Shown piece by piece: positions 1 to 64,000 of a stretch of 64,000 nt of DNA. Under the pieces are notes generated by a model, which worked only from the letters and a program-made list of their open reading frames with translations, ran no database searches and had not been told where the DNA came from. The DNA is taken from NCBI GenBank assembly GCA_044220545.1, contig JBGAQX010000024.1:1771-65770 (forward strand), read 5' to 3'. Both the position numbers and the translations under genes were made by a program. The stretch's first letter is position 1, and each line of letters opens with the position of its first letter. The stretch comes from Rhodocyclaceae bacterium (GTDB taxonomy: Bacteria; Pseudomonadota; Gammaproteobacteria; Burkholderiales; Rhodocyclaceae).

Positions 1-507
1 GCGGTGGAACACTTCGGCTGGCTCACCGGCCCGCAGATGATGGACGGTTTGGCGCTGGGCGAAACCACGCCCGGCCCGCTGATCATGATTGTCACCTGGG
101 TTGGCTACATGGGCGGTGTGACCAAGTCTGCGCTTGGCGGCCCCGTCGCGGCGGGTCTTGCCGGCGCTGCGGTGGCAACGTTCTTCACCTTCCTGCCGAG
201 CTTCTGGTTCATCATCGCCGGGGGACCGATGATCGAGTCCACGCGCGGCGAACTCAAGTTCACCGCTCCGCTGACCGCCATCACAGCGGCTGTGGTAGGG
301 GTGATCCTGAACCTCGCCGTCTTCTTCGCCTGGCACACCTTCTGGCCCAAGGCCATGGCGACGGCGCCGTTCAACGGACCGTTCGACGCCATCCCGGTGG
401 TCATCGCCATCGCCTGTTTCATTGCCTTGTGGAAATACAAGGCCGACATCATGAAGGTGATCGGCGCCTGCGCGCTGCTTGGCCTTGCCTATTCATTGAT
501 CGCCTGA
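1..507 (+). CDS. chrA: Chromate transporter (ChrA family), C-terminal part; 5' end lies outside the window
   Basis: Open frame from base 1. Hydrophobic multi-TM sequence with GETTPGPLIM and FLPSF motifs typical of the CHR family. ChrB-domain gene lies 0.3 kb downstream. Confidence 0.75.
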   Translation, partial: AVEHFGWLTGPQMMDGLALGETTPGPLIMIVTWVGYMGGVTKSALGGPVAAGLAGAAVATFFTFLPSFWFIIAGGPMIESTRGELKFTAPLTAITAAVVGVILNLAVFFAWHTFWPKAMATAPFNGPFDAIPVVIAIACFIALWKYKADIMKVIGACALLGLAYSLIA

Positions 508-517
508 GGAAAAGACC

Positions 518-832
518 ATGGAACGCACCATCAAGCCGGACCATCTGAAGACCGCGCTGGCCGACAAGCACCTGATCGACGTGCGCCGCAAGGCCGACCT
601 CGACGCTTCGACCGAGGCCCTGCCCGGCGCCACCTGGCACGATCCGGAGAAGCTCGCCGAGTGGGCCGCCCACCTGCCGCGCGACAAGCACGTCGTGCTC
701 TATTGCGTGCGCGGTGGCTCCGTGTCCAACGGCGTCGTCGATGCGCTCCATGCGCAGGGTGTAAACGCCTGTTTCATCGAGGGTGGCATCGAGGGCTGGA
801 AGGCGGCCGGCGGCGAGGTGGCCAGGAAATGA
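518..832 (+). CDS. Single-domain rhodanese-like (sulfurtransferase) protein
   Basis: 104 aa. IDVRR...VVLYCVRGGSVS active-site-loop-like segment and EGGIEGW C-terminal motif. GAGGA ribosome-binding site 6 nt upstream of the ATG. Confidence 0.8.
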   Translation: MERTIKPDHLKTALADKHLIDVRRKADLDASTEALPGATWHDPEKLAEWAAHLPRDKHVVLYCVRGGSVSNGVVDALHAQGVNACFIEGGIEGWKAAGGEVARK

Positions 833-1284
833 AATGGATCACCCGCGAACGCCCGAAGATCGATCGCATCGCCTGTCCCTGGCTAGTGGCGCGCTTCGTC
901 GACGAGGCGCCCGAGTTCCTTTACGTGCCGGGCGGCGAGGTGATGAAGGTCGCCGCCGAAACCGGGGCCATTCCCTACGATGTATCCGGCGTCGAACTCG
1001 GCCATCATGGCGATCACTGTAGCTTCGATGCCTTCATCGCCAAGTACCGACTCGACGACCCGGCACTGCGCAAGCTGGCGCTGATCGTCCGCGCCGCCGA
1101 CTGCGGCGCGCCGCATCTGGCCAAGGAAGCGGCCGGCCTGCTGGCCATCTCGAAAGGCCTGTCGCTCAACTTCGAGGACGACCACGAGATGCTCCGGCAG
1201 GGCATGGTGATCTACGACGCGCTTTATGCGTGGTGCGCGGACACGCCGCTGAAGAAGGTTGGGCGCTTGCTGGGCATCAAGTGA
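829..1284 (+). CDS. ChrB C-terminal-domain (chromate resistance) protein
   Basis: Start chosen at ATG 829, which overlaps the rhodanese stop (ATGA). Begins MKWITRERPKIDRIACPWLV..., as in ChrB-C domain proteins. The track ORF from 661 is an out-of-context extension. Confidence 0.7.
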   Translation: MKWITRERPKIDRIACPWLVARFVDEAPEFLYVPGGEVMKVAAETGAIPYDVSGVELGHHGDHCSFDAFIAKYRLDDPALRKLALIVRAADCGAPHLAKEAAGLLAISKGLSLNFEDDHEMLRQGMVIYDALYAWCADTPLKKVGRLLGIK

Positions 1285-2609
1285 GCCTCCCCGCCGGCGT
1301 CGCTCCCGAAGCACGCCTGCTGCTGGTCGGCCGGGCCTTGCGCGCCGTCGCCGACGGTTACGTCGCCATCCTGCTGCCCGCGTATCTGCTGGCGCTCGGC
1401 CTTGGCCAGTGGCAGGTCGGGCTGGTCAGTACAGCCACGCTGCTCGGCTCGGCCCTGGCGACCTTGGCGGTCGGCGCCTGGGGCCATCGCTTCGCGCAGC
1501 GGCGCCTGCTGCTGGCTGCGGCCCTGCTGATGGCGGCGACGGGCCTGTTGCTGGCCGGCTGTTCCGATTTCTGGCCGCTGTTGGTGGTGGCATTCGTCGG
1601 CACGATGAATCCGAGCTCCGGCGACGTCAGCGTCTTCCTGCCGCTCGAACACGCCCGACTGGCCGAGGCCGCGCACGGCGACGCCCGCACGGTGCTGTTC
1701 TCGCGCTACACCTTCATCGGCGCGCTGTGCGCCGCCACCGGCGCCTTGGCGGCCGGCGTGCCGGACTGGTTGACCAGCCTCGGCGTAGACCGGCTGGGCG
1801 CCATGCGCGGCATGTTCGTCGTGTATGGCTTGACCGGTCTCGCCATCTGGCTGCTCTATCGCCGCCTGCCCGAACCCCGGGCCCACGAGCGGACTACCCC
1901 GCCGACGCCGCTGGGCCCCTCGCGGGGCATCGTCATCCGGCTCGCCGCGCTGTTTTCCCTCGATGCCTTCGCGGGCGGGCTGGTGGTCAATACGCTGCTG
2001 GCGCTGTGGCTGTTCGACCGCTTCGGCCTGTCGCTCGCCGCCGCCGGTTCATTCTTCTTCTGGGCCGGCCTGCTCACGGCCGGCTCGCAACTGGCCGCGC
2101 CCGTGGTGGCCCGAAGGATCGGCCTGATCAACACCATGGTGTTCACCCATATTCCGGCCAACATCAGCCTGATCCTGGCGGCGCTGGCACCCAGCATCGA
2201 ATGGGCCCTGGCGCTGCTGCTGCTGCGCAGCGCCCTTTCGCAAATGGACGTGCCGACCCGGTCGGCCTTCGTCATGGCCGTGGTCACGCCGGCCGAACGG
2301 CCCGCCGCCGCCAGCTTCACCGCCGTGCCGCGCAGCCTGGCCTCGGCGGCCGGCCCGACGCTCGGCGGCATGCTGTTCGCCAGCGGCTGGCTGGCGGCGC
2401 CACTGGTGGCTTGCGGGGTGCTGAAGATCGAAGATCGTCTACGACCTGGCGATCTGGCGGGCCTTCCGCCTTGTCAGGCCGCGCTAACCGCCCAGCGCCG
2501 CTGGCCGTCGCCGCGCCCGCCAGCGACGAACGGTGATGACCTAGGCATGGGAATATTCCACAAAATATCTGCGTCACAGTTCGTAGAACGGCACAGCGTG
2601 ACTCCCTAG
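1281..2609 (+). CDS. MFS transporter; 3' end apparently frameshifted by a 7-bp tandem duplication at 2423-2436
   Basis: 12-TM-like hydrophobic profile. GTG 1281 overlaps the upstream stop (GTGA). After ...GVLKI the frame becomes Arg/Pro-rich. Deleting one GAAGATC copy gives ...KIVYDLAIWRAFRLVRPR with stop at 2485-2487. Confidence 0.8.
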   Translation: MSLPAGVAPEARLLLVGRALRAVADGYVAILLPAYLLALGLGQWQVGLVSTATLLGSALATLAVGAWGHRFAQRRLLLAAALLMAATGLLLAGCSDFWPLLVVAFVGTMNPSSGDVSVFLPLEHARLAEAAHGDARTVLFSRYTFIGALCAATGALAAGVPDWLTSLGVDRLGAMRGMFVVYGLTGLAIWLLYRRLPEPRAHERTTPPTPLGPSRGIVIRLAALFSLDAFAGGLVVNTLLALWLFDRFGLSLAAAGSFFFWAGLLTAGSQLAAPVVARRIGLINTMVFTHIPANISLILAALAPSIEWALALLLLRSALSQMDVPTRSAFVMAVVTPAERPAAASFTAVPRSLASAAGPTLGGMLFASGWLAAPLVACGVLKIEDRLRPGDLAGLPPCQAALTAQRRWPSPRPPATNGDDLGMGIFHKISASQFVERHSVTP

Positions 2610-2662
2610 ACTGGGAACCGTCGCGAAAGCGATTCGTTCAACCCAAACCAAGGAGAGTCACC

Positions 2663-3019
2663 ATGATCACTCGCATTCTGAAGGTCGCAGCGCTTGGCCT
2701 GTTCCTGTCCCCGATGATGGTTTCCGCCGCTCCCAACGACGACAGGGTCGACGCCTGTCTGGATGCCAGCGCCACCTACGAAGCGCCGTATAACTCGCCC
2801 GACACCGACATTGCCGCCGATCCCTACCTGTACGCCAGTGCCGATTACGAAGTGCCTTACGAAGCGCCCGACACCAGCATCACCGCCGATGCCTGCCTGG
2901 ACGCCAGTTCCGACCACGAAGTACCCGTCAGCACGTCGCACGCCAGCGCCTCGGTCGACGCCTGTGTCGACGCCACGGAGCCCGTCCGCCCGGTGATGTC
3001 TCTCGCTCTCACCCGCTGA
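2663..3019 (+). CDS. Small secreted acidic repeat protein (hypothetical)
   Basis: AAGGAG ribosome-binding site upstream. Signal peptide MITRILKVAALGLFLSPMMVSA. Mature part is three degenerate 23-aa repeats (DAC[LV]DA..., YE.PY..PDT.I.AD). Confidence 0.55.
   Translation: MITRILKVAALGLFLSPMMVSAAPNDDRVDACLDASATYEAPYNSPDTDIAADPYLYASADYEVPYEAPDTSITADACLDASSDHEVPVSTSHASASVDACVDATEPVRPVMSLALTR
2753..2960 (+). repeat. Three degenerate 69-bp in-frame tandem repeats inside the secreted-protein CDS
   Basis: GCCTG(T/C)(C/G)T(G/C)GA(T/C)GCC recurs at 2753, 2891 and 2960. TACGAAG(C/T)GCC recurs at 2777 and 2846. Period is 69 nt. Confidence 0.6.
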
Positions 3020-3151
3020 TCGACTGAGGGCGGCCTCCATTCGGACGCCACCGCCCTCCTGCGTTGGTCGCCAACCGCTCCCTGTGGATCCCGTCGCCGC
3101 AGGGTCGAGGCAGGCGATGGCGCCGGGTGGCGATCTGGCGCCAGTTTCGGC

Positions 3152-4849
3152 TCATTGCGCCGCGCTGAACAGCTTCTGCCACAGCCAGCCACCGCCGCGC
3201 TCCCTGCCGGTGGTCACGTAGTCCAGCACATTGGTGTTCTGTAGCGTCAGCTCGAGCTGGCGCCGCACTCCCGGGCGACCGGCAAAGAGCAGGTGATCGC
3301 CGGCCACCAGACCGAGATCGTTGTTCGGCAGCAGATGCGTCTCCCCGTCCCTGTCGAGGAACAGCGGCAGAATGGCCAGTGCTTCGTCGCGGTCTGTGTT
3401 GTCGCGCAACAGCTGGGCGAGACCGAACTCGCTGCCGGCCATCAGGGCGCGCCAGGCCGCCGGCGCCTCACCGACGTTCAAGCGCACGCTCCATATCTCC
3501 GGAACGCGGTCGCCGCCGAATTGCTGGAGATGACCGGCCAGCTCCCGGCAGAACGCCTCATCCTGCCCACGCAGGCGCTCCAGGAAGACGGTCAACAGCG
3601 GCGTGGTCAGAATGGCGATGCATTCCCGAGCGATGATGCGGCTCGGCACCATGCAGAAGTCGTCATGAAACGCTTCGAACAGGACGCCGTTGGCGGTCTG
3701 GTTCTGCCGCGTGACGACGAACAGCCTCGGGTTGAGCTCCTTGGCCGTCACGGCGATGGAGAGATTCTTCACGTCGCTGTCACTGCCGGCGACGATGCCG
3801 GCGGCGCCATCGATGCCGGCTTCGACCAGGGTGGCCGCCTCGGTGCCCAGCCCGCGAACCCGGCGCGGACCGTCGCCGGGCACCGAAGCCTCGGGGTCGA
3901 TGATGGTCAGCTCGATGCCGGTCGGCGCCAGGCGCTCGACCACGGCGCGCCCGAAGCGACCATAGCCGCAGACGAGCCAATGACCGCGCGGCGGCCGATG
4001 CGGCTCCGGCAACTCGCTGCCGGGCAAACCGGTAACAAGCTCGATCAACCGGAAGCGCTCCGGCGCGGCCACCGCCAGGGCCAGGTACTCGGCGAAGCGC
4101 TGAAAGGGATCGATGATGTGGTCGGTGCCGAACGAAGCCAGGTTGGCGGCCAGCAGCGGACTGCTGGTGCGCGCCAGCACCGGGATGTCGGGATGGATCA
4201 GGCGCGTGGCGATGGCGATGGCCAGGTTGGCCGGTTCGTCGTCGGTGAGCGCCAGCACGGCGCGGCACTTCGGATGGCGCAGGCCCGCCAGCACCAGGTT
4301 GGCGGGTTGGCGGGCGTCGGCGGCGAGGGTCGGCGTGTCGGTCTTGAAGTCCTCGAGATCCAGTTCCTGCACGCGCAGTTCGTCCTTTTCCAGGACCACG
4401 AACTTGCGGCCGAGGCGGTCGAGGGTGTGGCAGACGAGGCTGCCGGTCTCGCCGCAGCCGCACACCAGATAAAAGGATTCCTGGGTCTGGCGCACGCGCC
4501 GCGCGAAACGGGTGGCGACCAGGGTGTTCTGGAAGCCCTTGTCCTGGAACAGGGCCAGCAGCGTCAGTATCGAATAGGACCAGCCGATGACGGTCAGGTA
4601 GATACAAATGGTGACCCAAAGCCGCTGGGCATCGGAAAAGGCCGCCGGAATCTCGCCAAAGCCGATGGTGGTGGCGGTATAGCTGACGAAGTAGAAGGCA
4701 TGAAAGAAACTCAGCGGTGGCGCCGGCCGGCCATTGGCGTCGACGCCCGGGACCAGCGCAAGGCCAAGCAGCGAGACCGCGTAGATGGCGATCAGGACGA
4801 TCAGCGGCGCCCGCATGCGCCGCAGGACAAGGAAGAAGACGCTGTTCAT
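3152..4849 (-). CDS. Two-TM potassium channel with tandem RCK/TrkA-N domains
   Basis: 565 aa. Short membrane domain with pore signature TATTIGFGE (codons about 4652-4672), followed by two NAD-binding-like RCK segments (VCGCGETG, VCGYGRFG). Confidence 0.85.
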   Translation of the reverse strand: MNSVFFLVLRRMRAPLIVLIAIYAVSLLGLALVPGVDANGRPAPPLSFFHAFYFVSYTATTIGFGEIPAAFSDAQRLWVTICIYLTVIGWSYSILTLLALFQDKGFQNTLVATRFARRVRQTQESFYLVCGCGETGSLVCHTLDRLGRKFVVLEKDELRVQELDLEDFKTDTPTLAADARQPANLVLAGLRHPKCRAVLALTDDEPANLAIAIATRLIHPDIPVLARTSSPLLAANLASFGTDHIIDPFQRFAEYLALAVAAPERFRLIELVTGLPGSELPEPHRPPRGHWLVCGYGRFGRAVVERLAPTGIELTIIDPEASVPGDGPRRVRGLGTEAATLVEAGIDGAAGIVAGSDSDVKNLSIAVTAKELNPRLFVVTRQNQTANGVLFEAFHDDFCMVPSRIIARECIAILTTPLLTVFLERLRGQDEAFCRELAGHLQQFGGDRVPEIWSVRLNVGEAPAAWRALMAGSEFGLAQLLRDNTDRDEALAILPLFLDRDGETHLLPNNDLGLVAGDHLLFAGRPGVRRQLELTLQNTNVLDYVTTGRERGGGWLWQKLFSAAQ

Positions 4850-4861
4850 GGCGCCGTCTCC

Positions 4862-5245
4862 CTAGCGCCGCATCATGACCGTTTCCGCAATCAGGATAAC
4901 CACCGAGACGACGTTGGCGAACAGCGCGCCGCCGGACAAGGAGACGACGCTGGAAGTGACATGGGCGGTCATGCCAACACCGGTGATATGCACCGCCACG
5001 GCCCAGGTGATGGCGGCGGCCAGCAGTTGCAGGTCGGCGACCAGACTGGTGGCGAGATGAATGGCGCCGATCTGGGTACGATCACCGAACTTCAGCACGG
5101 TCGCGATCAGATTGACGACGATGGCCGCGAACAATTCATAGATGCTGTGCAGTTCGGGGCGATCGATGTCGCCGATGAAGAAGCCGAAGTTGAGCGTGGC
5201 GGCCAGGACGATGAAGAAGCCGAAAACCACTTTTTCCAGGTTCAT
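4862..5245 (-). CDS. Small integral membrane protein (hypothetical), co-operonic with the K+ channel
   Basis: 127 aa with four hydrophobic segments. GAGGAG ribosome-binding site upstream of ATG 5245. 12-nt gap to the channel gene. Confidence 0.6.
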   Translation of the reverse strand: MNLEKVVFGFFIVLAATLNFGFFIGDIDRPELHSIYELFAAIVVNLIATVLKFGDRTQIGAIHLATSLVADLQLLAAAITWAVAVHITGVGMTAHVTSSVVSLSGGALFANVVSVVILIAETVMMRR

Positions 5246-5276
5246 GTCATCTCCTCGTCGGGCGCCCGAGCGATGC

Positions 5277-6626
5277 CTAGGCGATCGCGACCCGGTTCTT
5301 GCCGAGGCGCTTGGCTTCGTAGAGCGCCGAATCGGCGCGTTCGACGGCCGAGATCAGCGTATCGGTGCCCAGCTTGACAACCGTCACACCGGCACTGAAG
5401 GTGATCAGGAGGCGGTCGTTGCCATGCAGGAAGAAATGCTTGGTCAGCTCCCGCTGCAGCCGCCGCATCACGGCATCGGCGCCGGCGACGTCGGTATCGG
5501 GCAGCACGATGACGAACTCCTCGCCGCCATAGCGGGCCATGGTGTCGGTGCCGTGGAGGGCGTTGCGGATCACCGAGGCAAGATGCACCAGCGCCTCGTC
5601 GCCGACGGTATGGCCGTGGCTGTCGTTGAGCAGCTTGAAGTTGTCCACATCGAGGATGCCGATGGCCAGGGGTGTCTGGTCGTGCTCGGCCCGGCCGACC
5701 TCCCGGGCCCAGATATCCTCGAGACCCGAACGATTGAGGGCGCCGGTCAGATTGTCGCGGCGAGCTTTCTCGTTGGTTTCCGCCAGATGCCGACGGAGGT
5801 CGTTGATCTGTTGCTCTGCTTGCACCAGCCGCTCATGGGTGAGCGACATGTTGTCGTGCGAGTGGCGCACGGCGCTGCCCATGTCCCGGACGAACACGTC
5901 CAGTTCGCCGACGACACTGGTGATCTGGGCCAGGTCGTTGGCCGCCTGGACATGCTCGCCCAGTTCGGTGATCTTGACCTCGTAGCTGGCCGTGTCCTTG
6001 ACCATCGACGCCGCCTGCCGGATCAGTTCCGCCATGACGGCCTTGAGGGCCTGCTGGGAGGCCACGACGGCATTGCGCAAGTCCCGCTGCTGGTCGATCA
6101 CGCCCCGCAGGACATCCTTGGCCTTGGTCACGTCCGCCGACGACACATGGCCGGCCAGAAACTCTTCGGTCGTCTGTAGCTGGCTGCTGAACAGTTGGCC
6201 TTCCTCGGCCAGGCTGCCCAGGCTGCCGACGATGTATTGGACGAGATCGACCAGTTGGGCCTGTAGCTCGGTGCCGCCGGCCAGATCCCGCTTCATCCGG
6301 ACGCCGAGGCCGTGGCCGATGTCGCGAACCTTCTGCAGGTCATGCTCGGAGGAGGAAGCCGACACCAACTGGCCCAGTTCCCGGGCGACACGCACTGTCT
6401 CCTCGTCGAGCAGCAGCCCCGACGCCTGGCAGGAGCGCAGCAGGCCGATCAGCGCCTCTTCGAGCAGCGACGCGTAACGGCAGAAGGAGGCCCAACTCTC
6501 GCGTTTGCCTTCCACCTCGCGATAGGTACGGCAATAATTGACCGGGACCGGTGCGACACGCTCCCGGGCCAGGCGGGTCAATGTCTGCTTGGCGATTTCA
6601 CCCGGGGTGTCGGCTGGGGAATCCAT
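5277..6626 (-). CDS. Diguanylate cyclase (GGDEF domain) with a long N-terminal helical sensor region
   Basis: C-terminal DNFKLLNDSHGHTVGDEAL and RYGGEEF (GGEEF) motifs. Confidence 0.85.
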   Translation of the reverse strand: MDSPADTPGEIAKQTLTRLARERVAPVPVNYCRTYREVEGKRESWASFCRYASLLEEALIGLLRSCQASGLLLDEETVRVARELGQLVSASSSEHDLQKVRDIGHGLGVRMKRDLAGGTELQAQLVDLVQYIVGSLGSLAEEGQLFSSQLQTTEEFLAGHVSSADVTKAKDVLRGVIDQQRDLRNAVVASQQALKAVMAELIRQAASMVKDTASYEVKITELGEHVQAANDLAQITSVVGELDVFVRDMGSAVRHSHDNMSLTHERLVQAEQQINDLRRHLAETNEKARRDNLTGALNRSGLEDIWAREVGRAEHDQTPLAIGILDVDNFKLLNDSHGHTVGDEALVHLASVIRNALHGTDTMARYGGEEFVIVLPDTDVAGADAVMRRLQRELTKHFFLHGNDRLLITFSAGVTVVKLGTDTLISAVERADSALYEAKRLGKNRVAIA

Positions 6627-6723
6627 GACGGACCATGCGCGGAATTGAACAGCCGAGAGTATCTCCGGCCAAGGCCGCCACAGTCAATTGCTGATTCGTG
6701 CCGGACAACACGCGCCGCTTCGT

Positions 6724-6951
6724 CTAGCGTTCGCGCACCAGATAGCCAGCCGGCCGGTGCTGGGGATTCCACGAGAACAGCGGACGGACAGTCTCGCTCA
6801 ACGCCTCCAGCAGCGACAAGAGCGTATTACCCAGAAGGACAGCCAGCACGCCAAGCCGCTCGGCAAACACTCCCTGCAGGCGCTGCATTTCCTCGGCCCG
6901 CAATTGACGGGCATAACGTTCGATGGCGATGATGTCGATGGGGCGGTTCAT
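6724..6951 (-). CDS. Small hypothetical protein (75 aa)
   Basis: Strong AGGAG ribosome-binding site 6 nt upstream of ATG 6951. No family recognised with confidence. Confidence 0.45.
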   Translation of the reverse strand: MNRPIDIIAIERYARQLRAEEMQRLQGVFAERLGVLAVLLGNTLLSLLEALSETVRPLFSWNPQHRPAGYLVRER

Positions 6952-7041
6952 GATTGACTCCTAATTTTCGTGCAGTGCAGCACAACTGTTGTCACTGTAA
7001 TTGCGATTCATATCAATAACAATCCATCAACATGTAACAAC

Positions 7042-7051
7042 ATTCATGAAT
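7042..7051. promoter_or_regulatory. Perfect 10-bp palindrome ATTCATGAAT in the AT-rich region upstream of the LysR gene; possible operator
   Basis: Seen directly. A further ATTCAT copy lies about 40 bp upstream. Located 20 bp before the LysR ATG. Function is inferred only. Confidence 0.2.
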
Positions 7052-7070
7052 ATTGGTCCATAATTAGCCA

Positions 7071-8009
7071 ATGGATCGTGCCGCCGAAATGACCGCCTTC
7101 GTTCGCGCCGTGGACACCGGCGGGTTTTCTGCCGCGGCGCGGGAACTCGCCCTGACGCCCTCGGCGCTGTCGAAACTGGTCACCCGGCTCGAGGACCGGC
7201 TCGGTGCCCGCCTGCTCCATCGCACCACGCGACGCCTGCAATTGACCCCCGAGGGCGAGGCCTTCTACGCCCGCGCCAGGCGCATCCTCGCCGCCATGGA
7301 CGAGGCGGAAGCCGAGGTCGCGCAGGCCGGCGCCAGCCCGCGCGGCCTGCTGCGCCTGCACTGCGGCTCGGCCTTCGGCCTGCACCAACTGGCGGCGGCG
7401 ATTCCCGGCTTCCTGGCGCGGTATCCGGGCGTCGAACTGGACATCACGATCAACGATCAGCCGCCGGAACAGTTGGAGGAAAGCTTCGATCTGGCCATCC
7501 GCATCGGCCCGCTCGACGAGTCGTCGATCGTCGCCCGGCGCATCTGCAACCTCGAGCGGGTCATCTGCGCCGCGCCCGCCTACCTCGAGAGGGCCGGCAC
7601 CCCGCGTACGCCCGACGACCTGCAGGCGCACAACTGCCTGTGGATCACCAGCCTGCCCGCCTTGCGGCGCTGGCCGTTCGACACCAACGACGGCATCCGG
7701 GTCGTGCACATCAGCGGCAACGTCGTCGCCAACAACGCCGAAACGGTGCTCCAGCTCGCCGTGGCCGGCGTCGGCATCACCCGGCTGACCGACCTGATCG
7801 TCGGCGAGGCGCTACAGCGCGGTGAGCTGGTGCCCATCCTCACCGACTGGCACCACGTCGAGCCGGTGCCACTCTACGCCACCTACCCCGGTGGCCGGCA
7901 CCTGGCGCCGAAGGTGCGCGCCATGGTCGATTTTCTGGTCGAACAGTTCGGCAACGCGCCATGGCGCGCGCCGATCGAGAAGCGCTCACGGGCACAAGCA
8001 TTGAAGTAA
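7071..8009 (+). CDS. LysR-family transcriptional regulator
   Basis: N-terminal HTH (MTAFVRAVDTGGFSAAARELALTPSALSKLVTRLE) followed by a LysR substrate-binding domain. Confidence 0.9.
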   Translation: MDRAAEMTAFVRAVDTGGFSAAARELALTPSALSKLVTRLEDRLGARLLHRTTRRLQLTPEGEAFYARARRILAAMDEAEAEVAQAGASPRGLLRLHCGSAFGLHQLAAAIPGFLARYPGVELDITINDQPPEQLEESFDLAIRIGPLDESSIVARRICNLERVICAAPAYLERAGTPRTPDDLQAHNCLWITSLPALRRWPFDTNDGIRVVHISGNVVANNAETVLQLAVAGVGITRLTDLIVGEALQRGELVPILTDWHHVEPVPLYATYPGGRHLAPKVRAMVDFLVEQFGNAPWRAPIEKRSRAQALK

Positions 8010-8034
8010 AGTCGCGAGAGGAGGCTGCCAAGCA

Positions 8035-8967
8035 ATGCCGAAACTTTCGATTGCCGCATTTATCGTTGCCCTGACTCTGCTGGCCAGCAACGGCGCGCGC
8101 GCCGACTACGTGCCCAAGGCCGAGCGGGTGATTGACAACGTGTTCGCCATCGTCGGCCCGCTCGGCCAGCGCAGCACCGACAACGACGGCTTGAACGCCA
8201 CCTTCGGTTTCATCGTCACTCCCGCCGGGGTCATCCTCATCGACTCCGGCGCCAGTCGGCGCGGAGCGGAGAAACTCGCCCAGGCCATCGGCGCGGTCAC
8301 CGACCAACCGGTGCGCTGGGTCATCAACACCGGTGGCCAGGACCATCGCTGGCTGGGCAACGATTTCTTCGCCAGCCAGGGCGCGGAGATCATCGCCATG
8401 AGCCGTACCGCCACCGGCCAAGGCCAAAATGGCGGCCAGCAGCTACAGGGTCTGGAACGCTTCCTCGGCAAGGGCCTGGCGGGAACGCGCGCCCAGTCGG
8501 CAACCACCCGATTGACCGGTGGCGAGGCGACGGTAGAACGCGGCGGCGAGACCCTGACCCTGCGTTACACCGATGCACATTTCCCCGGTGACGCCATGAT
8601 CTTCCTGGCCAGGCGCGGCGTCGCATTCACCGGCGACCTGGTCTACGTCGATCGGCTGCTCGGGGTGCTGCCCGTGTCCAGCGTGCGCCAGGGACAACAG
8701 GCTTTCCAGGCCTTGGCGGCGCTCAAGCCCGCCCACATCGTGCCCGGCCACGGGCGCGTCTGCGATCTGGCCAAGGCGAAGCGCGATACCGGCGACTACT
8801 ACGATTTCCTGGTCAACACCATCGGCGCCGCCGCCAGGGAGATGGAACCCATCGACGCGGTGCTCGACCGCCATGCTGACGCGCCCGCCTTTCGGCACCT
8901 CGACAATTTCAAGGATCTGCACCGGGCCAACATGAACCGGGCCTTCACCGAATTCGAAGCCCAGTAG
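8035..8967 (+). CDS. Periplasmic MBL-fold (metallo-beta-lactamase superfamily) protein with a degenerate HxHxDH motif
   Basis: Signal peptide present. MBL-like blocks [16 protein letters not shown] (in place of THxHxDH), AHFPGD, FTGDLVY and VPGHG. Confidence 0.75.
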
Positions 8968-9033
8968 CGCCCCTGGCGCCTTCGCCATCAGCGGCGATAA
9001 ACTTCTCCGACCAGCCCCGCGCAACCACCGTCC

Positions 9034-10179
9034 ATGAATTCCTCTTTCGCCATCGCCCGCCTGCCGCGCATCGAATTCGGCGCCGGCGCGATCCGCAAGC
9101 TGCCGGCCATCGCCGCCAGCTACGGCACGCGCGTGCTGCTGGTGACCGGCGCGCGCTCCTTCGCGGCGTCCAAGGCCGGCGCATGGCTGCTGGAGGAACT
9201 GAAGTCGAAGGGTATTGCCTGGCGGCAGGTGCGCATCGAAGGCGAACCTTCACCGGGTTTGATCGACGCGACTGTGGCGCAGCAGCGCGGCAGCCCCGTC
9301 GATGTCGTGGTCGGCATCGGCGGTGGCGCGGCACTCGACGCCGCGAAAGCCATCGCCGGCTTGCTGCGGCCCGGCAATTCCGTCCTGGACCACCTCGAGG
9401 GGGTCGGCCCCGAGCTGCCCTATGTTGGCCCGGCCACCCCCTTCATCGCCGTGCCGACCACCGCCGGCACCGGCTCGGAGGCGACCAGGAACGCGGTGCT
9501 GTCGGTCGCCGGCCAGTACAAGAAATCATTTCGCGACGACCGGCTGGTGGCCGAATGGGCCATCGTCGATCCCGACCTGCTCGAGACCTGCCCGCCGGAA
9601 CTGATCGCTGCGGATGGCATGGACGCCTTCACCCAGTTGCTGGAATCCTTCGTCTCGACGCGCGCCAACCCGATCACCGACGCCCTGGCGCGCTCCGGAC
9701 TGGCCGCCGCCAGCGAAGCCCTGCTGCCCCTGTACGGCCAGCAGAGCGCGGCGTTGCGCGCGAAGATGGCCTATGCGTCGCTGCTCTCCGGCATCTGCCT
9801 GGCGCAGACCGGCCTCGGCTCGGTGCATGGCCTGGCGGCGCCGCTCGGCGCCTTCTTCCCGATCCCGCATGGCGTCGCCTGTGGCACGCTGCTGGCGACG
9901 GCAACCCGTGTCAACATCGCCGCCTTGCGGCAACGCGAGCCCGACAGCCCGGCATTGATCAAGTACGAGGAAGTACGCCGCTTGCTCGGCGCCGCCGACC
10001 TGCCCGCCATGCTGGCCGGCTGGCGGGAACGGCTGGCGCTACCCCGCCTCGCCGCCTACGGCGTGACCGCCGCCGACATTCCGCGCATCGTCGCCGACAG
10101 CCGCGGCAGCAGCATGAAGACCAACCCGGTCGTGCTCACCGACGACGAAATCGCCAGCATCGTCGGCGAGCGGCTCTGA
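9034..10179 (+). CDS. Iron-containing (group III) alcohol dehydrogenase
   Basis: 381 aa. [13 protein letters not shown] nucleotide motif, PTTAGTGSE, and conserved His cluster [21 protein letters not shown]. Confidence 0.9.
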
Positions 10180-10181
10180 CC

Positions 10182-12834
10182 ATGACCCGCCCCGGCCCAA
10201 CGCCCCCCGACCGGATCGATCGGCCATCCGGCCCGGCCACCCCATCGGCATCCACCGCCGGCTTGCAGCGCTGGCTGATCGTCGGCGTCATTCTGGTCAA
10301 TATCGTGATGATCGCCATCGCCGTGCAGAGCCTGGCGTTCAGCCGCGCGAAGACCGTCGAGCAGGTACGCGACAACACCACCAATCTGGCCAACCTGCTG
10401 GAACACAACCTCGCCGATACGGCCAGTGGCATCGATCTGGCCCTGCTCGGCATCGCCGACGCGCTCGAACACATGGCCAAGCACGGGGAATTCGAGGACG
10501 CGGTGATCGAGAAGCTGCTCGTCACGCATGCCGGACGCCACCCGGAGGTCGATGCCTTCCGGGTCAGCAATTCGCGTGGCGACATTCTCTGGGGCAAGGG
10601 CGTCGACCGGTCGCTGACGCCCAGCTACGCCGATCGCGACTTCTTCGCCGAGCACCGGGCCCATCCCGGCCAGCGGTTGATCGTGACCGAGCCGATCACG
10701 GGACGGGTATCGAAAGTGCCCCTGATCGGTTTTACCCGCTCCTATCGCCAACCCGACGGCTCCTTCGCCGGCGTGATCGCCGTCGGTGTGCCGGTCAGCC
10801 ATATCGACGCCATGCTGGCCAGCCTCCACCTGGGGCCGCACGGTTCGGCCGTCGTTCGGCATGCCAACCGGGCATTGGTCACCCGTTTCCCGCCGGTCAA
10901 CGGCCCGGGCGGACAAATCGGCGACAAGACGGTCTCGGCGGAGTTTGCGGCCTTTCTCGATTCGGGGCGGAACAGTGGCATGTTCCATACGCCCAAGGCT
11001 CCCGACGGCTACGAGCGCACCTACGCCACCATACGCATCCGCCACATGCCATTCTTCCTCAACATCGGCATGGCGCCGCGGGACTATCTCGACGCCTGGC
11101 ACCAGGAAGTCGCCAAGACATCGATGCTGCTGGGGGTCTTCTTTGTCGTCAGCGTGATTGCCGCCTGGCTGATCGGGCGCTTCTGGCGCCAGCGCCTTGC
11201 CGACGCCGCCGCCTTGCAGGTCAGCGAAAGCCGCTTCCGCACCGTGTCATCCCTCACCAGCGACCTGATCTACTCCTGTAGCCGTTCCGACGATGGCGTG
11301 TTCCGGGTCGACTGGCTGGGGGGACGCGCCGAGCAGGTATTCGGCCGCACCAACCAGGAGATCATGGACTTGGGCTGCTGGCGGCCCTTCGTCGTCGAGG
11401 ACGATCTTCCGCTCTTCGCCGCCGGCATCACCGGGCTACAGCCTGGCCAGTCGAGCGATTTCGAACTGCGCATCACGCATCGCGACGGCACGCCGCACCA
11501 TCTCCGCAGCGTCGCGCGGGTCGAGGACGATCCCGCCGGCACGAAGCGCCATCGGCTCTATGGCGCGGTCCAGGACATCACCGCGCGCAAGCTCGCCGAA
11601 GCCGAGCTGACACGGCACCGCGAACATCTCGAGGATCTCGTTTCGGAGCGGACGGCGCAACTGACCCTGGCCAAGGAAGCCGCCGAGACCGCCAACGTGG
11701 CCAAGAGTGCCTTCCTCGCCAACATGTCGCACGAAATCCGCACCCCGCTCAACGCCATCAACGGCATGGCCCACCTGATCCGGAAGTCCGGCCTGTCCGC
11801 CGAACAGGCGGGGCGGCTCGACAAGCTGGAAGCGGCCGGCAATCATTTGCTCCAGATCATCAACGCCATCCTCGACCTGTCGAAGATCGAAGCGGGCAAG
11901 TTCGCGCTGGAAGAGCATCCGCTCAGGGTCGAAAGCATCCTCGCCAATGTCGTTTCCATGTTGCACCAGCGGGCCCCGGGCCAAGCATCTGCAAGTGGTC
12001 AGCGAAGTCCCTGCCCTGCCACGCGCCTTGCTGGGCGACGCCACTCGACTGCAACAGGCCTTGCTCAACTACGCCGCCAACGCCATCAAATTCACCGAGG
12101 CGGGCGGCATAAGGCTGCGGGTCGAGCTGGTGTCCGAAGACGACTCGAGCGCCCTGCTGCGCTTCGAAGTCGAAGACACCGGCATCGGTATCGCGCCGGC
12201 CGCCATGACCCGGCTGTTTGCCGCCTTCGAGCAGGCCGACAACACCATGACGCGCAAGTACGGCGGCACCGGCCTCGGCCTGGCCATTACCCGCAAGATC
12301 GCCCAACTCATGGGCGGCGAGGCGGGCGCCACCAGCACCCCGGGCGCGGGCAGCACCTTCTGGTTCACCGCCCGGCTGCGCAAGGACCCGCTCGCCGCGG
12401 TCGCCGAGGAAGCGGCGCAGAACGACGACGCCGAGAAGATATTGAAGCGCGACTTCCCCGACCGGCGCGTCCTGCTGGCCGAGGATGAACCGATCAACCG
12501 CGAGATTGCCCTGCTGATACTCGCCGACGCGGGCCTGGCCGTCGACGTCGCCGACGATGGCGCCAAGGCCGTCGAGCTGGCGGCGAGGAATGCCTACGAC
12601 CTGATCCTGATGGACATGCAGATGCCCCACATGGACGGACTGGAAGCAACCCGGCGGATCCGCGAGCAGCCCGGCGGCGCCCGAGTCCCCATCCTGGCCA
12701 TGACCGCCAATGCCTTTGCCGAGGACAAGGCGAACTGCCTGCAAGCCGGCATGAATGACTTCATCGCCAAGCCGGTCCGCCCCGAGGACTTGTGCGCGAC
12801 CCTGCTGAAATGGCTCGCGCCGGCGGGCCGCTGA
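10182..12834 (+). pseudogene. Hybrid sensor histidine kinase/response regulator (periplasmic Cache-like, PAS, HisKA, HATPase, REC), split by a +1 frameshift near 11974-11977
   Basis: Frame 0 reads through HisKA ([11 protein letters not shown]) to ...VVSMLHQRA and then becomes Arg-rich nonsense. The frame starting at 11947 continues ...[11 protein letters not shown], HATPase (GGTGLGLAI) and REC ([10 protein letters not shown]...[14 protein letters not shown]). The junction is a CCCC run. Confidence 0.8.
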
Positions 12835-12866
12835 CCGTCGACACCATCGGATCGGCCGCGGCGCGG

Positions 12867-14084
12867 CTAGGCGGGAATCGGGAGAAAGACATGCTCGATC
12901 CGGCGCAGTGCCTCATCGCCAAGTCCAGCTTCGTAGCACACATCCCGCCAACATTCCCGGATGACACGCTGCGTGTCCGCGACGATGGCCAGCGCCTCCT
13001 CGCGGCCGAGCCCGAACGCGGCGGCATTGCCGACCAGGTTGCTCACTGTGCCGGCGGCGGAATCTCCGATGAGCAAGGCATGGTGATGAACGCGGTGCGG
13101 CGTCGATACCGGCACCAGATCGTAAGCGGGGGCGAGGGTGAAGTCGCCGCCACCGACATGCGCCAGTCCGTGATTGAGCTCGTGGTCGTCGGAATTCCTG
13201 ATCGCGCAATTGAAGACCATGCGCCGGAATACTTCCTGGCGCTGCTCGGTCGGGCAGCCATAGCGCGGCAGCCAGCGTGCCAGACGGGCATAGGAACCGG
13301 TGACCACCGCGGCATAGCCGTGATCGGCGTAGAACACGGTGCGCGCACTGAGAAAGCCTGTACGGAGGATTTCGCCCTGGCGAATATCGCGGTCGAAGCG
13401 GCGCACCAGGCAGACGGCCACGCCGTCGATGTCGAGGATACGGGTCTCGGCCGTGCGAATGCCGCACAGGCGGCCCAACCGCATGGTGGCGTGTTCAAGG
13501 CGGGGAATGTCGATGGCCGGGTCGTCGTTCACACTGGAAAACTTGGCGATCCAGACCGCTTCGCCGTCGACGATATTGCATTTCGGCCGCGCGCCGCCGG
13601 TACCCGGATGTAACGCCTTCAGCAGTTCCACATCGACGGGCCGACCGGCTTCGACATCCCGCGTGGCAGCCAGCAACTCGGCGAGGGGGAATTGGCGGCT
13701 GGCCAGTTCCTCGGGTGCTTCGTTGGCCGAGCACGAAAATGCCAGGCAGCCGGCGCGGCCAGGATCGTTGAGCAGCAAATAGCCGGCGGGGTAATCCCGT
13801 TTGCCGGTCAACCGGTCGATGACTTTGATGCCCCAGCGGTCCGGACAGGCATCGAGCACCGCGCCGGGGAAGCCACTCAAGACAGTGAATTCGGCCGCCG
13901 CCTCCCTGAGCGGCAGACGCACGGGGTCGATCGGGACAGCCTCGCGCCGAGCCAGATAGCTCCGCCCATAGACAAAGCGCCCGATGGCACCGGCAGGGGT
14001 GCGGGAAAGCTCCAGTTTGCCGGCCACGACCGGTGCTATCTGGCCGGGGAGATAGATCCAGACGAACAGGCGCTCAGAAGTCAT
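12867..14084 (-). CDS. hipA: HipA-family serine/threonine kinase toxin (type II TA), copy 1
   Basis: Start taken at MTSERLFVWIYL (ATG 14084). Contains GGARPKC and the catalytic-loop-like NSDDHELNHG. Overlaps the upstream HTH gene by 11 nt. Confidence 0.85.
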   Translation of the reverse strand: MTSERLFVWIYLPGQIAPVVAGKLELSRTPAGAIGRFVYGRSYLARREAVPIDPVRLPLREAAAEFTVLSGFPGAVLDACPDRWGIKVIDRLTGKRDYPAGYLLLNDPGRAGCLAFSCSANEAPEELASRQFPLAELLAATRDVEAGRPVDVELLKALHPGTGGARPKCNIVDGEAVWIAKFSSVNDDPAIDIPRLEHATMRLGRLCGIRTAETRILDIDGVAVCLVRRFDRDIRQGEILRTGFLSARTVFYADHGYAAVVTGSYARLARWLPRYGCPTEQRQEVFRRMVFNCAIRNSDDHELNHGLAHVGGGDFTLAPAYDLVPVSTPHRVHHHALLIGDSAAGTVSNLVGNAAAFGLGREEALAIVADTQRVIRECWRDVCYEAGLGDEALRRIEHVFLPIPA

Positions 14085-14409
14085 TGTCGGGCTTTCTCGG
14101 CACGAAAACCCGCTTCTTGTCCGCATCGAGTGACAGGGAAAGGCCGTCCCGGTCCAACCCCGGATCGGCGATCAGCTCGATCTCGCCCGCCAGCCCGAGT
14201 ATCCACAGGACGTTGAGAACACCACCGATGGAGCAGCTCACCTCGCCCCGCTCGATGGCCTGAATGGATGAACGCGAAAGCCCGCTGCGGCGGGCCAAGT
14301 CTTCCTGCCGCAGCTTGCGGCGCACCCTGGCGGCGCGAATGCGGCCACCAAGACGCTGTGCGATTCCGGTAACTTCTTCTGGCGGGAGGCCACTAACTGT
14401 GCGTTCCAT
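14074..14409 (-). CDS. hipB: XRE-family HTH antitoxin (HipB-like), copy 1
   Basis: HTH segment LRQEDLARRSGLSRSSIQAIERGE. ATG 14409 preferred over GTG 14418. Confidence 0.8.
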   Translation of the reverse strand: MERTVSGLPPEEVTGIAQRLGGRIRAARVRRKLRQEDLARRSGLSRSSIQAIERGEVSCSIGGVLNVLWILGLAGEIELIADPGLDRDGLSLSLDADKKRVFVPRKPDNDF

Positions 14410-14429
14410 AACCAGCACAATAAATATTT

Positions 14430-14449
14430 ATGCTTTCCATAGCAAGCAT
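14430..14449. promoter_or_regulatory. Inverted repeat ATGCTT-N8-AAGCAT upstream of hipB copy 1; candidate operator
   Basis: Seen directly. 6-bp arms with an 8-nt spacer, embedded in an AT-rich stretch 20 bp upstream of the hipB start. Operator role inferred by analogy with HipB autoregulation. Confidence 0.25.
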
Positions 14450-14514
14450 AGACTTCCCGACAGCCACAATGATGAGCCAGCTAGGCTACCCGGTCTGGCC
14501 GGGGTCGGTGCGCT

Positions 14515-15063
14515 TCAGCCGAAGGGATTGTCCAAGGGCTTGCGGCAGCACAGCGGCCCCTCGACCGGGTCCAGCGCGCCTTGCGCGATGCAGGAAACTA
14601 GTTCGTGGATTTCCTCGGTGGTGAAGGTCGCGCAGAGGCGGCGCCCGAGTTCGGCGGGAATGCGCAAATCCAGCGACTGCCCATCGGCGAGGGTGGCGGT
14701 GACGCCCATCAGCGCGTGCTGGTCCTCGGCATCCTCCGCGTCGACGAGATCCTGCTGCTCGTCCATCAGCGCATCGTATTCGGCCTCGATCGTTTCCTGC
14801 AGATCATCGTCCAGGTCGTCGCGCACCGCGACCACGAAGCCCTCGATCGGGTCTGGCCGGACCGCCCCTGTCAGGCCATGCCCGGCAAGGAGCGCGACGA
14901 AGCGATCGCGCAGGTCGGGGTCGAAAAAGATGTAGTCGTTCATGTGGCTGTCATCGTGGTGAAGGATCACGACCGGGAAGGATGCGCGGTCGCGGTACTG
15001 ATATTGCCAGAAAACCTGCTCGTGGCGAGGCCACCCCGAGTCGCCGTTCGTCGTGCCGTCCAC
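14515..15063 (-). CDS. Acidic hypothetical protein; start uncertain (GTG 15063 or ATG 14943)
   Basis: Only a long ORF with coding-like composition (Asp/Glu-rich). No motif recognised. Confidence 0.4.
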   Translation of the reverse strand: MDGTTNGDSGWPRHEQVFWQYQYRDRASFPVVILHHDDSHMNDYIFFDPDLRDRFVALLAGHGLTGAVRPDPIEGFVVAVRDDLDDDLQETIEAEYDALMDEQQDLVDAEDAEDQHALMGVTATLADGQSLDLRIPAELGRRLCATFTTEEIHELVSCIAQGALDPVEGPLCCRKPLDNPFG

Positions 15064-15195
15064 CGGCCAACCGTTCGTGTTTCATACCGTCATGCCGCCT
15101 GGGCCGACACAAGCATCCGCGAATCCGGCCCCACCGAAGGTGCTGGGGCCCTGGGCGAGCGCCAATGCCGCGCGAATCGCCGGTGGCGACATGGT

Positions 15196-16059
15196 TCATC
15201 GTTCGCCGTCCGTCGAGAAGCCGCGCCGATTGATCGCGTAATCCTTGATCTCGCCCCGAAACGGCAGCATCAACATGCCATCCAGACGCGCGACCTCGCG
15301 CGGGTCGCGGTGGTCACGGATGCCGATGGTCATGCCGATCTGGCCGGCGCGCGGCTGGTCGCGATAGGTGCCGAACAGGCGGTCCCACCAGGTCAGGTTG
15401 AAGCCGAAGTTGGAATTGGTCTCGTCGTCCTCGATCGAGTGATGGACCCGATGCATGTCCGGCGTCACCACCACCCAGCGCAGCCAGCGGTCGAGCGTCG
15501 CCGGCAGGTGGATGTTGCCGTGGTTGAACATGGCGTTGGCGTTGAGCATCACTTCGAAGATCACCACGGCCACCGCCGGCGCCCCCAGCACGACGATGGT
15601 GGCGAACTTGATGAGCATCGACAGGATGATCTCGATGGGATGAAAGCGCGCCCCCGTGGTCACGTCGTAATCGGGATCGGCGTGATGCACCCGGTGCAGC
15701 CGCCACAAGGCCGGCACGGCATGGACCATGACGTGCTGCAACCAGATGACGAAATCCATGGCGATCACGGCCAGCGGCACGGCAAGCACCCAGGGCACCA
15801 CGAAGTGATTGAGCAGGCCCCAGCCACGCTCCGCGCAGAAGGCGGCCATGCCCGCCCCGGCCAGCGGGAAGAGCAGACGCACCAGCAGGGTGTTGAGCGC
15901 CACCAGGCCGAGATTGCTGGCCCAGCGCATGGCCTTGGAGACGGTCAGCGCGCGGCGCGGCGACAGAACCTCCCAGGTGCCGATCACGGTGAGCACGCCC
16001 AGGAAGAAGCCGAACCGGATGGCGAGTTCGTTGGCCACTACGAATTGTGCGAAGTTCAT
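15196..16059 (-). CDS. Fatty acid hydroxylase / sterol desaturase superfamily membrane protein
   Basis: Histidine boxes HVMVH, HRVHH (twice) and HHSIEDDE in a multi-TM protein. Confidence 0.85.
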   Translation of the reverse strand: MNFAQFVVANELAIRFGFFLGVLTVIGTWEVLSPRRALTVSKAMRWASNLGLVALNTLLVRLLFPLAGAGMAAFCAERGWGLLNHFVVPWVLAVPLAVIAMDFVIWLQHVMVHAVPALWRLHRVHHADPDYDVTTGARFHPIEIILSMLIKFATIVVLGAPAVAVVIFEVMLNANAMFNHGNIHLPATLDRWLRWVVVTPDMHRVHHSIEDDETNSNFGFNLTWWDRLFGTYRDQPRAGQIGMTIGIRDHRDPREVARLDGMLMLPFRGEIKDYAINRRGFSTDGER

Positions 16060-16129
16060 GGCGACTTCATCCGGATACCTCGTCTAGGTCGGCAATCGGG
16101 TGGCGGGCCAAATGCCACTTGAACGTCGC

Positions 16130-16681
16130 TCAGGAATCGAGCAGTTGCCGGATCGCGGCGACGATTTCCGGGTCGTCGAACTCCCGGCCGCCCGTGGCGC
16201 GGTAGGCCAGCCGGCCTTGCCTATCCACGAGCAGCGTGGTCGGCAGGCCACGCACCGGCCAGGCTGCCATCGCCTTCGAGTCGCGGTCGAACAGCACGGG
16301 AAATTCGGTGTTGCCGGCGAAGGAAAATACCGTGTCCGGGTCTTCGCCGACGTTGACCGCCAGCACCTCGAACTCGGCCGGCTTGAACAGCTTGCGCACC
16401 CGGCCCAGCGAGGGAAACTCCTTGCGGCAAGGCGGACACCAGGTGGCCCAGAAGTTCACCAGCACCACGCGCCCCCGGTACTGCGCCAGATCGACCGGCT
16501 TGTCGTCGGCGTCGAGGAGGCGCAAAGGCGGGGCCGATGGCGTACCGGGCAGGGGCGACAGGCCGCGTCCTTGCGCCCGGGTCGACGGCATGGCCGCCAG
16601 CAGAGCGAGGCCGCCCGCCACGGCAAGGAAACGGCGGCGCTCAATCCTTGGCGCAGACGAGCTGGTCGAGATCGATTTCAT
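16130..16681 (-). CDS. TlpA-family periplasmic thiol:disulfide oxidoreductase (Tat signal)
   Basis: RRRFLAV twin-arginine signal and FWATWCPPCRKE redox motif. Start at ATG 16681; the track ORF from 16906 is an extension. Confidence 0.85.
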   Translation of the reverse strand: MKSISTSSSAPRIERRRFLAVAGGLALLAAMPSTRAQGRGLSPLPGTPSAPPLRLLDADDKPVDLAQYRGRVVLVNFWATWCPPCRKEFPSLGRVRKLFKPAEFEVLAVNVGEDPDTVFSFAGNTEFPVLFDRDSKAMAAWPVRGLPTTLLVDRQGRLAYRATGGREFDDPEIVAAIRQLLDS

Positions 16682-17186
16682 GATTCCCCTTGTCATCGCT
16701 ATATCTGGCGACCAGACGGAACGGTCCGGCTGGCGTGGCCGCCAGCGTCGCCATGCCCATGATCCAGTCGCCCGGTTCGAAAACGTTCTCCGCCTGGAAC
16801 TGCGCCCAGCGGAAGGCGATCCGTGCCGCCTGCGCCACACCGGCCTTGTCCCATGCCGCGTCCCACTCCGCCGGCGGACGCACGGATATCCGCCGGCCGT
16901 CGGCATCGATGGCCCGCCAGTCCGCCAGCCGGGTGGTCAGCGTGGTCGCACCGCCGTTCCGCATGCCGAACGAGAAGCCGCAGGCCCGCGCATAGGGGCG
17001 GATAGCCGCCTCGGAAAAGCCCCGCGCGGTGTAGAAGGACGTCAGTGCCGCGCCGCCGAGCGAGTTGGCCGTCAGCGTCACGGCCCCCCTCGTGGCGCGA
17101 TGGCGCCACTCGATGTCATCGTCCGCGTGGACGGGAAAGCCAACACCGGCCAGCAGGGCAAGCGCGGCAAGCATATGGGCCTTCAT
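16641..17186 (-). CDS. Periplasmic hypothetical protein
   Basis: Signal peptide MKAHMLAALALLAGVGFPVHA, start at ATG 17186. 41-nt overlap with the tlpA-like start. No family recognised. Confidence 0.55.
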   Translation of the reverse strand: MKAHMLAALALLAGVGFPVHADDDIEWRHRATRGAVTLTANSLGGAALTSFYTARGFSEAAIRPYARACGFSFGMRNGGATTLTTRLADWRAIDADGRRISVRPPAEWDAAWDKAGVAQAARIAFRWAQFQAENVFEPGDWIMGMATLAATPAGPFRLVARYSDDKGNHEIDLDQLVCAKD

Positions 17187-17238
17187 CTTGGCAGCCTCCT
17201 CGACAACCGCCGAACCGCGCAGGGGGTGCTCGCTTGCA

Positions 17239-17853
17239 TCAGCGGCGAACGAAACAGCAGTAGATGAACTTCTGTTCGCCCTGCGCCGGCGTGAGGTGGG
17301 TTTCGCGCAGCGACTCGACCAGGACAAAACCTGGGCCCAACTCAGCGGACAGGTATTCCGGACTGTAACGACAGACGGGCAGATTGCTGCACCGTTCCGG
17401 CCCATCCTCGGCGAAGGTGGCGATGATGGCATGTCCGCCGGCGGCCAAGGCCGCCGACAAGCTCGACACGTAGGCCCGCCGGTCCGCCGGATCGGTAAGA
17501 AAGTGGAAGACCGCCCGGTCGTGCCAGAGCCGGTACGGGCCCGGAGGTCTGTCGCGCGTGACATCGCCGGTCAGCCAACGCACCGCTTCGGCACGAGCAC
17601 CAAGTCGCGCCTTGACCGCCGCCAGCGCCGTGGCGGATATGTCGAAGACGGTAACATCGACAAAGCCGGCCGCGAGAAGGTGGTCGACCAGAGTGGACGC
17701 GCCGCCGCCAACATCGATGATCGCCTCGTCCGGCCGCGGGCCCAGCCTGGCGATCAGGCGCAGAGAAGTATCCGGCTGGATCTGATACCAACTCACCTCG
17801 TGCGTGGCGCGCGTCGCATAGACTTCTTCCCAGTGGCTGGCACGATTGGTCAT
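17239..17853 (-). CDS. Class I SAM-dependent methyltransferase
   Basis: Motif I IIDVGGGASTL within a 204-aa Rossmann-like protein. Confidence 0.8.
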   Translation of the reverse strand: MTNRASHWEEVYATRATHEVSWYQIQPDTSLRLIARLGPRPDEAIIDVGGGASTLVDHLLAAGFVDVTVFDISATALAAVKARLGARAEAVRWLTGDVTRDRPPGPYRLWHDRAVFHFLTDPADRRAYVSSLSAALAAGGHAIIATFAEDGPERCSNLPVCRYSPEYLSAELGPGFVLVESLRETHLTPAQGEQKFIYCCFVRR

Positions 17854-17864
17854 GATTCGTCACC

Positions 17865-18224
17865 TCAGAAGACAAGCGCCTTGTCGGCCCAGATGGTCCA
17901 TTCGGTGACCTCGTCGAGTGTCCCGCGGCGAGCGCCTTCGATGAGCTCCGCTGCGCCGATGCCGCGCGCATCCATGCAGGTTCCGCAGACCGCGATTTCG
18001 CCACCGGAACGAGCCACCATGCCCAGCATGTCGCCCGCGTTGTAATAGCCTGGCGGCACCTTCTGGCCGGCCTTGGCGCAGGCCGCCGCGTCGCCCATCA
18101 GGAACAGGCGAAATTCAACCGACCCGTCGCCTTTCCTTAGAATGTTTCGCGCCAGGCGCAATGCGTTGTAGCTGCGCTCCGTTCCGTAGGGCGGATCGTT
18201 GAGGATAAACAGGATTTTGCTCAT
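17865..18224 (-). CDS. DsrE/DsrF-like sulfur-relay family protein
   Basis: Starts MSKILFILNDPPYGTERSYNALRLA, with conserved Cys in AVCGTCMDARG. ATG 18224 preferred over 18245. Confidence 0.75.
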   Translation of the reverse strand: MSKILFILNDPPYGTERSYNALRLARNILRKGDGSVEFRLFLMGDAAACAKAGQKVPPGYYNAGDMLGMVARSGGEIAVCGTCMDARGIGAAELIEGARRGTLDEVTEWTIWADKALVF

Positions 18225-18299
18225 GACTGGCCCCTTCTCACTCATTCCAATAATTTTTAGATTGATTAGAGCAAAGGATCAGGCAAAGATCAAGCCGGT

Positions 18300-18328
18300 T
18301 TGACATTCATTCGCCCCGTGGCTAGATT
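18300..18328 (+). promoter_or_regulatory. Sigma70-like promoter TTGACA-N17-TAGATT for the ArsR-rhodanese gene; predicts a (near-)leaderless mRNA
   Basis: TTGACA at 18300-18305 and TAGATT at 18323-18328. The ATG at 18336 lies only 8 nt after the -10 element. Confidence 0.35.
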
Positions 18329-18335
18329 GCCGGCC

Positions 18336-19007
18336 ATGAACAAGACCCGCCGAACCAAGGACCTGCTCTACGAACAGGTGGCGCGCATCGGCAAGGCGGC
18401 TTCGAGCCCGAAGCGGCTGGAGCTGATCGAGCTGCTCTGTCAGGGCGAAAAGACGGTGGAAACGCTGGCGCGCGAGGCGTCGATCAGCCTGAAGCTGGCC
18501 AGCGCGCACCTGCGCGAACTGCGCGCCGGCAACCTGGTCGAGACTGAGCGGCACGGCAAGCACATCGCCTATCGGCTGGCCGATCGGACGGTCGCCGACT
18601 TCTGGGTGTCGATCCGTTCGCTCGCCGAAGAACGCCTGGTCGAACTGCAACTGGCATTGCAGAAGATCGCCTCCGCGCCCAACGACCTGGTGCCCAGCGA
18701 CCGGGAGACGCTGATGAAGGCGGCCCGGCGTGGCGAGGTGGTGGTGCTCGACGTCCGGCCCACCGATGAATACCTGACCACCCACCTGCCCTTCGCCCGC
18801 TCGATTCCCATCGACGAACTGCGCCAGCGATTGGCCGAACTACCGAAGGACCGGCCGGTCGTCGCCTATTGCCGCGGCCCGTTCTGCCTGATGGCCAAGG
18901 ACGCGGTGGACCTGCTGCGCAAGGAGGGCTACTCGGCCGCGCACCTGCGCGACGGCGTCGCCGAATGGGGCATGGCGCCGGTCGCGGCGCGGATCAGCGG
19001 CGGCTGA
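18336..19007 (+). CDS. ArsR/SmtB-family transcriptional regulator fused to a rhodanese domain
   Basis: ArsR HTH (LELIELLCQGEKTVETLA...HLRELRAGNLV) followed by rhodanese (VLDVRPTDEY...AYCRGPFCLMA). Confidence 0.85.
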   Translation: MNKTRRTKDLLYEQVARIGKAASSPKRLELIELLCQGEKTVETLAREASISLKLASAHLRELRAGNLVETERHGKHIAYRLADRTVADFWVSIRSLAEERLVELQLALQKIASAPNDLVPSDRETLMKAARRGEVVVLDVRPTDEYLTTHLPFARSIPIDELRQRLAELPKDRPVVAYCRGPFCLMAKDAVDLLRKEGYSAAHLRDGVAEWGMAPVAARISGG

Positions 19008-19515
19008 CCGCCGCCAGGATGCCCCGCATCAACGCCAACGGCGTCGGCGGGCAGCCGGGGACGCGCACGTCGACGGCGACGACGTTCTCGACGGCGCCGC
19101 AGGTCGCGTAGTTTTCGCCGAACAACTGGCCGACCTCGCCGCAGCCGCAACCGCAGTCACCCACCGCGACCACCAGCTTGGGATCGGGCGTGCAGTCGTA
19201 GGCGATGCGCAGGGCGTTCTCCATGTTCTTGGTCACCGGGCCGGTGACCAGCAGCATGTCGGCATGGCGCGGGCTGGCGACGAACTTGATGCCGCGCCCT
19301 TCGAGGTTGTAGTAGGGATTGTTCAGGGCGTGGATTTCCAGCTCGCAGCCGTTGCAGGAACCGGCATCGACTTCGCGGATGGTCAGCGCCCGACCGAGAA
19401 TGGCGAGGATTTCGTCGTGGAGCAGGCCCATCTCGCGTTGCGGGCCTTCCTCGATGGCGACGGGACGCTCGGTGAGAATGCCGGTGCGCAGGATGCGCTT
19501 GAGCAGAGGAATCAT
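18994..19515 (-). CDS. NuoB/HycG/HyfI-type small subunit of a group-4-hydrogenase-like (Ehr) complex
   Basis: The four Cys of the proximal 4Fe-4S site are present (GSCNGCELE, GDCGCGCG, GCPPTP). Converges on and overlaps the ArsR gene 3' end by 14 nt. Confidence 0.9.
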   Translation of the reverse strand: MIPLLKRILRTGILTERPVAIEEGPQREMGLLHDEILAILGRALTIREVDAGSCNGCELEIHALNNPYYNLEGRGIKFVASPRHADMLLVTGPVTKNMENALRIAYDCTPDPKLVVAVGDCGCGCGEVGQLFGENYATCGAVENVVAVDVRVPGCPPTPLALMRGILAAVSRR

Positions 19516-19543
19516 GATTTCGAGCGCAGCGAGCCACGAGTTT

Positions 19544-19563
19544 CCCCCTCTGCGAAGAGGGGG
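19544..19563 (-). other. Intercistronic G/C hairpin (8-bp stem CCCCCTCT/AGAGGGGG, 4-nt loop) between the large- and small-subunit genes
   Basis: Seen directly in the 70-nt gap 19516-19585. Flanked by GCAGCGAGCC and a G6 run, both of which recur in the 21194-21254 gap. Confidence 0.5.
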
Positions 19564-19585
19564 CTGGGGGGAGTCGGGTCACCAA

Positions 19586-21172
19586 TCACAGATCAACTCC
19601 ACTGTAGGAAAGGTTGAACGACTTGTTGATCAGCGGGAAATCCGGAACGATGTCGCTCAGCACGGCATGCTCCAGAGCCGGCCAGGCCTGCCACGAAGGA
19701 TCGTGCGGATGGGCGCGGGCGATGCGGCCCGCGTCGTCCAGTTGCAGCCCGACCACCACCTCGCCACGCCAGCCTTCGACGATGCCCAGCCCGCCGCCGC
19801 CGGGTGCTGGTGCCATTTCGACCCGCACCCCGCCCTGGGGCAGGCCGACCGCGATGACGCGCAACAGGCGCAAGGATTCGAATATCTCATCGAAGCGCAC
19901 CGCCACCCGTGCCGCGACGTCGCCGCGCTCGTCGGTGGCCGGCCGCACGCCGAGCGTCGCGTAAGGCGGCGGCGGCGTGTAGCCCTGGCGATAGCAGCGG
20001 CCATCGAGAATCATGCCGGTGGCGCGCGCCGCCATGCCGGTGAGCGACAGCTCCCGCGCCAGCTCGGTGCTGATCGGGCCGGTGGTCAGAAAGCGGTCCT
20101 GCAATCCGGGATGCTCGTCGTAGATCTTGCGCAACGCCTTGACCTCGCGACCGATCGCGTCGCACTGCTCGACGAGCCGGTCCAGCCCGGCCCGATCGAG
20201 ATCGAGGGCGACGCCGCCGGGGACGATGCGATCCATCATGAAGCGATGACCGAACAGCTCGGCGTTGAGGCGAACCCAGTCCTCCTTCAGGCGACTGAAC
20301 TGGGTGAGGCCAAAGCCGAAGGCGGCGTCGTTGCCCAGCATGCCGAGGTCGCCGAGATGGTTGGCGACCCGCTCGCGCTCGAGCATCAGCGCCCGCAAGG
20401 TGAACGCGCGCGGCGGCGGCGTCACGTCGCACGCCGCTTCGGCGGCCATCGCATAGGCCCAGGCGTAGGCGCAGGTGGAATCGCCCGAAACACGGCCGAC
20501 CAGCTTGCCGCCGGTCGCCAGGTCCTGGCCGATCAGGCGGCGCTCGACGCCCTTGTGCTGGTAGCCGAGGCGCTGTTCGAGGCGCAGCACCTTCTCGCCG
20601 ATCACCGAAAAGCGGAAGTGGCCTGGCTCGATGATGCCGGCATGAATGGGGCCGACCGGAATTTCATGCGCGCCTTCGCCACCGACCTGGACGAAGTCAT
20701 AGTCGCTGGGCAGGTTCGGGAAGCCGACACCGATGCCGACCTCATGCACGGCATCGTGGCGCAATGGATACCAGTCGGCCGGCCAGGCGCCGTGGCGCAG
20801 CCAGGGCCGTTGGTCGCCGCCGTCGGTGGCGATGCCGACCAGGTCGCGGGTGGTCCGCTGCATGCGGTTGGCGGCCGGGAAGATGCCGGCCAGATCGGGA
20901 TAGACGGGCTGCCCGGCACCAACGGCCGGCAGATCGAGGCCGAGCCAGGCATGGCCCTCGTCGAGGCCGAACACGCAATGCAAAACAAAGCCGCCGCCGC
21001 GCGATCGTTCGTCCGCACCCCACAGCGCGGCGAGGCGGCCGCCATGGCGATGGACGGAAACGGCGAAGCGCATCAGGTCTTCGCCGTCCGCCGCCCGGCC
21101 ATGCCAGACCGGCGCGCCGCAGCCGGCCTGACGGGTGAATTCGATGGGTTCGGCGTGGAACAGCATGGTCAT
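19586..21172 (-). CDS. Fused NuoC-NuoD / HycE-HyfG-type large subunit lacking all four [NiFe] cysteine ligands
   Basis: Conserved IPVGPIHAGIIEPGHFRF and LEQRLGYQHKG blocks. The L1 position reads RVSGDSTCAY instead of R.CG.C. The C-terminus reads NLSYSGVDL instead of DPC..C..R. Start at ATG 21172 or 21166 (GGAGG upstream); the track start 21193 is TTG. Confidence 0.9.
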   Translation of the reverse strand: MTMLFHAEPIEFTRQAGCGAPVWHGRAADGEDLMRFAVSVHRHGGRLAALWGADERSRGGGFVLHCVFGLDEGHAWLGLDLPAVGAGQPVYPDLAGIFPAANRMQRTTRDLVGIATDGGDQRPWLRHGAWPADWYPLRHDAVHEVGIGVGFPNLPSDYDFVQVGGEGAHEIPVGPIHAGIIEPGHFRFSVIGEKVLRLEQRLGYQHKGVERRLIGQDLATGGKLVGRVSGDSTCAYAWAYAMAAEAACDVTPPPRAFTLRALMLERERVANHLGDLGMLGNDAAFGFGLTQFSRLKEDWVRLNAELFGHRFMMDRIVPGGVALDLDRAGLDRLVEQCDAIGREVKALRKIYDEHPGLQDRFLTTGPISTELARELSLTGMAARATGMILDGRCYRQGYTPPPPYATLGVRPATDERGDVAARVAVRFDEIFESLRLLRVIAVGLPQGGVRVEMAPAPGGGGLGIVEGWRGEVVVGLQLDDAGRIARAHPHDPSWQAWPALEHAVLSDIVPDFPLINKSFNLSYSGVDL

Positions 21173-21203
21173 GCCTCCGCTGGGCCGTCCCAAGGAGGCA
21201 TGC

Positions 21204-21220
21204 GCCCCCCCGTGGGGGGC
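21204..21220 (-). other. Intercistronic G/C hairpin (GCCCCCC-cgt-GGGGGGC) between the HyfF-like and large-subunit genes
   Basis: Seen directly in the 21194-21254 gap, followed by GCAGCGAGCC...GTTTGCGAGCG...GGGGGG. Confidence 0.45.
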
Positions 21221-21254
21221 AGCGAGCCGGGTTTGCGAGCGTGGGGGGCCATCA

Positions 21255-22706
21255 TCAGCCGAGCATGCGCGCGGCTTCGTGGAACCAGCGCGTCAGATAG
21301 GGGGGAATCCAGAGCCCCAGCATCAGCACGATGGCCAGATGCAGGAACACCGGCAGGATGGCCGGGGCGTGCGGCAGCGGCTTGGCGTGCGTCTCGCCGA
21401 ACACCATCGGCTGCACCTTGCCGAAGATCTGCGCGAAGGCCACGCCCAGCGCCAGCAGCAGGATCGGCGTCGCCCACGGATAGTGCTTCATGGCGTGGGT
21501 GAGGATCATGAACTCGCTGGCGAAGACGCCGAACGGCGGCATGCCGAGGATGGCCAGGGTGCCGAGCATCAGGCCCCAGCCGATCACCGGGTTGATGCGG
21601 ATCAGGCCGCGGATGTCCGCCATCAGTTGCGTGCCGGTCTTCTGGGTGGCGTGGCCGACGGCGAAGAAGATCGCCGACTTGGTCAGCGAATGCATGGTCA
21701 TGTGCAGCAGGCCGGCGAAGTTGGCCACCGCGCCGCCCATGCCGAAGGCGAAGGTGATCAGGCCCATATGCTCGATGGACGAATAGGCGAACATTCGCTT
21801 GACGTCCTTCTGCCGACCGAGGAAGAAGGCCGCCATCAGCAGCGTCAGGAGGCCGAAGCCCATCATCAGGTTGCCGGCGAAATCGCTGTGGATCGCGCCG
21901 TCGGCCAGCACCTTGCAGCGCAGGATGGCGTAGAGCGCCACATTGAGCAGCAGGCCGGAGAGCACCGCCGAGACGGGCGTCGGACCTTCGGCGTGGGCGT
22001 CGGGCAGCCAGTTGTGCAGCGGCGCCAGACCGACCTTGGTGCCGTAGCCGACCAGCAGGAAGATGAAGGACAGCGCCATGATGGTCGGTTCCAACTGGCC
22101 CTTGACGTCGACCAGGTGCGTCCATAGCAGCGCGTTGCCGGTCTCGCCGAGCACGCGCTCGGCGGCGAAGTAGAGCAGGATGGTGCCGAACAGGGCCTGG
22201 GCGATGCCGACGCCGCAGAGGATGAAGTACTTCCAGGCCGCTTCCAGGCTGGCCGGGGTGCGGTAGAGCGAGACCAGCAGCACGGTGGTCAGCGTCGCCG
22301 CCTCCATGGCCACCCACAGGATGCCCAGGTTGTTGGTGGTCAGCGCCGCCAGCATGGTGAACATGAAGAGCTGGTACATGCTCTTGTAGAGCCGCAGGCG
22401 CGGCACGGTGAGCCGGCCGTGCGCCATTTCGTTCTTCATGTACGGGCCGGAGAAGATGCTGGTGGTCAGCCCGACGAAGGCCGTCAGCGTAACGAAGAAG
22501 ACGTTCATCGAGTCGATGAAGAACTGCTCGCCGAAGGCGAAGCGCGGCCCGCTGGTGACGATTTCGGCGGTCAGCAACGCCGAGGCGAGGAAGGTGCCCA
22601 GGCTGGCGATGATGTTGAGGTTGGGCGCCCAGGCGCGCTCGCCGACCACCGTCAGCAGCGCGCCGCTGACGAGGGGAATGGCCAGGAGGATGACGAAGAG
22701 ATCCAT
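21255..22706 (-). CDS. HyfF / NuoN-M-type antiporter-like membrane subunit
   Basis: Start at ATG 22706 (MDLFVILLAIPL). PF00361-like core GLAPLHNWLPDAHAEGPTPVSAVLSGLLLNVALY. The track ORF to 23483 is an out-of-frame extension. Confidence 0.9.
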   Translation of the reverse strand: MDLFVILLAIPLVSGALLTVVGERAWAPNLNIIASLGTFLASALLTAEIVTSGPRFAFGEQFFIDSMNVFFVTLTAFVGLTTSIFSGPYMKNEMAHGRLTVPRLRLYKSMYQLFMFTMLAALTTNNLGILWVAMEAATLTTVLLVSLYRTPASLEAAWKYFILCGVGIAQALFGTILLYFAAERVLGETGNALLWTHLVDVKGQLEPTIMALSFIFLLVGYGTKVGLAPLHNWLPDAHAEGPTPVSAVLSGLLLNVALYAILRCKVLADGAIHSDFAGNLMMGFGLLTLLMAAFFLGRQKDVKRMFAYSSIEHMGLITFAFGMGGAVANFAGLLHMTMHSLTKSAIFFAVGHATQKTGTQLMADIRGLIRINPVIGWGLMLGTLAILGMPPFGVFASEFMILTHAMKHYPWATPILLLALGVAFAQIFGKVQPMVFGETHAKPLPHAPAILPVFLHLAIVLMLGLWIPPYLTRWFHEAARMLG

Positions 22707-23371
22707 CAGCCGTCCTTGAGTTTTTCCATGTGGCGGATGTCCAGACTGTCGAACTGCTCGCGAATCTGGAAGAAGAACACGCCGAGGATGATGGCGCCGA
22801 CCAGCACGTCGAGCGCGATGCCCAGCTCGACGACCATGGGCATGCCGTAGGTGGCGCTGGTGGCGGCGAGGAACAGGCCGTTTTCCATGGACAGGAAGCC
22901 GACCACCTGCGGAATCGCCTTGGTGCGGGTGATCATCATCAGGAAGGCGAGCATGACCACCGCCAGGGCGATGCCCAGCGTGCCGCGGCTGATGGTCTGC
23001 GACAGCAGCGAGATCGGCTGGGCGACGTTGAAGGCGATGATGACCAGGACCAAACCGACCAGCATGGTGGTCGGCACATTGACCAGCGACTCCAGATCCC
23101 ACTTGACGTAGAGGCGCCGCACCAGCCGGTGCAGGATCCAGGGCAGCAGCAGCGCCTTGAGCAGCAGGGTCAGGCCCGCCGACCAGTAGAGGTGGCTTTG
23201 ATGGGTGGTCACCGCCACCACCAGCGTCGACAGGCACAGCACCAGGCCCTGGAGGGCGAACAGGTTGATCAGCGGCATGACCCGCCGCTGCGCCAGCATG
23301 GCGAAGGCCAGCAGCAGGATGATCGAGGCGCAGAGGTTGATCAACTGCGCGGACAGGGGGACGTCGGTCAT
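22706..23371 (-). CDS. HyfE-type (NuoK-related) small membrane subunit
   Basis: 221 aa with about 7 TM segments, positioned between the NuoH-like and HyfF-like genes as in hyf operons. Start and stop overlaps on both sides. Confidence 0.8.
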   Translation of the reverse strand: MTDVPLSAQLINLCASIILLLAFAMLAQRRVMPLINLFALQGLVLCLSTLVVAVTTHQSHLYWSAGLTLLLKALLLPWILHRLVRRLYVKWDLESLVNVPTTMLVGLVLVIIAFNVAQPISLLSQTISRGTLGIALAVVMLAFLMMITRTKAIPQVVGFLSMENGLFLAATSATYGMPMVVELGIALDVLVGAIILGVFFFQIREQFDSLDIRHMEKLKDG

Positions 23372-24324
23372 ACCCGGGTTTCCAGCAGCAGGCGCACCAG
23401 CAGTCCGAGCACCGCCAGCAGGAAGGCGGTGCCGAGGAATTCCGGGGCGCGGAAGATGCGCATCTTGGCGTTGACCGTTTCAATCAGCGCCAGTACGAAG
23501 CCGCCGATCGCCAGCTTGACCACCAGCAGCGGAATCGCCGCCAGCAGGGCCAGGAAGTTGTCGCGCTCGGCGATGCCCCAGGGGAAGAACAGGGCCAGGC
23601 CGAGACAGGAATAGGCATAGAGCTTGAGGCTGGCCGCCCACTCGATCAGCGCCAGGTGGCGACCCGAGTATTCGAGGATCATCGCCTCGTGGATCATGGT
23701 CAGCTCGAGGTGGGTGGCCGGATTGTCCACCGGAACGCGGGCATTCTCGGCCAGCGAGACCATGGTGAAGGCGATGCCCGCGAAGGCCAGGCTCGGGTAG
23801 ATGATGAAGTCGCGGTGCGCCAGGGTCTCGACGATGGTGGCCACCGAGGTCGATTGCGAGATCATCGCCGTGGTGAAGATCACCATCAGCAGCGCCGGTT
23901 CGGCGAGGAAGCCGACCAGCATCTCGCGCCGGCCGCCCAGGGTGCCGAAGGAAGTGCCGATGTCCATGGCCGCCAGCGAGATGAAGATGCGCGCCAGGCC
24001 GAACACGCCGACCAGGGCGATGGTGTCGGCCGCCGGCGCGAGCGGCAGGTCGGTCGACAGGCTGGGAATGATGGCGCAGGCGAGCAGCATGCAGCCGAAC
24101 ACCACGAAGGGCGCGGTACGGAACAGCGACGAGGCGCCCTCGGCCAGCACCACGTCCTTGTTGAACAGCTTGCGCAGCATGTAATAGGGTTGCAGGAGCG
24201 GCGGCGCGGTGCGGCTCTGCAACCAGGCGCGGCACTGGCCGACCCAGCCGGCGAGCAGCGGCGCCAGCAGCAGGGCCAGCGCGATGGCGAAGAGTTGCCC
24301 CAACAGCCCGGCAACACTGATCAT
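23368..24324 (-). CDS. HyfC/HycD/NuoH-type membrane subunit
   Basis: Start at ATG 24324 (ATGA overlap with the upstream stop). Contains NuoH-like VPVDNPATHLELTMIHEAMILEYSGR. Confidence 0.9.
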   Translation of the reverse strand: MISVAGLLGQLFAIALALLLAPLLAGWVGQCRAWLQSRTAPPLLQPYYMLRKLFNKDVVLAEGASSLFRTAPFVVFGCMLLACAIIPSLSTDLPLAPAADTIALVGVFGLARIFISLAAMDIGTSFGTLGGRREMLVGFLAEPALLMVIFTTAMISQSTSVATIVETLAHRDFIIYPSLAFAGIAFTMVSLAENARVPVDNPATHLELTMIHEAMILEYSGRHLALIEWAASLKLYAYSCLGLALFFPWGIAERDNFLALLAAIPLLVVKLAIGGFVLALIETVNAKMRIFRAPEFLGTAFLLAVLGLLVRLLLETRV

Positions 24325-26339
24325 GGGCGGGCCACCATCAGAAGAACGATCAAGGTCACGAAGCTGTAGAGCAGGTAGATCGCGATGCGGCCGCCCTGCA
24401 CGCCGACGATCAGGCCGGACAGCCATTCCACCAGGCGCGCCACCGGCAGATAGAGCCAGTGCCAGAAATGATCCTCGACCTTGACGCTGTAGTAGGGCTT
24501 CTCGTCGCGAATGGTCGGGAAATGGCGCTCCATGCGGAACATCGGCTCGAAGATGCGCCGGATCGGCTGGCTGAAGCCCTCGGCGGTATCCTGGGCGCGC
24601 GGCCCCTGGAAGAAGTAGCCGCAGTCCCAGGCCGGCGAACGGCGCAGGCGGCCGTGGTAGAAGCGGCGCACCAGCCAGCGGCCGAGCAGCACCGAGGCGA
24701 TGATCACGGCCAGGAACACCAGCGGCTGGTAGCTGGCGCGGTCGGGCGAAATCGGCGCGAGCATCGCCCAGCCATGCTCGCGGACCTTGTCGGCCAGGCC
24801 GGCGCCCAGCAACTGCCGGGTGGTGGCGTCGATGACGCCGATCACCGTCGAAGGCAGCACCCCGAGCAACAAGGTCAACAGGGCCAGCCAGACCAGACCG
24901 ACCCGCTCCCAGGGGCCGGCGTCACGGGCGCCCTGGAGCGCCGGCTCGCGCATCTGGCCGAGAAAGACGATGCCGTAGAACTTGACCATGGCGAAGCCGG
25001 CCAGCGCCGCCACCAGGGCAATGACGGCGGCGGCCACCGGCACCACCATGTTGAGCCAGGAATGCGGCAGCCCCGGCGAGAACAGGAAGGCTTGCAGCAA
25101 CAGCCACTCCGAGACGAAACCGGACAGCGGTGGCAGGCCGGCGCTGGCGATGACGCCGGCCAGGGCCAGCCAGGCCACCCAGGGCATGCGATGGATCAGC
25201 CCGCCCAGCTTGCCCAGGCCGCGCTCGTGGGTGGCGTGGAGCACCGAGCCGGTGCACAGGAACAGCAGGCTCTTGAAGCCGGCATGGGCCAGGCAATGGT
25301 AGAGCACCGCCGTCATGGCCAGCGCCGCCAGCGCCTCCATGCGGTAGGCATGGAAGATCAAGGCCAGGCCGATGCCGACGGCCAGCAGGCCGATGTTCTC
25401 GATCGAGGAATAGGCGAGCAGTCGCTTCATGTCGCTCTGCACGGTACTGTAGAGCACGCCGAACAGCGCCGTCACCAGGCCGACGGCCAGCGCCACCACG
25501 CCCCACCACCAGAGCGGCGTGCCGACCAGATCGAAGCTCACCCGCAGCAGGCCGTAGATGGCCGTCTTGAGCATGACGCCGCTCATCATCGCCGACACCG
25601 GCGAGGGCGCCGCCGGATGCGCCTCGGGCAGCCAGACATGCACCGGCACCAGGCCCGCCTTGGCGCCGAAGCCGACCAGCGCCAGCAGGTAGGCGATCGA
25701 GGCCCAGAACGGCGACAGTTGTTGGGCGCGCATGCCGGCGAAGGTGTAGTCGCCAATTCCGCCCTGGCCGCCGGTCATGACGCCGAAGGAAAGCAGGATG
25801 GCGATGGCGCCGACGTGGGCGATCAGCAGGTAGAGATAGCCGGCGCGGCGGATCGCCTCGTGGCGATGATCGGTGGTGACCAGGAAGAATGACGACAGCG
25901 CCATGCTTTCCCAGGCGACCATGAAGGCGTAGGCGTCGTCGGCCAGCAAGACCATCAGCATGCTGGTCAGGAAGACGTGGTATTCGAGGCACAGCAGTCC
26001 GGGCGCCGTGCCCTCGCCCTGCCGGAAGTAGCCGGCGGCGTAGATGGAAATGCCCACCGAGACGAAGCCGAGCAGCAGCGCGAAGACGGCGGTCAGGGCG
26101 TCGAGCCGCAGGTGGAAGGGCAGCGTCGGCAAGCCGATGGCCAGCACCGCGGTTTCCGGCGGCCTGCCGAGATAACCGAGCGCGGTCAGGCCGATCATCA
26201 AGCCGATCAGCGCGCCGAGCGGGAAAAGCACCTTGCTGATGAAGCGCGTGTTGCGCGGCGCCGCCAGGCCCGCCAGGCCGATCGCCAGCCAGGCGCAGGC
26301 GGCAATCAGCAGGCTATCGATGGGCAGGAGGTTGGGCAT
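24321..26339 (-). CDS. HyfB / NuoL-type large antiporter-like membrane subunit
   Basis: 672 aa. PF00361-like core VPVHVWLPEAHPAAPSPVSAMMSGVMLKTAIYG. First gene of the six-gene block. Confidence 0.9.
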   Translation of the reverse strand: MPNLLPIDSLLIAACAWLAIGLAGLAAPRNTRFISKVLFPLGALIGLMIGLTALGYLGRPPETAVLAIGLPTLPFHLRLDALTAVFALLLGFVSVGISIYAAGYFRQGEGTAPGLLCLEYHVFLTSMLMVLLADDAYAFMVAWESMALSSFFLVTTDHRHEAIRRAGYLYLLIAHVGAIAILLSFGVMTGGQGGIGDYTFAGMRAQQLSPFWASIAYLLALVGFGAKAGLVPVHVWLPEAHPAAPSPVSAMMSGVMLKTAIYGLLRVSFDLVGTPLWWWGVVALAVGLVTALFGVLYSTVQSDMKRLLAYSSIENIGLLAVGIGLALIFHAYRMEALAALAMTAVLYHCLAHAGFKSLLFLCTGSVLHATHERGLGKLGGLIHRMPWVAWLALAGVIASAGLPPLSGFVSEWLLLQAFLFSPGLPHSWLNMVVPVAAAVIALVAALAGFAMVKFYGIVFLGQMREPALQGARDAGPWERVGLVWLALLTLLLGVLPSTVIGVIDATTRQLLGAGLADKVREHGWAMLAPISPDRASYQPLVFLAVIIASVLLGRWLVRRFYHGRLRRSPAWDCGYFFQGPRAQDTAEGFSQPIRRIFEPMFRMERHFPTIRDEKPYYSVKVEDHFWHWLYLPVARLVEWLSGLIVGVQGGRIAIYLLYSFVTLIVLLMVARP

Positions 26340-26451
26340 GGCGATCAGGAAACGCGAAGACCGATTCTAGCAGCGACACCACCGATCGACCGAGCCGCCG
26401 TCGATGCCAGATGGCGGAGGGCGGGCGTCGATTCCAGCCGCGGCGGCACCG

Positions 26452-26931
26452 CTAATCGGAATCCTTCGGCTTGCGCTGGAAGTCCAGCAACTTGTTGGCG
26501 AAGTATCGGTCGCCAAGCTCCGGGTCGATCGGATTGCCCTTCATATCGACCAGGGGCAGATTGAATTCGTTCCAGCCCCGCAGCCCGGTCTTCAGCGAGG
26601 TAACGTGCTGGTAGCCCATGCGTGCCAGCGTATGCGCGGCGAACACACTGCGACTGCCGGATCGGCAGACGACGACGATCTGCCGATCGCGCGCCTTGAC
26701 CAGCTCCGGCTCCGTCTCCTCGTGGTCCCATTCCACGGCTGTTTCCAGGATGCCACGCGGCACGTGTAGCGAGTTCTCGATGCGCATCGTGTCGTATTCC
26801 TGGTTCTCCCTGACATCCAGGAACAGGAGGTCGTCCCCGCTCTTCAATCTCTTCTCGACATCCCATGGAAAACACTCGTGGACCTCCGGCAGGATTTCCG
26901 CCACCAGGTCCTTGTAAGTCACTCGTTTCAT
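26452..26931 (-). CDS. Rhodanese-like domain protein directly upstream of the hydrogenase-like operon
   Basis: LFLDVRENQEY...VVVCRSGSRS active-site loop (CRSGSRS). Start taken at ATG 26931 (MKRVTYKDL). Confidence 0.8.
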   Translation of the reverse strand: MKRVTYKDLVAEILPEVHECFPWDVEKRLKSGDDLLFLDVRENQEYDTMRIENSLHVPRGILETAVEWDHEETEPELVKARDRQIVVVCRSGSRSVFAAHTLARMGYQHVTSLKTGLRGWNEFNLPLVDMKGNPIDPELGDRYFANKLLDFQRKPKDSD

Positions 26932-27180
26932 GGTCTCTTCACGGATTGGCCACTGATCGGCCAATCATAATCCGCAAATCGACAGGCGACATTTCGAGAG
27001 TACAGCGCGTTGTCGGGTCGCAGCCAGACGGCCGGAAGGGCAATTCACACAACTCGACCGAAACGGCCATTCAGGTACGGCCACTCAACTGGCAGCACCG
27101 TGCCCAATCCCGCCGGTCGAGGTTCTAAAAAGCGGACGGTCGCGTAGTCGGCTGGGCTTTCATTGCACGCGCGGTCAAAA

Positions 27181-27504
27181 TCAGGCGAGTGACTTCAATC
27201 CGTACTTTTCGACGACAGCAAGCATCTTCAGTGCGATGCCGCTTGGTTGCTTTGCTCCAGCTTCCCACTTCTGCACGGTAGATTCGCTGATATTCAGCAT
27301 CCTGGCAAAAACGGGCTGGCTCACGTGATTCTCCTCACGAATGCGCCGAATCCGCGCCGCCGTCAGGTTGGGAAGCTTGGCCTGGCACGCCACATCAAAT
27401 TCGCGCAGAGTTGTCTTGCTAATGGCGCCGACCTTGAATAGGGCTTTCGCCGAGCCGTGAATGGACTCAAAGGCGTCGCTCTTAAACTTTGGCTTTGTTG
27501 TCAT
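27181..27504 (-). CDS. XRE-family HTH antitoxin (HigA/NadS-like)
   Basis: C-terminal HTH HVSQPVFARMLNISESTVQKWEAG. Paired with the upstream toxin gene by a 23-nt overlap. Region has visibly lower G+C. Confidence 0.8.
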   Translation of the reverse strand: MTTKPKFKSDAFESIHGSAKALFKVGAISKTTLREFDVACQAKLPNLTAARIRRIREENHVSQPVFARMLNISESTVQKWEAGAKQPSGIALKMLAVVEKYGLKSLA

Positions 27505-27853
27505 TGCAGATCTCCGTTAATTCGCCGTCGCCGATAAGTTCCTTAACCTTGTCCGCGGACAGTTTCTCGTACACCTTTGCGAGCTTCCGGAATTCAACAA
27601 GCTCATCGTCATCAATGTTTTCCCGGTCGCTCTTGGCAAACACATATTGATATATCCAGTACCGCCCTCCCTTGGCCAGGATGATCGAGCGATGCATGTT
27701 GTTATTGATGCGCTTCTTGAAAACTCCACCGCCCAAGTCATCAGCTTGGCCAAGCATCACTTCCTTGATCGCCTCGCATAATTCCTGGTCGGTGATGTGA
27801 GCCTTCCTGGCCGCTTTCGCAAACCATGCGGTCTTGAATGTCCTTCCGGTCAC
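27482..27853 (-). CDS. RelE/ParE-superfamily toxin (COG4737-like)
   Basis: TFKTAWFAKAARKAHITD...GGGVFKKR...YVFAKSDRENIDDDEL matches this toxin family from memory. GTG 27853 was chosen because family members begin near (M)xTFKTxWF; the track start 27955 is TTG. Confidence 0.7.
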   Translation of the reverse strand: MTGRTFKTAWFAKAARKAHITDQELCEAIKEVMLGQADDLGGGVFKKRINNNMHRSIILAKGGRYWIYQYVFAKSDRENIDDDELVEFRKLAKVYEKLSADKVKELIGDGELTEICNDNKAKV

Positions 27854-28183
27854 ATTATCACCATGAATGATGGTAGCACCCAGTGCTACTGTTTTCAATT
27901 CCTTTCCCGCGAGAGCCAAAACATCATCGTGCCACCCAAACAATTGGAGAGCCAACCCAAAATGAAATGTGACGGCAACCGTCCGGTGCTGGCCGAATGC
28001 GGTAGTTCAGGTTGTTCGCCTCGGCAGGCCGTTCAGGTCCAGCAAGAGTCGATCACCCATTGATCCGCGACAGGTTCATCTATCGACAGCAGCCAGTCAC
28101 GGCAGCGAGGCCCCGCAGCCCCGCCCAAGTTGACTGCCACCATCCGTTCCCGGCTCACCCCCGGCGACGATGCGTTCCGGATA

Positions 28184-29656
28184 TCAGCCCAGCCGCGCCA
28201 CCCAGGCGGTGGCGGAGGCGCGCATGACATCGAGCAGGGTGGCGGGGAACAGGCCGAAGCCGATGACCAGGGCGGCGAAGACCAGCATCACGGCCAACTC
28301 GCGTGGCCGCAGGTCGTCGGCCTGGAGCACGGCCGGCTGGGTCGCGGGGCCGAAGAAGGCGCGCCGATACAGGCTCAGGAAGTAGGCGGCGCCAAGCACC
28401 ATGCCGACCAGCGCGGCCAGGCCGGCGCCGGCATGGGCCTGGAAGGTCGACATCAGGATCAGCAGTTCGGCCGGGAAGCCCGAGGTACCAGGCAGGCCCA
28501 TGCCGGCGAGGCCGTAGAGCAGGAAGAAGCTCGCCAGCCACGGCATGGTGCGCGCGACGCCGCCGAGACTGGCCACGTCGGTGGACCCGGTGCGCTGGTG
28601 CAGATGGCTGGTCAGAAGGAAGAGTCCGCCGGAGGCGATGGTGAAATTGAGCAATTGCAGCACCGCCCCTTGCAGGCCTTGCAGGTTGAACGACGCGATG
28701 CCCAGCACGACCAGGCCGACGTGCGAAAGGCTGGCATAGGCCAGCATGCGGCGCAGATTGGTCTGCGCCAGCGCCGCGGCGGCGCCGTGGAGGATGGCGA
28801 ACACGCCCAGTCCGGCCAGCAGCCAGTGCAACTCCTGCGCGGCCACCGGCGCCAGCGGCACGGCGAAGCGGATCAGGCCGAAGGCGCCCAGCTTCAAGCC
28901 GGTGACGATCGCGGCGATCGCGACCGGCCCTTCCATGGCCAGCAGCGGCAGCCAGGTATGCAAGGGCGCCAGCGGCACCTTGACGCCGAAGCCCAGCAAC
29001 AGCAGCGCGAACACCAGGTACTGGCCGATGGTCGGCAGCGGTGTGACCAGCAGGGTCGGCAGGTCGAACACCAGCGGGCCGCCGTCGTCGGCCGCGCCGA
29101 AGGCCAGCAGCAGGAAACCGAACAGCAGCACCGCGCCGCCGGCCAGCATCACCAGCGTGTACTTCACGGCGGCATGGCGGCGATTGGCGCCGACGCCCCA
29201 CAGGCTGACCAGGAAGTACAGCGGTACCAGGGTCAGCTCCCAGAACAGGAAGAACAACACCGTGTCGAGCGCGCAGAAGACGCCGAGAGTGGCCGTCTCC
29301 AGCATCATCAGCAGCGTGTAGTAAAGGCGCGGCAGGCTGTGCACGCCGTTCCACGAAGCCAGGATGACGCCGATGAAGAGCAGCGCCGTGGCGGGCAGGA
29401 ACAGGATGGCAATGCCATCGACGCCGACCAGATAATGGATGTCGAGGTCGGTAATCCAGTCGTGCTTCTCGACCAGTTGGAAGCCGGCCTGGCCGGGGTC
29501 GAAAACGACCACCGCGGCCAGGGCGATGGCCAGGTTCGCCAGCGCGGTGGCGAGGGCAACGGCGCGTGCCGTGTTGGCGCCCGGCACCAGCCAGGCCAGC
29601 GCGGCGCCGACGGGCAGCGTCAGGAACAGCAGCGAGAGCAGCGGCAAGGATTCCAT
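28184..29656 (-). CDS. NuoM/ND4-type proton-conducting antiporter-like subunit (third M/N-type gene of the DAB operon)
   Basis: FFLFWELTLVPLYFLVSLWG and PLHTWLP...EGPVAIAAIVTGLKLGAFG motifs. Start overlaps the upstream stop (TGATG). Confidence 0.9.
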   Translation of the reverse strand: MESLPLLSLLFLTLPVGAALAWLVPGANTARAVALATALANLAIALAAVVVFDPGQAGFQLVEKHDWITDLDIHYLVGVDGIAILFLPATALLFIGVILASWNGVHSLPRLYYTLLMMLETATLGVFCALDTVLFFLFWELTLVPLYFLVSLWGVGANRRHAAVKYTLVMLAGGAVLLFGFLLLAFGAADDGGPLVFDLPTLLVTPLPTIGQYLVFALLLLGFGVKVPLAPLHTWLPLLAMEGPVAIAAIVTGLKLGAFGLIRFAVPLAPVAAQELHWLLAGLGVFAILHGAAAALAQTNLRRMLAYASLSHVGLVVLGIASFNLQGLQGAVLQLLNFTIASGGLFLLTSHLHQRTGSTDVASLGGVARTMPWLASFFLLYGLAGMGLPGTSGFPAELLILMSTFQAHAGAGLAALVGMVLGAAYFLSLYRRAFFGPATQPAVLQADDLRPRELAVMLVFAALVIGFGLFPATLLDVMRASATAWVARLG

Positions 29657-31161
29657 CAGCCGTGATGTCCAAACCGGGCCGCCAGCACCTTGAGCGCCGG
29701 CTCAATCAGGTTGAGCCAGGGTTCGAAGTAGAAGCCCGCCAGCAGCAGCACCAACACGGCGATGCCGCCGACCACATATTCCATCGGCAGGGTGCGCTCC
29801 ATCGCCGCCAGGTCGGTGCCCTCCGCCGCCGGCGCCAGGAAGGCGCGCTGGAAGGCATATAGCAGGAAGCCGGCCGCCGCGACGTTGCCCAGCGCCGCCG
29901 CGACGGTGGGCAGGGCGCCGAAGCGCTCCATCGCCGCTTCGAGCACGAAGTGCACCGCGTCGAAGCCAGGTGTGCCGGGCATGCCGACGATCGACAGGCC
30001 GCCGACCAGGAAGGTCAGCGCGATGAAGGGAATCCGTTCGAACAGGCCGCCGAGCCGGGCGAGGTCGGTGGAATGGGCGCGCCGGAAGACGAAGCCGACC
30101 ATGAACAGCATCACCGTGACCGCCAGACCGAAGTTGACCGACAGCAGCACGGCGCCGATCAGGCCGGCCGGATGCAGGGTGAACAGGCCGATGACGATCA
30201 GGCTGGTGTGGCTGACCACGGCGAAGGACAGCAGGCGCCGCAAGTTGGTTTGCAGGAAGGCCAGGATGGCGGCGTAGAACACGCCGGTCATGGCGAAGCC
30301 GACGATGAAGTTCTGCCAGGCCAGCACGGCCTCCTCGGTCAGCGGCAGCAGGAAGCGCAGCATGCCGTAGATGCCGACCTTGACACCCAGCAGCAGCGAG
30401 GGGGCGATGGCGACCATGCCGCGCTGCGCGACGCTGGGCAGCCAGCCGTGCAGCGGAAACAGCGGTGTGCGCACCGCCAGGCCGTAGAACAGCAGGAAGA
30501 AGGCAACCGACTGGAAACGGCCTTGCGCGGGCACCTTGACCAGATCGAACAGGTCGAAGCTCCAGCGGCCGGTGACGTCGGCATGGCCCCAGGCGAGGAT
30601 GACCATGCCGGCGGCGAGCAGGGCGACGCCCACCGCCTGGAACTGGAGAAAGCGCGTCATGGCCAGGCTGCGATTCTCTTCGGTCGAGGTCGACCAGTGG
30701 CCGATCAGGTAGCCGGCCACGGCCAGCTCGGCCACCGACGCCAGGCTGAACCAGAGCAGGTTCATGGTCGCCAGCATGGACATCAGCGCCGCCTCGGCGA
30801 GCAGGATCAGCGCCATCAACCGGCCAGGCCGCGCCAGGCCGCGCACCAGGCCATACAGGGTCATCAGCACCGTGATCAGCGCCGCCAGCAGCACGAACAG
30901 GGCCGTGACGCCGTCGGCGCCGGCGTGATAGCCCAGCCACTCGATACGCTCCGCCGCCTGCATGGCCGCCGACCCGGCGTCGATGTGGCCGTAGAGAACG
31001 AAGGCCAGCGCCAGCACGGCCAGCGCCACCAGGCGGCCCAGCACCACGGCGGCGGCGCGATCGCCGAGCGCGAAGACGGCCGCCGCGCCGAACAGCGGCA
31101 GCAATTGCAGCACGGCGAGAATCGGCCATGCCGAATGGGCGGTCCAGGAGACTTCGGTCAT
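29656..31161 (-). CDS. Divergent NuoM/NuoN-type antiporter-like subunit
   Basis: PF00361-like core PLFPLHGWLPSVAQRGMVAIAPSLLLGVKVGIYGMLRF, with the TM7 Lys kept but the usual EAP acidic motif changed. TGATG overlaps at both ends. Confidence 0.85.
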   Translation of the reverse strand: MTEVSWTAHSAWPILAVLQLLPLFGAAAVFALGDRAAAVVLGRLVALAVLALAFVLYGHIDAGSAAMQAAERIEWLGYHAGADGVTALFVLLAALITVLMTLYGLVRGLARPGRLMALILLAEAALMSMLATMNLLWFSLASVAELAVAGYLIGHWSTSTEENRSLAMTRFLQFQAVGVALLAAGMVILAWGHADVTGRWSFDLFDLVKVPAQGRFQSVAFFLLFYGLAVRTPLFPLHGWLPSVAQRGMVAIAPSLLLGVKVGIYGMLRFLLPLTEEAVLAWQNFIVGFAMTGVFYAAILAFLQTNLRRLLSFAVVSHTSLIVIGLFTLHPAGLIGAVLLSVNFGLAVTVMLFMVGFVFRRAHSTDLARLGGLFERIPFIALTFLVGGLSIVGMPGTPGFDAVHFVLEAAMERFGALPTVAAALGNVAAAGFLLYAFQRAFLAPAAEGTDLAAMERTLPMEYVVGGIAVLVLLLAGFYFEPWLNLIEPALKVLAARFGHHG

Positions 31162-32705
31162 CAGAGGATCACCACGAAAGTCGCCACCACCAGCAGGATC
31201 ATGTAGCGCGGCCGTTCGACCAGTGCCTCGAGCACCAGCAGGTAGTCGCCGACGCTGCGCATGGCGCGCGTCACGGGTCCCGATCCCTGCTGCATGACCA
31301 GGCGCGTCTCGACCAGATGCAGGCGATCCGCCAGCCAGACCAGCAACCGGCCGGCCAGGCCGTGGCCGCGAATCACGCTGTCACCGCCCGGCGGGGCCTC
31401 GCCGCCGCGATGGCGCTCGGGCATGCCGACCAGATGGGCCAGCACGTTGTCGTCGAAGTCGCGCATGTCGCGGCCGATGGACGCGGTTGGCCGGATCAGC
31501 ACGCTTTGCGCCAGGTGATCGAGCCAGAAGCGCTGTAGCGCCGCTGTGTACAGCCATTGCCGCCCGGCCAGCCAGCCGGGCACCGGCGCCGCCTTCTCGC
31601 TGACGAGATGCATGTAGGAAGGCGCCAGCAGGAACTGGTAGGCGCGCCAGACGGTGTGCAGGCCCATGTGCCAGGCGGCCAGCTCGAACCAGCCCAGCCC
31701 GCAGGCGAGGAACATCAGCCCCACCTGCGTGGTGGTGGCGAACAGCAGCGAGGACTTGACGTCGGTCTGCGCAAGCCCCGCCAGCCAGCCGTACAGGGCG
31801 GTGAGGCCGCCGACCACGGCGAGATAGACCGGCACGTCGGGAACCTGCGTCAGTACCGGCGCCAGACGGATCACCAGATAAACGCCGGCATGCACCATCA
31901 CCGCGCCGTAGAAGATCGCCGACGAAGGCGTCGGCCCTTCCAGCGCCCGACCGATCCAGGAGGCGAACGGCAACTGCGCCGACTTGGCGAGGGCGGCGAC
32001 CAGGAAGCCGAGCAGAATCAGCCGCGCCGAGACCTTGTCGAAATGTCGAGTGTCGGCCGCCCAGGCGCTGATGCCGGACCACTCGACCGTGCCCAGCCAC
32101 CAGGCGGCGAGGCTGATGCCGAGGATGAAGCCGGCGTCGCCGATGCGGTTGGTGATGAAGGCCCACAGCGCGTTGCCGGTGGCCACCGGTCGGTCGTAGG
32201 CGTAGCCGATCAGCAGATAGGAGCTGACGCCGGCCAGCTCCCAACCGACGAAGGTGAGCACGGCGTTGCCCGCCAGCACGATCAGCAGCATGCCGGCCAG
32301 GAACAGTGACATGAAGATGAAGAAGCGATGAAAGCCAAGCTCGCGATGCAGATAGTTCCGTGAGAAGCGCAAGGTCACCACGCCGATCAGCGCCACCAGC
32401 GTAGCGTAGGACAACGACAGGCCATCGAGCACGAAGGAAATCGGCACCCTGAAGTCGCCGCTGGCGAACCAGTCGCCGATGACGAAATGGCCCGGCGCGC
32501 CCTCGACCAGCGCCAGCCCGTCGAGCCCGATCATGCCCAGTAGCGCCAGCCAGGCGGCACCCTCGGCCAGCCGGGCGGTCGGCGGCTCGCGGTCGTCGCT
32601 GTTGGTGCCCGGCGCCTGGCCGGCCATGACATAGACGACGATGCCGCCGGCCGCGAGCAGCGGCAACAAGGGAATCAGCATGGCGAGGATGAACAGGCAG
32701 TTCAT
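31161..32705 (-). CDS. dabB: NuoL/ND5-type antiporter-like subunit adjacent to DabA (DabB-type)
   Basis: ND5-type motifs FVGWELAGVSSYLLIGY, NRIGDAGF and LEGPTPSSAIFYGAVMVHAGVYL. 514 aa with no long lateral helix. ATGA overlap with the dabA stop. Confidence 0.85.
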   Translation of the reverse strand: MNCLFILAMLIPLLPLLAAGGIVVYVMAGQAPGTNSDDREPPTARLAEGAAWLALLGMIGLDGLALVEGAPGHFVIGDWFASGDFRVPISFVLDGLSLSYATLVALIGVVTLRFSRNYLHRELGFHRFFIFMSLFLAGMLLIVLAGNAVLTFVGWELAGVSSYLLIGYAYDRPVATGNALWAFITNRIGDAGFILGISLAAWWLGTVEWSGISAWAADTRHFDKVSARLILLGFLVAALAKSAQLPFASWIGRALEGPTPSSAIFYGAVMVHAGVYLVIRLAPVLTQVPDVPVYLAVVGGLTALYGWLAGLAQTDVKSSLLFATTTQVGLMFLACGLGWFELAAWHMGLHTVWRAYQFLLAPSYMHLVSEKAAPVPGWLAGRQWLYTAALQRFWLDHLAQSVLIRPTASIGRDMRDFDDNVLAHLVGMPERHRGGEAPPGGDSVIRGHGLAGRLLVWLADRLHLVETRLVMQQGSGPVTRAMRSVGDYLLVLEALVERPRYMILLVVATFVVIL

Positions 32706-35700
32706 GCCGCGCTCGCCTCCAGCGGTCTTTCGAGCAGCACCGGCGGCAGCGGCTCGCGCTCCCCGGCGAACCAGTCGGCCGACTGCCTGACGGTCTTCAC
32801 CTCGACCGGGCCCGACCAGGGTGCCCAGCCGCTGGCGGGATCGAACTGGTGGATGGCGCCGGTTTCCGGATCTTTTGCCGCGACGATCACCCAGCCGTTG
32901 CCGACCAGTTCCTGCAACGGTGGCTGGCGCTGGTAGACGGCGGTGATGATGTCGAGCGTCTGCTCGATCACCACCAGCAGGCGCATCGCCTCGTGGATCT
33001 CGATCATCTGTTTGGGCAGGCCGGTGCGCAAATCCGAACCGGCGCCCTGCATGACGCCGAAGTAGCCGGCGACGTTGTGCATGATCTTGCTGCCGCAGCC
33101 GAAGGCTTCGTTGTTCACCGTCGAGAAGAAATACTCGAGGTTGATGCCGGCGCCGACCGCGCCGTTGATCAGCAGGTGCCGTTCGAGCACCTTGCCTTCC
33201 GGGTCCTGGGTCGGATCGTAGGAGATCAGGAAGGCGCGCCGGTCGAAGTAGGCGCCGCGACTAATGGCGCGGCGACCGAAGAAGGCGCAGGCGTTGGTGA
33301 CGTGGCCGAGTTCCGGGCGCGGCTGCGAGAAGTCGTTGCGGCGCCCCCAGACGTGGGCCAGCGCGCCGTCCTTGCCGATGGACAGCGGCGCCGAATAGAG
33401 GCGGCGGCAGCGTTCCTGGGCATGGGCGCCAGCGGCCTCGGCCAGCGCGCGATCCACTTCGGCGACGGCGCCCCGCAGCGACGCCGGCACGTCCTCGGCG
33501 TCGTACCAGGTGATGAGGTCGTCGGCGGTGTTGTGTTCGCCGGCGAGGAACCACGTCGATTCGGGCACGGCGATGCCGCGCTCCCTGATCAGCGCGCGCA
33601 CCTCGGGGCGGTTGGCCATGGCGCAGAACAGTCGCGCGTTGGGGCCGGAGTGGCGGCCCGAGCAGGCGCCGCAATCGTAGGCCGCCATGTGCGGATTGTT
33701 GGTGCTGTTGGAGCCGTGGCCCATGATCACCACCAGCGGCGCGAAGTCCCTGGTCAGGCCGAGGTTGGTGAGGAAGCCGGCGATGCGCTCGGCCTGCTCG
33801 GCGTCGGTAAAGCCCTGGCGCGGCTGCTCGGGCGTCGCCGGCGCCGCCGGGTCGGCGGCGTTGAGGTCCAGCCGCGTCGGCACCGCCAGCTCGAAGCCGC
33901 GCCGCAGCGCGGTGTTGAGGCTGCCGAGCGCGGCCGGCGCCAGCGAGCGCAGCAGCAGCGTGGCCAGCGCGACCGGCGCCGCCAGCGCGGTGAGCAGCGT
34001 GCCGGCGGCGATGTCGCGGCGCGTGACCTGATGGAGGCCATCCTGCCAGCGCAGGCGGCGCGCATTGCGGCGACGGTGCTCGGCCGCCGTCGCCTCGGCG
34101 CCGGCTCTCGGCACCTCATGCACGTCGTGCGAGGGCACGATCACCGTCGGCACCACCGGGCACAACGCGGTCGGCTCGCGGTCGTCGAGGCCGTAGTAGT
34201 TCTGGAACACGGCGAAGTGCGCGGCGCCGCCAAGCGTTTCGAGCCGGGGATTCACTTCCTCAAGGTGGCGGCGCATGCCCTCCTCGCGATCGTCCATGCA
34301 GAACACCAGTTGAGCCAGCGGCCCCTGCCGGTGGCCCCGCCAGCGCCCGTGATTGGCCGTCAGGCCGGCGAAGATCTGCTGCCGATAGTGGCGTTCGTAG
34401 GCGTTGAGCCAGAGAAAGCCGCGCTGGTGCTCGTCGAGTTCGGCCAGACAGGCGAGCAGCGCTTCGGCGCCGGGGCGGCCCAGGGCGCGCAGCTCGCCAC
34501 CGGGAATGCCGAGGTGCTGGGCGAGCAGGAACAATGGCCACGCCGAGCGCGTCAGTCCGTGGCTGGCGGTCTGCTCGGCACCGGGCGCGTTGCGCCAGTT
34601 CTCGATGTGGCCGGCCAGCCATTGCCAGCGGTCGTCCGACCGCCCCAGGGCCGTATCGCCGGGTGCCGGCAGGTGCGGCTCGATCAGGTCGAGCAGCCAC
34701 TCCGGCAGCCCGTCGGCCCCGCCGTCGCCACGTTCGCCAGCGCCGCCGCTGGCGTGGCGCACCCAGAGCTCGGCCGGGTGGCGGGCGAAGTAGCCACCCA
34801 GCGCCGCCAGGTTCGCCTCGACGCCCCAGTGACGGCGGGTGATGTCCGTTGCGACCAGGCGCTCAAGCACCAGGCGCACCGCGAGGTAATCCATCATCGC
34901 CACCGGCACGTCCGATGTGCCGGCATAGCCAGGGTGGTTGTGGCGCCACAGGAACATGCCCGACCAGCCAGGCAGTTCCAGCGCCAGGCGTTCGAGATAG
35001 CCCGGCCAGCGTTGTTCCGGCAGGCCCAGCCGCGTCAGTTCGGCGACCACGGCGTCGAGGGCATTCTCGGGCAAGGCCGCCACTTGCTGACGCGCCTCGG
35101 GCAGCGTATCGAGCAGCCAGGCGATGTCCCGCGCCACGCTCCGCCGCCAGGCGGTGTAGAAGCCGAGCGGCCGCGCCGGGTTGTGCCAGGGCGCCAGGCC
35201 CTGGTCGAGATGACCAGCCAGGTGGCGCAGCAGCGCCGGCCGTACCGCTTCGAGGGCATCCTCCTCGGTCAACACCTTGAGCAGCGCGCCCAGGGTAGTG
35301 GAACAACCAAGCTGCCCGACCAGTTCGTCCCACAGGGCGGCGGCACGCACCGCCAGCGCCGGATGCGCATCGCCGGCCGCGCCATAGCCCTCCTCCGCCT
35401 CGCGGGTCGACAGCTCGAGCAGCTCCTCGGGATGACCGAAGCCATGATCGAGTCCGAGGACATCCAGGCAGGCGGCCCACAGTTCCCCAACCAGCCGCGG
35501 CTCGCCGTCGCCGCCGGCGAGCAAGCGCGTCCGGGCGGCGGGAGACAGGTCGTCCTGCCAGCGGCGCAGCGCCTGCTTCTCATCGATCTCCCATTTGAGC
35601 CGGGCCAGCGGAATCGGCGCCAAGGAGCGAACGAAACTGGCCCGAAGCACCTCGCGCCGACGCACCGGACCAAGCGCCGTGGTCGCCAGGACGGCCTCCG

Positions 35701-35998
35701 GATCCAGTTGCCAGGCGGCGGCCAGTTGCATCAGCGCGGCATCGAGGTCGCTGTCGTCGATGCGGCCGGCGCGATGGAACTCGCGCAGGCTGGCCTCGGG
35801 CAGCCAGGCGCGCGCGCCGGTCAGCCGGCTGGTGGCGGCCAGCGCCTCGGGAAAGGGCAGATGCTGAAAACCGTGCAGGGTGTTGTGATGCACGAAGTCG
35901 CGGATCGAGGCCTGGCTCGGCAACACGTGTTCCAGGTGATGCACGCAGTCGGCGAGGCGGTCGCGGATGTCGGTCGAACGATCTTCGTGGCCGCTCAC
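32702..35998 (-). CDS. dabA: DUF2309/UPF0753 protein (DabA-type putative vectorial carbonic anhydrase subunit)
   Basis: 1098 aa. N-terminal IRDFVHHNTLH. Putative Zn-site motifs QLVFCMDDRE (Cys codon 34298-34300), VIMGHGSNS and AYDCGACSGRHSGPNAR. GTG start 2 nt after the upstream stop. Confidence 0.85.
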   Translation of the reverse strand: MSGHEDRSTDIRDRLADCVHHLEHVLPSQASIRDFVHHNTLHGFQHLPFPEALAATSRLTGARAWLPEASLREFHRAGRIDDSDLDAALMQLAAAWQLDPEAVLATTALGPVRRREVLRASFVRSLAPIPLARLKWEIDEKQALRRWQDDLSPAARTRLLAGGDGEPRLVGELWAACLDVLGLDHGFGHPEELLELSTREAEEGYGAAGDAHPALAVRAAALWDELVGQLGCSTTLGALLKVLTEEDALEAVRPALLRHLAGHLDQGLAPWHNPARPLGFYTAWRRSVARDIAWLLDTLPEARQQVAALPENALDAVVAELTRLGLPEQRWPGYLERLALELPGWSGMFLWRHNHPGYAGTSDVPVAMMDYLAVRLVLERLVATDITRRHWGVEANLAALGGYFARHPAELWVRHASGGAGERGDGGADGLPEWLLDLIEPHLPAPGDTALGRSDDRWQWLAGHIENWRNAPGAEQTASHGLTRSAWPLFLLAQHLGIPGGELRALGRPGAEALLACLAELDEHQRGFLWLNAYERHYRQQIFAGLTANHGRWRGHRQGPLAQLVFCMDDREEGMRRHLEEVNPRLETLGGAAHFAVFQNYYGLDDREPTALCPVVPTVIVPSHDVHEVPRAGAEATAAEHRRRNARRLRWQDGLHQVTRRDIAAGTLLTALAAPVALATLLLRSLAPAALGSLNTALRRGFELAVPTRLDLNAADPAAPATPEQPRQGFTDAEQAERIAGFLTNLGLTRDFAPLVVIMGHGSNSTNNPHMAAYDCGACSGRHSGPNARLFCAMANRPEVRALIRERGIAVPESTWFLAGEHNTADDLITWYDAEDVPASLRGAVAEVDRALAEAAGAHAQERCRRLYSAPLSIGKDGALAHVWGRRNDFSQPRPELGHVTNACAFFGRRAISRGAYFDRRAFLISYDPTQDPEGKVLERHLLINGAVGAGINLEYFFSTVNNEAFGCGSKIMHNVAGYFGVMQGAGSDLRTGLPKQMIEIHEAMRLLVVIEQTLDIITAVYQRQPPLQELVGNGWVIVAAKDPETGAIHQFDPASGWAPWSGPVEVKTVRQSADWFAGEREPLPPVLLERPLEASAA

Positions 35999-36000
35999 GG

Positions 36001-37464
36001 TCAGCCCCCGAAAAACCGCGCCAGCCGGTCCACCGAGGCGCCGACCAGCGCCAGCGCCGGTGCCGGATGGAAGCCGACGGCAAGGATGGCCAGCGAGAGC
36101 ACGCCGGCGGCGGCCATCTCGTTTCGATCGAGATCGGCGACGGCGCGCATCTTGTCGCCCACCGGGCCGGTAAACAGGCGGCCCGCCGTGCGCAACGCGT
36201 AGGCCGCGCCGATCAGCAGGGACAGCGAGAGCAGCACCATCCAGCCGCCCCAGCGCTGGAAGCCGCCGACCATCGCATGCAGCTCGGCGATGAACCCGGC
36301 GGTGCCGGGCAGGCCGACGGTGGCGGTCAGGGCCAGGACCATGAAGAAGGCGAAGCGCGGCATGGTCCGCACCAGCGAGGAGTAATCGCCGATGTCGCGG
36401 GTACGGGTGCGCGCGTGGAGCAGCCCGACCAGCAGGAACAGCACGCCGGCAACCAGGCCGTGCGCCACCATCTGCATCACCGCGCCGGTCAGGCCCGCCG
36501 GGTTGAGGGTGGCCAGCCCGAGCAGCACCACGCCCATATGCGACACGGAAGCATAGGCCAGCATGACGATCAGATCGCGCTGGCGCCAGGCCAGAATGCC
36601 GCCGTGGAGCAAGGTGACGAAGGCCAGCACCGCCAGCCAGCCGTGCAGCGACCAGGCCGCGCCCGGCAGCGTCTCGATGGCGCGCAACAGGCCGTAGCCG
36701 CCCATCTTGAGCAGGATGCCGGAGGAGATCAGCGGCACGGCGCTCGGCGCCTCGGCATATACGAGCGGCGCCCAGCCATGCATGGGGAATACCGCCATCT
36801 TGACGCCGAAGCCGATGAACAGTCCGGCGAAGATCCAGACCTGGGTGGCGAGCGGCAGGCCGCGCGCCGCCGCGGCGATGGCGCTCATGTCGAAGCTGTG
36901 GGTGGGTACGGCGTCGTAGAGCAGCAGTAGCGCGATCAGCATGAACACCGAGCCGCCCATGGTGTAGAGCACGAAGTTGAGCGCCGCCTTCTGCCGCCGT
37001 TGGCGGTTCTGGCCGCCGAGGCGGTCGATCAGGAAGAAGAGCGGGATCAGCGTTAGTTCCCAGAAGACGTAGAACAGCGACCAGTCGCGGGCCATGAACA
37101 CGCCGAGCACGGCGGTTTCGAGCAACAGCAGCAGCGAAAAGTAGAGCTTGGCGCCCTTCGTGACGCCGCTCGAGGCGACCACGGCGACCGGCATCAAGAG
37201 CGTGGCCAGCAGCACCAGCGGGAAGGAAAAGCCGTCGACGCCCAGCGAGAAGCTCGAGCCGAGGCGCTCATGCCAGGCATGGGTCTCGTAGAGCTGGATG
37301 GCCGCCTGGGTCGGGTCGAATTGCCCCAGCAACGACCAGGCAAAAACCCCCACCAGGCAGGTGGCGGCCAGCGCCGTATGCCGCAGCAGCGCGAAATTGC
37401 GCGCCGGCAGCAAGGCCACGACCACGGCACCGAACAGGGGAAGAAGCAATAGGATGCGGAGCAT
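36001..37464 (-). CDS. NuoM/ND4-type antiporter-like subunit (first M-type gene of the DAB operon)
   Basis: Start at ATG 37464 (MLRILLLLPLFG). FYVFWELTLIPLFFLI and PMHGWAPLVYAEAPSAVPLISSGILLKMGGYG. The track ORF to 39654 is an alternative-frame extension through sulP. Confidence 0.9.
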   Translation of the reverse strand: MLRILLLLPLFGAVVVALLPARNFALLRHTALAATCLVGVFAWSLLGQFDPTQAAIQLYETHAWHERLGSSFSLGVDGFSFPLVLLATLLMPVAVVASSGVTKGAKLYFSLLLLLETAVLGVFMARDWSLFYVFWELTLIPLFFLIDRLGGQNRQRRQKAALNFVLYTMGGSVFMLIALLLLYDAVPTHSFDMSAIAAAARGLPLATQVWIFAGLFIGFGVKMAVFPMHGWAPLVYAEAPSAVPLISSGILLKMGGYGLLRAIETLPGAAWSLHGWLAVLAFVTLLHGGILAWRQRDLIVMLAYASVSHMGVVLLGLATLNPAGLTGAVMQMVAHGLVAGVLFLLVGLLHARTRTRDIGDYSSLVRTMPRFAFFMVLALTATVGLPGTAGFIAELHAMVGGFQRWGGWMVLLSLSLLIGAAYALRTAGRLFTGPVGDKMRAVADLDRNEMAAAGVLSLAILAVGFHPAPALALVGASVDRLARFFGG

Positions 37465-37502
37465 TTGGACAGGCTCGCCGGGGTTCGCGCGGGCTGCGTT
37501 GC

Positions 37503-39623
37503 CTATTTCTTCAGCAGGGTCGAGGCATGTTCCTTGCCAGCCGCCGACGCCGCCGCGTAGGCCGCCTCGATGGCTTGGTCGGCCGTGGCGAAGATATGCG
37601 GCCGGCCGACGTAATCGAACAGGCCGGTGGCGTGCATGACGTCGAGCACCTGTTTCTTCAGGCCGGAGAACATCACCGTAATGCCGCCGGCGCGCAGGCG
37701 TTCGACCAGGTGGTGCACCACTTCCTCGCCCGAGGCATCCAGCTCGTTGATGCCGTCGCCGACCACCAGCAGGTAGGAGACTTGCGGATTGGCGGCCACG
37801 GCTTCGAGGATGGCATCCTCGAAATAGGCAACGTTGGCGAAGTAGAGGCGACCGTCGAAACGCACGGCGACCACGACCTTCGATTCCGGCAGCTTGTTCA
37901 CCTTGACGTCGCGCAGCGTGCCATCGTGATAGCGGCCGAGGATGGCGACGCGCGGCGACATGGTGCGGTAGAGGTACAGACCGATGGCGAGGCCGGCGCC
38001 GACCATGATGCCCTTGTCGAGATGCGGCGCGAAAGCGAGCGTGGCGACGAAGGTGACGACGGAAGCGATGCCATCGTGCTTGTTGGCCTGCCAGGCATGC
38101 TTGATGGCGCCGAAATTGATCAGGCCGATCACCGCCATGATGATCACGGCGGCGAGCACCGCCTGCGGCAGGTGGTAGAGCAGCGGCGTCAGGAACAACA
38201 GGGTCAGCAGGACGAAGATTGCCGTGATGACCGAGGACATGCCGGTCTTGGCCCCGGCATTGATATTCACCGCCGAGCGCGAGAAGGAGCCCGACACCGG
38301 GAAGGACTGGGTCATGGCGCCGACGATGTTCGACAGGCCCTGGCCGATCAGCTCCTGGTTGGGGTCGATCTTGTCCTTGGTCTTGGCGGCGATGGCCTTG
38401 GCGATGGAGATGGCCTCCATGAAGCCCACCAGCGAGATGACGATGGCGGCGGAAAGCAGGCTGCCGATCATGTCCCAGGAAAACTTGGGAATGCCGATCG
38501 AGGGCAGGCCTTCGGGAATCTTGCCCACCACCTCGCCGCCGCCGGTGAGCTTGAGGCTGCCGCCGGTGGCCTTGGCGATGCGCCAGACGTTGCCGTCGGA
38601 ACTCGTCCCGGCCGGCAGTTTGCCCTGGGCGTAGAACCTGGCCGGCTGACCGTCGGCGCCAGCCACCTGTTCCAGGACAAAGCTGCGCACCGCGCGGTTG
38701 CGGCGGCGATTCTCGTCCTCGCGATCCTTGAGCTGGAGATTCAGCAACTCGATCTCGTAATGCAGCGTCGCAACGTCGTGCCCGACCTCGCCGCCGGCCT
38801 TTTGCAGCTTCTTCAACTCGCCGCTCTTGGCGGCGATCTGCTCGGCAAGCTCCCTGGCCCGCGCCTCGGTGCGGACGAACTCGGCCAGCAGGGTTTGCGC
38901 CTCCGGCTCGGCGATCTGCTCCAGCGTCGCCGTGGCGTTGCGCTCGAAGCCGATTTGCCAGGAAACGATCGTGGTCACGGCGACGGCGATCAGCACGCCC
39001 GGCAGTTTGGGCGCCTTCTTGCGAATGACCCACATGATGGCGATGGCCGCCACGCCCATGACCAGCGTCGGCAGGTGAGTGTCGCCGACCAGCTTGGCCA
39101 CGCCCCAGATGTCGTTGATGAAGGACTCGGAACGGCCCATGGGCACGCCGATGATCTTGTTGACCTGCGACAGGCCGATGATCATGGCCGCCGCGTTGGT
39201 GAAGCCGACGATGACCGGGTGGGAGAGGAAATTCACCACCACGCCGAGCTTGAATACACCCAGCGCCAACTGGACGATGCCGACCATCAGCGCCAGCATG
39301 ATCGCCAGGACGACGAACTGTTCGGAGCCCGGCGCGGCCAGCGGCGTCAACGACGAAGCCGTCAGGAGCGAGGCCACCGCTACCGGCCCGGTGCCAAGCT
39401 GATTGGAGGACCCCCACAGCGCCGCCACCGCCACCGGCAGGAAGGCGGCATAGAGGCCGTAGTACGGCGGCAGGCCGGCCAGTTGCGCGTAGGCCATCGA
39501 CTGCGGTACCAGCACCAGGGCCACCGTCAAGCCAGCGAGGAAGTCGGCGCGGAAGAGAGTCCCCGAATAGGGAAACCAGCGCAAAAAAGGCAGAAACCGT
39601 TGCAACAAGGGAGGGAGTGTCAT
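37503..39623 (-). CDS. SulP-family anion transporter with C-terminal STAS domain and an approximately 140-aa helical insertion
   Basis: N-terminal SulP signature GLTVALVLVPQSMAYAQLAGLPPYYGLY. STAS-like C-terminus. Charged coiled-coil-like segment about aa 226-365, between SWQIGFE and VVGKIPEGLP. Confidence 0.85.
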   Translation of the reverse strand: MTLPPLLQRFLPFLRWFPYSGTLFRADFLAGLTVALVLVPQSMAYAQLAGLPPYYGLYAAFLPVAVAALWGSSNQLGTGPVAVASLLTASSLTPLAAPGSEQFVVLAIMLALMVGIVQLALGVFKLGVVVNFLSHPVIVGFTNAAAMIIGLSQVNKIIGVPMGRSESFINDIWGVAKLVGDTHLPTLVMGVAAIAIMWVIRKKAPKLPGVLIAVAVTTIVSWQIGFERNATATLEQIAEPEAQTLLAEFVRTEARARELAEQIAAKSGELKKLQKAGGEVGHDVATLHYEIELLNLQLKDREDENRRRNRAVRSFVLEQVAGADGQPARFYAQGKLPAGTSSDGNVWRIAKATGGSLKLTGGGEVVGKIPEGLPSIGIPKFSWDMIGSLLSAAIVISLVGFMEAISIAKAIAAKTKDKIDPNQELIGQGLSNIVGAMTQSFPVSGSFSRSAVNINAGAKTGMSSVITAIFVLLTLLFLTPLLYHLPQAVLAAVIIMAVIGLINFGAIKHAWQANKHDGIASVVTFVATLAFAPHLDKGIMVGAGLAIGLYLYRTMSPRVAILGRYHDGTLRDVKVNKLPESKVVVAVRFDGRLYFANVAYFEDAILEAVAANPQVSYLLVVGDGINELDASGEEVVHHLVERLRAGGITVMFSGLKKQVLDVMHATGLFDYVGRPHIFATADQAIEAAYAAASAAGKEHASTLLKK

Positions 39624-39843
39624 CTCGGGCGGTCGCGGCGGCGCTTGGCGTCACCGTCTTAACGCAATCTTGACGGAGCTTGCCATATTAGCAGGCGACG
39701 ATACTCACCCATCCAAAAGGGTTTTTATTTTCCGATCAGTGGAGCGTATTCCGCATTGCAGCATGCATTCCGCCGGAAGGACGCGATGGGGCGGCGGTCG
39801 GTCGGGCTTCTTGTAGAATGCGCTCCCTTAACGAGGAGCACTC

Positions 39844-40326
39844 ATGCCCGCCGCAAACACGTTCCGCAGCATCTTCGCCTGGATGATGGGCTTTGTCGCC
39901 CTGGTCTGGATCTGGGCGGTGGCCATCATCATGGCTTGGCCGGCGGAAAAGAATCCCCAATGGGAACCGGACTTGCGGCTGGTCGCCCACTGCGCCAACG
40001 GCGAGGCGTGCAGCGTGCCCTACGGCCAGTTGGCGGAGGCCAGGGCCAAGGGTATCTACAAGAGCCTGGTGCCGCCCGAGCCACTCGGCGAAGTGATGGA
40101 AGCCGATGCCTGGCTAAGCTGGAAGACGGCTACCGGCGAGCCCTGGCAGTACGAGGTCAAGCGGTCCTCCTGGCATTTCCAGACCACGCTGCGCTATCGC
40201 TTCGATGGCGAGACGCCAGTGCTGGTGGGCCTGAATCGCTACGACAGCGGGATACTGCTCTATGCGATTCCCGCCGCCTTCTTCACCATCCTCGGGCTGT
40301 TCCTGCGGACCATGCGCGGCGGCTAG
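39844..40326 (+). CDS. Hypothetical membrane protein (N- and C-terminal TM segments)
   Basis: GAGGAG ribosome-binding site 5 nt upstream of the ATG. 160 aa. No family recognised. Confidence 0.55.
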   Translation: MPAANTFRSIFAWMMGFVALVWIWAVAIIMAWPAEKNPQWEPDLRLVAHCANGEACSVPYGQLAEARAKGIYKSLVPPEPLGEVMEADAWLSWKTATGEPWQYEVKRSSWHFQTTLRYRFDGETPVLVGLNRYDSGILLYAIPAAFFTILGLFLRTMRGG

Positions 40327-40344
40327 CGGCGACGCCGGATCGAC

Positions 40345-40896
40345 ATGGGACATCGACTCTCGAAGATCTACACGCGAACCGGCGATGCCGGCACCACCGG
40401 CCTTGGCGATGGTTCCCGGGTCGGCAAGGACGCGCCGCGCATCGCCGCGCTGGGCGATGTCGATGAACTCAATTCGGTGATCGGCCTGTTGCTTTGTGAA
40501 GATCTGCCCGCCGATGTCCGCGCAGCGCTGATCGGCATCCAGCACGACCTGTTCGACCTCGGTGGCGAAATGTCGATTCCCGGCGCCAAACTGGTGGCGG
40601 AAAGCCAGCCAGCCCGCCTGGAGAAGATTCTGGACGGCTGGAACAGCCAGCTCGAACCGCTCAAGGAGTTCATCCTGCCTGGCGGCACGCGCGCCGCCGC
40701 CTTGACCCATCTGGCCCGCACGGTCTGCCGGCGCGCCGAGCGCAGCGTGGTGGCGCTGGCCCACAACGAGGCCGTCTCCGACGCCGGCCGGCAATACCTC
40801 AACCGGCTCTCCGACTTGCTGTTCGTCCTCGGCCGCTGGCTCAACAAGTCGGCCGGTTGCGGCGACGTGCTCTGGCAGAAGGGCAAGAACGCTTGA
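40345..40896 (+). CDS. PduO-type ATP:cob(I)alamin adenosyltransferase
   Basis: N-terminus KIYTRTGDAGTTGL...DELNSVIG and FILPGG motif. Confidence 0.9.
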   Translation: MGHRLSKIYTRTGDAGTTGLGDGSRVGKDAPRIAALGDVDELNSVIGLLLCEDLPADVRAALIGIQHDLFDLGGEMSIPGAKLVAESQPARLEKILDGWNSQLEPLKEFILPGGTRAAALTHLARTVCRRAERSVVALAHNEAVSDAGRQYLNRLSDLLFVLGRWLNKSAGCGDVLWQKGKNA

Positions 40897-40933
40897 GCTT
40901 CACCAGCGCAAGCACCCTTTGACACCGCCATTT

Positions 40934-40972
40934 ACCATGAAATATCGGACTATTAGTCCGATATTTCATGGT
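40934..40972. repeat. Perfect 18-bp inverted repeat with a 3-nt centre (ACCATGAAATATCGGACT att AGTCCGATATTTCATGGT)
   Basis: Seen directly. AT-rich, 12 nt upstream of the DUF4143 ATPase ATG and 38 nt after the adenosyltransferase stop. Confidence 0.7.
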
Positions 40973-40983
40973 ACAGTCGCCGC

Positions 40984-42168
40984 ATGTTGCCCCGAACCGG
41001 ACACCTCCAGTCCATCACCCACCAGTTTCGCCAGTTCCCCGTGCTCGCCCTGCTGGGGCCACGACAAGTGGGCAAGACCACGCTGGCGAAACAATTGGCC
41101 GCCGACTGGGCGGGCCCGACCCATTTCTTCGACCTCGAAGACCCGCAAGACCAGGCTCGCCTCTCCGACCCCTCGTTCGTCCTTCGCCCGCTGACCGGGC
41201 TGGTGGTTCTGGATGAAATACAGACTCGACCGGACCTGTTTCCCCTGCTGCGCGTACTGGCCGATCGTCATGACCCATCGACCCGCTTCCTGATTCTGGG
41301 CAGCGCCGCACCGGAACTGCTCCGGCACACAGCGGAGACTTTGGCCGGACGGGTCGGCTTCCACGAACTGGACGGATTGGGTCTCGACGAACTTGCGCCC
41401 GGCCGGATCGACGACCGCTGGCTGCGGGGCGGCTTTCCGCGCGCCTTCCTTGCCGACGATTTGCCGGCCAGCCTCGCCTGGCGCGAAGCCTTCATCCGCA
41501 CCTACCTGGAAAGAGATCTGCCGCAACTCGGCATCAACCTGCCGGCGCTCACGCTGCGCCGCTTCTGGACCATGCTCGGCCACTACCACGGACAAACCTG
41601 GAATGGCAGCGAACTGGCCCGCGCGCTGGGGGTGAGCGACAAGACCGTATCGCGTTACCTGGATATCCTCGAAGGAACCTTCATGGCCTGGCGCTTGCGG
41701 CCCTGGCATACCAATCTGGGCAAGCGGGAAGTCAAGGCCCCCAAGGTCTATCTGGCCGATACCGGCTTGTTGCACAGTCTGCTCGGAATTGCCGGCGAGC
41801 GGGACTTGCTGGCGCACCCGAAATGCGGCGCGTCGTGGGAGGGTTTCGTTCTCCATGAAATCCTGCGAAAGGCGGGCGTCGGCCGCGACCAGGCATTCTT
41901 CTGGGGCGTGCATACCGGCGCCGAACTCGATTTACTGCTCGTTCGGGATGGCCGCCGCCTGGGCTTCGAGGTGAAACTGACCCGCTCTCCCGCCGTTACC
42001 CCATCGATGCGTTCCGCCCGCGACGCACTGGAACTCGATCACCTCCACGTCGTCTGCCACGGCGACGGCGAGCCCTGGCCGCTCAGCGAGCGCATCAGTG
42101 CTTTGCCATTGTCGGCGCTGGCCGGCATGGCTCCCGAAATGCTCTGGAAAATGGACGGCAACCCATGA
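40984..42168 (+). CDS. AAA+ ATPase with DUF4143 C-terminal domain (COG1373-like)
   Basis: Walker A LLGPRQVGKTT and Walker B-like VVLDEIQ. Overall length and layout are typical of this family. Confidence 0.8.
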   Translation: MLPRTGHLQSITHQFRQFPVLALLGPRQVGKTTLAKQLAADWAGPTHFFDLEDPQDQARLSDPSFVLRPLTGLVVLDEIQTRPDLFPLLRVLADRHDPSTRFLILGSAAPELLRHTAETLAGRVGFHELDGLGLDELAPGRIDDRWLRGGFPRAFLADDLPASLAWREAFIRTYLERDLPQLGINLPALTLRRFWTMLGHYHGQTWNGSELARALGVSDKTVSRYLDILEGTFMAWRLRPWHTNLGKREVKAPKVYLADTGLLHSLLGIAGERDLLAHPKCGASWEGFVLHEILRKAGVGRDQAFFWGVHTGAELDLLLVRDGRRLGFEVKLTRSPAVTPSMRSARDALELDHLHVVCHGDGEPWPLSERISALPLSALAGMAPEMLWKMDGNP

Positions 42169-42347
42169 ATCCACTGGCCCGCCTTTTCGCCGGTCGTTTC
42201 CGTCTGGCGGGCCTGGTGCTGATCGCCTATCTCGCCATCAACACGCTGGTGCGTCTGGGCCTGGTCGGCTTCAACGGTGACTGGTCGTTGCTGTCGCCGA
42301 CCACCCTGGCGCCGATCCTGGCCATCGGCATCCTGCGCCGGCCTTAA
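42165..42347 (+). pseudogene. 60-codon remnant resembling the N-terminal TM region of a larger membrane enzyme (sulfatase/LTA-synthase-like), truncated at the hicAB islet
   Basis: ATGA overlap with the ATPase stop. Two TM-like segments, then a stop exactly where G+C drops. The family resemblance is from memory only. Confidence 0.3.
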
Positions 42348-42459
42348 GCCAGGCCAAATCCGCTTAACTCGCCATGGGCGACCCACACCACATTGACATT
42401 CCAGCTTCTTGAATTCTCACTACTTGTGAAGTGATATTGCCCGCAGTATCATCCGGAGC

Positions 42460-42687
42460 ATGAATACTGCCGCAAAACTGCTTCAAGCCATGCGTAGCAA
42501 TCCACTCGACTGGAAGCTGGCGCAGCTTCAAACAGTGGCGCGCCAGAACGGAATCGACTGGCGGCACGTTGGAACGAGTCACTGCGTGTTTGTGCGCTCT
42601 GATGGCAAGACGCTTCCCGTTCCGGCCCGGCGACCGATCAAGGCGATCTACGTCAAGAAGTTCCTGGAACTCGTTGAAGGAGCATGA
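42460..42687 (+). CDS. hicA: HicA-family mRNA-interferase toxin
   Basis: 75 aa. ...GTSHCVFVRSDGKTLPVPARRPIKAIYVKKF is typical of HicA. Followed 3 nt later by hicB. Confidence 0.8.
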   Translation: MNTAAKLLQAMRSNPLDWKLAQLQTVARQNGIDWRHVGTSHCVFVRSDGKTLPVPARRPIKAIYVKKFLELVEGA

Positions 42688-42690
42688 ACC

Positions 42691-43050
42691 ATGGGAAAGA
42701 AGGTTGACTACCCGTTTGAAATCCGCCCGCTGTCGGCCGAGGAAGGCGGGGGCTTTCTAATTTCGTACCCTGATTTCTCGGAGTGCCTGTCCGATGGCGA
42801 AACAGTCGAGGAAGCGCTCGCGAACGGGAAGGACGCTTTGAAGGCAACGATTGCCGCGCTCAAAGCGAAGGAGCTACCAATTCCTGCCCCGAATAGTGGG
42901 GGTGTCGCATCTGGAAAATTTGTCGCTCGCGTTCCAAAGACGGTCCACGCACGGTTGGCTACACGTGCAAAGGCGGAGGGTGTGTCACTGAATACCCTGG
43001 TACTAACATTCATCGCGGAAGGTCTTGGGCGCAAGGAACGGCACGCGTAG
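42691..43050 (+). CDS. hicB: HicB-family antitoxin with C-terminal RHH-like DNA-binding tail
   Basis: FLISYPDFSECLSDGETVEEALANGKDAL (HicB fold) followed by FVARVPKTVHARLATRAKAEGVSLNTLV. Confidence 0.85.
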   Translation: MGKKVDYPFEIRPLSAEEGGGFLISYPDFSECLSDGETVEEALANGKDALKATIAALKAKELPIPAPNSGGVASGKFVARVPKTVHARLATRAKAEGVSLNTLVLTFIAEGLGRKERHA

Positions 43051-44400
43051 TTGCAATGCGGCCGAATCAGGCAAGGGCCGGCTTCCAGCCGGCCCTGAAT
43101 CGACCACCGGTAGCGTCAGCCACGCCTCCAGCCCGCCACCGGGGCGCGCCCGGAGTTCCACCGTCCACCCGTTTGCCTCGGCGAGTTGCCGCACGATCGC
43201 CAGGCCGAGTCCCGCACCCCCCTTGGCCGGGCTGCGCGCGCTGTCGAGACGGACGAATGGCTCGAACACCACGCCCAGCCGATCCTCCGGAATGCCGGAA
43301 CCACGGTCGAGCACGCCGATGCGCACCCGGTCGCCGACCGGTTCCGCGACCAGCTCTATCGGCTCGCCGCCGGCGTGGCGCCGTGCATTGTCGAGCAGGT
43401 TGCCGATGGCGCGGCGCAACGCCGTGGGCCGCACGCGCAACCCGGCGGAAGGACAGCGTATGACCACATCCCCATCGTTCCCGGCCAGTTCGGCGAGCAG
43501 CTCGGGCAGCGCCACGTCGGCCAGCGGTTCGCGCGCCAGCCCCCGGGCCAGATCCAGCACGTTGCCGATCAGGCGATCCATTTCCTCGACATCCGCCTCC
43601 AGTCGCGCCAGAACCTTCGGGTTGGGCCGTTCCTCGATCAGCGCCAGGGCCACGCGCATCCGCGCCAGGGGCGTGCGCAGGTCGTGGGAAACACCGGCAA
43701 GAAGGGTCGTGCGCGCCACCAGCAGGTCCTGGACTTGCCGGGCCATGACGTTGAAGCGCCGCGCCAGCGCGGCCAGTTCGCGCGGCCCGGTTTCCGGCAG
43801 CAATGCCGGTACCTCGCCACGACCCACATGCGTCGCCGCCTGCTCAAGGCGAGCCAGCGGCCCCACCGCCCGCCGCGCCAGCCAGGCCGCGCCGAGCAGC
43901 GCCAGGATCAGGCCACCCGCCAGCGAGACGAGAAACGTCCGTACCGGCTGGGCGCCGACGCGGTTCTCGGGAAAGCCAACCGAGAGCGCCCCCTCGCCGG
44001 AAGGCAGCAAGGTCCAGTACCACTCCTCGCCGCCGATGACTTCCCGCACCAGGTGCCGGCGGCTGCCGGTCTTTTCCGCCAGAGCGTCTTCAAGAAAGTA
44101 GAGGTATGGACCATGGCGGGCCTCCGGACCTATCCGCGGCGGCTCGGCGCGCAACGCCAGTTGCTGGTTGCGGGCCAGCGCCAGCTCGAAAGCCGGCCGC
44201 GTCTCGGGCGGCAGTTCGCTCCAGGTCTGCGCCGACAGCACCATCAGGCCCGCGAGATCGGCGGCCGCGCGGCGCGCCATCGGCACCATGAGGAATGTCA
44301 CCACCGCGACGGCCATCAGCAACTCGAATGCCACGAACACCACGGCCAGCAGGATCGCGTATTGGCGGGCGAGGCTAATGCCGCCGGGCCGGGGTTTCAC
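43003..44400 (-). CDS. EnvZ-like sensor histidine kinase (2 TM, HAMP, HisKA, HATPase)
   Basis: H-box AGVSHDLRTPL and G-boxes DRGSGIP, GGAGLGLAI. The last roughly 35 codons run into the hicB 3' end (48-nt convergent overlap) and look like a non-native tail. Confidence 0.85.
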   Translation of the reverse strand: MKPRPGGISLARQYAILLAVVFVAFELLMAVAVVTFLMVPMARRAAADLAGLMVLSAQTWSELPPETRPAFELALARNQQLALRAEPPRIGPEARHGPYLYFLEDALAEKTGSRRHLVREVIGGEEWYWTLLPSGEGALSVGFPENRVGAQPVRTFLVSLAGGLILALLGAAWLARRAVGPLARLEQAATHVGRGEVPALLPETGPRELAALARRFNVMARQVQDLLVARTTLLAGVSHDLRTPLARMRVALALIEERPNPKVLARLEADVEEMDRLIGNVLDLARGLAREPLADVALPELLAELAGNDGDVVIRCPSAGLRVRPTALRRAIGNLLDNARRHAGGEPIELVAEPVGDRVRIGVLDRGSGIPEDRLGVVFEPFVRLDSARSPAKGGAGLGLAIVRQLAEANGWTVELRARPGGGLEAWLTLPVVDSGPAGSRPLPDSAALQLRVPFLAPKTFRDEC

Positions 44401-45119
44401 GGCTGCACACCCAGCGGATTGAACAGATAGCCCTCGCCGCGGATGGTACGAACATAGGCGGGCGCCGCGGGATCGGTCTCGATCTTGCGCCGCAGCCGGG
44501 TGACGCGGATATCCACGCTGCGATCGAAGGGATCACGGTCGTAGCCCTTCAGCAGATCCACCAGGGTATCGCGCGACAGCACCCGATTGGGGCGCTCAAC
44601 GAAGATGCGCAACAGCTCGAACTCGGCGCCGGTAAGGCGCACCTCGACGCCATCGCGCAGCAAACGATGGGCCAGCGGATCGAGCAGGAAAGGTCCGAAG
44701 CGATGCTGCTCCGCCGCCGACCCGGACATTGCCGCGGAGCCGGGTCGAACCCTGCGCAGCAGAGCCCGCAAGCGTGCCAGAAGTTCGCGCGGGCTGAATG
44801 GCTTGGCCAGATAATCGTCGGCGCCGACTTCGAGGCCGACCACGCGGTCGATCTCCTCGCCGCGCGCCGAGAGCATCAGGATCGGCATCTCCGAACGGCC
44901 GCGCAGTTCGCGAGCCAGCGACAGGCCATCTTCCCCTGGCAGCATCACATCCAGAACCACGGCATCGGCGGCGGCATGCGCCAAGGCGCGGCGCATCGCC
45001 GCGCCATCACCGACCGTCGTCACCGAAAAGCCGTTGCCGCTCAGGTAGTCGGACAACAACTCGCAAAGCGCCGGATCGTCGTCGACGACGAGAATGTGCG
45101 CCGCGTTTGATGGTGTCAT
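44397..45119 (-). CDS. OmpR/PhoB-family response regulator
   Basis: REC (ILVVDDD...VLDVMLPGEDG) plus winged-helix (RVLSRDTL...IRTIRGEGY). ATGA overlap with the kinase gene. Confidence 0.9.
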   Translation of the reverse strand: MTPSNAAHILVVDDDPALCELLSDYLSGNGFSVTTVGDGAAMRRALAHAAADAVVLDVMLPGEDGLSLARELRGRSEMPILMLSARGEEIDRVVGLEVGADDYLAKPFSPRELLARLRALLRRVRPGSAAMSGSAAEQHRFGPFLLDPLAHRLLRDGVEVRLTGAEFELLRIFVERPNRVLSRDTLVDLLKGYDRDPFDRSVDIRVTRLRRKIETDPAAPAYVRTIRGEGYLFNPLGVQP

Positions 45120-45160
45120 TTTGTCAGTCTAGCGCAATCGCCCACCCCGTCGAGCGACAG

Positions 45161-45185
45161 GAAACGCCCGGAAACAAACTGAAAC
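45161..45185. promoter_or_regulatory. Three direct GAAAC repeats at exact 10-bp phasing in the divergent promoter region; candidate OmpR-family response-regulator box
   Basis: GAAAC at 45161, 45171 and 45181, between the response-regulator gene (start 45119, minus strand) and the gene starting at 45265 (plus strand). Confidence 0.3.
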
Positions 45186-45264
45186 ACGCCGTCGCCGCGC
45201 GGACATTCCCCGGTGACGGTAGCGGCCGAGAATTGCGTCATCCCGTCAGGTTCCGAGGTTCGCA

Positions 45265-45591
45265 ATGTCCCGCCGCCGTTTCATGTTCCATCTGATCGCC
45301 GTGGTCGCCGTGGTCATCCTGAACGTGCCGCGCCCAGCGGAGCCGGCGGAGCAAACCGCCTGGATGGAGCAAGGACAGCGGCCACTCAACCTCTCCCTGC
45401 CACGCGATACGGTGTTTCCGGATCGTCCCGTGCAACCGTCGGGCGTCGATCGTCCGCGCGGCAACTGGTTTGGTGAAGGCGCGCAGTCGGATTCGCCGGC
45501 GCGGCAATCAGCGGGGCGGCCCTACGGGACCGGCTTCGAAGCCCGGCAACGGAGTATGACTGGCGGCGGTCGCGGCCAGCGAGGGCGATGA
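45265..45591 (+). CDS. Hypothetical exported protein (108 aa)
   Basis: GAGG ribosome-binding site upstream, N-terminal hydrophobic segment, Arg/Gly-rich tail. No family recognised. Confidence 0.45.
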   Translation: MSRRRFMFHLIAVVAVVILNVPRPAEPAEQTAWMEQGQRPLNLSLPRDTVFPDRPVQPSGVDRPRGNWFGEGAQSDSPARQSAGRPYGTGFEARQRSMTGGGRGQRGR

Positions 45592-45625
45592 ATTTCAATT
45601 CCAGTTCAACTGAAAGGGGCAACAA

Positions 45626-46261
45626 ATGAAAACCAGAATTCTTGCGGTGCTTGCGGCGACTCTGCTTGCCGGGTTCAGCGTCCCGACAACCGCGGCCGGG
45701 CACGGCGCACCAGCCGGCGGCAATGGTCCACTCCGGACCGTCGGCGCGGCCGTCTCGGTGGCGCCGCTCACCGCGGAGGAAGTCGACGACCTGCTGTGGA
45801 TGCGGGAAGAGGAGAAGATGGCCCGCGACGTCTATCTGGCGCTGTATGACATATGGCAGGATCGGATCTTCAACAACATCGCCAGGTCGGAGCAGCGGCA
45901 TTTCGACGCCATCGGGGTGAAGATCGCCTACTTCAACCTGACCGACCCCGCGCTGCCGGGTATCGGACTATTTGCCAACACCGAGCTGCAACTGCTCCAT
46001 GACTCGCTGCTGTCGACCGGCGGCCAGTCCTTCGTTCAGGCGCTCACGGCGGGTGCCCGGATCGAGGACAGGGACATCGCCGATCTGCTCGCCGCCATCG
46101 AAGCCACCACGAATCCGGCGCTGCGAAGCACCTACGGCAATCTGCTGGAGGGATCGAAGAATCACTTGCGCGCGTTCGTCGGCCGGCTTCGGGCGCTTGG
46201 CGAGGACTACACGCCGCAATACATCGATCCCGTGCTGTTCGATGCGATCGTCGGCGACTGA
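45626..46261 (+). CDS. DUF2202 (ferritin-like) periplasmic protein
   Basis: Signal peptide. LTAEEVDDLLWMREEEKMARDVY...ARSEQRHFDA and EGSKNHLRAF blocks are typical of DUF2202. Confidence 0.75.
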   Translation: MKTRILAVLAATLLAGFSVPTTAAGHGAPAGGNGPLRTVGAAVSVAPLTAEEVDDLLWMREEEKMARDVYLALYDIWQDRIFNNIARSEQRHFDAIGVKIAYFNLTDPALPGIGLFANTELQLLHDSLLSTGGQSFVQALTAGARIEDRDIADLLAAIEATTNPALRSTYGNLLEGSKNHLRAFVGRLRALGEDYTPQYIDPVLFDAIVGD

Positions 46262-46277
46262 CGATATCAAAGTCATG

Positions 46278-46308
46278 CGCGGCCGACGAACGGGTTGCAT
46301 CGGCCGCG
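46278..46308 (+). other. 9-bp-stem hairpin (CGCGGCCGA...TCGGCCGCG) after the DUF2202 gene; possible attenuator/terminator without a U-tract
   Basis: Seen directly. 13-nt loop, and the downstream sequence is not T-rich. Confidence 0.25.
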
Positions 46309-46349
46309 TCCGGAATATTCCGACAACCCTGACTTGGAGGAGATAACTC

Positions 46350-46715
46350 ATGTTCAGAACATCCCTCATGACAGCCGTCGTACTAGCGACCCTGAGCGTC
46401 GGCACCGTTGCCGCCCAGGATGCGACCCCGGCCTACGGCAGCCAGTTGATGACGCGCCAGGAGCGCTTCGAGTACCGGAACCAGATGCGCGCGCTCAAGA
46501 CCCAGGAGGAACGCAACGCGCTGAGGCTCGAGCACCACCAGCGGATGCAGGAGCGGGCGAAGGAGAAAGGACTGGTGCTGCCCGACACGCCGCCGAACCC
46601 AGGTGCCGGCATGGGGCCGGGCATGGGCGGCGGAATGGGTCCGGGTATGGGTGGCGGCATGGGTGGCGGCATGGGACCGGGCATGGGCGGTGGCATGGGT
46701 CGCGGGCGCCCTTAA
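46350..46715 (+). CDS. Periplasmic CpxP/Spy-like (LTxxQ-type) protein with a Met/Gly-rich repeat tail
   Basis: Signal peptide. LMTRQERFEYRNQM...TQEERNALRLEHHQRMQERA, then PGAGMGPGMGGGMGPGMGGGMGGGMGPGMGGGMGRGRP. Confidence 0.65.
   Translation: MFRTSLMTAVVLATLSVGTVAAQDATPAYGSQLMTRQERFEYRNQMRALKTQEERNALRLEHHQRMQERAKEKGLVLPDTPPNPGAGMGPGMGGGMGPGMGGGMGGGMGPGMGGGMGRGRP
46605..46700 (+). repeat. In-frame tandem GGC-ATG-GG(N) type repeats encoding (GMG[PG])n
   Basis: Seen directly: eight ATGGG units spaced 12 nt apart (a 9-nt step in one interval). Confidence 0.7.
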
Positions 46716-46720
46716 GACTC

Positions 46721-46748
46721 TGTTAATCCGCTGTTAAGGGGGTGTTAA
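46721..46748 (+). promoter_or_regulatory. Three direct TGTTAA repeats at exact 11-bp phasing upstream of the DUF1924 / cytochrome genes; candidate response-regulator box
   Basis: TGTTAA at 46721, 46732 and 46743, 53-80 nt upstream of ATG 46801 (AAGGAG ribosome-binding site at 46788-46793). Confidence 0.35.
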
Positions 46749-46800
46749 CCCAGCCCCCTCACACTTCGGTTCCATGTACACCGCAACAAGGAGCCGGAGC

Positions 46801-47205
46801 ATGAAGCACCTGATTCCCCTCGCACTGCTGGCCGCTTGCGGTCTCGCCGGCGCCGAGACACCCCGCCAGATTCAGGACGTCTACGCCGTCGAAGCCAGCC
46901 GCCAGCAGGCGGGGTTCAAACCCCTGGCCTCACGGGGCGCCGGGTTCTACGCCCGCAAGTTCGGCGCCTCCGAAACGATGCCCGGCTGCACCGCCTGCCA
47001 CACCGACGACCCGGCCCGGCCGGGCCGTCACGCGGTCACCGGCAAGGCCATCAAGCCGTTGCTGCCGGCCGCCAACGCCGATCGCTTCACCGATTCGGCC
47101 AAAGTGGAAAAGTGGTTCCGGCGCAACTGTACGGAGGTGGTGGGCCGCGAATGCGGCGCGGCCGAGAAAGCCGACTTCATCGCCTTTCTGACGGAGGGCC
47201 GCTGA
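46801..47205 (+). CDS. DUF1924 periplasmic c-type haem protein
   Basis: Signal peptide MKHLIPLALLAACGLAGA and a single CTACH haem-binding motif. Confidence 0.75.
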   Translation: MKHLIPLALLAACGLAGAETPRQIQDVYAVEASRQQAGFKPLASRGAGFYARKFGASETMPGCTACHTDDPARPGRHAVTGKAIKPLLPAANADRFTDSAKVEKWFRRNCTEVVGRECGAAEKADFIAFLTEGR

Positions 47206-47206
47206 C

Positions 47207-47695
47207 ATGCGCGTCCGCCTGTTGATTGTCGCGCTGGCGCTGGCGCCCCTGGCGGCGCTGGCCGATCGGATGCCGCTTCCCGCCGACGCGCCGCCCGCCT
47301 TCAAGGCCGAATGCGGCAGTTGTCACCTGGCCTTTCCGCCGGCATTGCTGCCCGCCGCCGACTGGAAGAAGGTGATGGCCGGCCTCGACAAGCACTATGG
47401 CGACAATGCCAGCCTCGACCCGAAGACGCGCGGGCAGATCGAAGACTTTTTGGTCAGGAACGCGGGCTCGACCTGGCGTATCGGCTTCGGCGCCGGCGAT
47501 CCACCGCGCCTGACCGCGACCAGCCGATTCCAGCGCAAGCACCATGAGATATCGCCCGCCGTCTGGCGGGACAAGCGGGTGGGCGGCCCGGCCAATTGCA
47601 TCGCCTGCCACCCGCGGGCCGAGGCCGGCGGCTTCAGCGAACACGAGGTCACCCTGCCCGGAGAACAAGGAGGGAAGCGCCGTGAGCGCCACTAG
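47207..47695 (+). CDS. Dihaem cytochrome c
   Basis: Signal peptide and two CxxCH motifs (CGSCH, CIACH). Starts 2 nt after the previous stop. Confidence 0.8.
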   Translation: MRVRLLIVALALAPLAALADRMPLPADAPPAFKAECGSCHLAFPPALLPAADWKKVMAGLDKHYGDNASLDPKTRGQIEDFLVRNAGSTWRIGFGAGDPPRLTATSRFQRKHHEISPAVWRDKRVGGPANCIACHPRAEAGGFSEHEVTLPGEQGGKRRERH

Positions 47696-48299
47696 CGACA
47701 GGATTCTCGTCTGGGATCTGCCGGTTCGGCTCGGCCACTGGCTGATGGCCGGCGGCTTTGCCCTGGCCTGGCTGACCGGCGACAGCGAGGAATGGCGGCT
47801 GGTCCATGTTCTTGCCGGCGGCACGGTGTTCGCGGTGGCGCTGTTTCGCCTGCTCTGGGGATTCGTCGGCAGTCGCCACGCCCGCTTCACCGAGTTCGTC
47901 AAACCGCCGCCGGCCGCCATCGACTACCTGAAGAGCCTGCTCGGACCGAAGCCCCGGCACTACACCGGCCACAACCCGGCCGGCGGCTGGGCCATCGTGC
48001 TGCTGCTCGGGCTGGCGCTGTTGGCTGGCGTCAGTGGCTGGCTGACCTACCAGGAAGTCGCTGGCGAATGGCTGGGCGAGCTGCACGAGGGCATCGCCGC
48101 CACCATGCTCGCCGTGGTCGGAGCGCACCTGCTCGGCGTGCTGGTCGGCAGCCTGGTCCACGGCGAGAACCTGCCGCGCGCCATGGTGACAGGCAGAAAG
48201 CCCGGTCCGGCCAGCGAGGCCATCGCCGGCGCCAGGCCCTCGATCGCCCTGTTCCTGGCCGCCTGGACGGCCACCTTGGCCTGGTGGCTTAGCCGCTAG
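47682..48299 (+). CDS. Cytochrome b (b561 / Ni-hydrogenase cytochrome-b-type) membrane protein
   Basis: GTG 47682 preceded by AAGGAGGGA. Begins RILVWDLPVRLGHWLMA..., has conserved His residues in four TM segments, and HNPAGGWA. Confidence 0.75.
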   Translation: MSATSDRILVWDLPVRLGHWLMAGGFALAWLTGDSEEWRLVHVLAGGTVFAVALFRLLWGFVGSRHARFTEFVKPPPAAIDYLKSLLGPKPRHYTGHNPAGGWAIVLLLGLALLAGVSGWLTYQEVAGEWLGELHEGIAATMLAVVGAHLLGVLVGSLVHGENLPRAMVTGRKPGPASEAIAGARPSIALFLAAWTATLAWWLSR

Positions 48300-48308
48300 A
48301 ATCGGCCC

Positions 48309-48980
48309 ATGCGCGTACTCCTGGTGGAAGACGATCCCCAACTCGGCGACGGCCTGATGGTCGGCCTGCGACAGGCCGGCTTCGCCGTCGACTGGGTCAA
48401 GGACGGCGTCGCCGCCGACCTGGCGCTGGCCGGCGAGCGCTTCGATCTGCTGGTGCTGGACCTCGGCCTGCCCCGGCTCTCGGGCATGGATCTGCTGCGG
48501 CGCCTGCGGGGCCGCGGCCAGACCCTGCCGGTGCTGATACTCACCGCCCGCGACGCGACCGCCGACAAGATCGCCGGGCTGGACAGCGGCGCCGACGACT
48601 ACCTGGTCAAACCCATCGACCTCGACGAGCTGGCCGCCCGCGTGCGCGCCCTGACCCGGCGCGCCGCCGGCCGCGCCCTGCCGCTGCTGTGCCACGGCCA
48701 GGTCGCGCTCGATCCCGCCAGCCATCGGGTCACCGTTGGTGGCGCGCCGGTGGAATTCTCGACGCGCGAGTTCGCCCTGCTGCAAGCCCTGCTGGAAAAT
48801 ACCGGCCGGGTGATGAGCCGCGCCCAACTGGAAGGCTCGATCTACGGCTGGCGCGACGAACCGGACAGCAATGCCCTCGAGGTGCATATCCACCATCTGC
48901 GCCGCAAACTGGGCGCGGACTTCATCAAGACGCTGCGCGGCGTCGGCTATGTGGTGGAAAAGCGGGAGACACCCACCTGA
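48309..48980 (+). CDS. OmpR/PhoB-family response regulator
   Basis: MRVLLVEDD...LLVLDLGLPRLSG, and winged-helix ...IKTLRGVGYVV. Confidence 0.9.
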   Translation: MRVLLVEDDPQLGDGLMVGLRQAGFAVDWVKDGVAADLALAGERFDLLVLDLGLPRLSGMDLLRRLRGRGQTLPVLILTARDATADKIAGLDSGADDYLVKPIDLDELAARVRALTRRAAGRALPLLCHGQVALDPASHRVTVGGAPVEFSTREFALLQALLENTGRVMSRAQLEGSIYGWRDEPDSNALEVHIHHLRRKLGADFIKTLRGVGYVVEKRETPT

Positions 48981-50107
48981 ACACCTCCGCCACCCTCTGG
49001 TTCTCGCTGCGCCGCCGGCTGTTGATGCTGCTGCTGGGCGGGGTCTCGGCTTGCTGGCTCGCCACGGTCGTCTGGAGCTACGTCGACGTGCACCACGAGA
49101 TCGACGAAATGTTCGAGGTCGAACACGTGCGGGCCCCGGAGAACGACGAGGAGCGCCACGAACTGGTCAATCGCATCGCCTGGCGCCTGATCGCACCGGC
49201 GCTGTTCGGCCTGCCGCTACTGGGCGCCTGGGTCTGGCTCGCCACGCGCCGGGCACTGCGACCGCTGGATGCCGTTGCCGCCCAGATCGCCACGCGCCAG
49301 CCGGAACGCCTGCACGCCCTGGCGCCTGCCAGCGCCCCGGAGGAAATCCGCCCCCTCGTCCAGGCCATCAACGATCTGTTCGGGCGCGTGGAAAAGGCTT
49401 TGGAATCCGAGCGCCGTTTCACGGCGGATGCCGCCCACGAACTGCGCACCCCGCTCGCCGCCCTGGCCACCCAGGCGCAGGTCGCCCTGCGCGCACGCGA
49501 TACCGAGGAGCGCCAGCACGCCATCGACCAGTTGATCGCCGGCAGCCGACGCGCCACCCGCCTGGTCGACCAGCTCCTGACCCTGGCCCGGCTCGACCCC
49601 GACTCGTCCCGGCCGGCCGACGCGGTGATGCTCGATCGACTGGCCGAGGAAGTCTGCGCCGCCCACGGCGGGCAGGCGCTGTTGAAGGACATCGCGCTGG
49701 AACTCGATGCCCAGCCCGCCACCATCACCGGCAACGCCGACATGCTGCGCGTCCTGCTGCGCAATCTGATCGACAACGCCCTGCGCTACACGCCGCCCGG
49801 CGGCCGGGTGACCGTCGTGGTCGAACCCGGCCGTCTATCGGTCACCGACAGCGGCCCGGGCATTCCGGCCGGGGAGCGCAACAAGGTCTTCGATCGTTTT
49901 CATCGCCTTGCCGGCCAGGACACCGAAGGCAGCGGCCTGGGCCTTTCCATCGTCGCCCGCATCGCCGAAATGCACGGCGCCGCCATCACCCTCGATGGCG
50001 ACGACCACGGTTCGGGCCTGCGGGTCGCCGTGAGCTTTCCGCCCGCGACGAACGGCGAAGACCGGGCCATCAAGCCGGCAACGGGCCAATGTGAAAACCA
50101 TTATTAA
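48977..50107 (+). CDS. QseC-like sensor histidine kinase; start codon uncertain (only CTG 48977, overlapping the response-regulator stop as CTGA, precedes the first TM)
   Basis: H-box ADAAHELRTPLAAL, N-box LIDNALRYTP, and G-boxes DSGPGIP, GSGLGLSIV. The next in-frame TTG/ATG (49022/49025) would remove the SLRRR N-terminus. Confidence 0.8.
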   Translation: MNTSATLWFSLRRRLLMLLLGGVSACWLATVVWSYVDVHHEIDEMFEVEHVRAPENDEERHELVNRIAWRLIAPALFGLPLLGAWVWLATRRALRPLDAVAAQIATRQPERLHALAPASAPEEIRPLVQAINDLFGRVEKALESERRFTADAAHELRTPLAALATQAQVALRARDTEERQHAIDQLIAGSRRATRLVDQLLTLARLDPDSSRPADAVMLDRLAEEVCAAHGGQALLKDIALELDAQPATITGNADMLRVLLRNLIDNALRYTPPGGRVTVVVEPGRLSVTDSGPGIPAGERNKVFDRFHRLAGQDTEGSGLGLSIVARIAEMHGAAITLDGDDHGSGLRVAVSFPPATNGEDRAIKPATGQCENHY

Positions 50108-50127
50108 CAAATTGCGCCTACTGTGGC

Positions 50128-50133
50128 TATAAT
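50128..50133 (+). promoter_or_regulatory. Consensus TATAAT -10 hexamer 9 nt upstream of the hipB copy 2 ATG (near-leaderless transcript predicted)
   Basis: Seen directly. No good -35 element found (TAACAA at 50105-50110). Confidence 0.3.
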
Positions 50134-50142
50134 GATTTCACC

Positions 50143-50451
50143 ATGCCAAGCAAGGCTCCCCTGCCCTTCCCGTCGGAAGCCAAACTGCTTGCCGAGTTCG
50201 GCGAACGGCTCCGGCTGGCTCGCCTGCGCCGACGCCTGACCACCACGACGGTCGCGGCACGTTGCGGCATATCGCGGCCGACCCTGGTGAAGGTCGAGCA
50301 TGGCGACCCCTCGGTGACCTTCGGCACCTATCTGCGCGTACTGGCGATCTATGGCCTCGAAGGCGACATGGGGGCCGTTGCCAACGACGACCTGCTCGGC
50401 CGTCGACTCCAGGATTTGCAACTGATGCCAGCCAGGAAGGGGTCGCGATGA
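50143..50451 (+). CDS. hipB: XRE-family HTH antitoxin (HipB-like), copy 2
   Basis: HTH LTTTTVAARCGISRPTLVKVEHGD. ATGA overlap with the downstream hipA. Confidence 0.8.
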   Translation: MPSKAPLPFPSEAKLLAEFGERLRLARLRRRLTTTTVAARCGISRPTLVKVEHGDPSVTFGTYLRVLAIYGLEGDMGAVANDDLLGRRLQDLQLMPARKGSR

Positions 50452-51698
50452 GCCGGGATCTTGAAGTCTGGCTGGATTGCGACCTGTGTTCTCGACAGCG
50501 ACTGGGCACGCTGTCACATGATCGCGGCCAGGTGCGCTTTGCCTACGACCGGGAGTGGCTCAGGCAGCAGGACATCGCCTTCGCCATCGACCCCCAACTG
50601 ACACTCGACGCCGCGCCATTCTTCCCCAAGCCGGATTCCGGCAATTTCGGCGTCTTCCTCGACTCCTCGCCCGATCGCTGGGGGCAGACGTTGATGCGGC
50701 GGCGGGAAGCACTGCTGGCGAAGGATGAAGGCCGCCGCGCCCGCACGCTCTACCCCTGGGATTTTCTGCTCGGCGTTCAGGACATCACCCGGCAGGGCGC
50801 CCTGCGTTTCCGCTTCGAGGATGCCGATACCTTTCTCGCCAATGAAGCGTGGGCGGCGCCGCCCGTGACCAGCCTGGCCGAGTTGGCGGCCATCGCGAAG
50901 GATTTGACGCGCAAGAACATCGACGACCTGGACAAGCTGAGAAACTGGCTGGCTGTCCTGGTCGCACCAGGCGCTTCCCTGGGCGGCGCGCGCCCAAAGG
51001 CCAACTTCCACGAAACGGACGGTTCGCTGTGGATCGCCAAGTTCCCGGCGCATGACGATGACCGCGACATCGGCGCTTGGGAAGGCGTGGCCTGGTGGCT
51101 GGCCGCCCAGGCGGGTATCGCGGTGGCCGAGGCCAAAGTAGTCACGCTCGGCGTGGGTGGGGGTCGAACCTTCTGTGTCCGCCGGTTTGATCGTGTCGCG
51201 GATCACCGACGCTTCTACGCCTCGGCGATGACCCTGTTGGCGAAGGACGTCAGCGAAGGCACCAGCTACCTGGAACTCGCTGAATTCATCCTCCGGCGCG
51301 GGGATCCGGGGTTCATCGGCCCGGACCTGGAGCAACTGTTCCGTCGCGTCGCCTTCAATGTCGCCATCGGCAACCGGGACGACCATTTGCGCAACCACGG
51401 CTTCCTGTTGGGACCGAAGGGCTGGCGGCTGGCGCCCGCTTTCGATGTGAACCCGAACATCGACAAGGCCGAGCATGTCCTCAATATCGATGACGTGGAC
51501 AACCGGCCGTCGCTGGAGACCGTGCTCTCGACCAGCGATTTCTACCGGATCACCCCGATGCGCGCGCGAGACATCGTCGCCGACGTCGTTAACACCGTCG
51601 CCGGCTGGCGGGCCGCCGCCACCCGGGCGTCGATCTCGCGCGCGGATATCGAGCTGATGGCGGTGGCGTTCAATGCCCACGCCGAATTCGCCGGGTAA
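50448..51698 (+). CDS. hipA: HipA-family kinase toxin, copy 2
   Basis: Start at ATG 50448 (MSRDLEVWLD). Contains LGGARPKANF, WIAKFP and catalytic NRDDHLRNHGF. Confidence 0.85.
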   Translation: MSRDLEVWLDCDLCSRQRLGTLSHDRGQVRFAYDREWLRQQDIAFAIDPQLTLDAAPFFPKPDSGNFGVFLDSSPDRWGQTLMRRREALLAKDEGRRARTLYPWDFLLGVQDITRQGALRFRFEDADTFLANEAWAAPPVTSLAELAAIAKDLTRKNIDDLDKLRNWLAVLVAPGASLGGARPKANFHETDGSLWIAKFPAHDDDRDIGAWEGVAWWLAAQAGIAVAEAKVVTLGVGGGRTFCVRRFDRVADHRRFYASAMTLLAKDVSEGTSYLELAEFILRRGDPGFIGPDLEQLFRRVAFNVAIGNRDDHLRNHGFLLGPKGWRLAPAFDVNPNIDKAEHVLNIDDVDNRPSLETVLSTSDFYRITPMRARDIVADVVNTVAGWRAAATRASISRADIELMAVAFNAHAEFAG

Positions 51699-51718
51699 CT
51701 GGCCCGGCGGAAGCCGCC

Positions 51719-52786
51719 TCAGCCGTGCGCCAGCGCCAGGCGACGTTTGCGCACCGCTTCGGCCAGCAGGTCGAGCACCGTCACGGTGTCTTCCCAGCCG
51801 ATGCAGGCGTCGGTGATGGAGACGCCGTGGTCGAGCGCCATGCCGGGCTTGAGGTCCTGGCGCCCCTCTTTCAGGTGCGACTCGACCATGATGCCGAAGA
51901 TGCGGTCCTCGCCGGCGGCCAACTGGCCGCCGATGTCGCGGGCGACGTCGATCTGCTTCTTGTAGTCCTTGCGGCTGTTGGCATGGGAAAAGTCGACCAT
52001 CACCCGCGCGGCGAGGCCCGACTTGCCCAGTTCGACGCAGGCCGCGTCGACGCTGGCCGCATCGTAGTTGGTGTGCTTGCCGCCGCGCAGGATGACGTGG
52101 CAGTCCTCGTTGCCGTTGGTGGACACGATGGCCGAATGGCCCGCCTTGGTCACCGACAGAAAGTGGTGCGTCGCGGCGGCGGCCTTGATGGCATCCACCG
52201 CGATCTTGATGTTGCCGTCGGTGCCGTTCTTGAAACCGACCGGGCAGGACAGGCCCGACGCGAGTTCGCGGTGCACCTGCGATTCGGTGGTGCGGGCGCC
52301 GATGGCGCCCCAACTGATCAGGTCGGCCGTGTATTGCGGGGTGATGGTGTCGAGAAACTCGGTGGCACAAGGCAGGCCGAGTTCGTTGATCTCCCACAGC
52401 AGCTTGCGCGCCAGGCGCAGGCCGTCGTTGATCTTGTAACTGCCATCGAGGCGCGGGTCGTTGATCAGGCCCTTCCAGCCGACCGTGGTGCGCGGCTTCT
52501 CGAAATAGACGCGCATGACGATCTGCAAGTCGGCGCCGAGCCGCTCGCGCTCCGCGCGCAGCCGGCGCGCATACTCCATCGCCGCCTCGTAGTCGTGGAT
52601 GGAACAGGGCCCAACCACCACCAGCAACCGATCATCGGAGCCGTGCAGGATGCGGTGGATCGCCGCGCGCGCCTCGAAGGTCGCCGTCGCCGCCGGCTCA
52701 CTGGCCGGAAACTCGCGCAGCAGATGCGCGGGCGGCGAAAGTTCCTTGATTTCCTTGATGCGGACGTCGTCGACGATGTGTTTCAT
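51719..52786 (-). CDS. aroG: Class I 3-deoxy-7-phosphoheptulonate (DAHP) synthase
   Basis: 355 aa. LLVVVGPCSIHD, KPRTTVGWKGLINDP and GLSCPVGFKNGTDG motifs. The isozyme (G/F/H) is not resolvable by eye. Confidence 0.9.
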   Translation of the reverse strand: MKHIVDDVRIKEIKELSPPAHLLREFPASEPAATATFEARAAIHRILHGSDDRLLVVVGPCSIHDYEAAMEYARRLRAERERLGADLQIVMRVYFEKPRTTVGWKGLINDPRLDGSYKINDGLRLARKLLWEINELGLPCATEFLDTITPQYTADLISWGAIGARTTESQVHRELASGLSCPVGFKNGTDGNIKIAVDAIKAAAATHHFLSVTKAGHSAIVSTNGNEDCHVILRGGKHTNYDAASVDAACVELGKSGLAARVMVDFSHANSRKDYKKQIDVARDIGGQLAAGEDRIFGIMVESHLKEGRQDLKPGMALDHGVSITDACIGWEDTVTVLDLLAEAVRKRRLALAHG

Positions 52787-52854
52787 GGCATGGGCCCACG
52801 GCTGGATGGCAAGGGCCGGATTCTATCGCAACGCAACATGCGCCTCGCGATGGA

Positions 52855-54300
52855 TCAACCGGTGCCGCCCACCGTCAGCCCATCAATCCGCAAGGTCGGC
52901 TGGCCGACGCCGACCGGCACGCTCTGGCCTTCCTTGCCGCAGGTGCCGACGCCGGGGTCGAGCGCCATGTCGTTGCCGATCATCGAGACGCGCGTCAGCA
53001 CGTCGGGGCCGTTGCCGATCAGCGTGGCGCCCTTGATCGGCGTGGTGATCCTGCCGTTTTCGATCAGGTAGGCCTCGGCGGTGGAGAAGACGAACTTGCC
53101 GCTGGTGATGTCCACCTGGCCGCCGCCGAAGTTGGCGGCGTAGAGGCCCTTCTTGACCGAGCGGATGATCTCTTCGGGGGACATGCCACCATTCGGGCCG
53201 TTGAGCATGTAGGTGTTGGTCATGCGCGGAATCGGCAGGTGGGCGAAGGACTCGCGCCGGCCGTTGCCGGTCGGCTGAACGCCCATCAGGCGCGCGTTGA
53301 GCGTGTCCTGGAGGTAGCCCTGGAGGATGCCGTCCTCGATCAGCACCGTGCGCCGGGTCGGGTTGCCCTCGTCATCGACGGACAGCGAGCCGCGCCGGTC
53401 GGGGATGGTGCCGTCGTCTACCACCGTGACGCCCTTGGCCGCCACCCGCTGGCCGACCCGGCCGGCGAAGGCGGAACTGCCCTTGCGATTGAAGTCGCCC
53501 TCCAGGCCGTGGCCAATGGCCTCATGGAGCAGGATGCCGGGCCAACCGGAGCCCAGTACCACGGTCATGCTGCCGGCCGGGGCCGGTTTGGCGGCCAGAT
53601 TGACGCTGGCCTGGTGCACGGCCTCGCGGGCATACTGGCGCAGGCGCTCGTCGGTGAAGTAGCCGTAGTCGTAGCGGCCGCCGCCGCCGGAATGACCCTG
53701 CTCGCGCTTCTTGCCGTCGACCATGATGACGGTGATCGACACCCGCGCCAGCGGGCGCACATCGGCCGCCAGGTGGCCGTCGGAGCGCGCCACCAGCACC
53801 ACTTCCCAACTGCCGGCGACATGGGCCATCACCTCGGCGACGCGCGGATCGAGGTCGCGGGCGAACTGTTCCAGACGTTCGAGCAGCCGGACCTTTTCGG
53901 CATCCGGCAGCGAGGGAATCGGATCGTACGCGCCATAGAGCGCCGGCGCGGCGCGGCCGGTCAGTTGCGGCAGGCTGCCCGCGGCGCCGGCGGCAGCGAT
54001 GGCCCGGGTCGCCCTGGCCGCGCCTTGCAGGGCCGGCAGGCTGATTTCATCGGAGTAGGCGAAGGCGGTCTTGTCGCCACTGACGGCGCGCACACCGACG
54101 CCCTGGTCGATGCTGTAGCTGCCCGACTTGACGATGCCCTCCTCCAGGCTCCAGGCCTCGGAGCGGGCATACTGGAAATAAAGGTCGGCATAGTCGATGC
54201 GGTGCCCGAACATGTCGCCAAAGACGGTGGCCAGTTTGCCCGGCGTCAGGTCGTAGGGAGCAAGCAGGGTTTGTTCGGCGGTGCGGTAGAGATCGGTCAT
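52855..54300 (-). CDS. tldD: Metalloprotease TldD
   Basis: 481 aa. GILLHEAIGHGLEGD (HExxxH) and C-terminal GMCGKEGQ-like GTCGKEGQSVPVG. Confidence 0.9.
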   Translation of the reverse strand: MTDLYRTAEQTLLAPYDLTPGKLATVFGDMFGHRIDYADLYFQYARSEAWSLEEGIVKSGSYSIDQGVGVRAVSGDKTAFAYSDEISLPALQGAARATRAIAAAGAAGSLPQLTGRAAPALYGAYDPIPSLPDAEKVRLLERLEQFARDLDPRVAEVMAHVAGSWEVVLVARSDGHLAADVRPLARVSITVIMVDGKKREQGHSGGGGRYDYGYFTDERLRQYAREAVHQASVNLAAKPAPAGSMTVVLGSGWPGILLHEAIGHGLEGDFNRKGSSAFAGRVGQRVAAKGVTVVDDGTIPDRRGSLSVDDEGNPTRRTVLIEDGILQGYLQDTLNARLMGVQPTGNGRRESFAHLPIPRMTNTYMLNGPNGGMSPEEIIRSVKKGLYAANFGGGQVDITSGKFVFSTAEAYLIENGRITTPIKGATLIGNGPDVLTRVSMIGNDMALDPGVGTCGKEGQSVPVGVGQPTLRIDGLTVGGTG

Positions 54301-54309
54301 GGAGGTCGG

Positions 54310-55116
54310 TCAAAGCTTTCTGTGAGTCAGCGCCGGCAGGCTGCCACGTACTTCGGCAATCCGCGCGGGGTCGAGTTCCGCCACGATAACACCCTCGCCT
54401 TTGTCCATGCGGGCGAGGCTGTCACCCCAGGGATCGAGGATCATGCTGTTGCCATGGGTCATGCGGCCGGTCGGGTGCTGGCCGCCCTGGGCGGCGGCGA
54501 GCAGATAACACTGGTTTTCGATGGCGCGCGCCCGCAGCAGGACTTCCCAGTGGGCGCGGCCGGTGGTTTCGGTGAAGGCGGCGGGAACAACCAGAAGATC
54601 AACGGCGGACATGGCGCGAAACAGCTCGGGGAAACGCAAGTCGTAGCAGATGGCCAGGCCGATGCGCAAGGAATGCGGCCCGAGCGGCGCATCGAACGTC
54701 ACCACCTTGTCACCGGCCTCGATGGTCGCCGCCTCGTCGTAGCGCTCCTCGCCCTTGGTGAAACCGAACAGGTGGATCTTGTCGTAGCGCGCCACCCGCC
54801 GGCCTTGGTCGTCAAATACAAGACAGGAATTGAGCAGCTTGTCCGGGTCGCGCGCGGCCAGCGGAATGGAGCCGCCGACCAGCCAGACGCCGTGCTTCCG
54901 GGCGGTCTCGGCGAGAAAGGCCTGGATCGGCCCCTCGTCCGGCAACTCGCGCGCCGCCCGCCGCGTGGCATCGTCGGCGCCGATCAGGGGAAAGTACTCG
55001 GGCAGCGCGACCAGCCGCGCGCCCGCCGCGGCGGCGGTGCCGACCAGACGGGCGGCGGTGGCCAGGTTGGGCGCCACCTCGGGCCCGGAAATCATCTGCA
55101 CGGCGGCGATCTTCAT
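54310..55116 (-). CDS. Carbon-nitrogen hydrolase (nitrilase superfamily) protein
   Basis: MKIAAVQM...LPEYF, KIHLF and ICYDLRFPELF motifs (Glu-Lys-Cys triad context). Confidence 0.85.
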   Translation of the reverse strand: MKIAAVQMISGPEVAPNLATAARLVGTAAAAGARLVALPEYFPLIGADDATRRAARELPDEGPIQAFLAETARKHGVWLVGGSIPLAARDPDKLLNSCLVFDDQGRRVARYDKIHLFGFTKGEERYDEAATIEAGDKVVTFDAPLGPHSLRIGLAICYDLRFPELFRAMSAVDLLVVPAAFTETTGRAHWEVLLRARAIENQCYLLAAAQGGQHPTGRMTHGNSMILDPWGDSLARMDKGEGVIVAELDPARIAEVRGSLPALTHRKL

Positions 55117-58100
55117 GGCGCCGGTTCCGCCTTCTGTTCCACCGAGGGGCCTTGCACCGCCAGCTTTTCGACCGTCGGCTCGATCCAGGAGCCCTTCACC
55201 GCATAGTCGAAGGCGAACGCCTTGTCGAGCGGATTGCCGAATACCTTGTTCATGACCCAGGCCGCCGCGCCGACGGCGGGGTTGACCAGCAGCACACCGG
55301 TGGCGACGGTCTCGCTCACCGAGGGCTGCACGCGGACCTTGAGGTCCTGCGTCTCCCGCGCCAGATCGACGCTGCCGTTCATCAGCACCTTGGCCGCCGG
55401 CCCCTGGATCTGGAGGTCGCGGGTCTCCATCACGCCATGGGTGACGGCGAAGCTGCCCTTGAGGCTGTCGAAGGCGAAGCCCTCGCTGAAGATGTCCCGG
55501 AAATCGAGGCTGATCCGCCGGGGCAGCGATTGCAGGCTGACGATGCCAAGGAGCCGGCCGACGCCCGGTTCCAGCTTGTTGAACTGGCCGTTGGCCGCTT
55601 CGAGTTTCAGTTGGCCCTTGAGGCTGCCGTAGTCGAGCGTGGTCGGCGGACCGGCCCAGCCGAGCCCGCCTTCCAGGCTGGCCGTGCCGCGACGGACGGC
55701 GCCGGGGTGTCCGAGGCGCGCCAGCATTTTCTCGACGCTCTTGGTGCTCAGCCTGAAATCGATTCCGGTTTCGGAAGACGCCGTCGCCGTGCGCGGTTTC
55801 CAGCGGCCGGTGCCATCGAGACTGCCATCCGGGTTCTTCGCGTCGAAGCGCGCGTTCCAGACGCCGTCGATGTTTTCAGCCTTGAGCCGCAACTCGCCCA
55901 GGTCGCGGCCATGGAGCAGGAAATGCTCGATCGCCAGATCGAGGGCCGGCATGGGTTCGGCGGAGTCGGCCACCGGCTCGGCGGTGCCGGCGTCGGTATT
56001 TTCCGGCAGATCCAGACGAGCCAGGCGGGCGGTCAGTTGGCCGGCGCCCTGGCCGTTCCACTCCAGCTTGCCGGTGGCTTCCCGGCTCTTCAAGTCGATC
56101 TTCCAGAGGCCGTTGTCGAGGTTGCCGGCCAGTTGCAGGGCGTTGATCGAGCGTCCCATGGCCACAAACTCGTCGGCGCGCAGATCGAGCCGATCCAGCG
56201 GCAGCGGGTCGGCCTTGCCGCCATTGCCGCCATTGCCGCCATTGTCGCCATTTCTGCCATTGCCATTGCCGTTGCCCGCCTTTACCAGGCCGCGCCAGAA
56301 ATCGGTATCGATGCGCGCCGCCTTGACCGCCAGCAGCACGCCCTGATCCGGCGGACGCGCGTCCGGGCGGCCAACGGCGATCAGGCCGCGCTCCACCACC
56401 GCCTTGCCTTCGTCGTGGCGGCGCACCAACTGAAAACGCAGCACGTCGCCCAGGCTGGCCGACAACTGGTCCCGCTCGCCGGCCGGCGTCCGCTCGCTGC
56501 CCGGGCGCCGGCCCTTGGGCGGCTGCGGCAGTTCCGGAGGCGGCTTGCGTTCGAACACCAGTGGCAGGGAATCGGCGGTCGTCTTGTTGAAGGGCTCCGG
56601 CAGGCTGGAGGAGATGCCTTGCAAGGTCGATTCGATGCGCACCTCGGCGGACCGCTTCTTCACCCGGATGGTGCCGGTCCACGGCGCGCCGCCGGACAAG
56701 TGTTCGAACAGCGGGTGGCCATACCGCTGGCGCAGGGCACGCACGCTCATGCTGCCCGCCGCCCGGATGGCGACGCGGCCGTCCTCGGTCGCCACGTCGA
56801 GCGTCATGGGCGCGCCGAGCATGGCTGCGCGCACCTTCCTGGCCTCCAGCACGTCGCCGGTGAAATGGAGTTCGCCGTTGATGTCGGCGAGCGGCGGCAG
56901 GTCGGCATCGAAAACCAGCCCGTTGCCGGCCAGCCGGAAACGGCCATCCACCCGGCTGTCGATCATGCGGTAGAGCGGCAGGTCGAGCCGAAGGCGCAGC
57001 TCGCCATTGCCCGAGGCGACCATGTCCTGGGTGACGTGATCGATGCGCTCGCCCACCGGGCTGGCTTCGACGAAACGCAGAAAATCCGTTGTCGGACCGG
57101 TGGCTGTCCCGGTAACGACCAGTTCGGCCTTGTCCAGATCGGCGATCTCCGCCTTGGTATCGGTTATCTGGACGCCCCACAGTTTGGCCCGGCGGGCGCG
57201 GATGACCATGCGGGCACCAACGAACTCCAGGTCGCCGGCGACATCTTCGAACCCCGGCCAGCCCGTGGCATAGCGCAGGCCGGCGCCCTGGAACGGCCCC
57301 TTGATCTCGAAGATGCCCGAGCCGTCGCGATAGGGAAAGCGGTCCAGGTCGCCCTTCAGGCGCAGCGTTGCCGCAGCCGCGCCGCCGACGATGGACGCGC
57401 GCAGCCAGTCGCGCGTGTCCTGGTTGACCACCAGCGGCATGTAGCGCCAGACGGCGGCGCCGCTGGCGCGCGTCAGCCGGGCGGACAGATCGATCTCGCC
57501 GGGACCGGTGGCCAGGGTTCGATAGTGGCCGCTGGCTTCGCCGGCCGCGTCGGCGTTGTGGAAAGTCGCCTTGCGGAGCTGGACGGCCACGGTGCCGCCC
57601 TCGACCTTCCAGTCGCCGACCGCGTCGAGCGCGGTGAGCGGCAGGCTGGGGTCGGCAAAGACCCCCGGCAGCTCGAGGCTGGCATCCCGGCTGGCCAGTT
57701 CCAGCGTGCCGCCCTTTTCGTTACCCTCGACACTGCCGCTCAGCCCGGAAAACCCCGGCACCGCGCCTTGCGGCCGCAGGCCGAGCTTCTGGAAACGCGC
57801 CTTGAGGCTGTAGGTGGCCACCTTCTCGGGCTCGCCGGTCCACGCCAGGCGCAGGTCGCTCACCCGGCCTTGCGGCCCGTAGGCCACCAGTTTGTCGCGC
57901 AGGCCGGCATCGAGCGGCAGGTGCCGGGCCAATGCCGCCAGCGCACCCAGGTCGAGGCCGTTGGCGGTGGTGTCGCCGCGCGCCAACCGCGTTCCGCTCG
58001 CGGGGTGCCACTTGAAGGTGAGGTCGGTCGGATCGATGCGCGCGCCGTCGCCCATCAGCAGCGCCAGATGTCTGGCTTCCAGCGCGTAGCCGTCGGCGAG

Positions 58101-59069
58101 GCGTCGGGCGGCCAGGCGCCCTTCCACGTGGCTCGTTTCGAGCATGGGCAGCTCCGGCGCCAGGCGCACGGCCACGTCAGCGAGACGCACGTCGGCGGTT
58201 ACATCGGTCAGCTCCCGGCTGGCAAAACTCAGCCACAGCCGTAGGCCGCCGCTGCCGCGCGGCAGGTCGACCGGGTAGTCGAACCAGGCCCGCCAGCCGG
58301 CCAGATCGGCATAGTCGAGCTCCGCGTAGGCGTCGCCCTTCCAGGCTGCCAGCGCATCGAGGTCGCGGCCCCGAAAGTCGCCACGAATATCCAGCCGGGC
58401 GGTCAATTCACGGGGCGGTTCCGCCGTCAGGCCGAAGCGGTGATGGCTGCCGCTGTTGCGCAAGTCGAAGTTGAGCCGTGCCAGCACCAGGGGCGGTGCC
58501 TGGCGCAGATCGTCGTGCCATGAAACGGTCGCGTTGCGAATGACGACGCGGTCTTGAGCCAGCAGCCAGTCGGAAAGATCGTCGTCCGGCTCGTCGTCCG
58601 CCTTGATCTCCAGGCCGGCGACAAACAGCCGGCCCTGGGCGTCGCGCCGCAGGTTCAGGCTGGGCGCGTTGATCTCCAGCCGGGCAAAGCGCGGTTGAAA
58701 ACGCCAGAGCGTGGCCCAGGCCAGGTCGGCCTCCACCTCGTCGAAAGCCAGTGCCGGACGCCCTTGCGTGTCGTGGATCGCCAGGCCGTGGATGCGCAGA
58801 TTCGGCCAATAGCCCCGCCAACTGGCATCGATGGCGCGAATACTGACCGGCAGGGTGAGGGCCTGGGAAAGCGCCCGCTCGATGTCGCCGCGATAGTGGT
58901 CGATGCCCGGCAGCACGACGTGCCGCAGCGCGAGCACCAGCACGCCGACCGCGAAATAGGCCACCACGGCCACCCACGCCAGCGCACGCAGCAAGCGGCG
59001 CGGCCAGGCGGCGGAAAACAGGATACGGAACGAGGCGCCGGGGCGGGAGGTTGGCAATGGGGAGTGCAT
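55113..59069 (-). CDS. yhdP: YhdP-family (AsmA-like, DUF3971) large envelope protein
   Basis: Start at ATG 59069 (MHSPLPTS..., followed by a TM segment). About 1300 aa of beta-rich sequence. Conserved position between the C-N hydrolase gene and glnE. Confidence 0.8.
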   Translation of the reverse strand: MHSPLPTSRPGASFRILFSAAWPRRLLRALAWVAVVAYFAVGVLVLALRHVVLPGIDHYRGDIERALSQALTLPVSIRAIDASWRGYWPNLRIHGLAIHDTQGRPALAFDEVEADLAWATLWRFQPRFARLEINAPSLNLRRDAQGRLFVAGLEIKADDEPDDDLSDWLLAQDRVVIRNATVSWHDDLRQAPPLVLARLNFDLRNSGSHHRFGLTAEPPRELTARLDIRGDFRGRDLDALAAWKGDAYAELDYADLAGWRAWFDYPVDLPRGSGGLRLWLSFASRELTDVTADVRLADVAVRLAPELPMLETSHVEGRLAARRLADGYALEARHLALLMGDGARIDPTDLTFKWHPASGTRLARGDTTANGLDLGALAALARHLPLDAGLRDKLVAYGPQGRVSDLRLAWTGEPEKVATYSLKARFQKLGLRPQGAVPGFSGLSGSVEGNEKGGTLELASRDASLELPGVFADPSLPLTALDAVGDWKVEGGTVAVQLRKATFHNADAAGEASGHYRTLATGPGEIDLSARLTRASGAAVWRYMPLVVNQDTRDWLRASIVGGAAAATLRLKGDLDRFPYRDGSGIFEIKGPFQGAGLRYATGWPGFEDVAGDLEFVGARMVIRARRAKLWGVQITDTKAEIADLDKAELVVTGTATGPTTDFLRFVEASPVGERIDHVTQDMVASGNGELRLRLDLPLYRMIDSRVDGRFRLAGNGLVFDADLPPLADINGELHFTGDVLEARKVRAAMLGAPMTLDVATEDGRVAIRAAGSMSVRALRQRYGHPLFEHLSGGAPWTGTIRVKKRSAEVRIESTLQGISSSLPEPFNKTTADSLPLVFERKPPPELPQPPKGRRPGSERTPAGERDQLSASLGDVLRFQLVRRHDEGKAVVERGLIAVGRPDARPPDQGVLLAVKAARIDTDFWRGLVKAGNGNGNGRNGDNGGNGGNGGKADPLPLDRLDLRADEFVAMGRSINALQLAGNLDNGLWKIDLKSREATGKLEWNGQGAGQLTARLARLDLPENTDAGTAEPVADSAEPMPALDLAIEHFLLHGRDLGELRLKAENIDGVWNARFDAKNPDGSLDGTGRWKPRTATASSETGIDFRLSTKSVEKMLARLGHPGAVRRGTASLEGGLGWAGPPTTLDYGSLKGQLKLEAANGQFNKLEPGVGRLLGIVSLQSLPRRISLDFRDIFSEGFAFDSLKGSFAVTHGVMETRDLQIQGPAAKVLMNGSVDLARETQDLKVRVQPSVSETVATGVLLVNPAVGAAAWVMNKVFGNPLDKAFAFDYAVKGSWIEPTVEKLAVQGPSVEQKAEPAP
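56215..56280 (-). repeat. In-frame GCCATTGCC-type tandem repeats encoding an Asn/Gly-rich stretch (NGNGNGRNGDNGGNGGNGG) inside yhdP
   Basis: Seen directly on the plus strand: gccattgccgccattgccgccattgtcgccatttctgccattgccattgccgttgcc. Confidence 0.65.
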
Positions 59070-59121
59070 GGGCCCGAGCGGGCTTAAAATGGCCGACTGA
59101 TAACGAGCCGATTGTAAACCA

Positions 59122-61809
59122 ATGCCCCACGCCACCTCCGCCGCCGCCGTGGAACAAGCCTGCCGGTTCTCGCGCCACCTCCAGCGACAGTTGCAGGCCC
59201 GCCCGGGCCTGACGACGGAAACCGCCGCCAGCCTGGACACACCGCTCGGCCGCGCGGAACTGGAAGGCTGGCTGGCCGAGGAACCCCTCACCGAAGACAA
59301 CCTCAAGGCGGCGCTGCGCCGCCTCAAGCAGCGCGCCTATGCGCGCATCTGCGCCCGCGACCTGGCTTGCCAGTCGCCGCTGGCCGAAATCACCGAGGCG
59401 ATGACCCTGATCGCTGAAACGGCGGTGGGCGCCGCGCTTCGGGTACTGGAGGAGAGTCTGGCCGGCCGCTATGGCATGCCGAGAAATGCCCGGGGCGAGC
59501 CTCAGCGTCTGATCGTCATCGGCATGGGCAAGCTGGGCGGCCGCGAGTTGAACGTCTCTTCCGACATCGACCTGATCTTCGTCTACCCGGAGGATGGCGA
59601 TACCGATGGTGGCCGGGCGATCTCCAATTTCGAGTTCTTCTCCCGACTGGGCAAACAACTGATCGCCGCCATCGCAGAGGTGACGGGCGACGGCCAGGTG
59701 TTCCGCGTGGACATGCGCCTGCGGCCCAATGGCGATTCCGGCCCGCTGGCTTGTTCGTTCCAGATGCTGGAGAACTACTTCATCACCCAGGGGCGCGAGT
59801 GGGAGCGCTATGCCTGGATCAAGGCGCGGCCGCTGACAGGCGACCGCCTCGATGACCTGGAAGCCATCCGTCGCCCGTTCGTGTTCCGCAAGTATCTCGA
59901 TTTCGGCACCATCAACGCGATGCGCGAACTCCACGCGCAGATTCGCCGCGAAGTGGCGAAGAAGGACATGGCCGACAACGTCAAGCTCGGCCCGGGCGGT
60001 ATCCGGGAGATCGAGTTCATCGCCCAGGTGTTCCAGTTGATCCGCGGCGGCCGGGACCGCGTTTTGCAGATCAAACCGACCACCCAGGTGCTGCGACTGC
60101 TGGTCGACCGGGGGCAGCTCGGCCTCGACGCCGTGGTTGAACTGACCACGGCCTACGACTTTCTGCGCCGCCTCGAACACCGCTTGCAGTATCTCGACGA
60201 CGCCCAGACGCACAGCCTGCCGACCCAGCCCGAGGACAGGGAACTAATCGCCCGGGCAATGGGCTTCGCCTCCTTCGCGGCGTTGGCGATGGAGCTCGAC
60301 GACCATCGGCAGAATGTCTCCCGCCATTTCGAAGCGGTGTTCGCCGACCCCAACGAGCGCAACCACGCCCTCGACGGCGTCTGGCAGGGGCCGGACCGTG
60401 CCGATCAGGCGGACGAGCTGACCCGGCTGGGCTTTCGCGATGCCCCGGCCGCCCGGGCCCGGCTGACCGGCATTCGCGCCGGCAGCCGCTACCAGCAACT
60501 CTCGGAGGTCGCCCGCGGCCGCTTCGATGCCCTGGTGCCCCGCCTGATCGAGGCCGCCGCCGCCCTGCCCAACGCCGACGCGGCGCTGTCACGGGGTCTG
60601 GACCTGCTGGAGGCGGTGTCGCGCCGCGCCGCCTACCTGGCCCTGCTGCAACAGTATCCGCAGGCCTTGCAATGGGTGGCGAAGATCGTCGGCAGTTCGA
60701 GCTGGGCGGCGACTTACCTGAATCGGCATCCGGTGCTGCTCGACGAATTGCTCGACGCCCGCCTGCTCGACGCGACGCCCGACTGGCCGGCGTTTCGCGG
60801 CCAGTTGGCGCAGGTACTGGACGACGCGGAACCGGACACCGAACGGCAGATGGATCTGCTGCGCGAAGCGCATCACGCCCAGGTGTTCCGCCTCCTGACG
60901 CAGGATCTGTCGGGTGTGCTGACCATCGAACGCCTGGCCGACCACCTTTCGGAACTGGCCGACATCATGGTCGATCTGGCCCTGATCCTTGCCTGGCGCA
61001 AGCTGCTGAAGCGCCACGTGGAAACGCCGCGCTTCGCCGTGATCAGCTATGGCAAGCTGGGCGGCAAGGAACTGGGCTACGCGTCCGACCTCGACCTGGT
61101 TTTCCTGTTCGACGACCCGGCGCCAGAAGCGGGCGAGATCTACTCACGGCTGGGTACCCGCCTGAACACCTGGTTGTCGGCGCAAACCTCGGCCGGCCAG
61201 TTGTTCGAGACCGACCTGCGCCTGCGCCCCAACGGCGACTCCGGCCTGGTGGTCAGCTCGATGGCGGCCTTCCGCCAGTATCAGCTCGAATCGGCCTGGC
61301 TCTGGGAGCATCAGGCGCTGACCCGCGCGCGCTTCACCGCCGGCGATCCCGCCGTCGGCGCCGCTTTCGAACGCATCCGGTGCGAGGTGCTCTGCCAGAA
61401 GCGCGACCTCGCCAAGCTGCGCGAGGAAATCATGGCGATGCGCAAGAAGATGCTGGATGCGCACGCGACGACGATGGACGAACGCGACACAGTCTTCAAC
61501 CTCAAGCACGACGCGGGCGGCCTGATCGACGTCGAGTTCGTCGTGCAATACCTCGTGCTCGGTTACTCTTGGCAGTACCGCGAGCTCACCGGAAACAAGG
61601 GCAACATCGCGCTGCTGGCGATGGCTGCGCAGCGCGGCCTGATCCCCGTCGACCTTGCCGACGCCGTGCGCGACGCCTATCGCGACTACCGCCGCATGCA
61701 GCACGTGGCGCGCCTCAACGACCAGACCAGCCGCATCGCCAAGGCGGACGTGGCCGAACGCGTCGTCGTCGTCCGCCGCCTCTGGAAAACCGTCTTCAAT
61801 CCCGACTAA
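59122..61809 (+). CDS. glnE: Bifunctional glutamine synthetase adenylyltransferase / adenylyl-removing enzyme
   Basis: 895 aa with two nucleotidyltransferase repeats (GKLGGRELNVSSDIDLIF and GKLGGKELGYASDLDLVF). Confidence 0.95.
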   Translation: MPHATSAAAVEQACRFSRHLQRQLQARPGLTTETAASLDTPLGRAELEGWLAEEPLTEDNLKAALRRLKQRAYARICARDLACQSPLAEITEAMTLIAETAVGAALRVLEESLAGRYGMPRNARGEPQRLIVIGMGKLGGRELNVSSDIDLIFVYPEDGDTDGGRAISNFEFFSRLGKQLIAAIAEVTGDGQVFRVDMRLRPNGDSGPLACSFQMLENYFITQGREWERYAWIKARPLTGDRLDDLEAIRRPFVFRKYLDFGTINAMRELHAQIRREVAKKDMADNVKLGPGGIREIEFIAQVFQLIRGGRDRVLQIKPTTQVLRLLVDRGQLGLDAVVELTTAYDFLRRLEHRLQYLDDAQTHSLPTQPEDRELIARAMGFASFAALAMELDDHRQNVSRHFEAVFADPNERNHALDGVWQGPDRADQADELTRLGFRDAPAARARLTGIRAGSRYQQLSEVARGRFDALVPRLIEAAAALPNADAALSRGLDLLEAVSRRAAYLALLQQYPQALQWVAKIVGSSSWAATYLNRHPVLLDELLDARLLDATPDWPAFRGQLAQVLDDAEPDTERQMDLLREAHHAQVFRLLTQDLSGVLTIERLADHLSELADIMVDLALILAWRKLLKRHVETPRFAVISYGKLGGKELGYASDLDLVFLFDDPAPEAGEIYSRLGTRLNTWLSAQTSAGQLFETDLRLRPNGDSGLVVSSMAAFRQYQLESAWLWEHQALTRARFTAGDPAVGAAFERIRCEVLCQKRDLAKLREEIMAMRKKMLDAHATTMDERDTVFNLKHDAGGLIDVEFVVQYLVLGYSWQYRELTGNKGNIALLAMAAQRGLIPVDLADAVRDAYRDYRRMQHVARLNDQTSRIAKADVAERVVVVRRLWKTVFNPD

Positions 61810-61824
61810 AACAAGGAAACGACC

Positions 61825-63063
61825 ATGCCCGTCAACCTGAACCCGCCTGTCGCCGCCGATCTGCACCCGGTCGCGGGCGTGCGGCTCGGCGTCACCGAAG
61901 CCAGTATCCGCAAGGCCAACCGGCGCGACCTGACGCTGATCGAACTCGCGCCCGGCAGCCGGGCGGCCGGCGTGTTTACGCAGAATCGCTTCTGCGCGGC
62001 GCCGGTGCAAGTCTGCAAGCAGCACCTGGCCACGGGTGACATCCGCGCCCTGGTCATCAATACCGGCATCGCCAACGCCGGCACCGGCGAGGCCGGCCTG
62101 CACGCGGCGCAACTGACCTGCCAGGCTGCGGCGCGCATCCTCGACATCCGGGCCGATCAGGTGTTGCCCTTTTCCACCGGCGTGATCATGGAACCGCTGC
62201 CGGTCGAGCGCCTCCAGGCCGGTCTGCCGGCCTGCCAGACGGCGCTCAGGGCGGATGGCTGGTTCGAAGCGGCGCACGCCATCATGACCACCGATACGCT
62301 GGCCAAGGCCTTTTCGGTGCGGACCAGCATCGGCGGACAGGCGGTGACCATCACCGGCATCGCCAAGGGCGCCGGCATGATCAAGCCGAACATGGCGACC
62401 ATGCTCGGTTTCGTCGCCACCGACGCGGTGATCAGCCAGCCCATGCTCGACCGGCTGGTCAGGGAAGTGGCCGACGAGTCGTTCAACTGCGTCAGCGTCG
62501 ATGGCGACACCTCGACCAACGATTCCTTCATCCTGATCGCCACCGGCAAGGGTCGCGCGCGCTTCGAGTCGATCGACGCGCCGGGCTGGGCCGAGCTGAA
62601 GGCCGCCGTCACCGGGGTCGCCCGCCAACTGGCGCAGGCCATCGTCCGCGACGGCGAGGGAGCGACCAAGTTCATCGAGATCGCCGTCGAAGGCGCCCAC
62701 TCGAAGGACGAGGCCAAAGCGGTCGGCTACGCGATCGCCCACTCGCCGCTGGTGAAGACGGCGTTCTTCGCCTCCGACCCCAACCTCGGCCGCATCCTCG
62801 GCGCGATCGGCAACGCCTGGACCGGCAACGCCGCGCTGGCCGATCTCGATGTGACAAGAGTGAGGCTCTGGCTGGGCGACGTGCTGGTTTCGGAGAATGG
62901 CGGCCGGGCGGCGAGCTACCGGGAAGAGGACGGCGCGCGGGTCATGAAACCCGCCGAGATCACCGTACGGGTGGACCTCGGCCGCGGCGGCGTTGCCGCC
63001 AAGGTGTGGACCTGCGACTTCTCCTACGACTACGTGAAGATCAACGCCGACTACCGGTCGTGA
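61825..63063 (+). CDS. argJ: Bifunctional glutamate N-acetyltransferase / amino-acid acetyltransferase
   Basis: 412 aa. [19 protein letters not shown] (autoproteolytic ATML site) and C-terminal [15 protein letters not shown]. Confidence 0.95.
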
Positions 63064-63701
63064 ACCTCGTCTGGGTCGCGCTGACGTGGCTCGCCTACGC
63101 GGCGCTCCATTCGCTGCTCGCCTCGCTGGCTGTCAAGCACTGGGTCGCCCGCCGCTGGCCGGCGCTGATGCCGGCCTACCGGCTCGCCTTCAACGCCTTT
63201 GCCGCGCTGGCCCTGCTGCCGGTGCTCTGGCTGGTGTACGGCACCGAGAGCGCCTGGCTGTGGCGCTGGACCGGCCCGGCGGCCTGGCTGGCCAACACAT
63301 TGGCCCTGGCCGCCCTCGCCGGCTTCGCCATCACGGCCCGGGCCTACGACATGGACGAGTTCCTCGGCCTGCGCCAGTGGCGGCGGCATGATCGGGGCAC
63401 CGATGACCGCGAGCCATTCGCCCTGTCGACAGTGCACCGCTTCATTCGCCACCCCTGGTATTTCTTCGGCCTGGTGCTGGTCTGGACGCGCGACATGAAC
63501 GGTCCGTTGCTGACCTCGGCGCTGGCGATCACCGCCTATTTCATCGTTGGCTCATGGCTGGAGGATCGAAAGCTGGCGGCGCTGCACGGGCAGGCCTATC
63601 GGTCGTATCGCGAGCGCGTGCCGGGCCTGGTGCCGCTGCCCTGGAAGTTCCTGACCGCGCAACAGGCGCGGGACTTAGTGCAGCGTGCGGGGCATGGATA
63701 G
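63060..63701 (+). CDS. Membrane methyltransferase-family protein (ICMT/PEMT/NnrU-like)
   Basis: GTG 63060 overlaps the argJ stop (GTGA). Multi-TM with the RHPWYF motif and a C-terminal ...[10 protein letters not shown]. Confidence 0.65.
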
Positions 63702-64000
63702 CAGAAAATCGGCGATGGGCGCGTCGAACTGTGTGCCATCCTCGGCGACCATCTGGTAGCTGCCCTTCATGGAGCCGACCGGTGTCGGCAGGGCGCAGCC
63801 GCTGGCGTACTGAAACTTGTCGCCCGGCTGCAACAACGGCTGATTGCCCACCACACCCAGCCCACGCACTTCCTGAACCTTGCCGTCGGCGTCGATGATC
63901 AGCCAGTGACGGGATATCAACTGGGCGGCGACGGTACCGACATTGGTGATGGTGATCGCGTAGGAAAACACGTAGCGGTCCGCCTCGGGGTCCGATTGCT
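63675..64000 (-). CDS. apaG: ApaG (DUF525) protein; 5' end lies outside the window
   Basis: ...QSDPEADRYVFSYAITITNVG...HWLIIDADGKVQEVRGLGVVG is typical of ApaG. The frame is open to the window edge. Confidence 0.85.
   Translation of the reverse strand, partial: QSDPEADRYVFSYAITITNVGTVAAQLISRHWLIIDADGKVQEVRGLGVVGNQPLLQPGDKFQYASGCALPTPVGSMKGSYQMVAEDGTQFDAPIADFLLSMPRTLH

Follow-up and report, generated by a model that had tools for sequence, protein, structure and literature searches.

A DAB-type operon and a nickel-less complex-I-like (Ehr) operon beside a SulP-family transporter gene in a Rhodocyclaceae bacterium

Results

Genes of the locus

The window, by which we mean the entire stretch of 64,000 nucleotides analysed here, carries twelve genes on its minus strand, from that of a SulP-family transporter to that of a NuoB-like protein, and their content in our profile searches matches the description in an earlier note on this DNA. 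The SulP gene stands ahead of five genes, here termed DAB5, which encode in this order a NuoM-like protein, a long DabA, a truncated NuoL-like protein and two further NuoM-like proteins. A six-gene Ehr operon follows, and DAB5 and Ehr are separated, as noted earlier, by a RelE/HTH toxin-antitoxin (TA) islet and a rhodanese gene. All features given below lie on the minus strand unless stated otherwise. Within the 64 kb window, no genes for RuBisCO or carboxysomes were seen that would link the locus to autotrophy.

The first gene (37503..39623; 'SulP-D') encodes a member of the SulP/SLC26 family of anion transporters that carries a STAS domain (PF00916, 358 bits; PF01740). Its family membership follows from the TIGR00815 score of 427 bits, above the cut-off of 380, and it is not a BicA equivalog by the score of that model, 137 bits against a cut-off of 880. 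The nearest solved structure is AtSULTR4;1 (E=1.6e-99), and plant sulfate transporters match the protein far better than BicA does. Orthologues with 67-89% identity precede DAB5 or Ehr in related loci, where SulP is the hub gene upstream of one or both.

The DAB5 genes

DAB5 begins with the NuoM-like DabB1 (36001..37470; PF00361, 208 bits; TIGR01972, 434 bits), the ATG start of which is probably at 37464. Almost every one of 80 DAB5 loci has this gene ahead of dabA, and an alignment of the six antiporter-like paralogues shows the TM8 lysine of DabB1 replaced by isoleucine. Next comes DabA (32702..35998), a beta-carbonic-anhydrase-like catalytic subunit of 1098 residues which covers PF10070 in full (761 bits; all 747 model positions). 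It aligns with Halothiobacillus neapolitanus DabA2 (PDB 9rd0; E=1.5e-68) over the CxDxR and HGS...NNPH...DCGAC motifs, and C567, D569, R571, H761 and C776 are invariant across 14 homologues. With the zinc-site residues (Cys, the Asp/Arg dyad, His and Cys) and the DAB-specific NNP...DCGAC motif present, the beta-carbonic-anhydrase zinc site is, as judged from its residues, intact.

The start of the following gene overlaps the dabA stop. Its product AplL (31161..32705, 514 residues; PF00662 and PF00361), which we regard as the DabB counterpart, is matched by NuoL models at about positions 6-360 of 615-630 only, and is accordingly a NuoL-like PF00361 partner adjoining DabA that comes without the long lateral helix; it lies directly 3' of DabA in all loci. 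The two remaining subunits differ in their conservation. AplM1 (29656..31161) is a divergent NuoM-like protein, recognized by PF00361 only (113 bits), with TM7 and TM8 lysines exchanged for arginine, the TM12 glutamate for valine, and the TM5 glutamate displaced; because the canonical charged residues are lost, it is probably structural in role. AplM2 (28184..29656; PF00361, 191 bits; TIGR01972, 443 bits), encoded by the last DAB5 gene, retains the TM5 glutamate, TM7 lysine and TM12 glutamate in the same alignment.

The junction between DAB5 and Ehr

The TA islet (27181..27955) consists of a RelE-family toxin (27482-27955; PF06296, 121 bits) and an Xre-type HTH antitoxin (27181-27504; PF01381, 35 bits), with a G+C content of 0.51-0.57, and lies in a trough of 0.51-0.59 compared with 0.65-0.72 around it. 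Its proposed secondary origin is borne out by related loci (numbered with the prefix L): L009, L164 and L167 do not have it, and L004, a 94%-identical relative, has a HigB TA pair at the same place. The single-domain rhodanese (26452..26964 or 26452..26931; PF00581, 62.6 bits) is shared only with L004, the closest relative (96% identical), and is likewise absent from L009, L164 and L167. In these three loci, the last DAB gene and hyfB are separated by just 70-85 nt; such co-directional junctions permit read-through and would fit a co-assembled complex, too.

An extended -10-like motif, TGCTAGAAT (26364..26372), precedes the ATG of hyfB by about 25 nt and occurs once in the 64 kb window at an expectation of 0.19. 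Most Ehr loci of the close clade have a TGnTAGAAT-like motif 25-35 nt ahead of hyfB, regardless of the upstream gene. Given its conservation and its match to the consensus, Ehr may be transcribed from an extended -10 promoter of its own.

The Ehr operon

Two antiporter-like subunits of the operon exceed the cut-offs of their NCBIfam models: HyfB (24321..26339; NuoL-type with a long C-terminus; NF005086, 887 bits over 667) and HyfF (21255..22709; NF005045, 849 bits over 543, the match spanning residues 262-742 of the long ORF). In the paralogue alignment, the charges of HyfF and the canonical TM5/7/8/12 charges of HyfB are retained. Between them are encoded a NuoH/HyfC-like subunit (longest ORF 23368..24426; PF00146, 121 bits), for which homologues of 314-318 residues (gene calls in L164, L167 and L169-L172) suggest a start near 24324, and a small HyfE-like membrane subunit (22706..23371; NF008556, 96 bits, below the cut-off of 136), earlier called NuoK-like, the position of which is conserved throughout the Ehr loci.

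The HycE/HyfG-like large subunit is a NuoC-NuoD fusion (19586..21172; PF00329 and PF00346) with HycE of formate hydrogenlyase (FHL; 7z0s) as its best solved relative (E=1.3e-51). The CGIC and CysC positions of HycE align with SGDS and SysG, so that the four [NiFe] cysteines of the Escherichia coli protein appear as Ser, Ser, Ser and Gly, and the label nickel-less was well chosen. With all four cysteines of the L1 RxCGxC and L2 DPCxxC ligand motifs replaced, the fusion protein is not a group-4 [NiFe] hydrogenase. Neither is Ehr a respiratory complex I: against 2fug_4, the quinone head-group ligands His38 and Tyr87 of Nqo4 are replaced by Ser and Phe, and the subunit set is incomplete, profile searches having found neither a NuoI-like dicluster protein nor NuoA/J/E/F/G among the six genes. 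The NuoB/HyfI-like small subunit (18994..19515; PF01058, 93.6 bits) contains CNGC...GDCGC...GCPP and keeps the four cysteines for one [4Fe-4S] cluster in the pattern CxxC...C...CPP. The operon stops here, as a convergent ArsR-rhodanese gene (18300-19007, plus strand) overlaps its end. Homologues of group-4 large and small subunits, a NuoH-like protein and two PF00361 proteins, all in one operon, identify it as Ehr.

Distribution among relatives

Eighty species conserve the DAB5 core, and three of them have Ehr within the 10-kb flanks that were scored for adjacency; conversely, DAB5 occurs in none of 80 Ehr-centred metagenome loci. Co-localisation statistics had been named as a test of a supercomplex, and these counts speak for independence of the two systems. 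In one Rhodocyclaceae lineage, a syntenic locus between CobAT and SulP takes three layouts in the same frame: SulP-DAB5-Ehr (the window, L004, L009, L164 and L167), SulP-Ehr (L086, L093, L096, L097, L100 and L104; L084 by a recount) and SulP-DAB5 followed by OmpA or other genes (L005, L006, L008, L166 and L168). The Ehr of the window is nearest to that of L096, which has no DAB5; the identities of 90% for HyfB, 96% for HyfF and 85% for NuoCD set a range of 85-96% between Ehr subunits of a locus with DAB5 and of one without. Both machines come as full subunit sets of the same lengths whether the partner is present or absent, and cases of DAB5 followed by Ehr are confined to one DabA clade.

In 7 of 11 close-clade loci and in all four L015-like loci, SulP is the gene immediately before hyfB, as opposed to 0 of 18 loci from other clades. 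These two clades with a SulP-linked Ehr are not sister groups, and the SulP orthologue is the same in both. A candidate for the fused operon asked for in the earlier note is seen in L015, a single contig of a Sulfuritortus-like metagenome-assembled genome (MAG), where SulP, a gamma-carbonic anhydrase (gamma-CA), Ehr and DAB5 follow each other as an apparent single operon, the gaps measuring 37 and 70 nt; the flanks match Sulfuritortus (SulP 81%, Methyltransf_32 82%). This gamma-CA gene, of the Cam/CcmM type, lies directly upstream of the Ehr operon in L015 and L169 and is absent from the window. A pair of HisKA and sigma54-regulator genes accompanies SulP in SulP-DAB5 and SulP-Ehr loci alike. 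DAB5 and Ehr became neighbours on at least two occasions, with differing gene order.

Discussion

How do the two operons relate to each other in function? The counts of 3/80 and 0/80, the three layouts within one lineage and the separate -10 motif of Ehr argue that DAB5 and Ehr are autonomous machines and form no obligatory supercomplex. Their association, on the other hand, is not random, and a shared physiological context is plausible because the adjacency arose at least twice, because L015 is operon-like, and because two non-sister Ehr clades adjoin the same SulP. The earlier note left the choice between a convergent DabA-based analogue of NDH-1MS and independent machines that happen to be neighbours; comparative genomics gives this interpretation partial support, and nothing in it requires a physical supercomplex. 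We thus lean, at somewhat better than even confidence, towards two autonomous membrane machines in one modular neighbourhood around a single SulP-family orthologue.

By analogy with published work on DAB1 and DAB2, DabA would hydrate CO2 that diffuses into the cell, and ions flowing through DabB, its truncated NuoL-like partner, would make this hydration one-way; DAB is coupled to the proton motive force (PMF) and independent of redox chemistry (10.1101/476713; 10.64898/2026.03.13.711513; 10.64898/2026.05.01.722082). The three extra NuoM-like subunits would enlarge the membrane part. The SulP protein would carry an anion, judging from its context most likely bicarbonate. Ehr would be an ion-translocating module resembling complex I and hydrogenase-4, with one [4Fe-4S] cluster and with neither a [NiFe] site nor the quinone ligands of complex I. 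DAB5 and Ehr would be neighbours by descent in the Rhodocyclaceae lineage, where either can be missing from the locus. The recurrence of both beside one SulP, in some loci together with a gamma-CA, hints at a role of Ehr in inorganic-carbon or anion uptake; it may, for example, make or balance the ion gradient used by SulP and DAB, a role which would need no binding to DabA. Membership of Ehr in a modular SulP/carbonic-anhydrase/DAB neighbourhood is accordingly better supported than a physical DabA-Ehr complex.

A functional link might be lacking altogether, with inherited Rhodocyclaceae synteny and one chance rearrangement accounting for the adjacency and the SulP-Ehr loci being remnants of DAB5 deletions. 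The rarity of the adjacency overall, its restriction to one DabA clade for the order DAB5-Ehr, and the other-clade Ehr operons that adjoin unrelated genes such as metG are all in keeping with this scenario, as is the clean presence or absence of DAB5 in the same frame, which fits deletion from a SulP-DAB5-Ehr ancestor. However, SulP-Ehr recurs in the second, non-sister Ehr clade, whose sampled relatives L169-L172 have no DAB5, and the Ehr of L015 lies inside a cluster that runs from SulP and gamma-CA to DAB5. By a rough estimate, chance would yield same-strand neighbours at about 3e-4 per genome, and hence at most about 0.03 cases in some 85 genomes, where two junction types of independent origin were observed. 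A hyfBCEFG cluster also adjoins a beta-carbonic anhydrase in A. caldus (PMC3826726). We consider the lack of any functional link unlikely, though worth keeping in mind.

Alternatively, the antiporter-like subunits of DAB could dock onto the Ehr arm in a physical supercomplex, with redox turnover or ion flow driving the hydration by DabA. The antiporter-like subunits of both machines are homologous, so that lateral packing is possible in principle; NDH-1MS sets a precedent (10.64898/2026.05.01.722082); and the short junctions of L009, L164 and L167, the apparent single operon of L015 and the origin of the adjacency in two gene orders all point in the same direction. Yet 77 of 80 DAB5 species have no Ehr within 10 kb and all 80 Ehr loci are without DAB5, with subunit sets and lengths unaffected by the partner; Ehr has its own promoter-like motif, the window tolerates a TA islet and a rhodanese between the two, and DAB1 and DAB2 function without a redox partner (10.1101/476713). 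A CupA-like adaptor is missing as well, with no Pfam match to the CupA/CupB (ChpX/Y) family among the 15 proteins encoded between 18994 and 39623, and an assignment of AplL as an NdhF3/NdhD3-type subunit was rejected (TIGR01960 ndhF3_CO2, 153 bits against a cut-off of 589). Such a supercomplex therefore appears improbable.

Nickel-less MBS complexes reduce polysulfide. In an equally improbable reading, Ehr and SulP serve sulfur metabolism and not carbon metabolism: a sulfur oxyanion would be the substrate of SulP, Ehr would act as a sulfane or sulfur-compound oxidoreductase of the MBS/Mbx kind, and DAB5 would be a passenger. This reading could draw on the rhodanese gene that immediately precedes hyfB in the window and in L004, on the ArsR-rhodanese regulator and DsrE just past NuoB, on the sulfate transporters closest to SulP, and on the DsrE family as the commonest downstream neighbour of Ehr (13 loci; 53 loci extend at least 1.5 kb past NuoB, and 12 of these have the gene downstream). 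However, the rhodanese is absent from L009, L164, L167 and the SulP-Ehr loci, the same SulP orthologue regularly partners DabA clusters and the Cam/CcmM-type gamma-CA, and Ehr comes without the extra MBS subunits.

How does our preferred reading, two autonomous machines around one SulP, compare with known systems? In plants and algae, mitochondrial complex I bears gamma-carbonic-anhydrase subunits; there they are part of the complex, whereas in L015 and L169 the gamma-CA gene is known as a neighbour of the Ehr operon. Cyanobacterial NDH-1MS and NDH-1MS' (NdhD3/F3/CupA and NdhD4/F4/CupB) share the concept of a CO2-hydrating protein seated on complex-I-related antiporter-like subunits. The core of Ehr, however, is not NDH-1, and the gene distribution argues against obligatory attachment of DabA. 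Formate hydrogenlyase and hydrogenase-4 of E. coli (Hyc/Hyf) provide the solved structure nearest to the large subunit and the equivalog models that HyfB and HyfF satisfy, but have the [NiFe] cysteines, the ferredoxin-like HyfA/H, HyfD and the formate dehydrogenase genes that Ehr of the window lacks.

With DAB1 and DAB2 of H. neapolitanus and Thermocrinis albus, DAB5 shares the PF10070 DabA, its zinc-site residues, the NNP...DCGAC motif and the adjacent truncated NuoL-like partner, and its DabA is long, as in DAB1. It differs in three additional full-length NuoM-like subunits that replace or supplement the half-size DabC and in the SulP gene heading the operon, and its DabA resembles DabA2 at only about E=1e-68. 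The COGNAT 'clade C' neighbourhood, in which ybcC (DabA) precedes a nuoL homologue in the company of COG0659 SulP and COG1008 NuoM (PMC5700660), is exactly the layout of SulP plus five genes seen in the window and the 80 species; that study predates knowledge of what DabA does and makes no reference to Ehr or gamma-carbonic anhydrase genes nearby. Finally, Ehr complexes such as GSU0739-45 of Geobacter sulfurreducens contain group-4 homologues without Ni-Fe ligands (PMC7894505, PMC6349859) and, as in the window, NuoH-like, HyfE-like and antiporter-like subunits alongside the large and small subunit homologues. The Ehr of the window represents a six-gene betaproteobacterial type with NuoC and NuoD fused and without a ferredoxin subunit of the NuoI/HyfH kind, and its links are to SulP, gamma-CA or DAB genes and not to formate dehydrogenase.

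Gene organization of the locus

As described in the earlier note, all genes from that of a SulP/STAS transporter (SulP-D, the orthologue found 5' of DAB5 and/or Ehr; 37503-39623) to a NuoB-like gene lie on the minus strand, a map borne out by ORF listing and profile searches. Behind SulP follow the five genes of the DabA cluster (DAB5), abutting or overlapping by a few bases: NuoM-like DabB1 (36001-37470), a DabA of 1098 residues (32702-35998; PF10070, 761 bits), a truncated NuoL-like AplL (31161-32705), in which only the first ~360 positions of NuoL models were matched, and the NuoM-like AplM1 (29656-31161) and AplM2 (28184-29656). The nickel-less complex-I-like operon (Ehr) encodes HyfB (24321-26339), NuoH-like (23368-24426) and HyfE-like (22706-23371) subunits, HyfF (21255-22709), a NuoC-D fusion (19586-21172) and the NuoB-like protein (18994-19515). 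It ends at nuoB, since the 3' end of that gene is overlapped by a convergent plus-strand ArsR-rhodanese gene (18300-19007). A minus-strand ORF of 168 residues in this region (18279-18785), which gave a tblastn match in L010, was rejected as an antisense frame of the ArsR-rhodanese gene.

Between DAB5 and Ehr lie, as described before, a rhodanese gene (26452-26931) and a RelE toxin/HTH antitoxin pair (27181-27955) of low G+C content (0.51-0.57 against 0.65-0.72 in the surroundings). The view of this pair as a secondary insertion is strengthened by the homologous loci: L004 (=L001), a 94%-identical relative, carries an unrelated HigB-type pair (17969-18653) at the same position, flanked by the last DAB gene and the rhodanese gene, and L009, L164 and L167 have neither a toxin-antitoxin pair nor the rhodanese gene at the DAB5-Ehr site. 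The intergenic site looks like an insertion hot spot for toxin-antitoxin pairs.

Facing away from the ArsR-family HTH-rhodanese fusion is a DsrE-family gene (17865-18245, minus) with a methyltransferase gene behind it (17239-19007 in all). The ArsR-rhodanese/DsrE pair recurs, 72% and 63% identical, about 4 kb 3' of DAB5 in a Methyloversatilis MAG without Ehr (L010, 15677-16781), and probably constitutes a sulfur-sensing regulon. On the other side of the locus, genes for DUF2202, an unassigned ORF of 121 residues, DUF1924 and a dihaem cytochrome c (45626-47695) stand beside an OmpR-type two-component system (43003-45119) that is syntenic with L004 and 93-96% identical; in the left flank, a toxin-type HipA-like C-terminal kinase domain (12867-14126) is encoded near a hybrid histidine kinase/receiver gene (11947-12834). 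Genes for RuBisCO or carboxysomes, which would tie the locus to autotrophy, are absent from the 64 kb window, and an exact-sequence look-up with its DabA returned no match.

Active sites and subunit chemistry

DabA had been taken to be carbonic-anhydrase-like, Ehr to be nickel-less and the NuoB-like protein to hold one 4Fe-4S cluster, and alignments agree on each count. DabA keeps the β-carbonic-anhydrase residues C567-x-D569-x-R571, H761 and C776 together with the NNP...DCGAC motif, invariant in 14 homologues and aligned with DabA2 of Halothiobacillus neapolitanus (PDB 9rd0, E=1.5e-68). Where E. coli HycE has its four nickel-iron cysteines, the Ehr large subunit shows Ser, Ser, Ser and Gly, and where Nqo4 has the quinone ligands His38 and Tyr87 it shows Ser and Phe; the NuoB-like protein retains its four cluster cysteines, and a NuoI/HyfH-like ferredoxin subunit is absent from Ehr. 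Given these replacements and the missing subunit, Ehr belongs, as judged from its residues, neither to the hydrogenases nor to the standard quinone reductases.

Among the six antiporter-like paralogues, the TM5 Glu, TM7 Lys and TM12 Glu are kept in HyfB, HyfF and AplM2, while AplM1 shows two Lys-to-Arg exchanges, one Glu-to-Val exchange and a displaced TM5 Glu. As the paralogue alignment is small, the resemblance of these losses to the non-pumping DabC of DAB1 (10.64898/2026.05.01.722082) is no more than suggestive.

Co-occurrence of DAB5 and Ehr

How tightly are the two operons bound to each other? One genome per species was scanned with a long-DabA alignment, and the 80 loci returned, each with flanking sequence of 10 kb at most, were mapped by tblastn with the window proteins. 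Gene order and orientation of DAB5 are kept in every sufficiently long locus, and carriers include Rhodocyclaceae, Sulfuricellaceae, Thiobacillaceae, Nitrosospira, Accumulibacter, methanotrophs, Chromatiaceae, Thiodiazotropha and Magnetococcales; the five-gene variant is widespread, reaching 80 species across Beta- and Gammaproteobacteria and Magnetococcales. Within these flanks, Ehr genes were found near DAB5 in only three of the 80 species: L004 (DabA 94% identical, layout as in the window), L009 (82%; hyfB 84 nt past the last DAB gene) and L015 (54%; Ehr upstream of DAB5). Individual homologue look-ups revealed further direct DAB5-Ehr junctions in L164 and L167, and OmpA or other genes in place of Ehr in L166, L168 and L002. 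A reciprocal scan of metagenome contigs with NuoC-D (>8000 homologues), from which 80 Ehr loci were kept, yielded DAB5 in none. An obligatory partnership is therefore excluded; many of the compared loci are MAG or metagenome contigs.

Clustering of the genes that flank the 80 Ehr loci produced no conserved electron-donor partner, neither formate dehydrogenase nor NuoE/F; the only recurrent neighbours were DsrE-like genes, metG and SulP, each specific to certain clades. The DsrE-family gene (~166 residues) lies near Ehr in 13 loci, convergent just 3' of nuoB in 12 of them, and in an Ehr clade further removed the methionyl-tRNA synthetase gene metG directly precedes hyfB (L107, L125, L131, L135, L137, L149). 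On several contigs a second, paralogous Ehr operon stands no more than a few kb from the first, whether in tandem, divergently or convergently; the paralogues share just ~44-63% identity (L169, 14915-18037; L161, 3-4493; L103, 3501-6456; L108, 12004-13632). Tandem duplication also affects part of the DAB cluster in a Thiothrix MAG (L076, 8562-23159), in the order NuoM-like, DabA, NuoL-like, a second DabA (38% to that of the window), NuoL-like, NuoM-like, NuoM-like; and two genes 3' of DAB5 in a gammaproteobacterial MAG stands a gene (L168, 18883-19959) that weakly matches CsoSCA_cat, the catalytic domain of carboxysomal carbonic anhydrase.

Upstream of hyfB, 25-35 nt from its start, an extended -10 motif resembling TGnTAGAAT is found in the window, L004, L009, L167 and most other loci of the close clade, those with the Ehr nearest to the window's; it occurs once in the 64 kb window (26364-26372; expected 0.19). 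It is kept whether AplM2, SulP, rhodanese or another gene lies upstream, although the remaining spacer has diverged. This conserved consensus match, a putative promoter, argues for Ehr as a transcription unit of its own. Scans for intrinsic terminators between DAB5 and Ehr and within L015 found sites no more often than in shuffled sequence, and are uninformative on transcript boundaries.

Linkage through SulP

Loci of the Rhodocyclaceae-type lineage share an invariant frame, made up of SulP and a divergently oriented cobalamin-adenosyltransferase gene, and behind SulP one of three layouts is found: DAB5 and Ehr (window, L004, L009, L164, L167), Ehr without DAB5 (L086, L093, L096, L097, L100, L104, L084), and DAB5 followed by other genes (L005, L006, L008, L166, L168). 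As the Ehr proteins of the window are closest to those of L096, which has no DAB5 (HyfB 90%, HyfE 94%, HyfF 96%, NuoCD 85%), nothing in them has adapted to a DAB neighbour; DAB subunits, too, are equally long with or without Ehr. A larger SulP paralogue of ~860 residues, fused to a universal-stress-protein domain, is encoded on the opposite strand a few kb 5' of SulP-DAB5, often beside a two-component system (L002, 1-2428; L164, 1-1021; L166, 1-1752; L168, 1473-4061).

The fused single-operon case that the earlier note had looked for may be represented by L015, a Sulfuritortus-like MAG contig of 88.6 kb (JACRAU010000028.1). Its order is SulP C-terminus, γ-carbonic anhydrase, six Ehr genes, DAB5 and a Methyltransf_32 gene, the last as in Sulfuritortus (82% identical); with junction gaps of 37 and 70 nt and no TAGAAT motif, SulP to DAB5 look like one operon on this single contig. 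The SulP C-terminus shares 81% identity with the DAB-linked SulP of S. calidifontis; on this comparison with the DAB-linked orthologue, a reading of the STAS fragment as a second, unrelated SulP was rejected. The γ-carbonic anhydrase is of Cam/CcmM type (NF053794, 123 bits; NF040597, 113 bits, both under the cut-offs), and in our reading of its translation against Cam the three zinc histidines are present. As the nearest DabA relative of L015 (L165, 94%) has plain SulP-DAB5, the arrangement is apparently recent. The Ehr relatives nearest to L015 (82-84%) show SulP-Ehr (L170, L171, L172) or SulP-γ-carbonic anhydrase-Ehr (L169), their SulP being 69-78% identical to that of the window.

SulP lies directly 5' of hyfB in 7/11 close-clade and 4/4 L015-like loci and in none of 18 loci from other clades, and a rough neighbour-joining NuoC-D tree does not group the two SulP-linked clades as sisters, our trees being sketches of this kind. 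SulP also precedes DAB5 in 21 of the 68 loci with enough upstream DNA, γ-carbonic anhydrase homologues occur 5' of SulP-DAB5 as well (L011, L012, L013, L035, L038), and a pair of HisKA and sigma54-dependent regulator genes stands beside SulP in both SulP-DAB5 and SulP-Ehr loci. By our rough estimate, two given operons become same-strand neighbours by chance in ~3e-4 of genomes, so that at most ~0.03 cases would be expected in ~85 genomes, against two independent junction types observed.

Discussion

What can be gathered from these neighbourhoods about the role of Ehr? Ehr complexes are known but uncharacterized, and proposals for their function have so far been based on formate dehydrogenase neighbours (PMC7894505, PMC6349859). 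In two non-sister clades, the conserved neighbour is instead one SulP orthologue, the one that regularly accompanies multi-subunit DabA clusters and γ-carbonic anhydrase. These data agree with a modular neighbourhood in which SulP is the hub and DAB5, Ehr and γ-carbonic anhydrase are interchangeable additions. Gene context suggests that Ehr is probably an ion-translocating module that serves the physiology of these neighbours, whether inorganic-carbon, anion or pH; this lead is testable, with Thiobacillus, Sulfuritalea and Sulfuritortus as suitable cultivable relatives. Our literature search found no paper tying Ehr to SulP, γ-carbonic anhydrase or DabA clusters; the SulP, NuoM, YbcC and NuoL neighbourhood was described in 2017 as COGNAT clade C (PMC5700660), and in Acidithiobacillus caldus a hyfBCEFG cluster adjoins a β-carbonic anhydrase (PMC3826726).

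A sulfur-related role of Ehr and SulP competes with this inorganic-carbon reading and deserves mention, given the rhodanese and DsrE neighbours, the ArsR-rhodanese regulator and the similarity of SulP to sulfate transporters, its closest relatives. It is weakened, however, by the lack of the rhodanese gene in L009, L164 and L167 and by the ties of SulP to DabA and γ-carbonic anhydrase. A DabA-Ehr supercomplex, as envisaged in the earlier note, is not demanded by the gene distribution (3/80, 0/80) but is possible where the genes are fused, as in L015. We consider it improbable that betaproteobacterial Ehr is the dedicated energy-coupling partner of SulP-D, with or without γ-carbonic anhydrase and DAB5, and that, where encoded with DAB5, it assembles with it into a CO2-hydrating machine of complex-I-like type, driven by redox reactions or ions and evolved independently of cyanobacterial NDH-1MS, which would be clearest in L015 and possibly present in the window. 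Identity of the locus with NDH-1MS itself, true complex I or a group-4 hydrogenase was rejected on the defining features of these systems, for the latter two the quinone ligands and the nickel-iron cysteines.

For DAB1 and DAB2, one-way CO2 hydration coupled to the proton-motive force and independent of redox reactions has been described (10.1101/476713; 10.64898/2026.03.13.711513; 10.64898/2026.05.01.722082), and the DAB function assumed here for the window is carried over from them. If a supercomplex is real, complex-I-coupled CO2 pumps would have been invented twice, independently. While known DAB structures contain only one or one-and-a-half membrane subunits, DAB5 has four antiporter-like genes.

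Follow-up and report, generated by a model that had tools for sequence, protein, structure and literature searches.

Why should a DabA enzyme subunit be encoded among four complex-I-type membrane subunits, not one? The question is raised by an operon in a 64-kb stretch ('the window') of a Rhodocyclaceae contig. The characterised systems of this kind (DabAB, DabABC and MpsAB) supply inorganic carbon, and rescue E. coli that is free of carbonic anhydrase. We argue that the operon probably specifies a DAB inorganic-carbon pump in a conserved form with five subunits: a vectorial carbonic anhydrase driven by the proton-motive force (pmf), with a multi-channel arm and no redox module. This would be a little-known but widely conserved version of DAB. 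That the DabA module is set among four PF00361 subunits, unlike the DabAB heterodimer or DabABC, had been proposed in a first-pass annotation of this DNA, and the operon, the conserved gene order and the family matches all agree with the proposal.

The same annotation knew of no characterised system with such an architecture. Our literature search bears this out: we found no paper characterising a five-subunit DAB system, only an in silico note. The arrangement itself had already appeared there, among the 'clade C' operons of YbcC/COG3002 described with COGNAT (Klimchuk et al. 2017, PMC5700660). In these, ybcC likewise lies upstream of a nuoL homologue and is accompanied by extra COG1008 (NuoM) and COG0659 (SulP) genes, and the authors proposed that the number of ions moved rises with that of the membrane subunits. 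Their account is based on gene neighbourhoods only, predates the discovery of the carbonic-anhydrase function of DabA, and offers no orthology, residue analysis, distribution or experiment.

Organization of the operon

Six genes, all on the minus strand, fill positions 28184-39623 in the order SulP-M1-DabA-DabB-M2-M3. The operon is headed, in this contig, by a SulP-STAS gene (37503-39623; 706 aa). Next come M1, of the NuoM/ND4 type (36001-37464; 487 aa); DabA, of the PF10070/DUF2309 family (32702-35998; 1098 aa, with a GTG start); DabB, of a short NuoL/ND5 type (31161-32705; 514 aa); M2, a divergent NuoM-type protein (29656-31161; 501 aa); and M3, again of the NuoM/ND4 type (28184-29656; 490 aa), which closes the conserved cassette. 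The junctions comprise a 38-nt gap, a 2-nt gap, one ATGA overlap (the start of DabB over the stop of DabA) and two TGATG overlaps. The tight packing, the reading frames and the leading SulP gene are exactly as first annotated, and the profile scans that the annotation proposed, with PF10070, PF00361, PF00916 and PF01740, gave the expected matches. The cassette contains no NuoA/H/J/K genes, no small Mrp subunits and no redox module, and there is no ORF room within it for small Mrp or Nuo subunits. In another frame than SulP, and overlapping it, the ORF finder also returned a 1217-aa ORF (36001-39654), which we rejected as an artefact of read-through at high GC.

DabA, the enzyme subunit

DabA matches PF10070 with 761 bits in a profile search, and the motifs picked out at first reading (FCMDD, MGHGS and YDCGACSG) are all present. 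It is a distant relative of DabA2 from Halothiobacillus neapolitanus (235 bits against chain 9rd0_A) and about 270 residues longer, but the Cys/Asp/Arg/His/Cys active-site pattern of the two is identical: FCMDDREE aligns with FCIDVRSE of DabA2, GHGS...DCGAC aligns as well, and residues C567, D569, R571, H761, C776 and C779 are invariant in all 81 sequences compared. DabA is a cytoplasmic beta-carbonic-anhydrase-like subunit, in a long form, and these residues give it a complete zinc site of the DabA2 type. Its only strongly hydrophobic segment is one hairpin (aa 661-694), which falls where DabA2 residues 407-487 align, poorly. We infer that this is the region of the membrane-inserting finger/elbow motif.

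DabB, a shortened NuoL

DabB matches PF00662 and PF00361, and covers the NuoL model only at positions 6-356 of 615. Its topology is TM1-11, followed by helical, non-transmembrane segments and one terminal TM. The equivalents of NuoL E144, D178, K229 and H338 are invariant in 72/72 orthologues, and that of H334 is kept in 62/72; in all 72, Arg occupies the position of NuoL K342, and Tyr that of H254. These residues, with the Asp of TM5, the Lys of TM7 and the His of TM11 all retained, mark DabB (TM1-11) as a half-channel of the NuoL type. In an AF2 model (pLDDT 80), about 370 columns of the core superimpose on NuoL chains, at 2.1-2.8 A; confidence is low (pLDDT 41-74) in the C-terminal clamp region. 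There is a second, weak match between DabB aa 365-427 and NdhF 551-614, and the first non-transmembrane helical segment resembles the region around the NdhF lateral helix. DabB scores 196 bits against NdhF1, 173-186 against NuoL and 106 against DabB2 (9rd0_B). It thus lies nearer to genuine NuoL/NdhF1 than to DabB2, and so outside the published DabB clade, and details of its coupling may differ.

The counterpart is DAB2 (DabA2-DabB2 of H. neapolitanus; 9rd0, 9rd8, 9rd9; Desmarais et al. 2019; PMC13144422), which has no redox subunits either, and in which DabA is also paired, by coupled translation, with a NuoL-like PF00361 protein that matches NuoL over its TM1-11 core. The differences are that the cassette's dabA precedes dabB, that the cassette's DabB is without TM12-14, and that the cassette adds three conserved NuoM-type subunits, and often SulP.

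M1, M2 and M3

The four PF00361 proteins had been described as one ND5-type and three ND4/ND2-type subunits. DabB is indeed of the NuoL/ND5 type, with NRIGDAG, and FWELTL is found; the other three are all NuoM/ND4, and none is of the ND2 type. Against the NuoM model TIGR01972 (cut-off 263.8 bits), M1 scores 434, M3 443 and M2 269.5, just over the cut-off. Mrp models score the cassette proteins far lower than NuoM and NuoL models do, and below their own cut-offs. The best PDB sequence matches of M1 are complex I ND4/NuoM chains (263-232 bits; MrpD at most 102 bits), and that of M2 is NuoM 8e9g_M (159 bits). Pairwise identity among the three is only 28-40%, and they are therefore old, maintained paralogues and not recent duplicates.

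The proton-path residues set M2 apart (positions are those of E. coli NuoM). In M1, the equivalents of E144, K234, K265, H322, H348 and E407 are invariant in 77/77 orthologues. In M3 (63 orthologues) the same residues are invariant except H348, which is Phe in all. M2 departs further: across its 66 orthologues, E144 in TM5 is replaced by A, V or L, E407 in TM12 by A or V and H348 by Phe, and K234, the TM7 Lys, by Arg in every one, while K265 is kept in all 66. The claim that all these subunits share the TM7 Lys context is thus false for M2. Going by such residues, DabB, M1 and M3 appear channel-competent, three in total, and M2, with its degenerate proton path, probably has a structural or coupling role. 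Mrp has two antiporter-like subunits and standard complex I has three; four, put down in the first-pass annotation as their hallmark, is more than either.

Conservation of the cassette, and the SulP partner

Counting PF00361 and SulP genes next to DabA genes elsewhere had been recommended as a check. The number of evaluable loci differs with the question: 58 for gene order, 63 for SulP and 50 for adjacency of the Hyf-like cluster discussed later. The order M1-DabA-DabB-M2-M3 recurs in 57 of the 58, in other species of Beta- and Gammaproteobacteria, at DabA identities down to 44%, and hence is not due to chance. Across these loci the best match of each paralogue is its own orthologue, and orthologues of the extra PF00361 genes are conserved in about 57 species. 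Carriers include Rhodocyclaceae, Sulfuricellaceae, Thiobacillaceae, Ca. Thiodiazotropha, Sedimenticolaceae, Methylococcaceae and Ca. Accumulibacter. In Sulfuritortus calidifontis and in GCA_030824115 the cassette genes overlap or nearly abut, too.

In 28 of 63 loci M1 is immediately preceded by a SulP orthologue; SulP is an accessory partner, a frequent but not a constant neighbour. The protein, an anion transporter of the SulP family with STAS as its C-terminal domain, matches PF00916 (358 bits), PF01740 (STAS; 55 bits) and TIGR00815 (427 bits; cut-off 380), and scores 137 bits against the BicA equivalog model, far under the cut-off of 880. A hydrophilic insertion of ~131 aa (aa ~230-360) is present in all 27 full-length orthologues. 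In the Rhodocyclaceae contig SulP would be co-transcribed with the five-gene cassette, and it probably carries bicarbonate, or a counter-anion, in parallel, without being a fixed component.

A probable five-subunit pump

DabA would dock onto DabB, as it does in the solved DAB2 and DAB1 complexes, and M2, M3 and M1 would be aligned beside DabB much as NuoM and NuoN are beside NuoL in complex I. The C-terminal amphipathic helices and terminal TM of DabB may clamp this row. We infer the assembly, subunit order and stoichiometry of the complex. Flow of protons driven by the pmf, through up to three competent channels, would be coupled to one-way conversion of cytoplasmic CO2 to bicarbonate; DAB2 has been described as coupled to membrane potential (PMC13144422). 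More channels per catalytic site would mean a higher ion-to-CO2 ratio and, if so, stronger accumulation of bicarbonate or operation at low membrane potential. The window contains no RuBisCO or carboxysome genes, and some cassette hosts may be heterotrophs, so that a CO2-concentrating mechanism is at most a possible role.

DAB1 (DabA-DabB-DabC; Thermocrinis albus and H. neapolitanus; bioRxiv 10.64898/2026.05.01.722082) also has a third membrane subunit next to DabB. DabC sits at the NuoM position beside the NuoL-like DabB, aligning structurally with NuoM helices; it is essential even though its proton-path positions are hydrophobic. M2, compared with DabC by its description, is likewise of the NuoM type and hydrophobic at the TM5 and TM12 acid positions, and so possibly its full-length counterpart: M2 may replace this small structural subunit. 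Unlike DabC, it has full NuoM length, with the central Lys and His retained, and the cassette adds two more competent NuoM subunits, M1 with a complete proton path and M3 with all but one residue. Should M2 be the neighbour of DabB, the hydrophobic residue in its TM12 would break the charge relay toward M3 and M1.

Other assemblies can be compared as well. Cyanobacterial NDH-1MS and NDH-1MS' also place a zinc-dependent, CO2-hydrating protein (CupA or CupB) on NuoL- and NuoM-type subunits (NdhF3/NdhD3 or NdhF4/NdhD4), forming a vectorial carbonic anhydrase. However, neither CupA nor CupB is related to PF10070, the redox module of NDH-1 provides the drive, and M1 scores better against NdhD1 than NdhD3, and DabB better against NdhF1 than NdhF3 (NdhD3 and NdhF3 from 6tjv). 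In Nitrospira 2M complex I, rhizobial green complex I and Ca. Manganitrophus Complex_I_3, extra NuoM- or MrpD-type subunits lengthen the arm and raise ion stoichiometry, and lateral-helix extensions accommodate them (PMC9040806). Each of these is a full redox enzyme that includes NuoA/H/J/K/N and a Q-module, whereas in the cassette the arm would work for a carbonic-anhydrase-like head, and none of its subunits is of the NuoN type. The Mrp (Mnh/Pha) antiporter is, like the cassette, a redox-free assembly around PF00361 subunits, but joins MrpA and MrpD to small MrpB, C, E, F and G.

Direction of the reaction

The cassette could instead be an ion pump or cation/proton antiporter, serving membrane potential or pH/Na+ homeostasis, in which downhill CO2/bicarbonate interconversion at DabA drives or gates ion export through the NuoM-type subunits. 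We consider this unlikely. Antiporter-like subunits are reversible in principle, as in complex I and Mrp, and many carriers come from sediment, biofilm or animal-symbiont samples, where CO2 is assumed to be high. An exergonic YbcC reaction was proposed to drive the export of one ion or more, depending on how many membrane subunits there are (PMC5700660). Weighing against all this, the characterised DabAB, DabABC and MpsAB work in the direction of carbon supply, the catalytic residues are those of DabA2, and the small subunits and profile scores expected of Mrp are missing. This reading takes up the first COGNAT proposal and the name 'Mps', as it was originally given.

The neighbouring Hyf-like cluster

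A hyfBCEFGI-like cluster, overlooked in the first-pass annotation, begins 1.2 kb downstream of the cassette, on the same strand. After a rhodanese gene (26452-26964; Pfam) come HyfB-like (24321-26339), HyfC/NuoH-like (23368-24324), HyfE-like (22706-23371), HyfF-like (21255-22706), HyfG/NuoCD-like (19586-21193) and HyfI/NuoB-like (18994-19515) genes, identified by Pfam and BLASTP, all on the minus strand, and then DsrE (17865-18245), on the same strand as the cassette. The proteins match E. coli HyfB/C/E/F/G/I one-to-one (BLASTP; 25-45% identity). In the HyfG-like protein the NiFe motifs RVCGICGFAHS and DPCYSCTDR have become RVSGDSTCAYA and NLSYSGVDL, and all four NiFe cysteines are gone; the HyfI-like small subunit retains its cysteines.

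Might the DAB cassette and this NiFe-less module, with its flanking rhodanese and DsrE, form one complex-I-like machine, in which electron transfer, and not pmf alone, drives CO2 hydration? It would then be a proteobacterial analogue of NDH-1MS with CupA. The small subunit's Fe-S cysteines are kept; in GCA_030824115 overlapping stop and start codons link the cassette to HyfB/C/E/F-like genes; and the clusters are adjacent again at locus L017, and at L039, although convergent there. Such a supercomplex is nonetheless quite improbable. The Hyf-like cluster adjoins the cassette in only 4/50 loci, from which it follows that the extra NuoM genes belong to DAB, and in Sulfuritortus the full cassette is followed by unrelated genes. 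With two antiporter-like subunits of its own and its one-to-one Hyf matches, the cluster looks self-sufficient, and is probably a separate, Ehr-type complex, linked to DAB in a few lineages only.

That DabAB is the usual heterodimer, and M1, M2 and M3 either NuoM subunits of complex I, kept as spares or alternatives, or a separate transporter in a shared operon, is very unlikely: the three do pass the NuoM cut-off and lie nearer to genuine complex I ND4/NuoM than to any specialised clade, but DabA-DabB is sandwiched between M1 and M2-M3 wherever the conserved order occurs, start and stop codons overlap, the family-wide substitutions of M2 are atypical of complex I NuoM, and we know of no antiporter-like subunits that work as isolated monomers.

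All that separates the cassette from the cluster is a low-GC toxin-antitoxin insertion (27181-27955), which is outside the system. It encodes, on the minus strand, a RelE-family toxin (27482-27955; PF06296, 121 bits) and an HTH antitoxin (27181-27504; PF01381, 35 bits). Over 26001-28000 the GC content falls to 0.587, from 0.65-0.71 on either side, and the closest relative has another toxin-antitoxin pair (HigB) there.

The six-gene operon

Six genes follow one another on the minus strand of the window: SulP (37503-39623), M1 (36001-37464), DabA (32702-35998, with a GTG start), DabB (31161-32705), M2 (29656-31161) and M3 (28184-29656). M1, M2 and M3 are the three NuoM-type proteins. ORF calls returned exactly the coordinates of the first-pass annotation, together with its junctions, all overlapping or nearly abutting: from SulP to M3, a 38-nt gap, a 2-nt gap, an ATGA overlap (the dabA/dabB junction) and two TGATG overlaps. 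Pfam and NCBIfam scans confirmed the protein families named there as well. The GC content of the window is high, about 0.65-0.71, and gives rise to spurious long ORFs, including many antisense ones of >100 aa. A 1217-aa ORF at 36001-39654 (minus strand), running through SulP into M1, was rejected as lying in the wrong frame, the true gene being M1. So was a 176-aa ORF at 26345-26875 (minus strand), where the true gene encodes a rhodanese (26452-26964, minus strand). Promoter and terminator patterns between 26800 and 40000 were as numerous as expected from shuffled sequence, and the scan is thus uninformative on the limits of the operon; matches to the sigma-54 promoter pattern were at chance level, with none upstream of SulP.

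DabA and DabB

DabA matches the whole of PF10070 (model positions 1-747; 761 bits, E=1.5e-228), the sole family found for it in the Pfam and NCBIfam scans, which gave no match to a Cup-type family. When DabA is aligned to the solved DabA2 chain of H. neapolitanus (9rd0_A, 235 bits), residues C351, D353, H524 and C539 of DabA2 correspond to C567, D569, H761 and C776. None of these four varies in 81/81 DabA sequences of the clade, nor do R571 and C779. On this alignment, DabA has a beta-carbonic-anhydrase-like zinc site of the DabA2 type. A membrane-inserting finger/elbow motif has been reported for both DAB2 and DAB1 (10.64898/2026.05.01.722082). In DabA we would place it in the region, aligning poorly with DabA2 407-487, that contains residues 661-694, the only strongly hydrophobic stretch of the protein. 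Many homologues (~1060-1145 aa, identity 50% or more) occur in Rhodocyclaceae, Sulfuricellaceae, Thiobacillaceae and other MAGs.

DabB, which matches PF00662 and PF00361, is by its sequence a NuoL-type subunit, and a NuoL-like DabB partner was found in each locus that extends far enough to include one. It covers positions 6-356 of the 615 in the NuoL model. The equivalents of NuoL E144, D178, K229 and H338 are kept in 72/72 DabB proteins and that of H334 in 62/72; Arg is invariant at NuoL K342, and Tyr at NuoL H254. Sequence comparison found no counterpart of NuoL TM12-16. Beyond TM11 there are instead helical, non-transmembrane segments and then one terminal TM. A weak second match links DabB residues 365-427 to NdhF residues 551-614, and we take this to be the probable region of the NdhF lateral helix. 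The AF2 model of DabB (pLDDT 80) has a confident TM1-11 core, which superimposes on NuoL chains at 2.1-2.8 A over ~370 columns; helices 394-426, 450-470 and 477-496 and the TM at 499-513 are of low confidence. In phmmer comparisons DabB scores 196 bits to NdhF1, 173-186 to NuoL, 111 to NdhF3 and 106 to DabB2. By phmmer score ranking only, it is placed outside the DabB1/2 clade, which Desmarais et al. set apart from NuoL/NdhF1 of complex I. That DabB should appear nearer to NdhF1 and NuoL than to DabB2 is unexpected.

The NuoM-type subunits

All three proteins pass the TIGR01972 NuoM cut-off of 263.8 bits (M1, 434; M2, 269.5; M3, 443). NuoN models stay below their cut-offs for the cassette proteins, and NuoM outscores the Mrp, NuoN and Hyf models by a wide margin. 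The extra subunits had been typed as ND4/ND2 proteins, of which the NuoM/ND4 half holds and the ND2 half does not. Compared with E. coli NuoM, M1 keeps E144, K234, K265, H322, H348 and E407 in 77/77 sequences, and M3 keeps the same set in 63/63, save that H348 is replaced by Phe. In M2, K265 is kept, E144 is Ala, Val or Leu, E407 is Ala or Val, and K234 is replaced by an invariant Arg (66/66). The TM7 lysine, once ascribed to all three, therefore belongs to M1 and M3. Judged by these residues, M1 and M3 are NuoM-type subunits with intact charge relays, and M2 is degenerate. Pairwise identity among the three is 28-40%, and E. coli NuoM is roughly as remote from each of them, which makes them old paralogues that have been maintained separately. 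This divergence, and signature residues that are invariant across 63-77 species, rule out a recent tandem duplication or decaying copies.

Conservation across genomes

Scanning a single genome for each species yielded 558 DabA relatives, and the best 80 of these 558 loci were annotated with the window proteins as queries. The order M1-DabA-DabB-M2-M3 is exact in 57/58 of those with enough flanking DNA, so that the presence of four PF00361 genes next to PF10070, noted in the window at first reading, recurs as a rule. Each paralogue matches its own window orthologue best, down to 44% DabA identity. In the sole exception, a long-read MAG (L017), M2 was not recovered. Among the carriers are Ca. 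Thiodiazotropha, Sedimenticolaceae, Thiotrichaceae, Methylococcaceae, Acidiferrobacterales, Ca. Accumulibacter and Sulfuritortus, as well as Thiobacillaceae and Sulfuricellaceae.

What accompanies the cassette varies. SulP is directly upstream of it in 28/63 of these loci and present at any position in 40/63, and a cluster of Hyf-like genes adjoins the cassette in 4/50 evaluable ones. Sulfuritortus calidifontis has the six genes with unrelated ones behind them; in GCA_030824115 overlapping codons lead from the cassette into a spermine-synthase-like gene and on to HyfB/C/E/F-like genes. From these counts the conserved unit is the five-gene cassette. The Hyf-like link is lineage-specific and SulP a frequent accessory: it does lead the operon in the window, as first described, but it is not a constant member elsewhere.

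The neighbouring Hyf-like cluster

The same-strand genes continue beyond 28184, past a low-GC gap, into a cluster absent from the first-pass annotation. The gap is a patch of GC 0.587 between M3 and the rhodanese gene, and holds a RelE/HTH toxin-antitoxin pair (27181-27955). The Hyf-like cluster (18994-26964, minus strand) begins with the rhodanese gene, followed by HyfB-like (672 aa, PF00361), NuoH/HyfC-like, HyfE-like and HyfF-like (PF00361) genes, a fused NuoC/NuoD gene (HyfG-like) and a NuoB/HyfI-like gene; DsrE (17865-18245, minus strand) comes last. Each of the six core proteins matches its E. coli Hyf counterpart (B/C/E/F/G/I) at 25-45% identity, and the cluster has no HyfA/D/H-type genes. 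All four NiFe cysteines of the large subunit are lost (RVSGDSTCAYA and NLSYSGVDL versus RVCGICGFAHS and DPCYSCTDR in E. coli), which excludes an active [NiFe] hydrogenase of group 4 (Hyf/Hyc). The small, HyfI-like subunit keeps its Fe-S cluster cysteines, and together these features mark a hydrogenase-related 'Ehr'-type complex rather than a hydrogenase. The sulfur-carrier proteins beside it hint at a sulfur-linked redox role.

Six PF00361 genes thus lie in a stretch of ~18 kb inside the window, so it must be asked to which complex the three NuoM genes belong. That they are parts of the Hyf-like complex is ruled out as a general explanation by the rarity of the adjacency and by the cluster's own HyfB/HyfF-type subunits.

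Comparison with known systems

DAB/Mps systems have two subunits (DabAB) or three (DabABC), whereas here five genes are conserved. The likeness lies in the PF10070 subunit, its zinc-site residues and the adjoining NuoL-like PF00361 partner. In function, such systems are defined by CO2 uptake coupled to energy and by restoring growth in air to E. coli that lacks carbonic anhydrase. The literature describes a heterodimer, DAB2 (PMC13144422), and a heterotrimer, DAB1 (10.64898/2026.05.01.722082), and these first two- and three-subunit structures date only from 2026. In DAB1, DabC occupies the NuoM position and has hydrophobic residues in place of those of the proton path, yet is essential (10.64898/2026.05.01.722082). 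Complex I combines NuoL/M/N with NuoA/H/J/K and a Q-module (NuoB/C/D/I); the cassette has only one NuoL-type gene, a truncated one, and three of the NuoM type, and NuoH-, NuoCD- and NuoB-like genes sit solely in the separate Hyf-like cluster. In cyanobacterial NDH-1MS, CupA/CupB (ChpY/ChpX) sit on NdhF3/NdhD3 of a redox-active NDH-1, whereas DabA belongs to PF10070, and M1 and DabB score higher to NdhD1/NdhF1 than to the NdhD3/NdhF3 chains of NDH-1MS (6tjv). An Mrp antiporter is excluded: MrpB/C/E/F/G small subunits are missing, such genes could not fit into gaps of at most 38 nt, and Mrp models reach at most 150 bits for M1-M3 and 183 for DabB (MrpA-type), against cut-offs of 542-1104.

Desmarais et al. 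(2019) left genes with divergent operon structure out of their DabB tree. In the COGNAT study (PMC5700660), ybcC upstream of a nuoL homologue was reported to have frequent COG1008 (NuoM) and COG0659 (SulP) neighbours ("clade C"), with the speculation that the number of ions moved rises with the number of membrane subunits. Our literature search for a characterised multi-NuoM DAB or 'DAB3', including symbiont and Accumulibacter papers, found only this 2017 note. The initial impression that no characterised system has this architecture is borne out, but the arrangement had been listed in silico and is not categorically new. The cassette is a widespread, uncharacterised variant of DAB.

A proposed mechanism and its alternatives

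The cassette probably encodes a five-subunit DAB pump, an ion-driven vectorial carbonic anhydrase with a row of NuoM-type subunits. The initial proposal of a DabA head on a multi-subunit PF00361 arm gains support from the conservation and translational coupling of the cassette. By analogy with the DAB1 and DAB2 structures, DabA would dock on DabB, and the NuoM-type subunits would form a row next to DabB, in the way that NuoM and NuoN adjoin NuoL in complex I. M2 resembles DabC, and so may serve as a spacer with a structural or coupling role. Complex I variants that carry additional pumping subunits have a longer lateral helix (PMC9040806); the C-terminal helices of DabB may act as a clamp of this kind. 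Up to three competent channels would give the vectorial carbonic anhydrase a higher ion-to-CO2 ratio.

A reversed or ion-homeostasis role we consider unlikely. A redox-coupled DAB-Ehr supercomplex in this lineage, to which the shared strand and the continuous genes of GCA_030824115 lend some colour and against which the low frequency of the adjacency counts, is likewise unlikely. In its fullest form, a long shot, the DAB arm and the NiFe-less hyfBCEFGI-type module, with rhodanese and DsrE at its sides, would be one complex-I-like machine here and in a few Rhodocyclaceae-like lineages; electron transfer, possibly linked to the sulfur carriers, would then power vectorial CO2 hydration, and Proteobacteria would have arrived independently at the principle of cyanobacterial NDH-1MS. 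To the same long shot belongs the wider idea that the cassette may be ancestral, DabAB and DabABC having been reduced from it and M2 having shrunk to DabC. Mere co-location of the genes is highly improbable given overlapping junctions and a gene order kept across species.

The five-subunit pump that we favour bears directly on how ion flow is coupled to one-way CO2 hydration. With the same catalytic head and two intact NuoM subunits beside one degenerate one, it is a natural experiment in ion stoichiometry. The cassette probably holds a clue to where DabC came from and what it does, and may be an evolutionary link that connects complex I arms with cyanobacterial Cup complexes and minimal DABs. 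Its carriers, among them symbionts of lucinid clams (Ca. Thiodiazotropha), perhaps have their carbon-acquisition genes mis-annotated as "NADH dehydrogenase subunits". For the engineering of DABs into crops or into industrial hosts that fix CO2, it may offer a higher-gear pump.

SulP and flanking genes

SulP matches PF00916 (358 bits), PF01740 (STAS) and TIGR00815 (427 against a cut-off of 380), and scores 137 bits against the BicA equivalog NF050096, whose cut-off is 880. Within its transmembrane domain, at residues ~230-360, is a hydrophilic, partly coiled-coil-like insertion of ~131 aa. It has no Pfam match, and is of near-constant length (129-143 aa) in 27/27 full-length orthologues from loci with the DAB cassette. 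Upstream in many related loci (e.g. L001, L003 and L008) is a second, divergently oriented SulP, a SulP-STAS-Usp fusion of 863-879 aa and ~34% identity. A two-component system also occurs upstream in such loci, with a sigma-54 activator in Sulfuritortus and of the OmpR type in others. In L003 (GCA_030824115), SulP is separated from M1 by a hexapeptide-repeat protein (possibly gamma-carbonic-anhydrase-like) and a Pyr_redox_2 gene.

A 94%-identical relative (L005/L006) has a different toxin-antitoxin pair, of the HigB type (17969-18653 of that locus), at the same spot between M3 and rhodanese. The gap looks like a hot-spot for toxin-antitoxin insertion, which in the window appears to split an operon that is continuous and overlapping in L003. 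The region has further toxin-antitoxin content in a HipA-type toxin kinase gene (12867-14126, minus strand). On the plus strand, at 46774-48299 and 45626-46261, genes for DUF2202, DUF1924, a dihaem cytochrome c and cytochrome b561 lie by an OmpR-type response regulator; they form a small periplasmic electron-transfer module without apparent link to the cassette.
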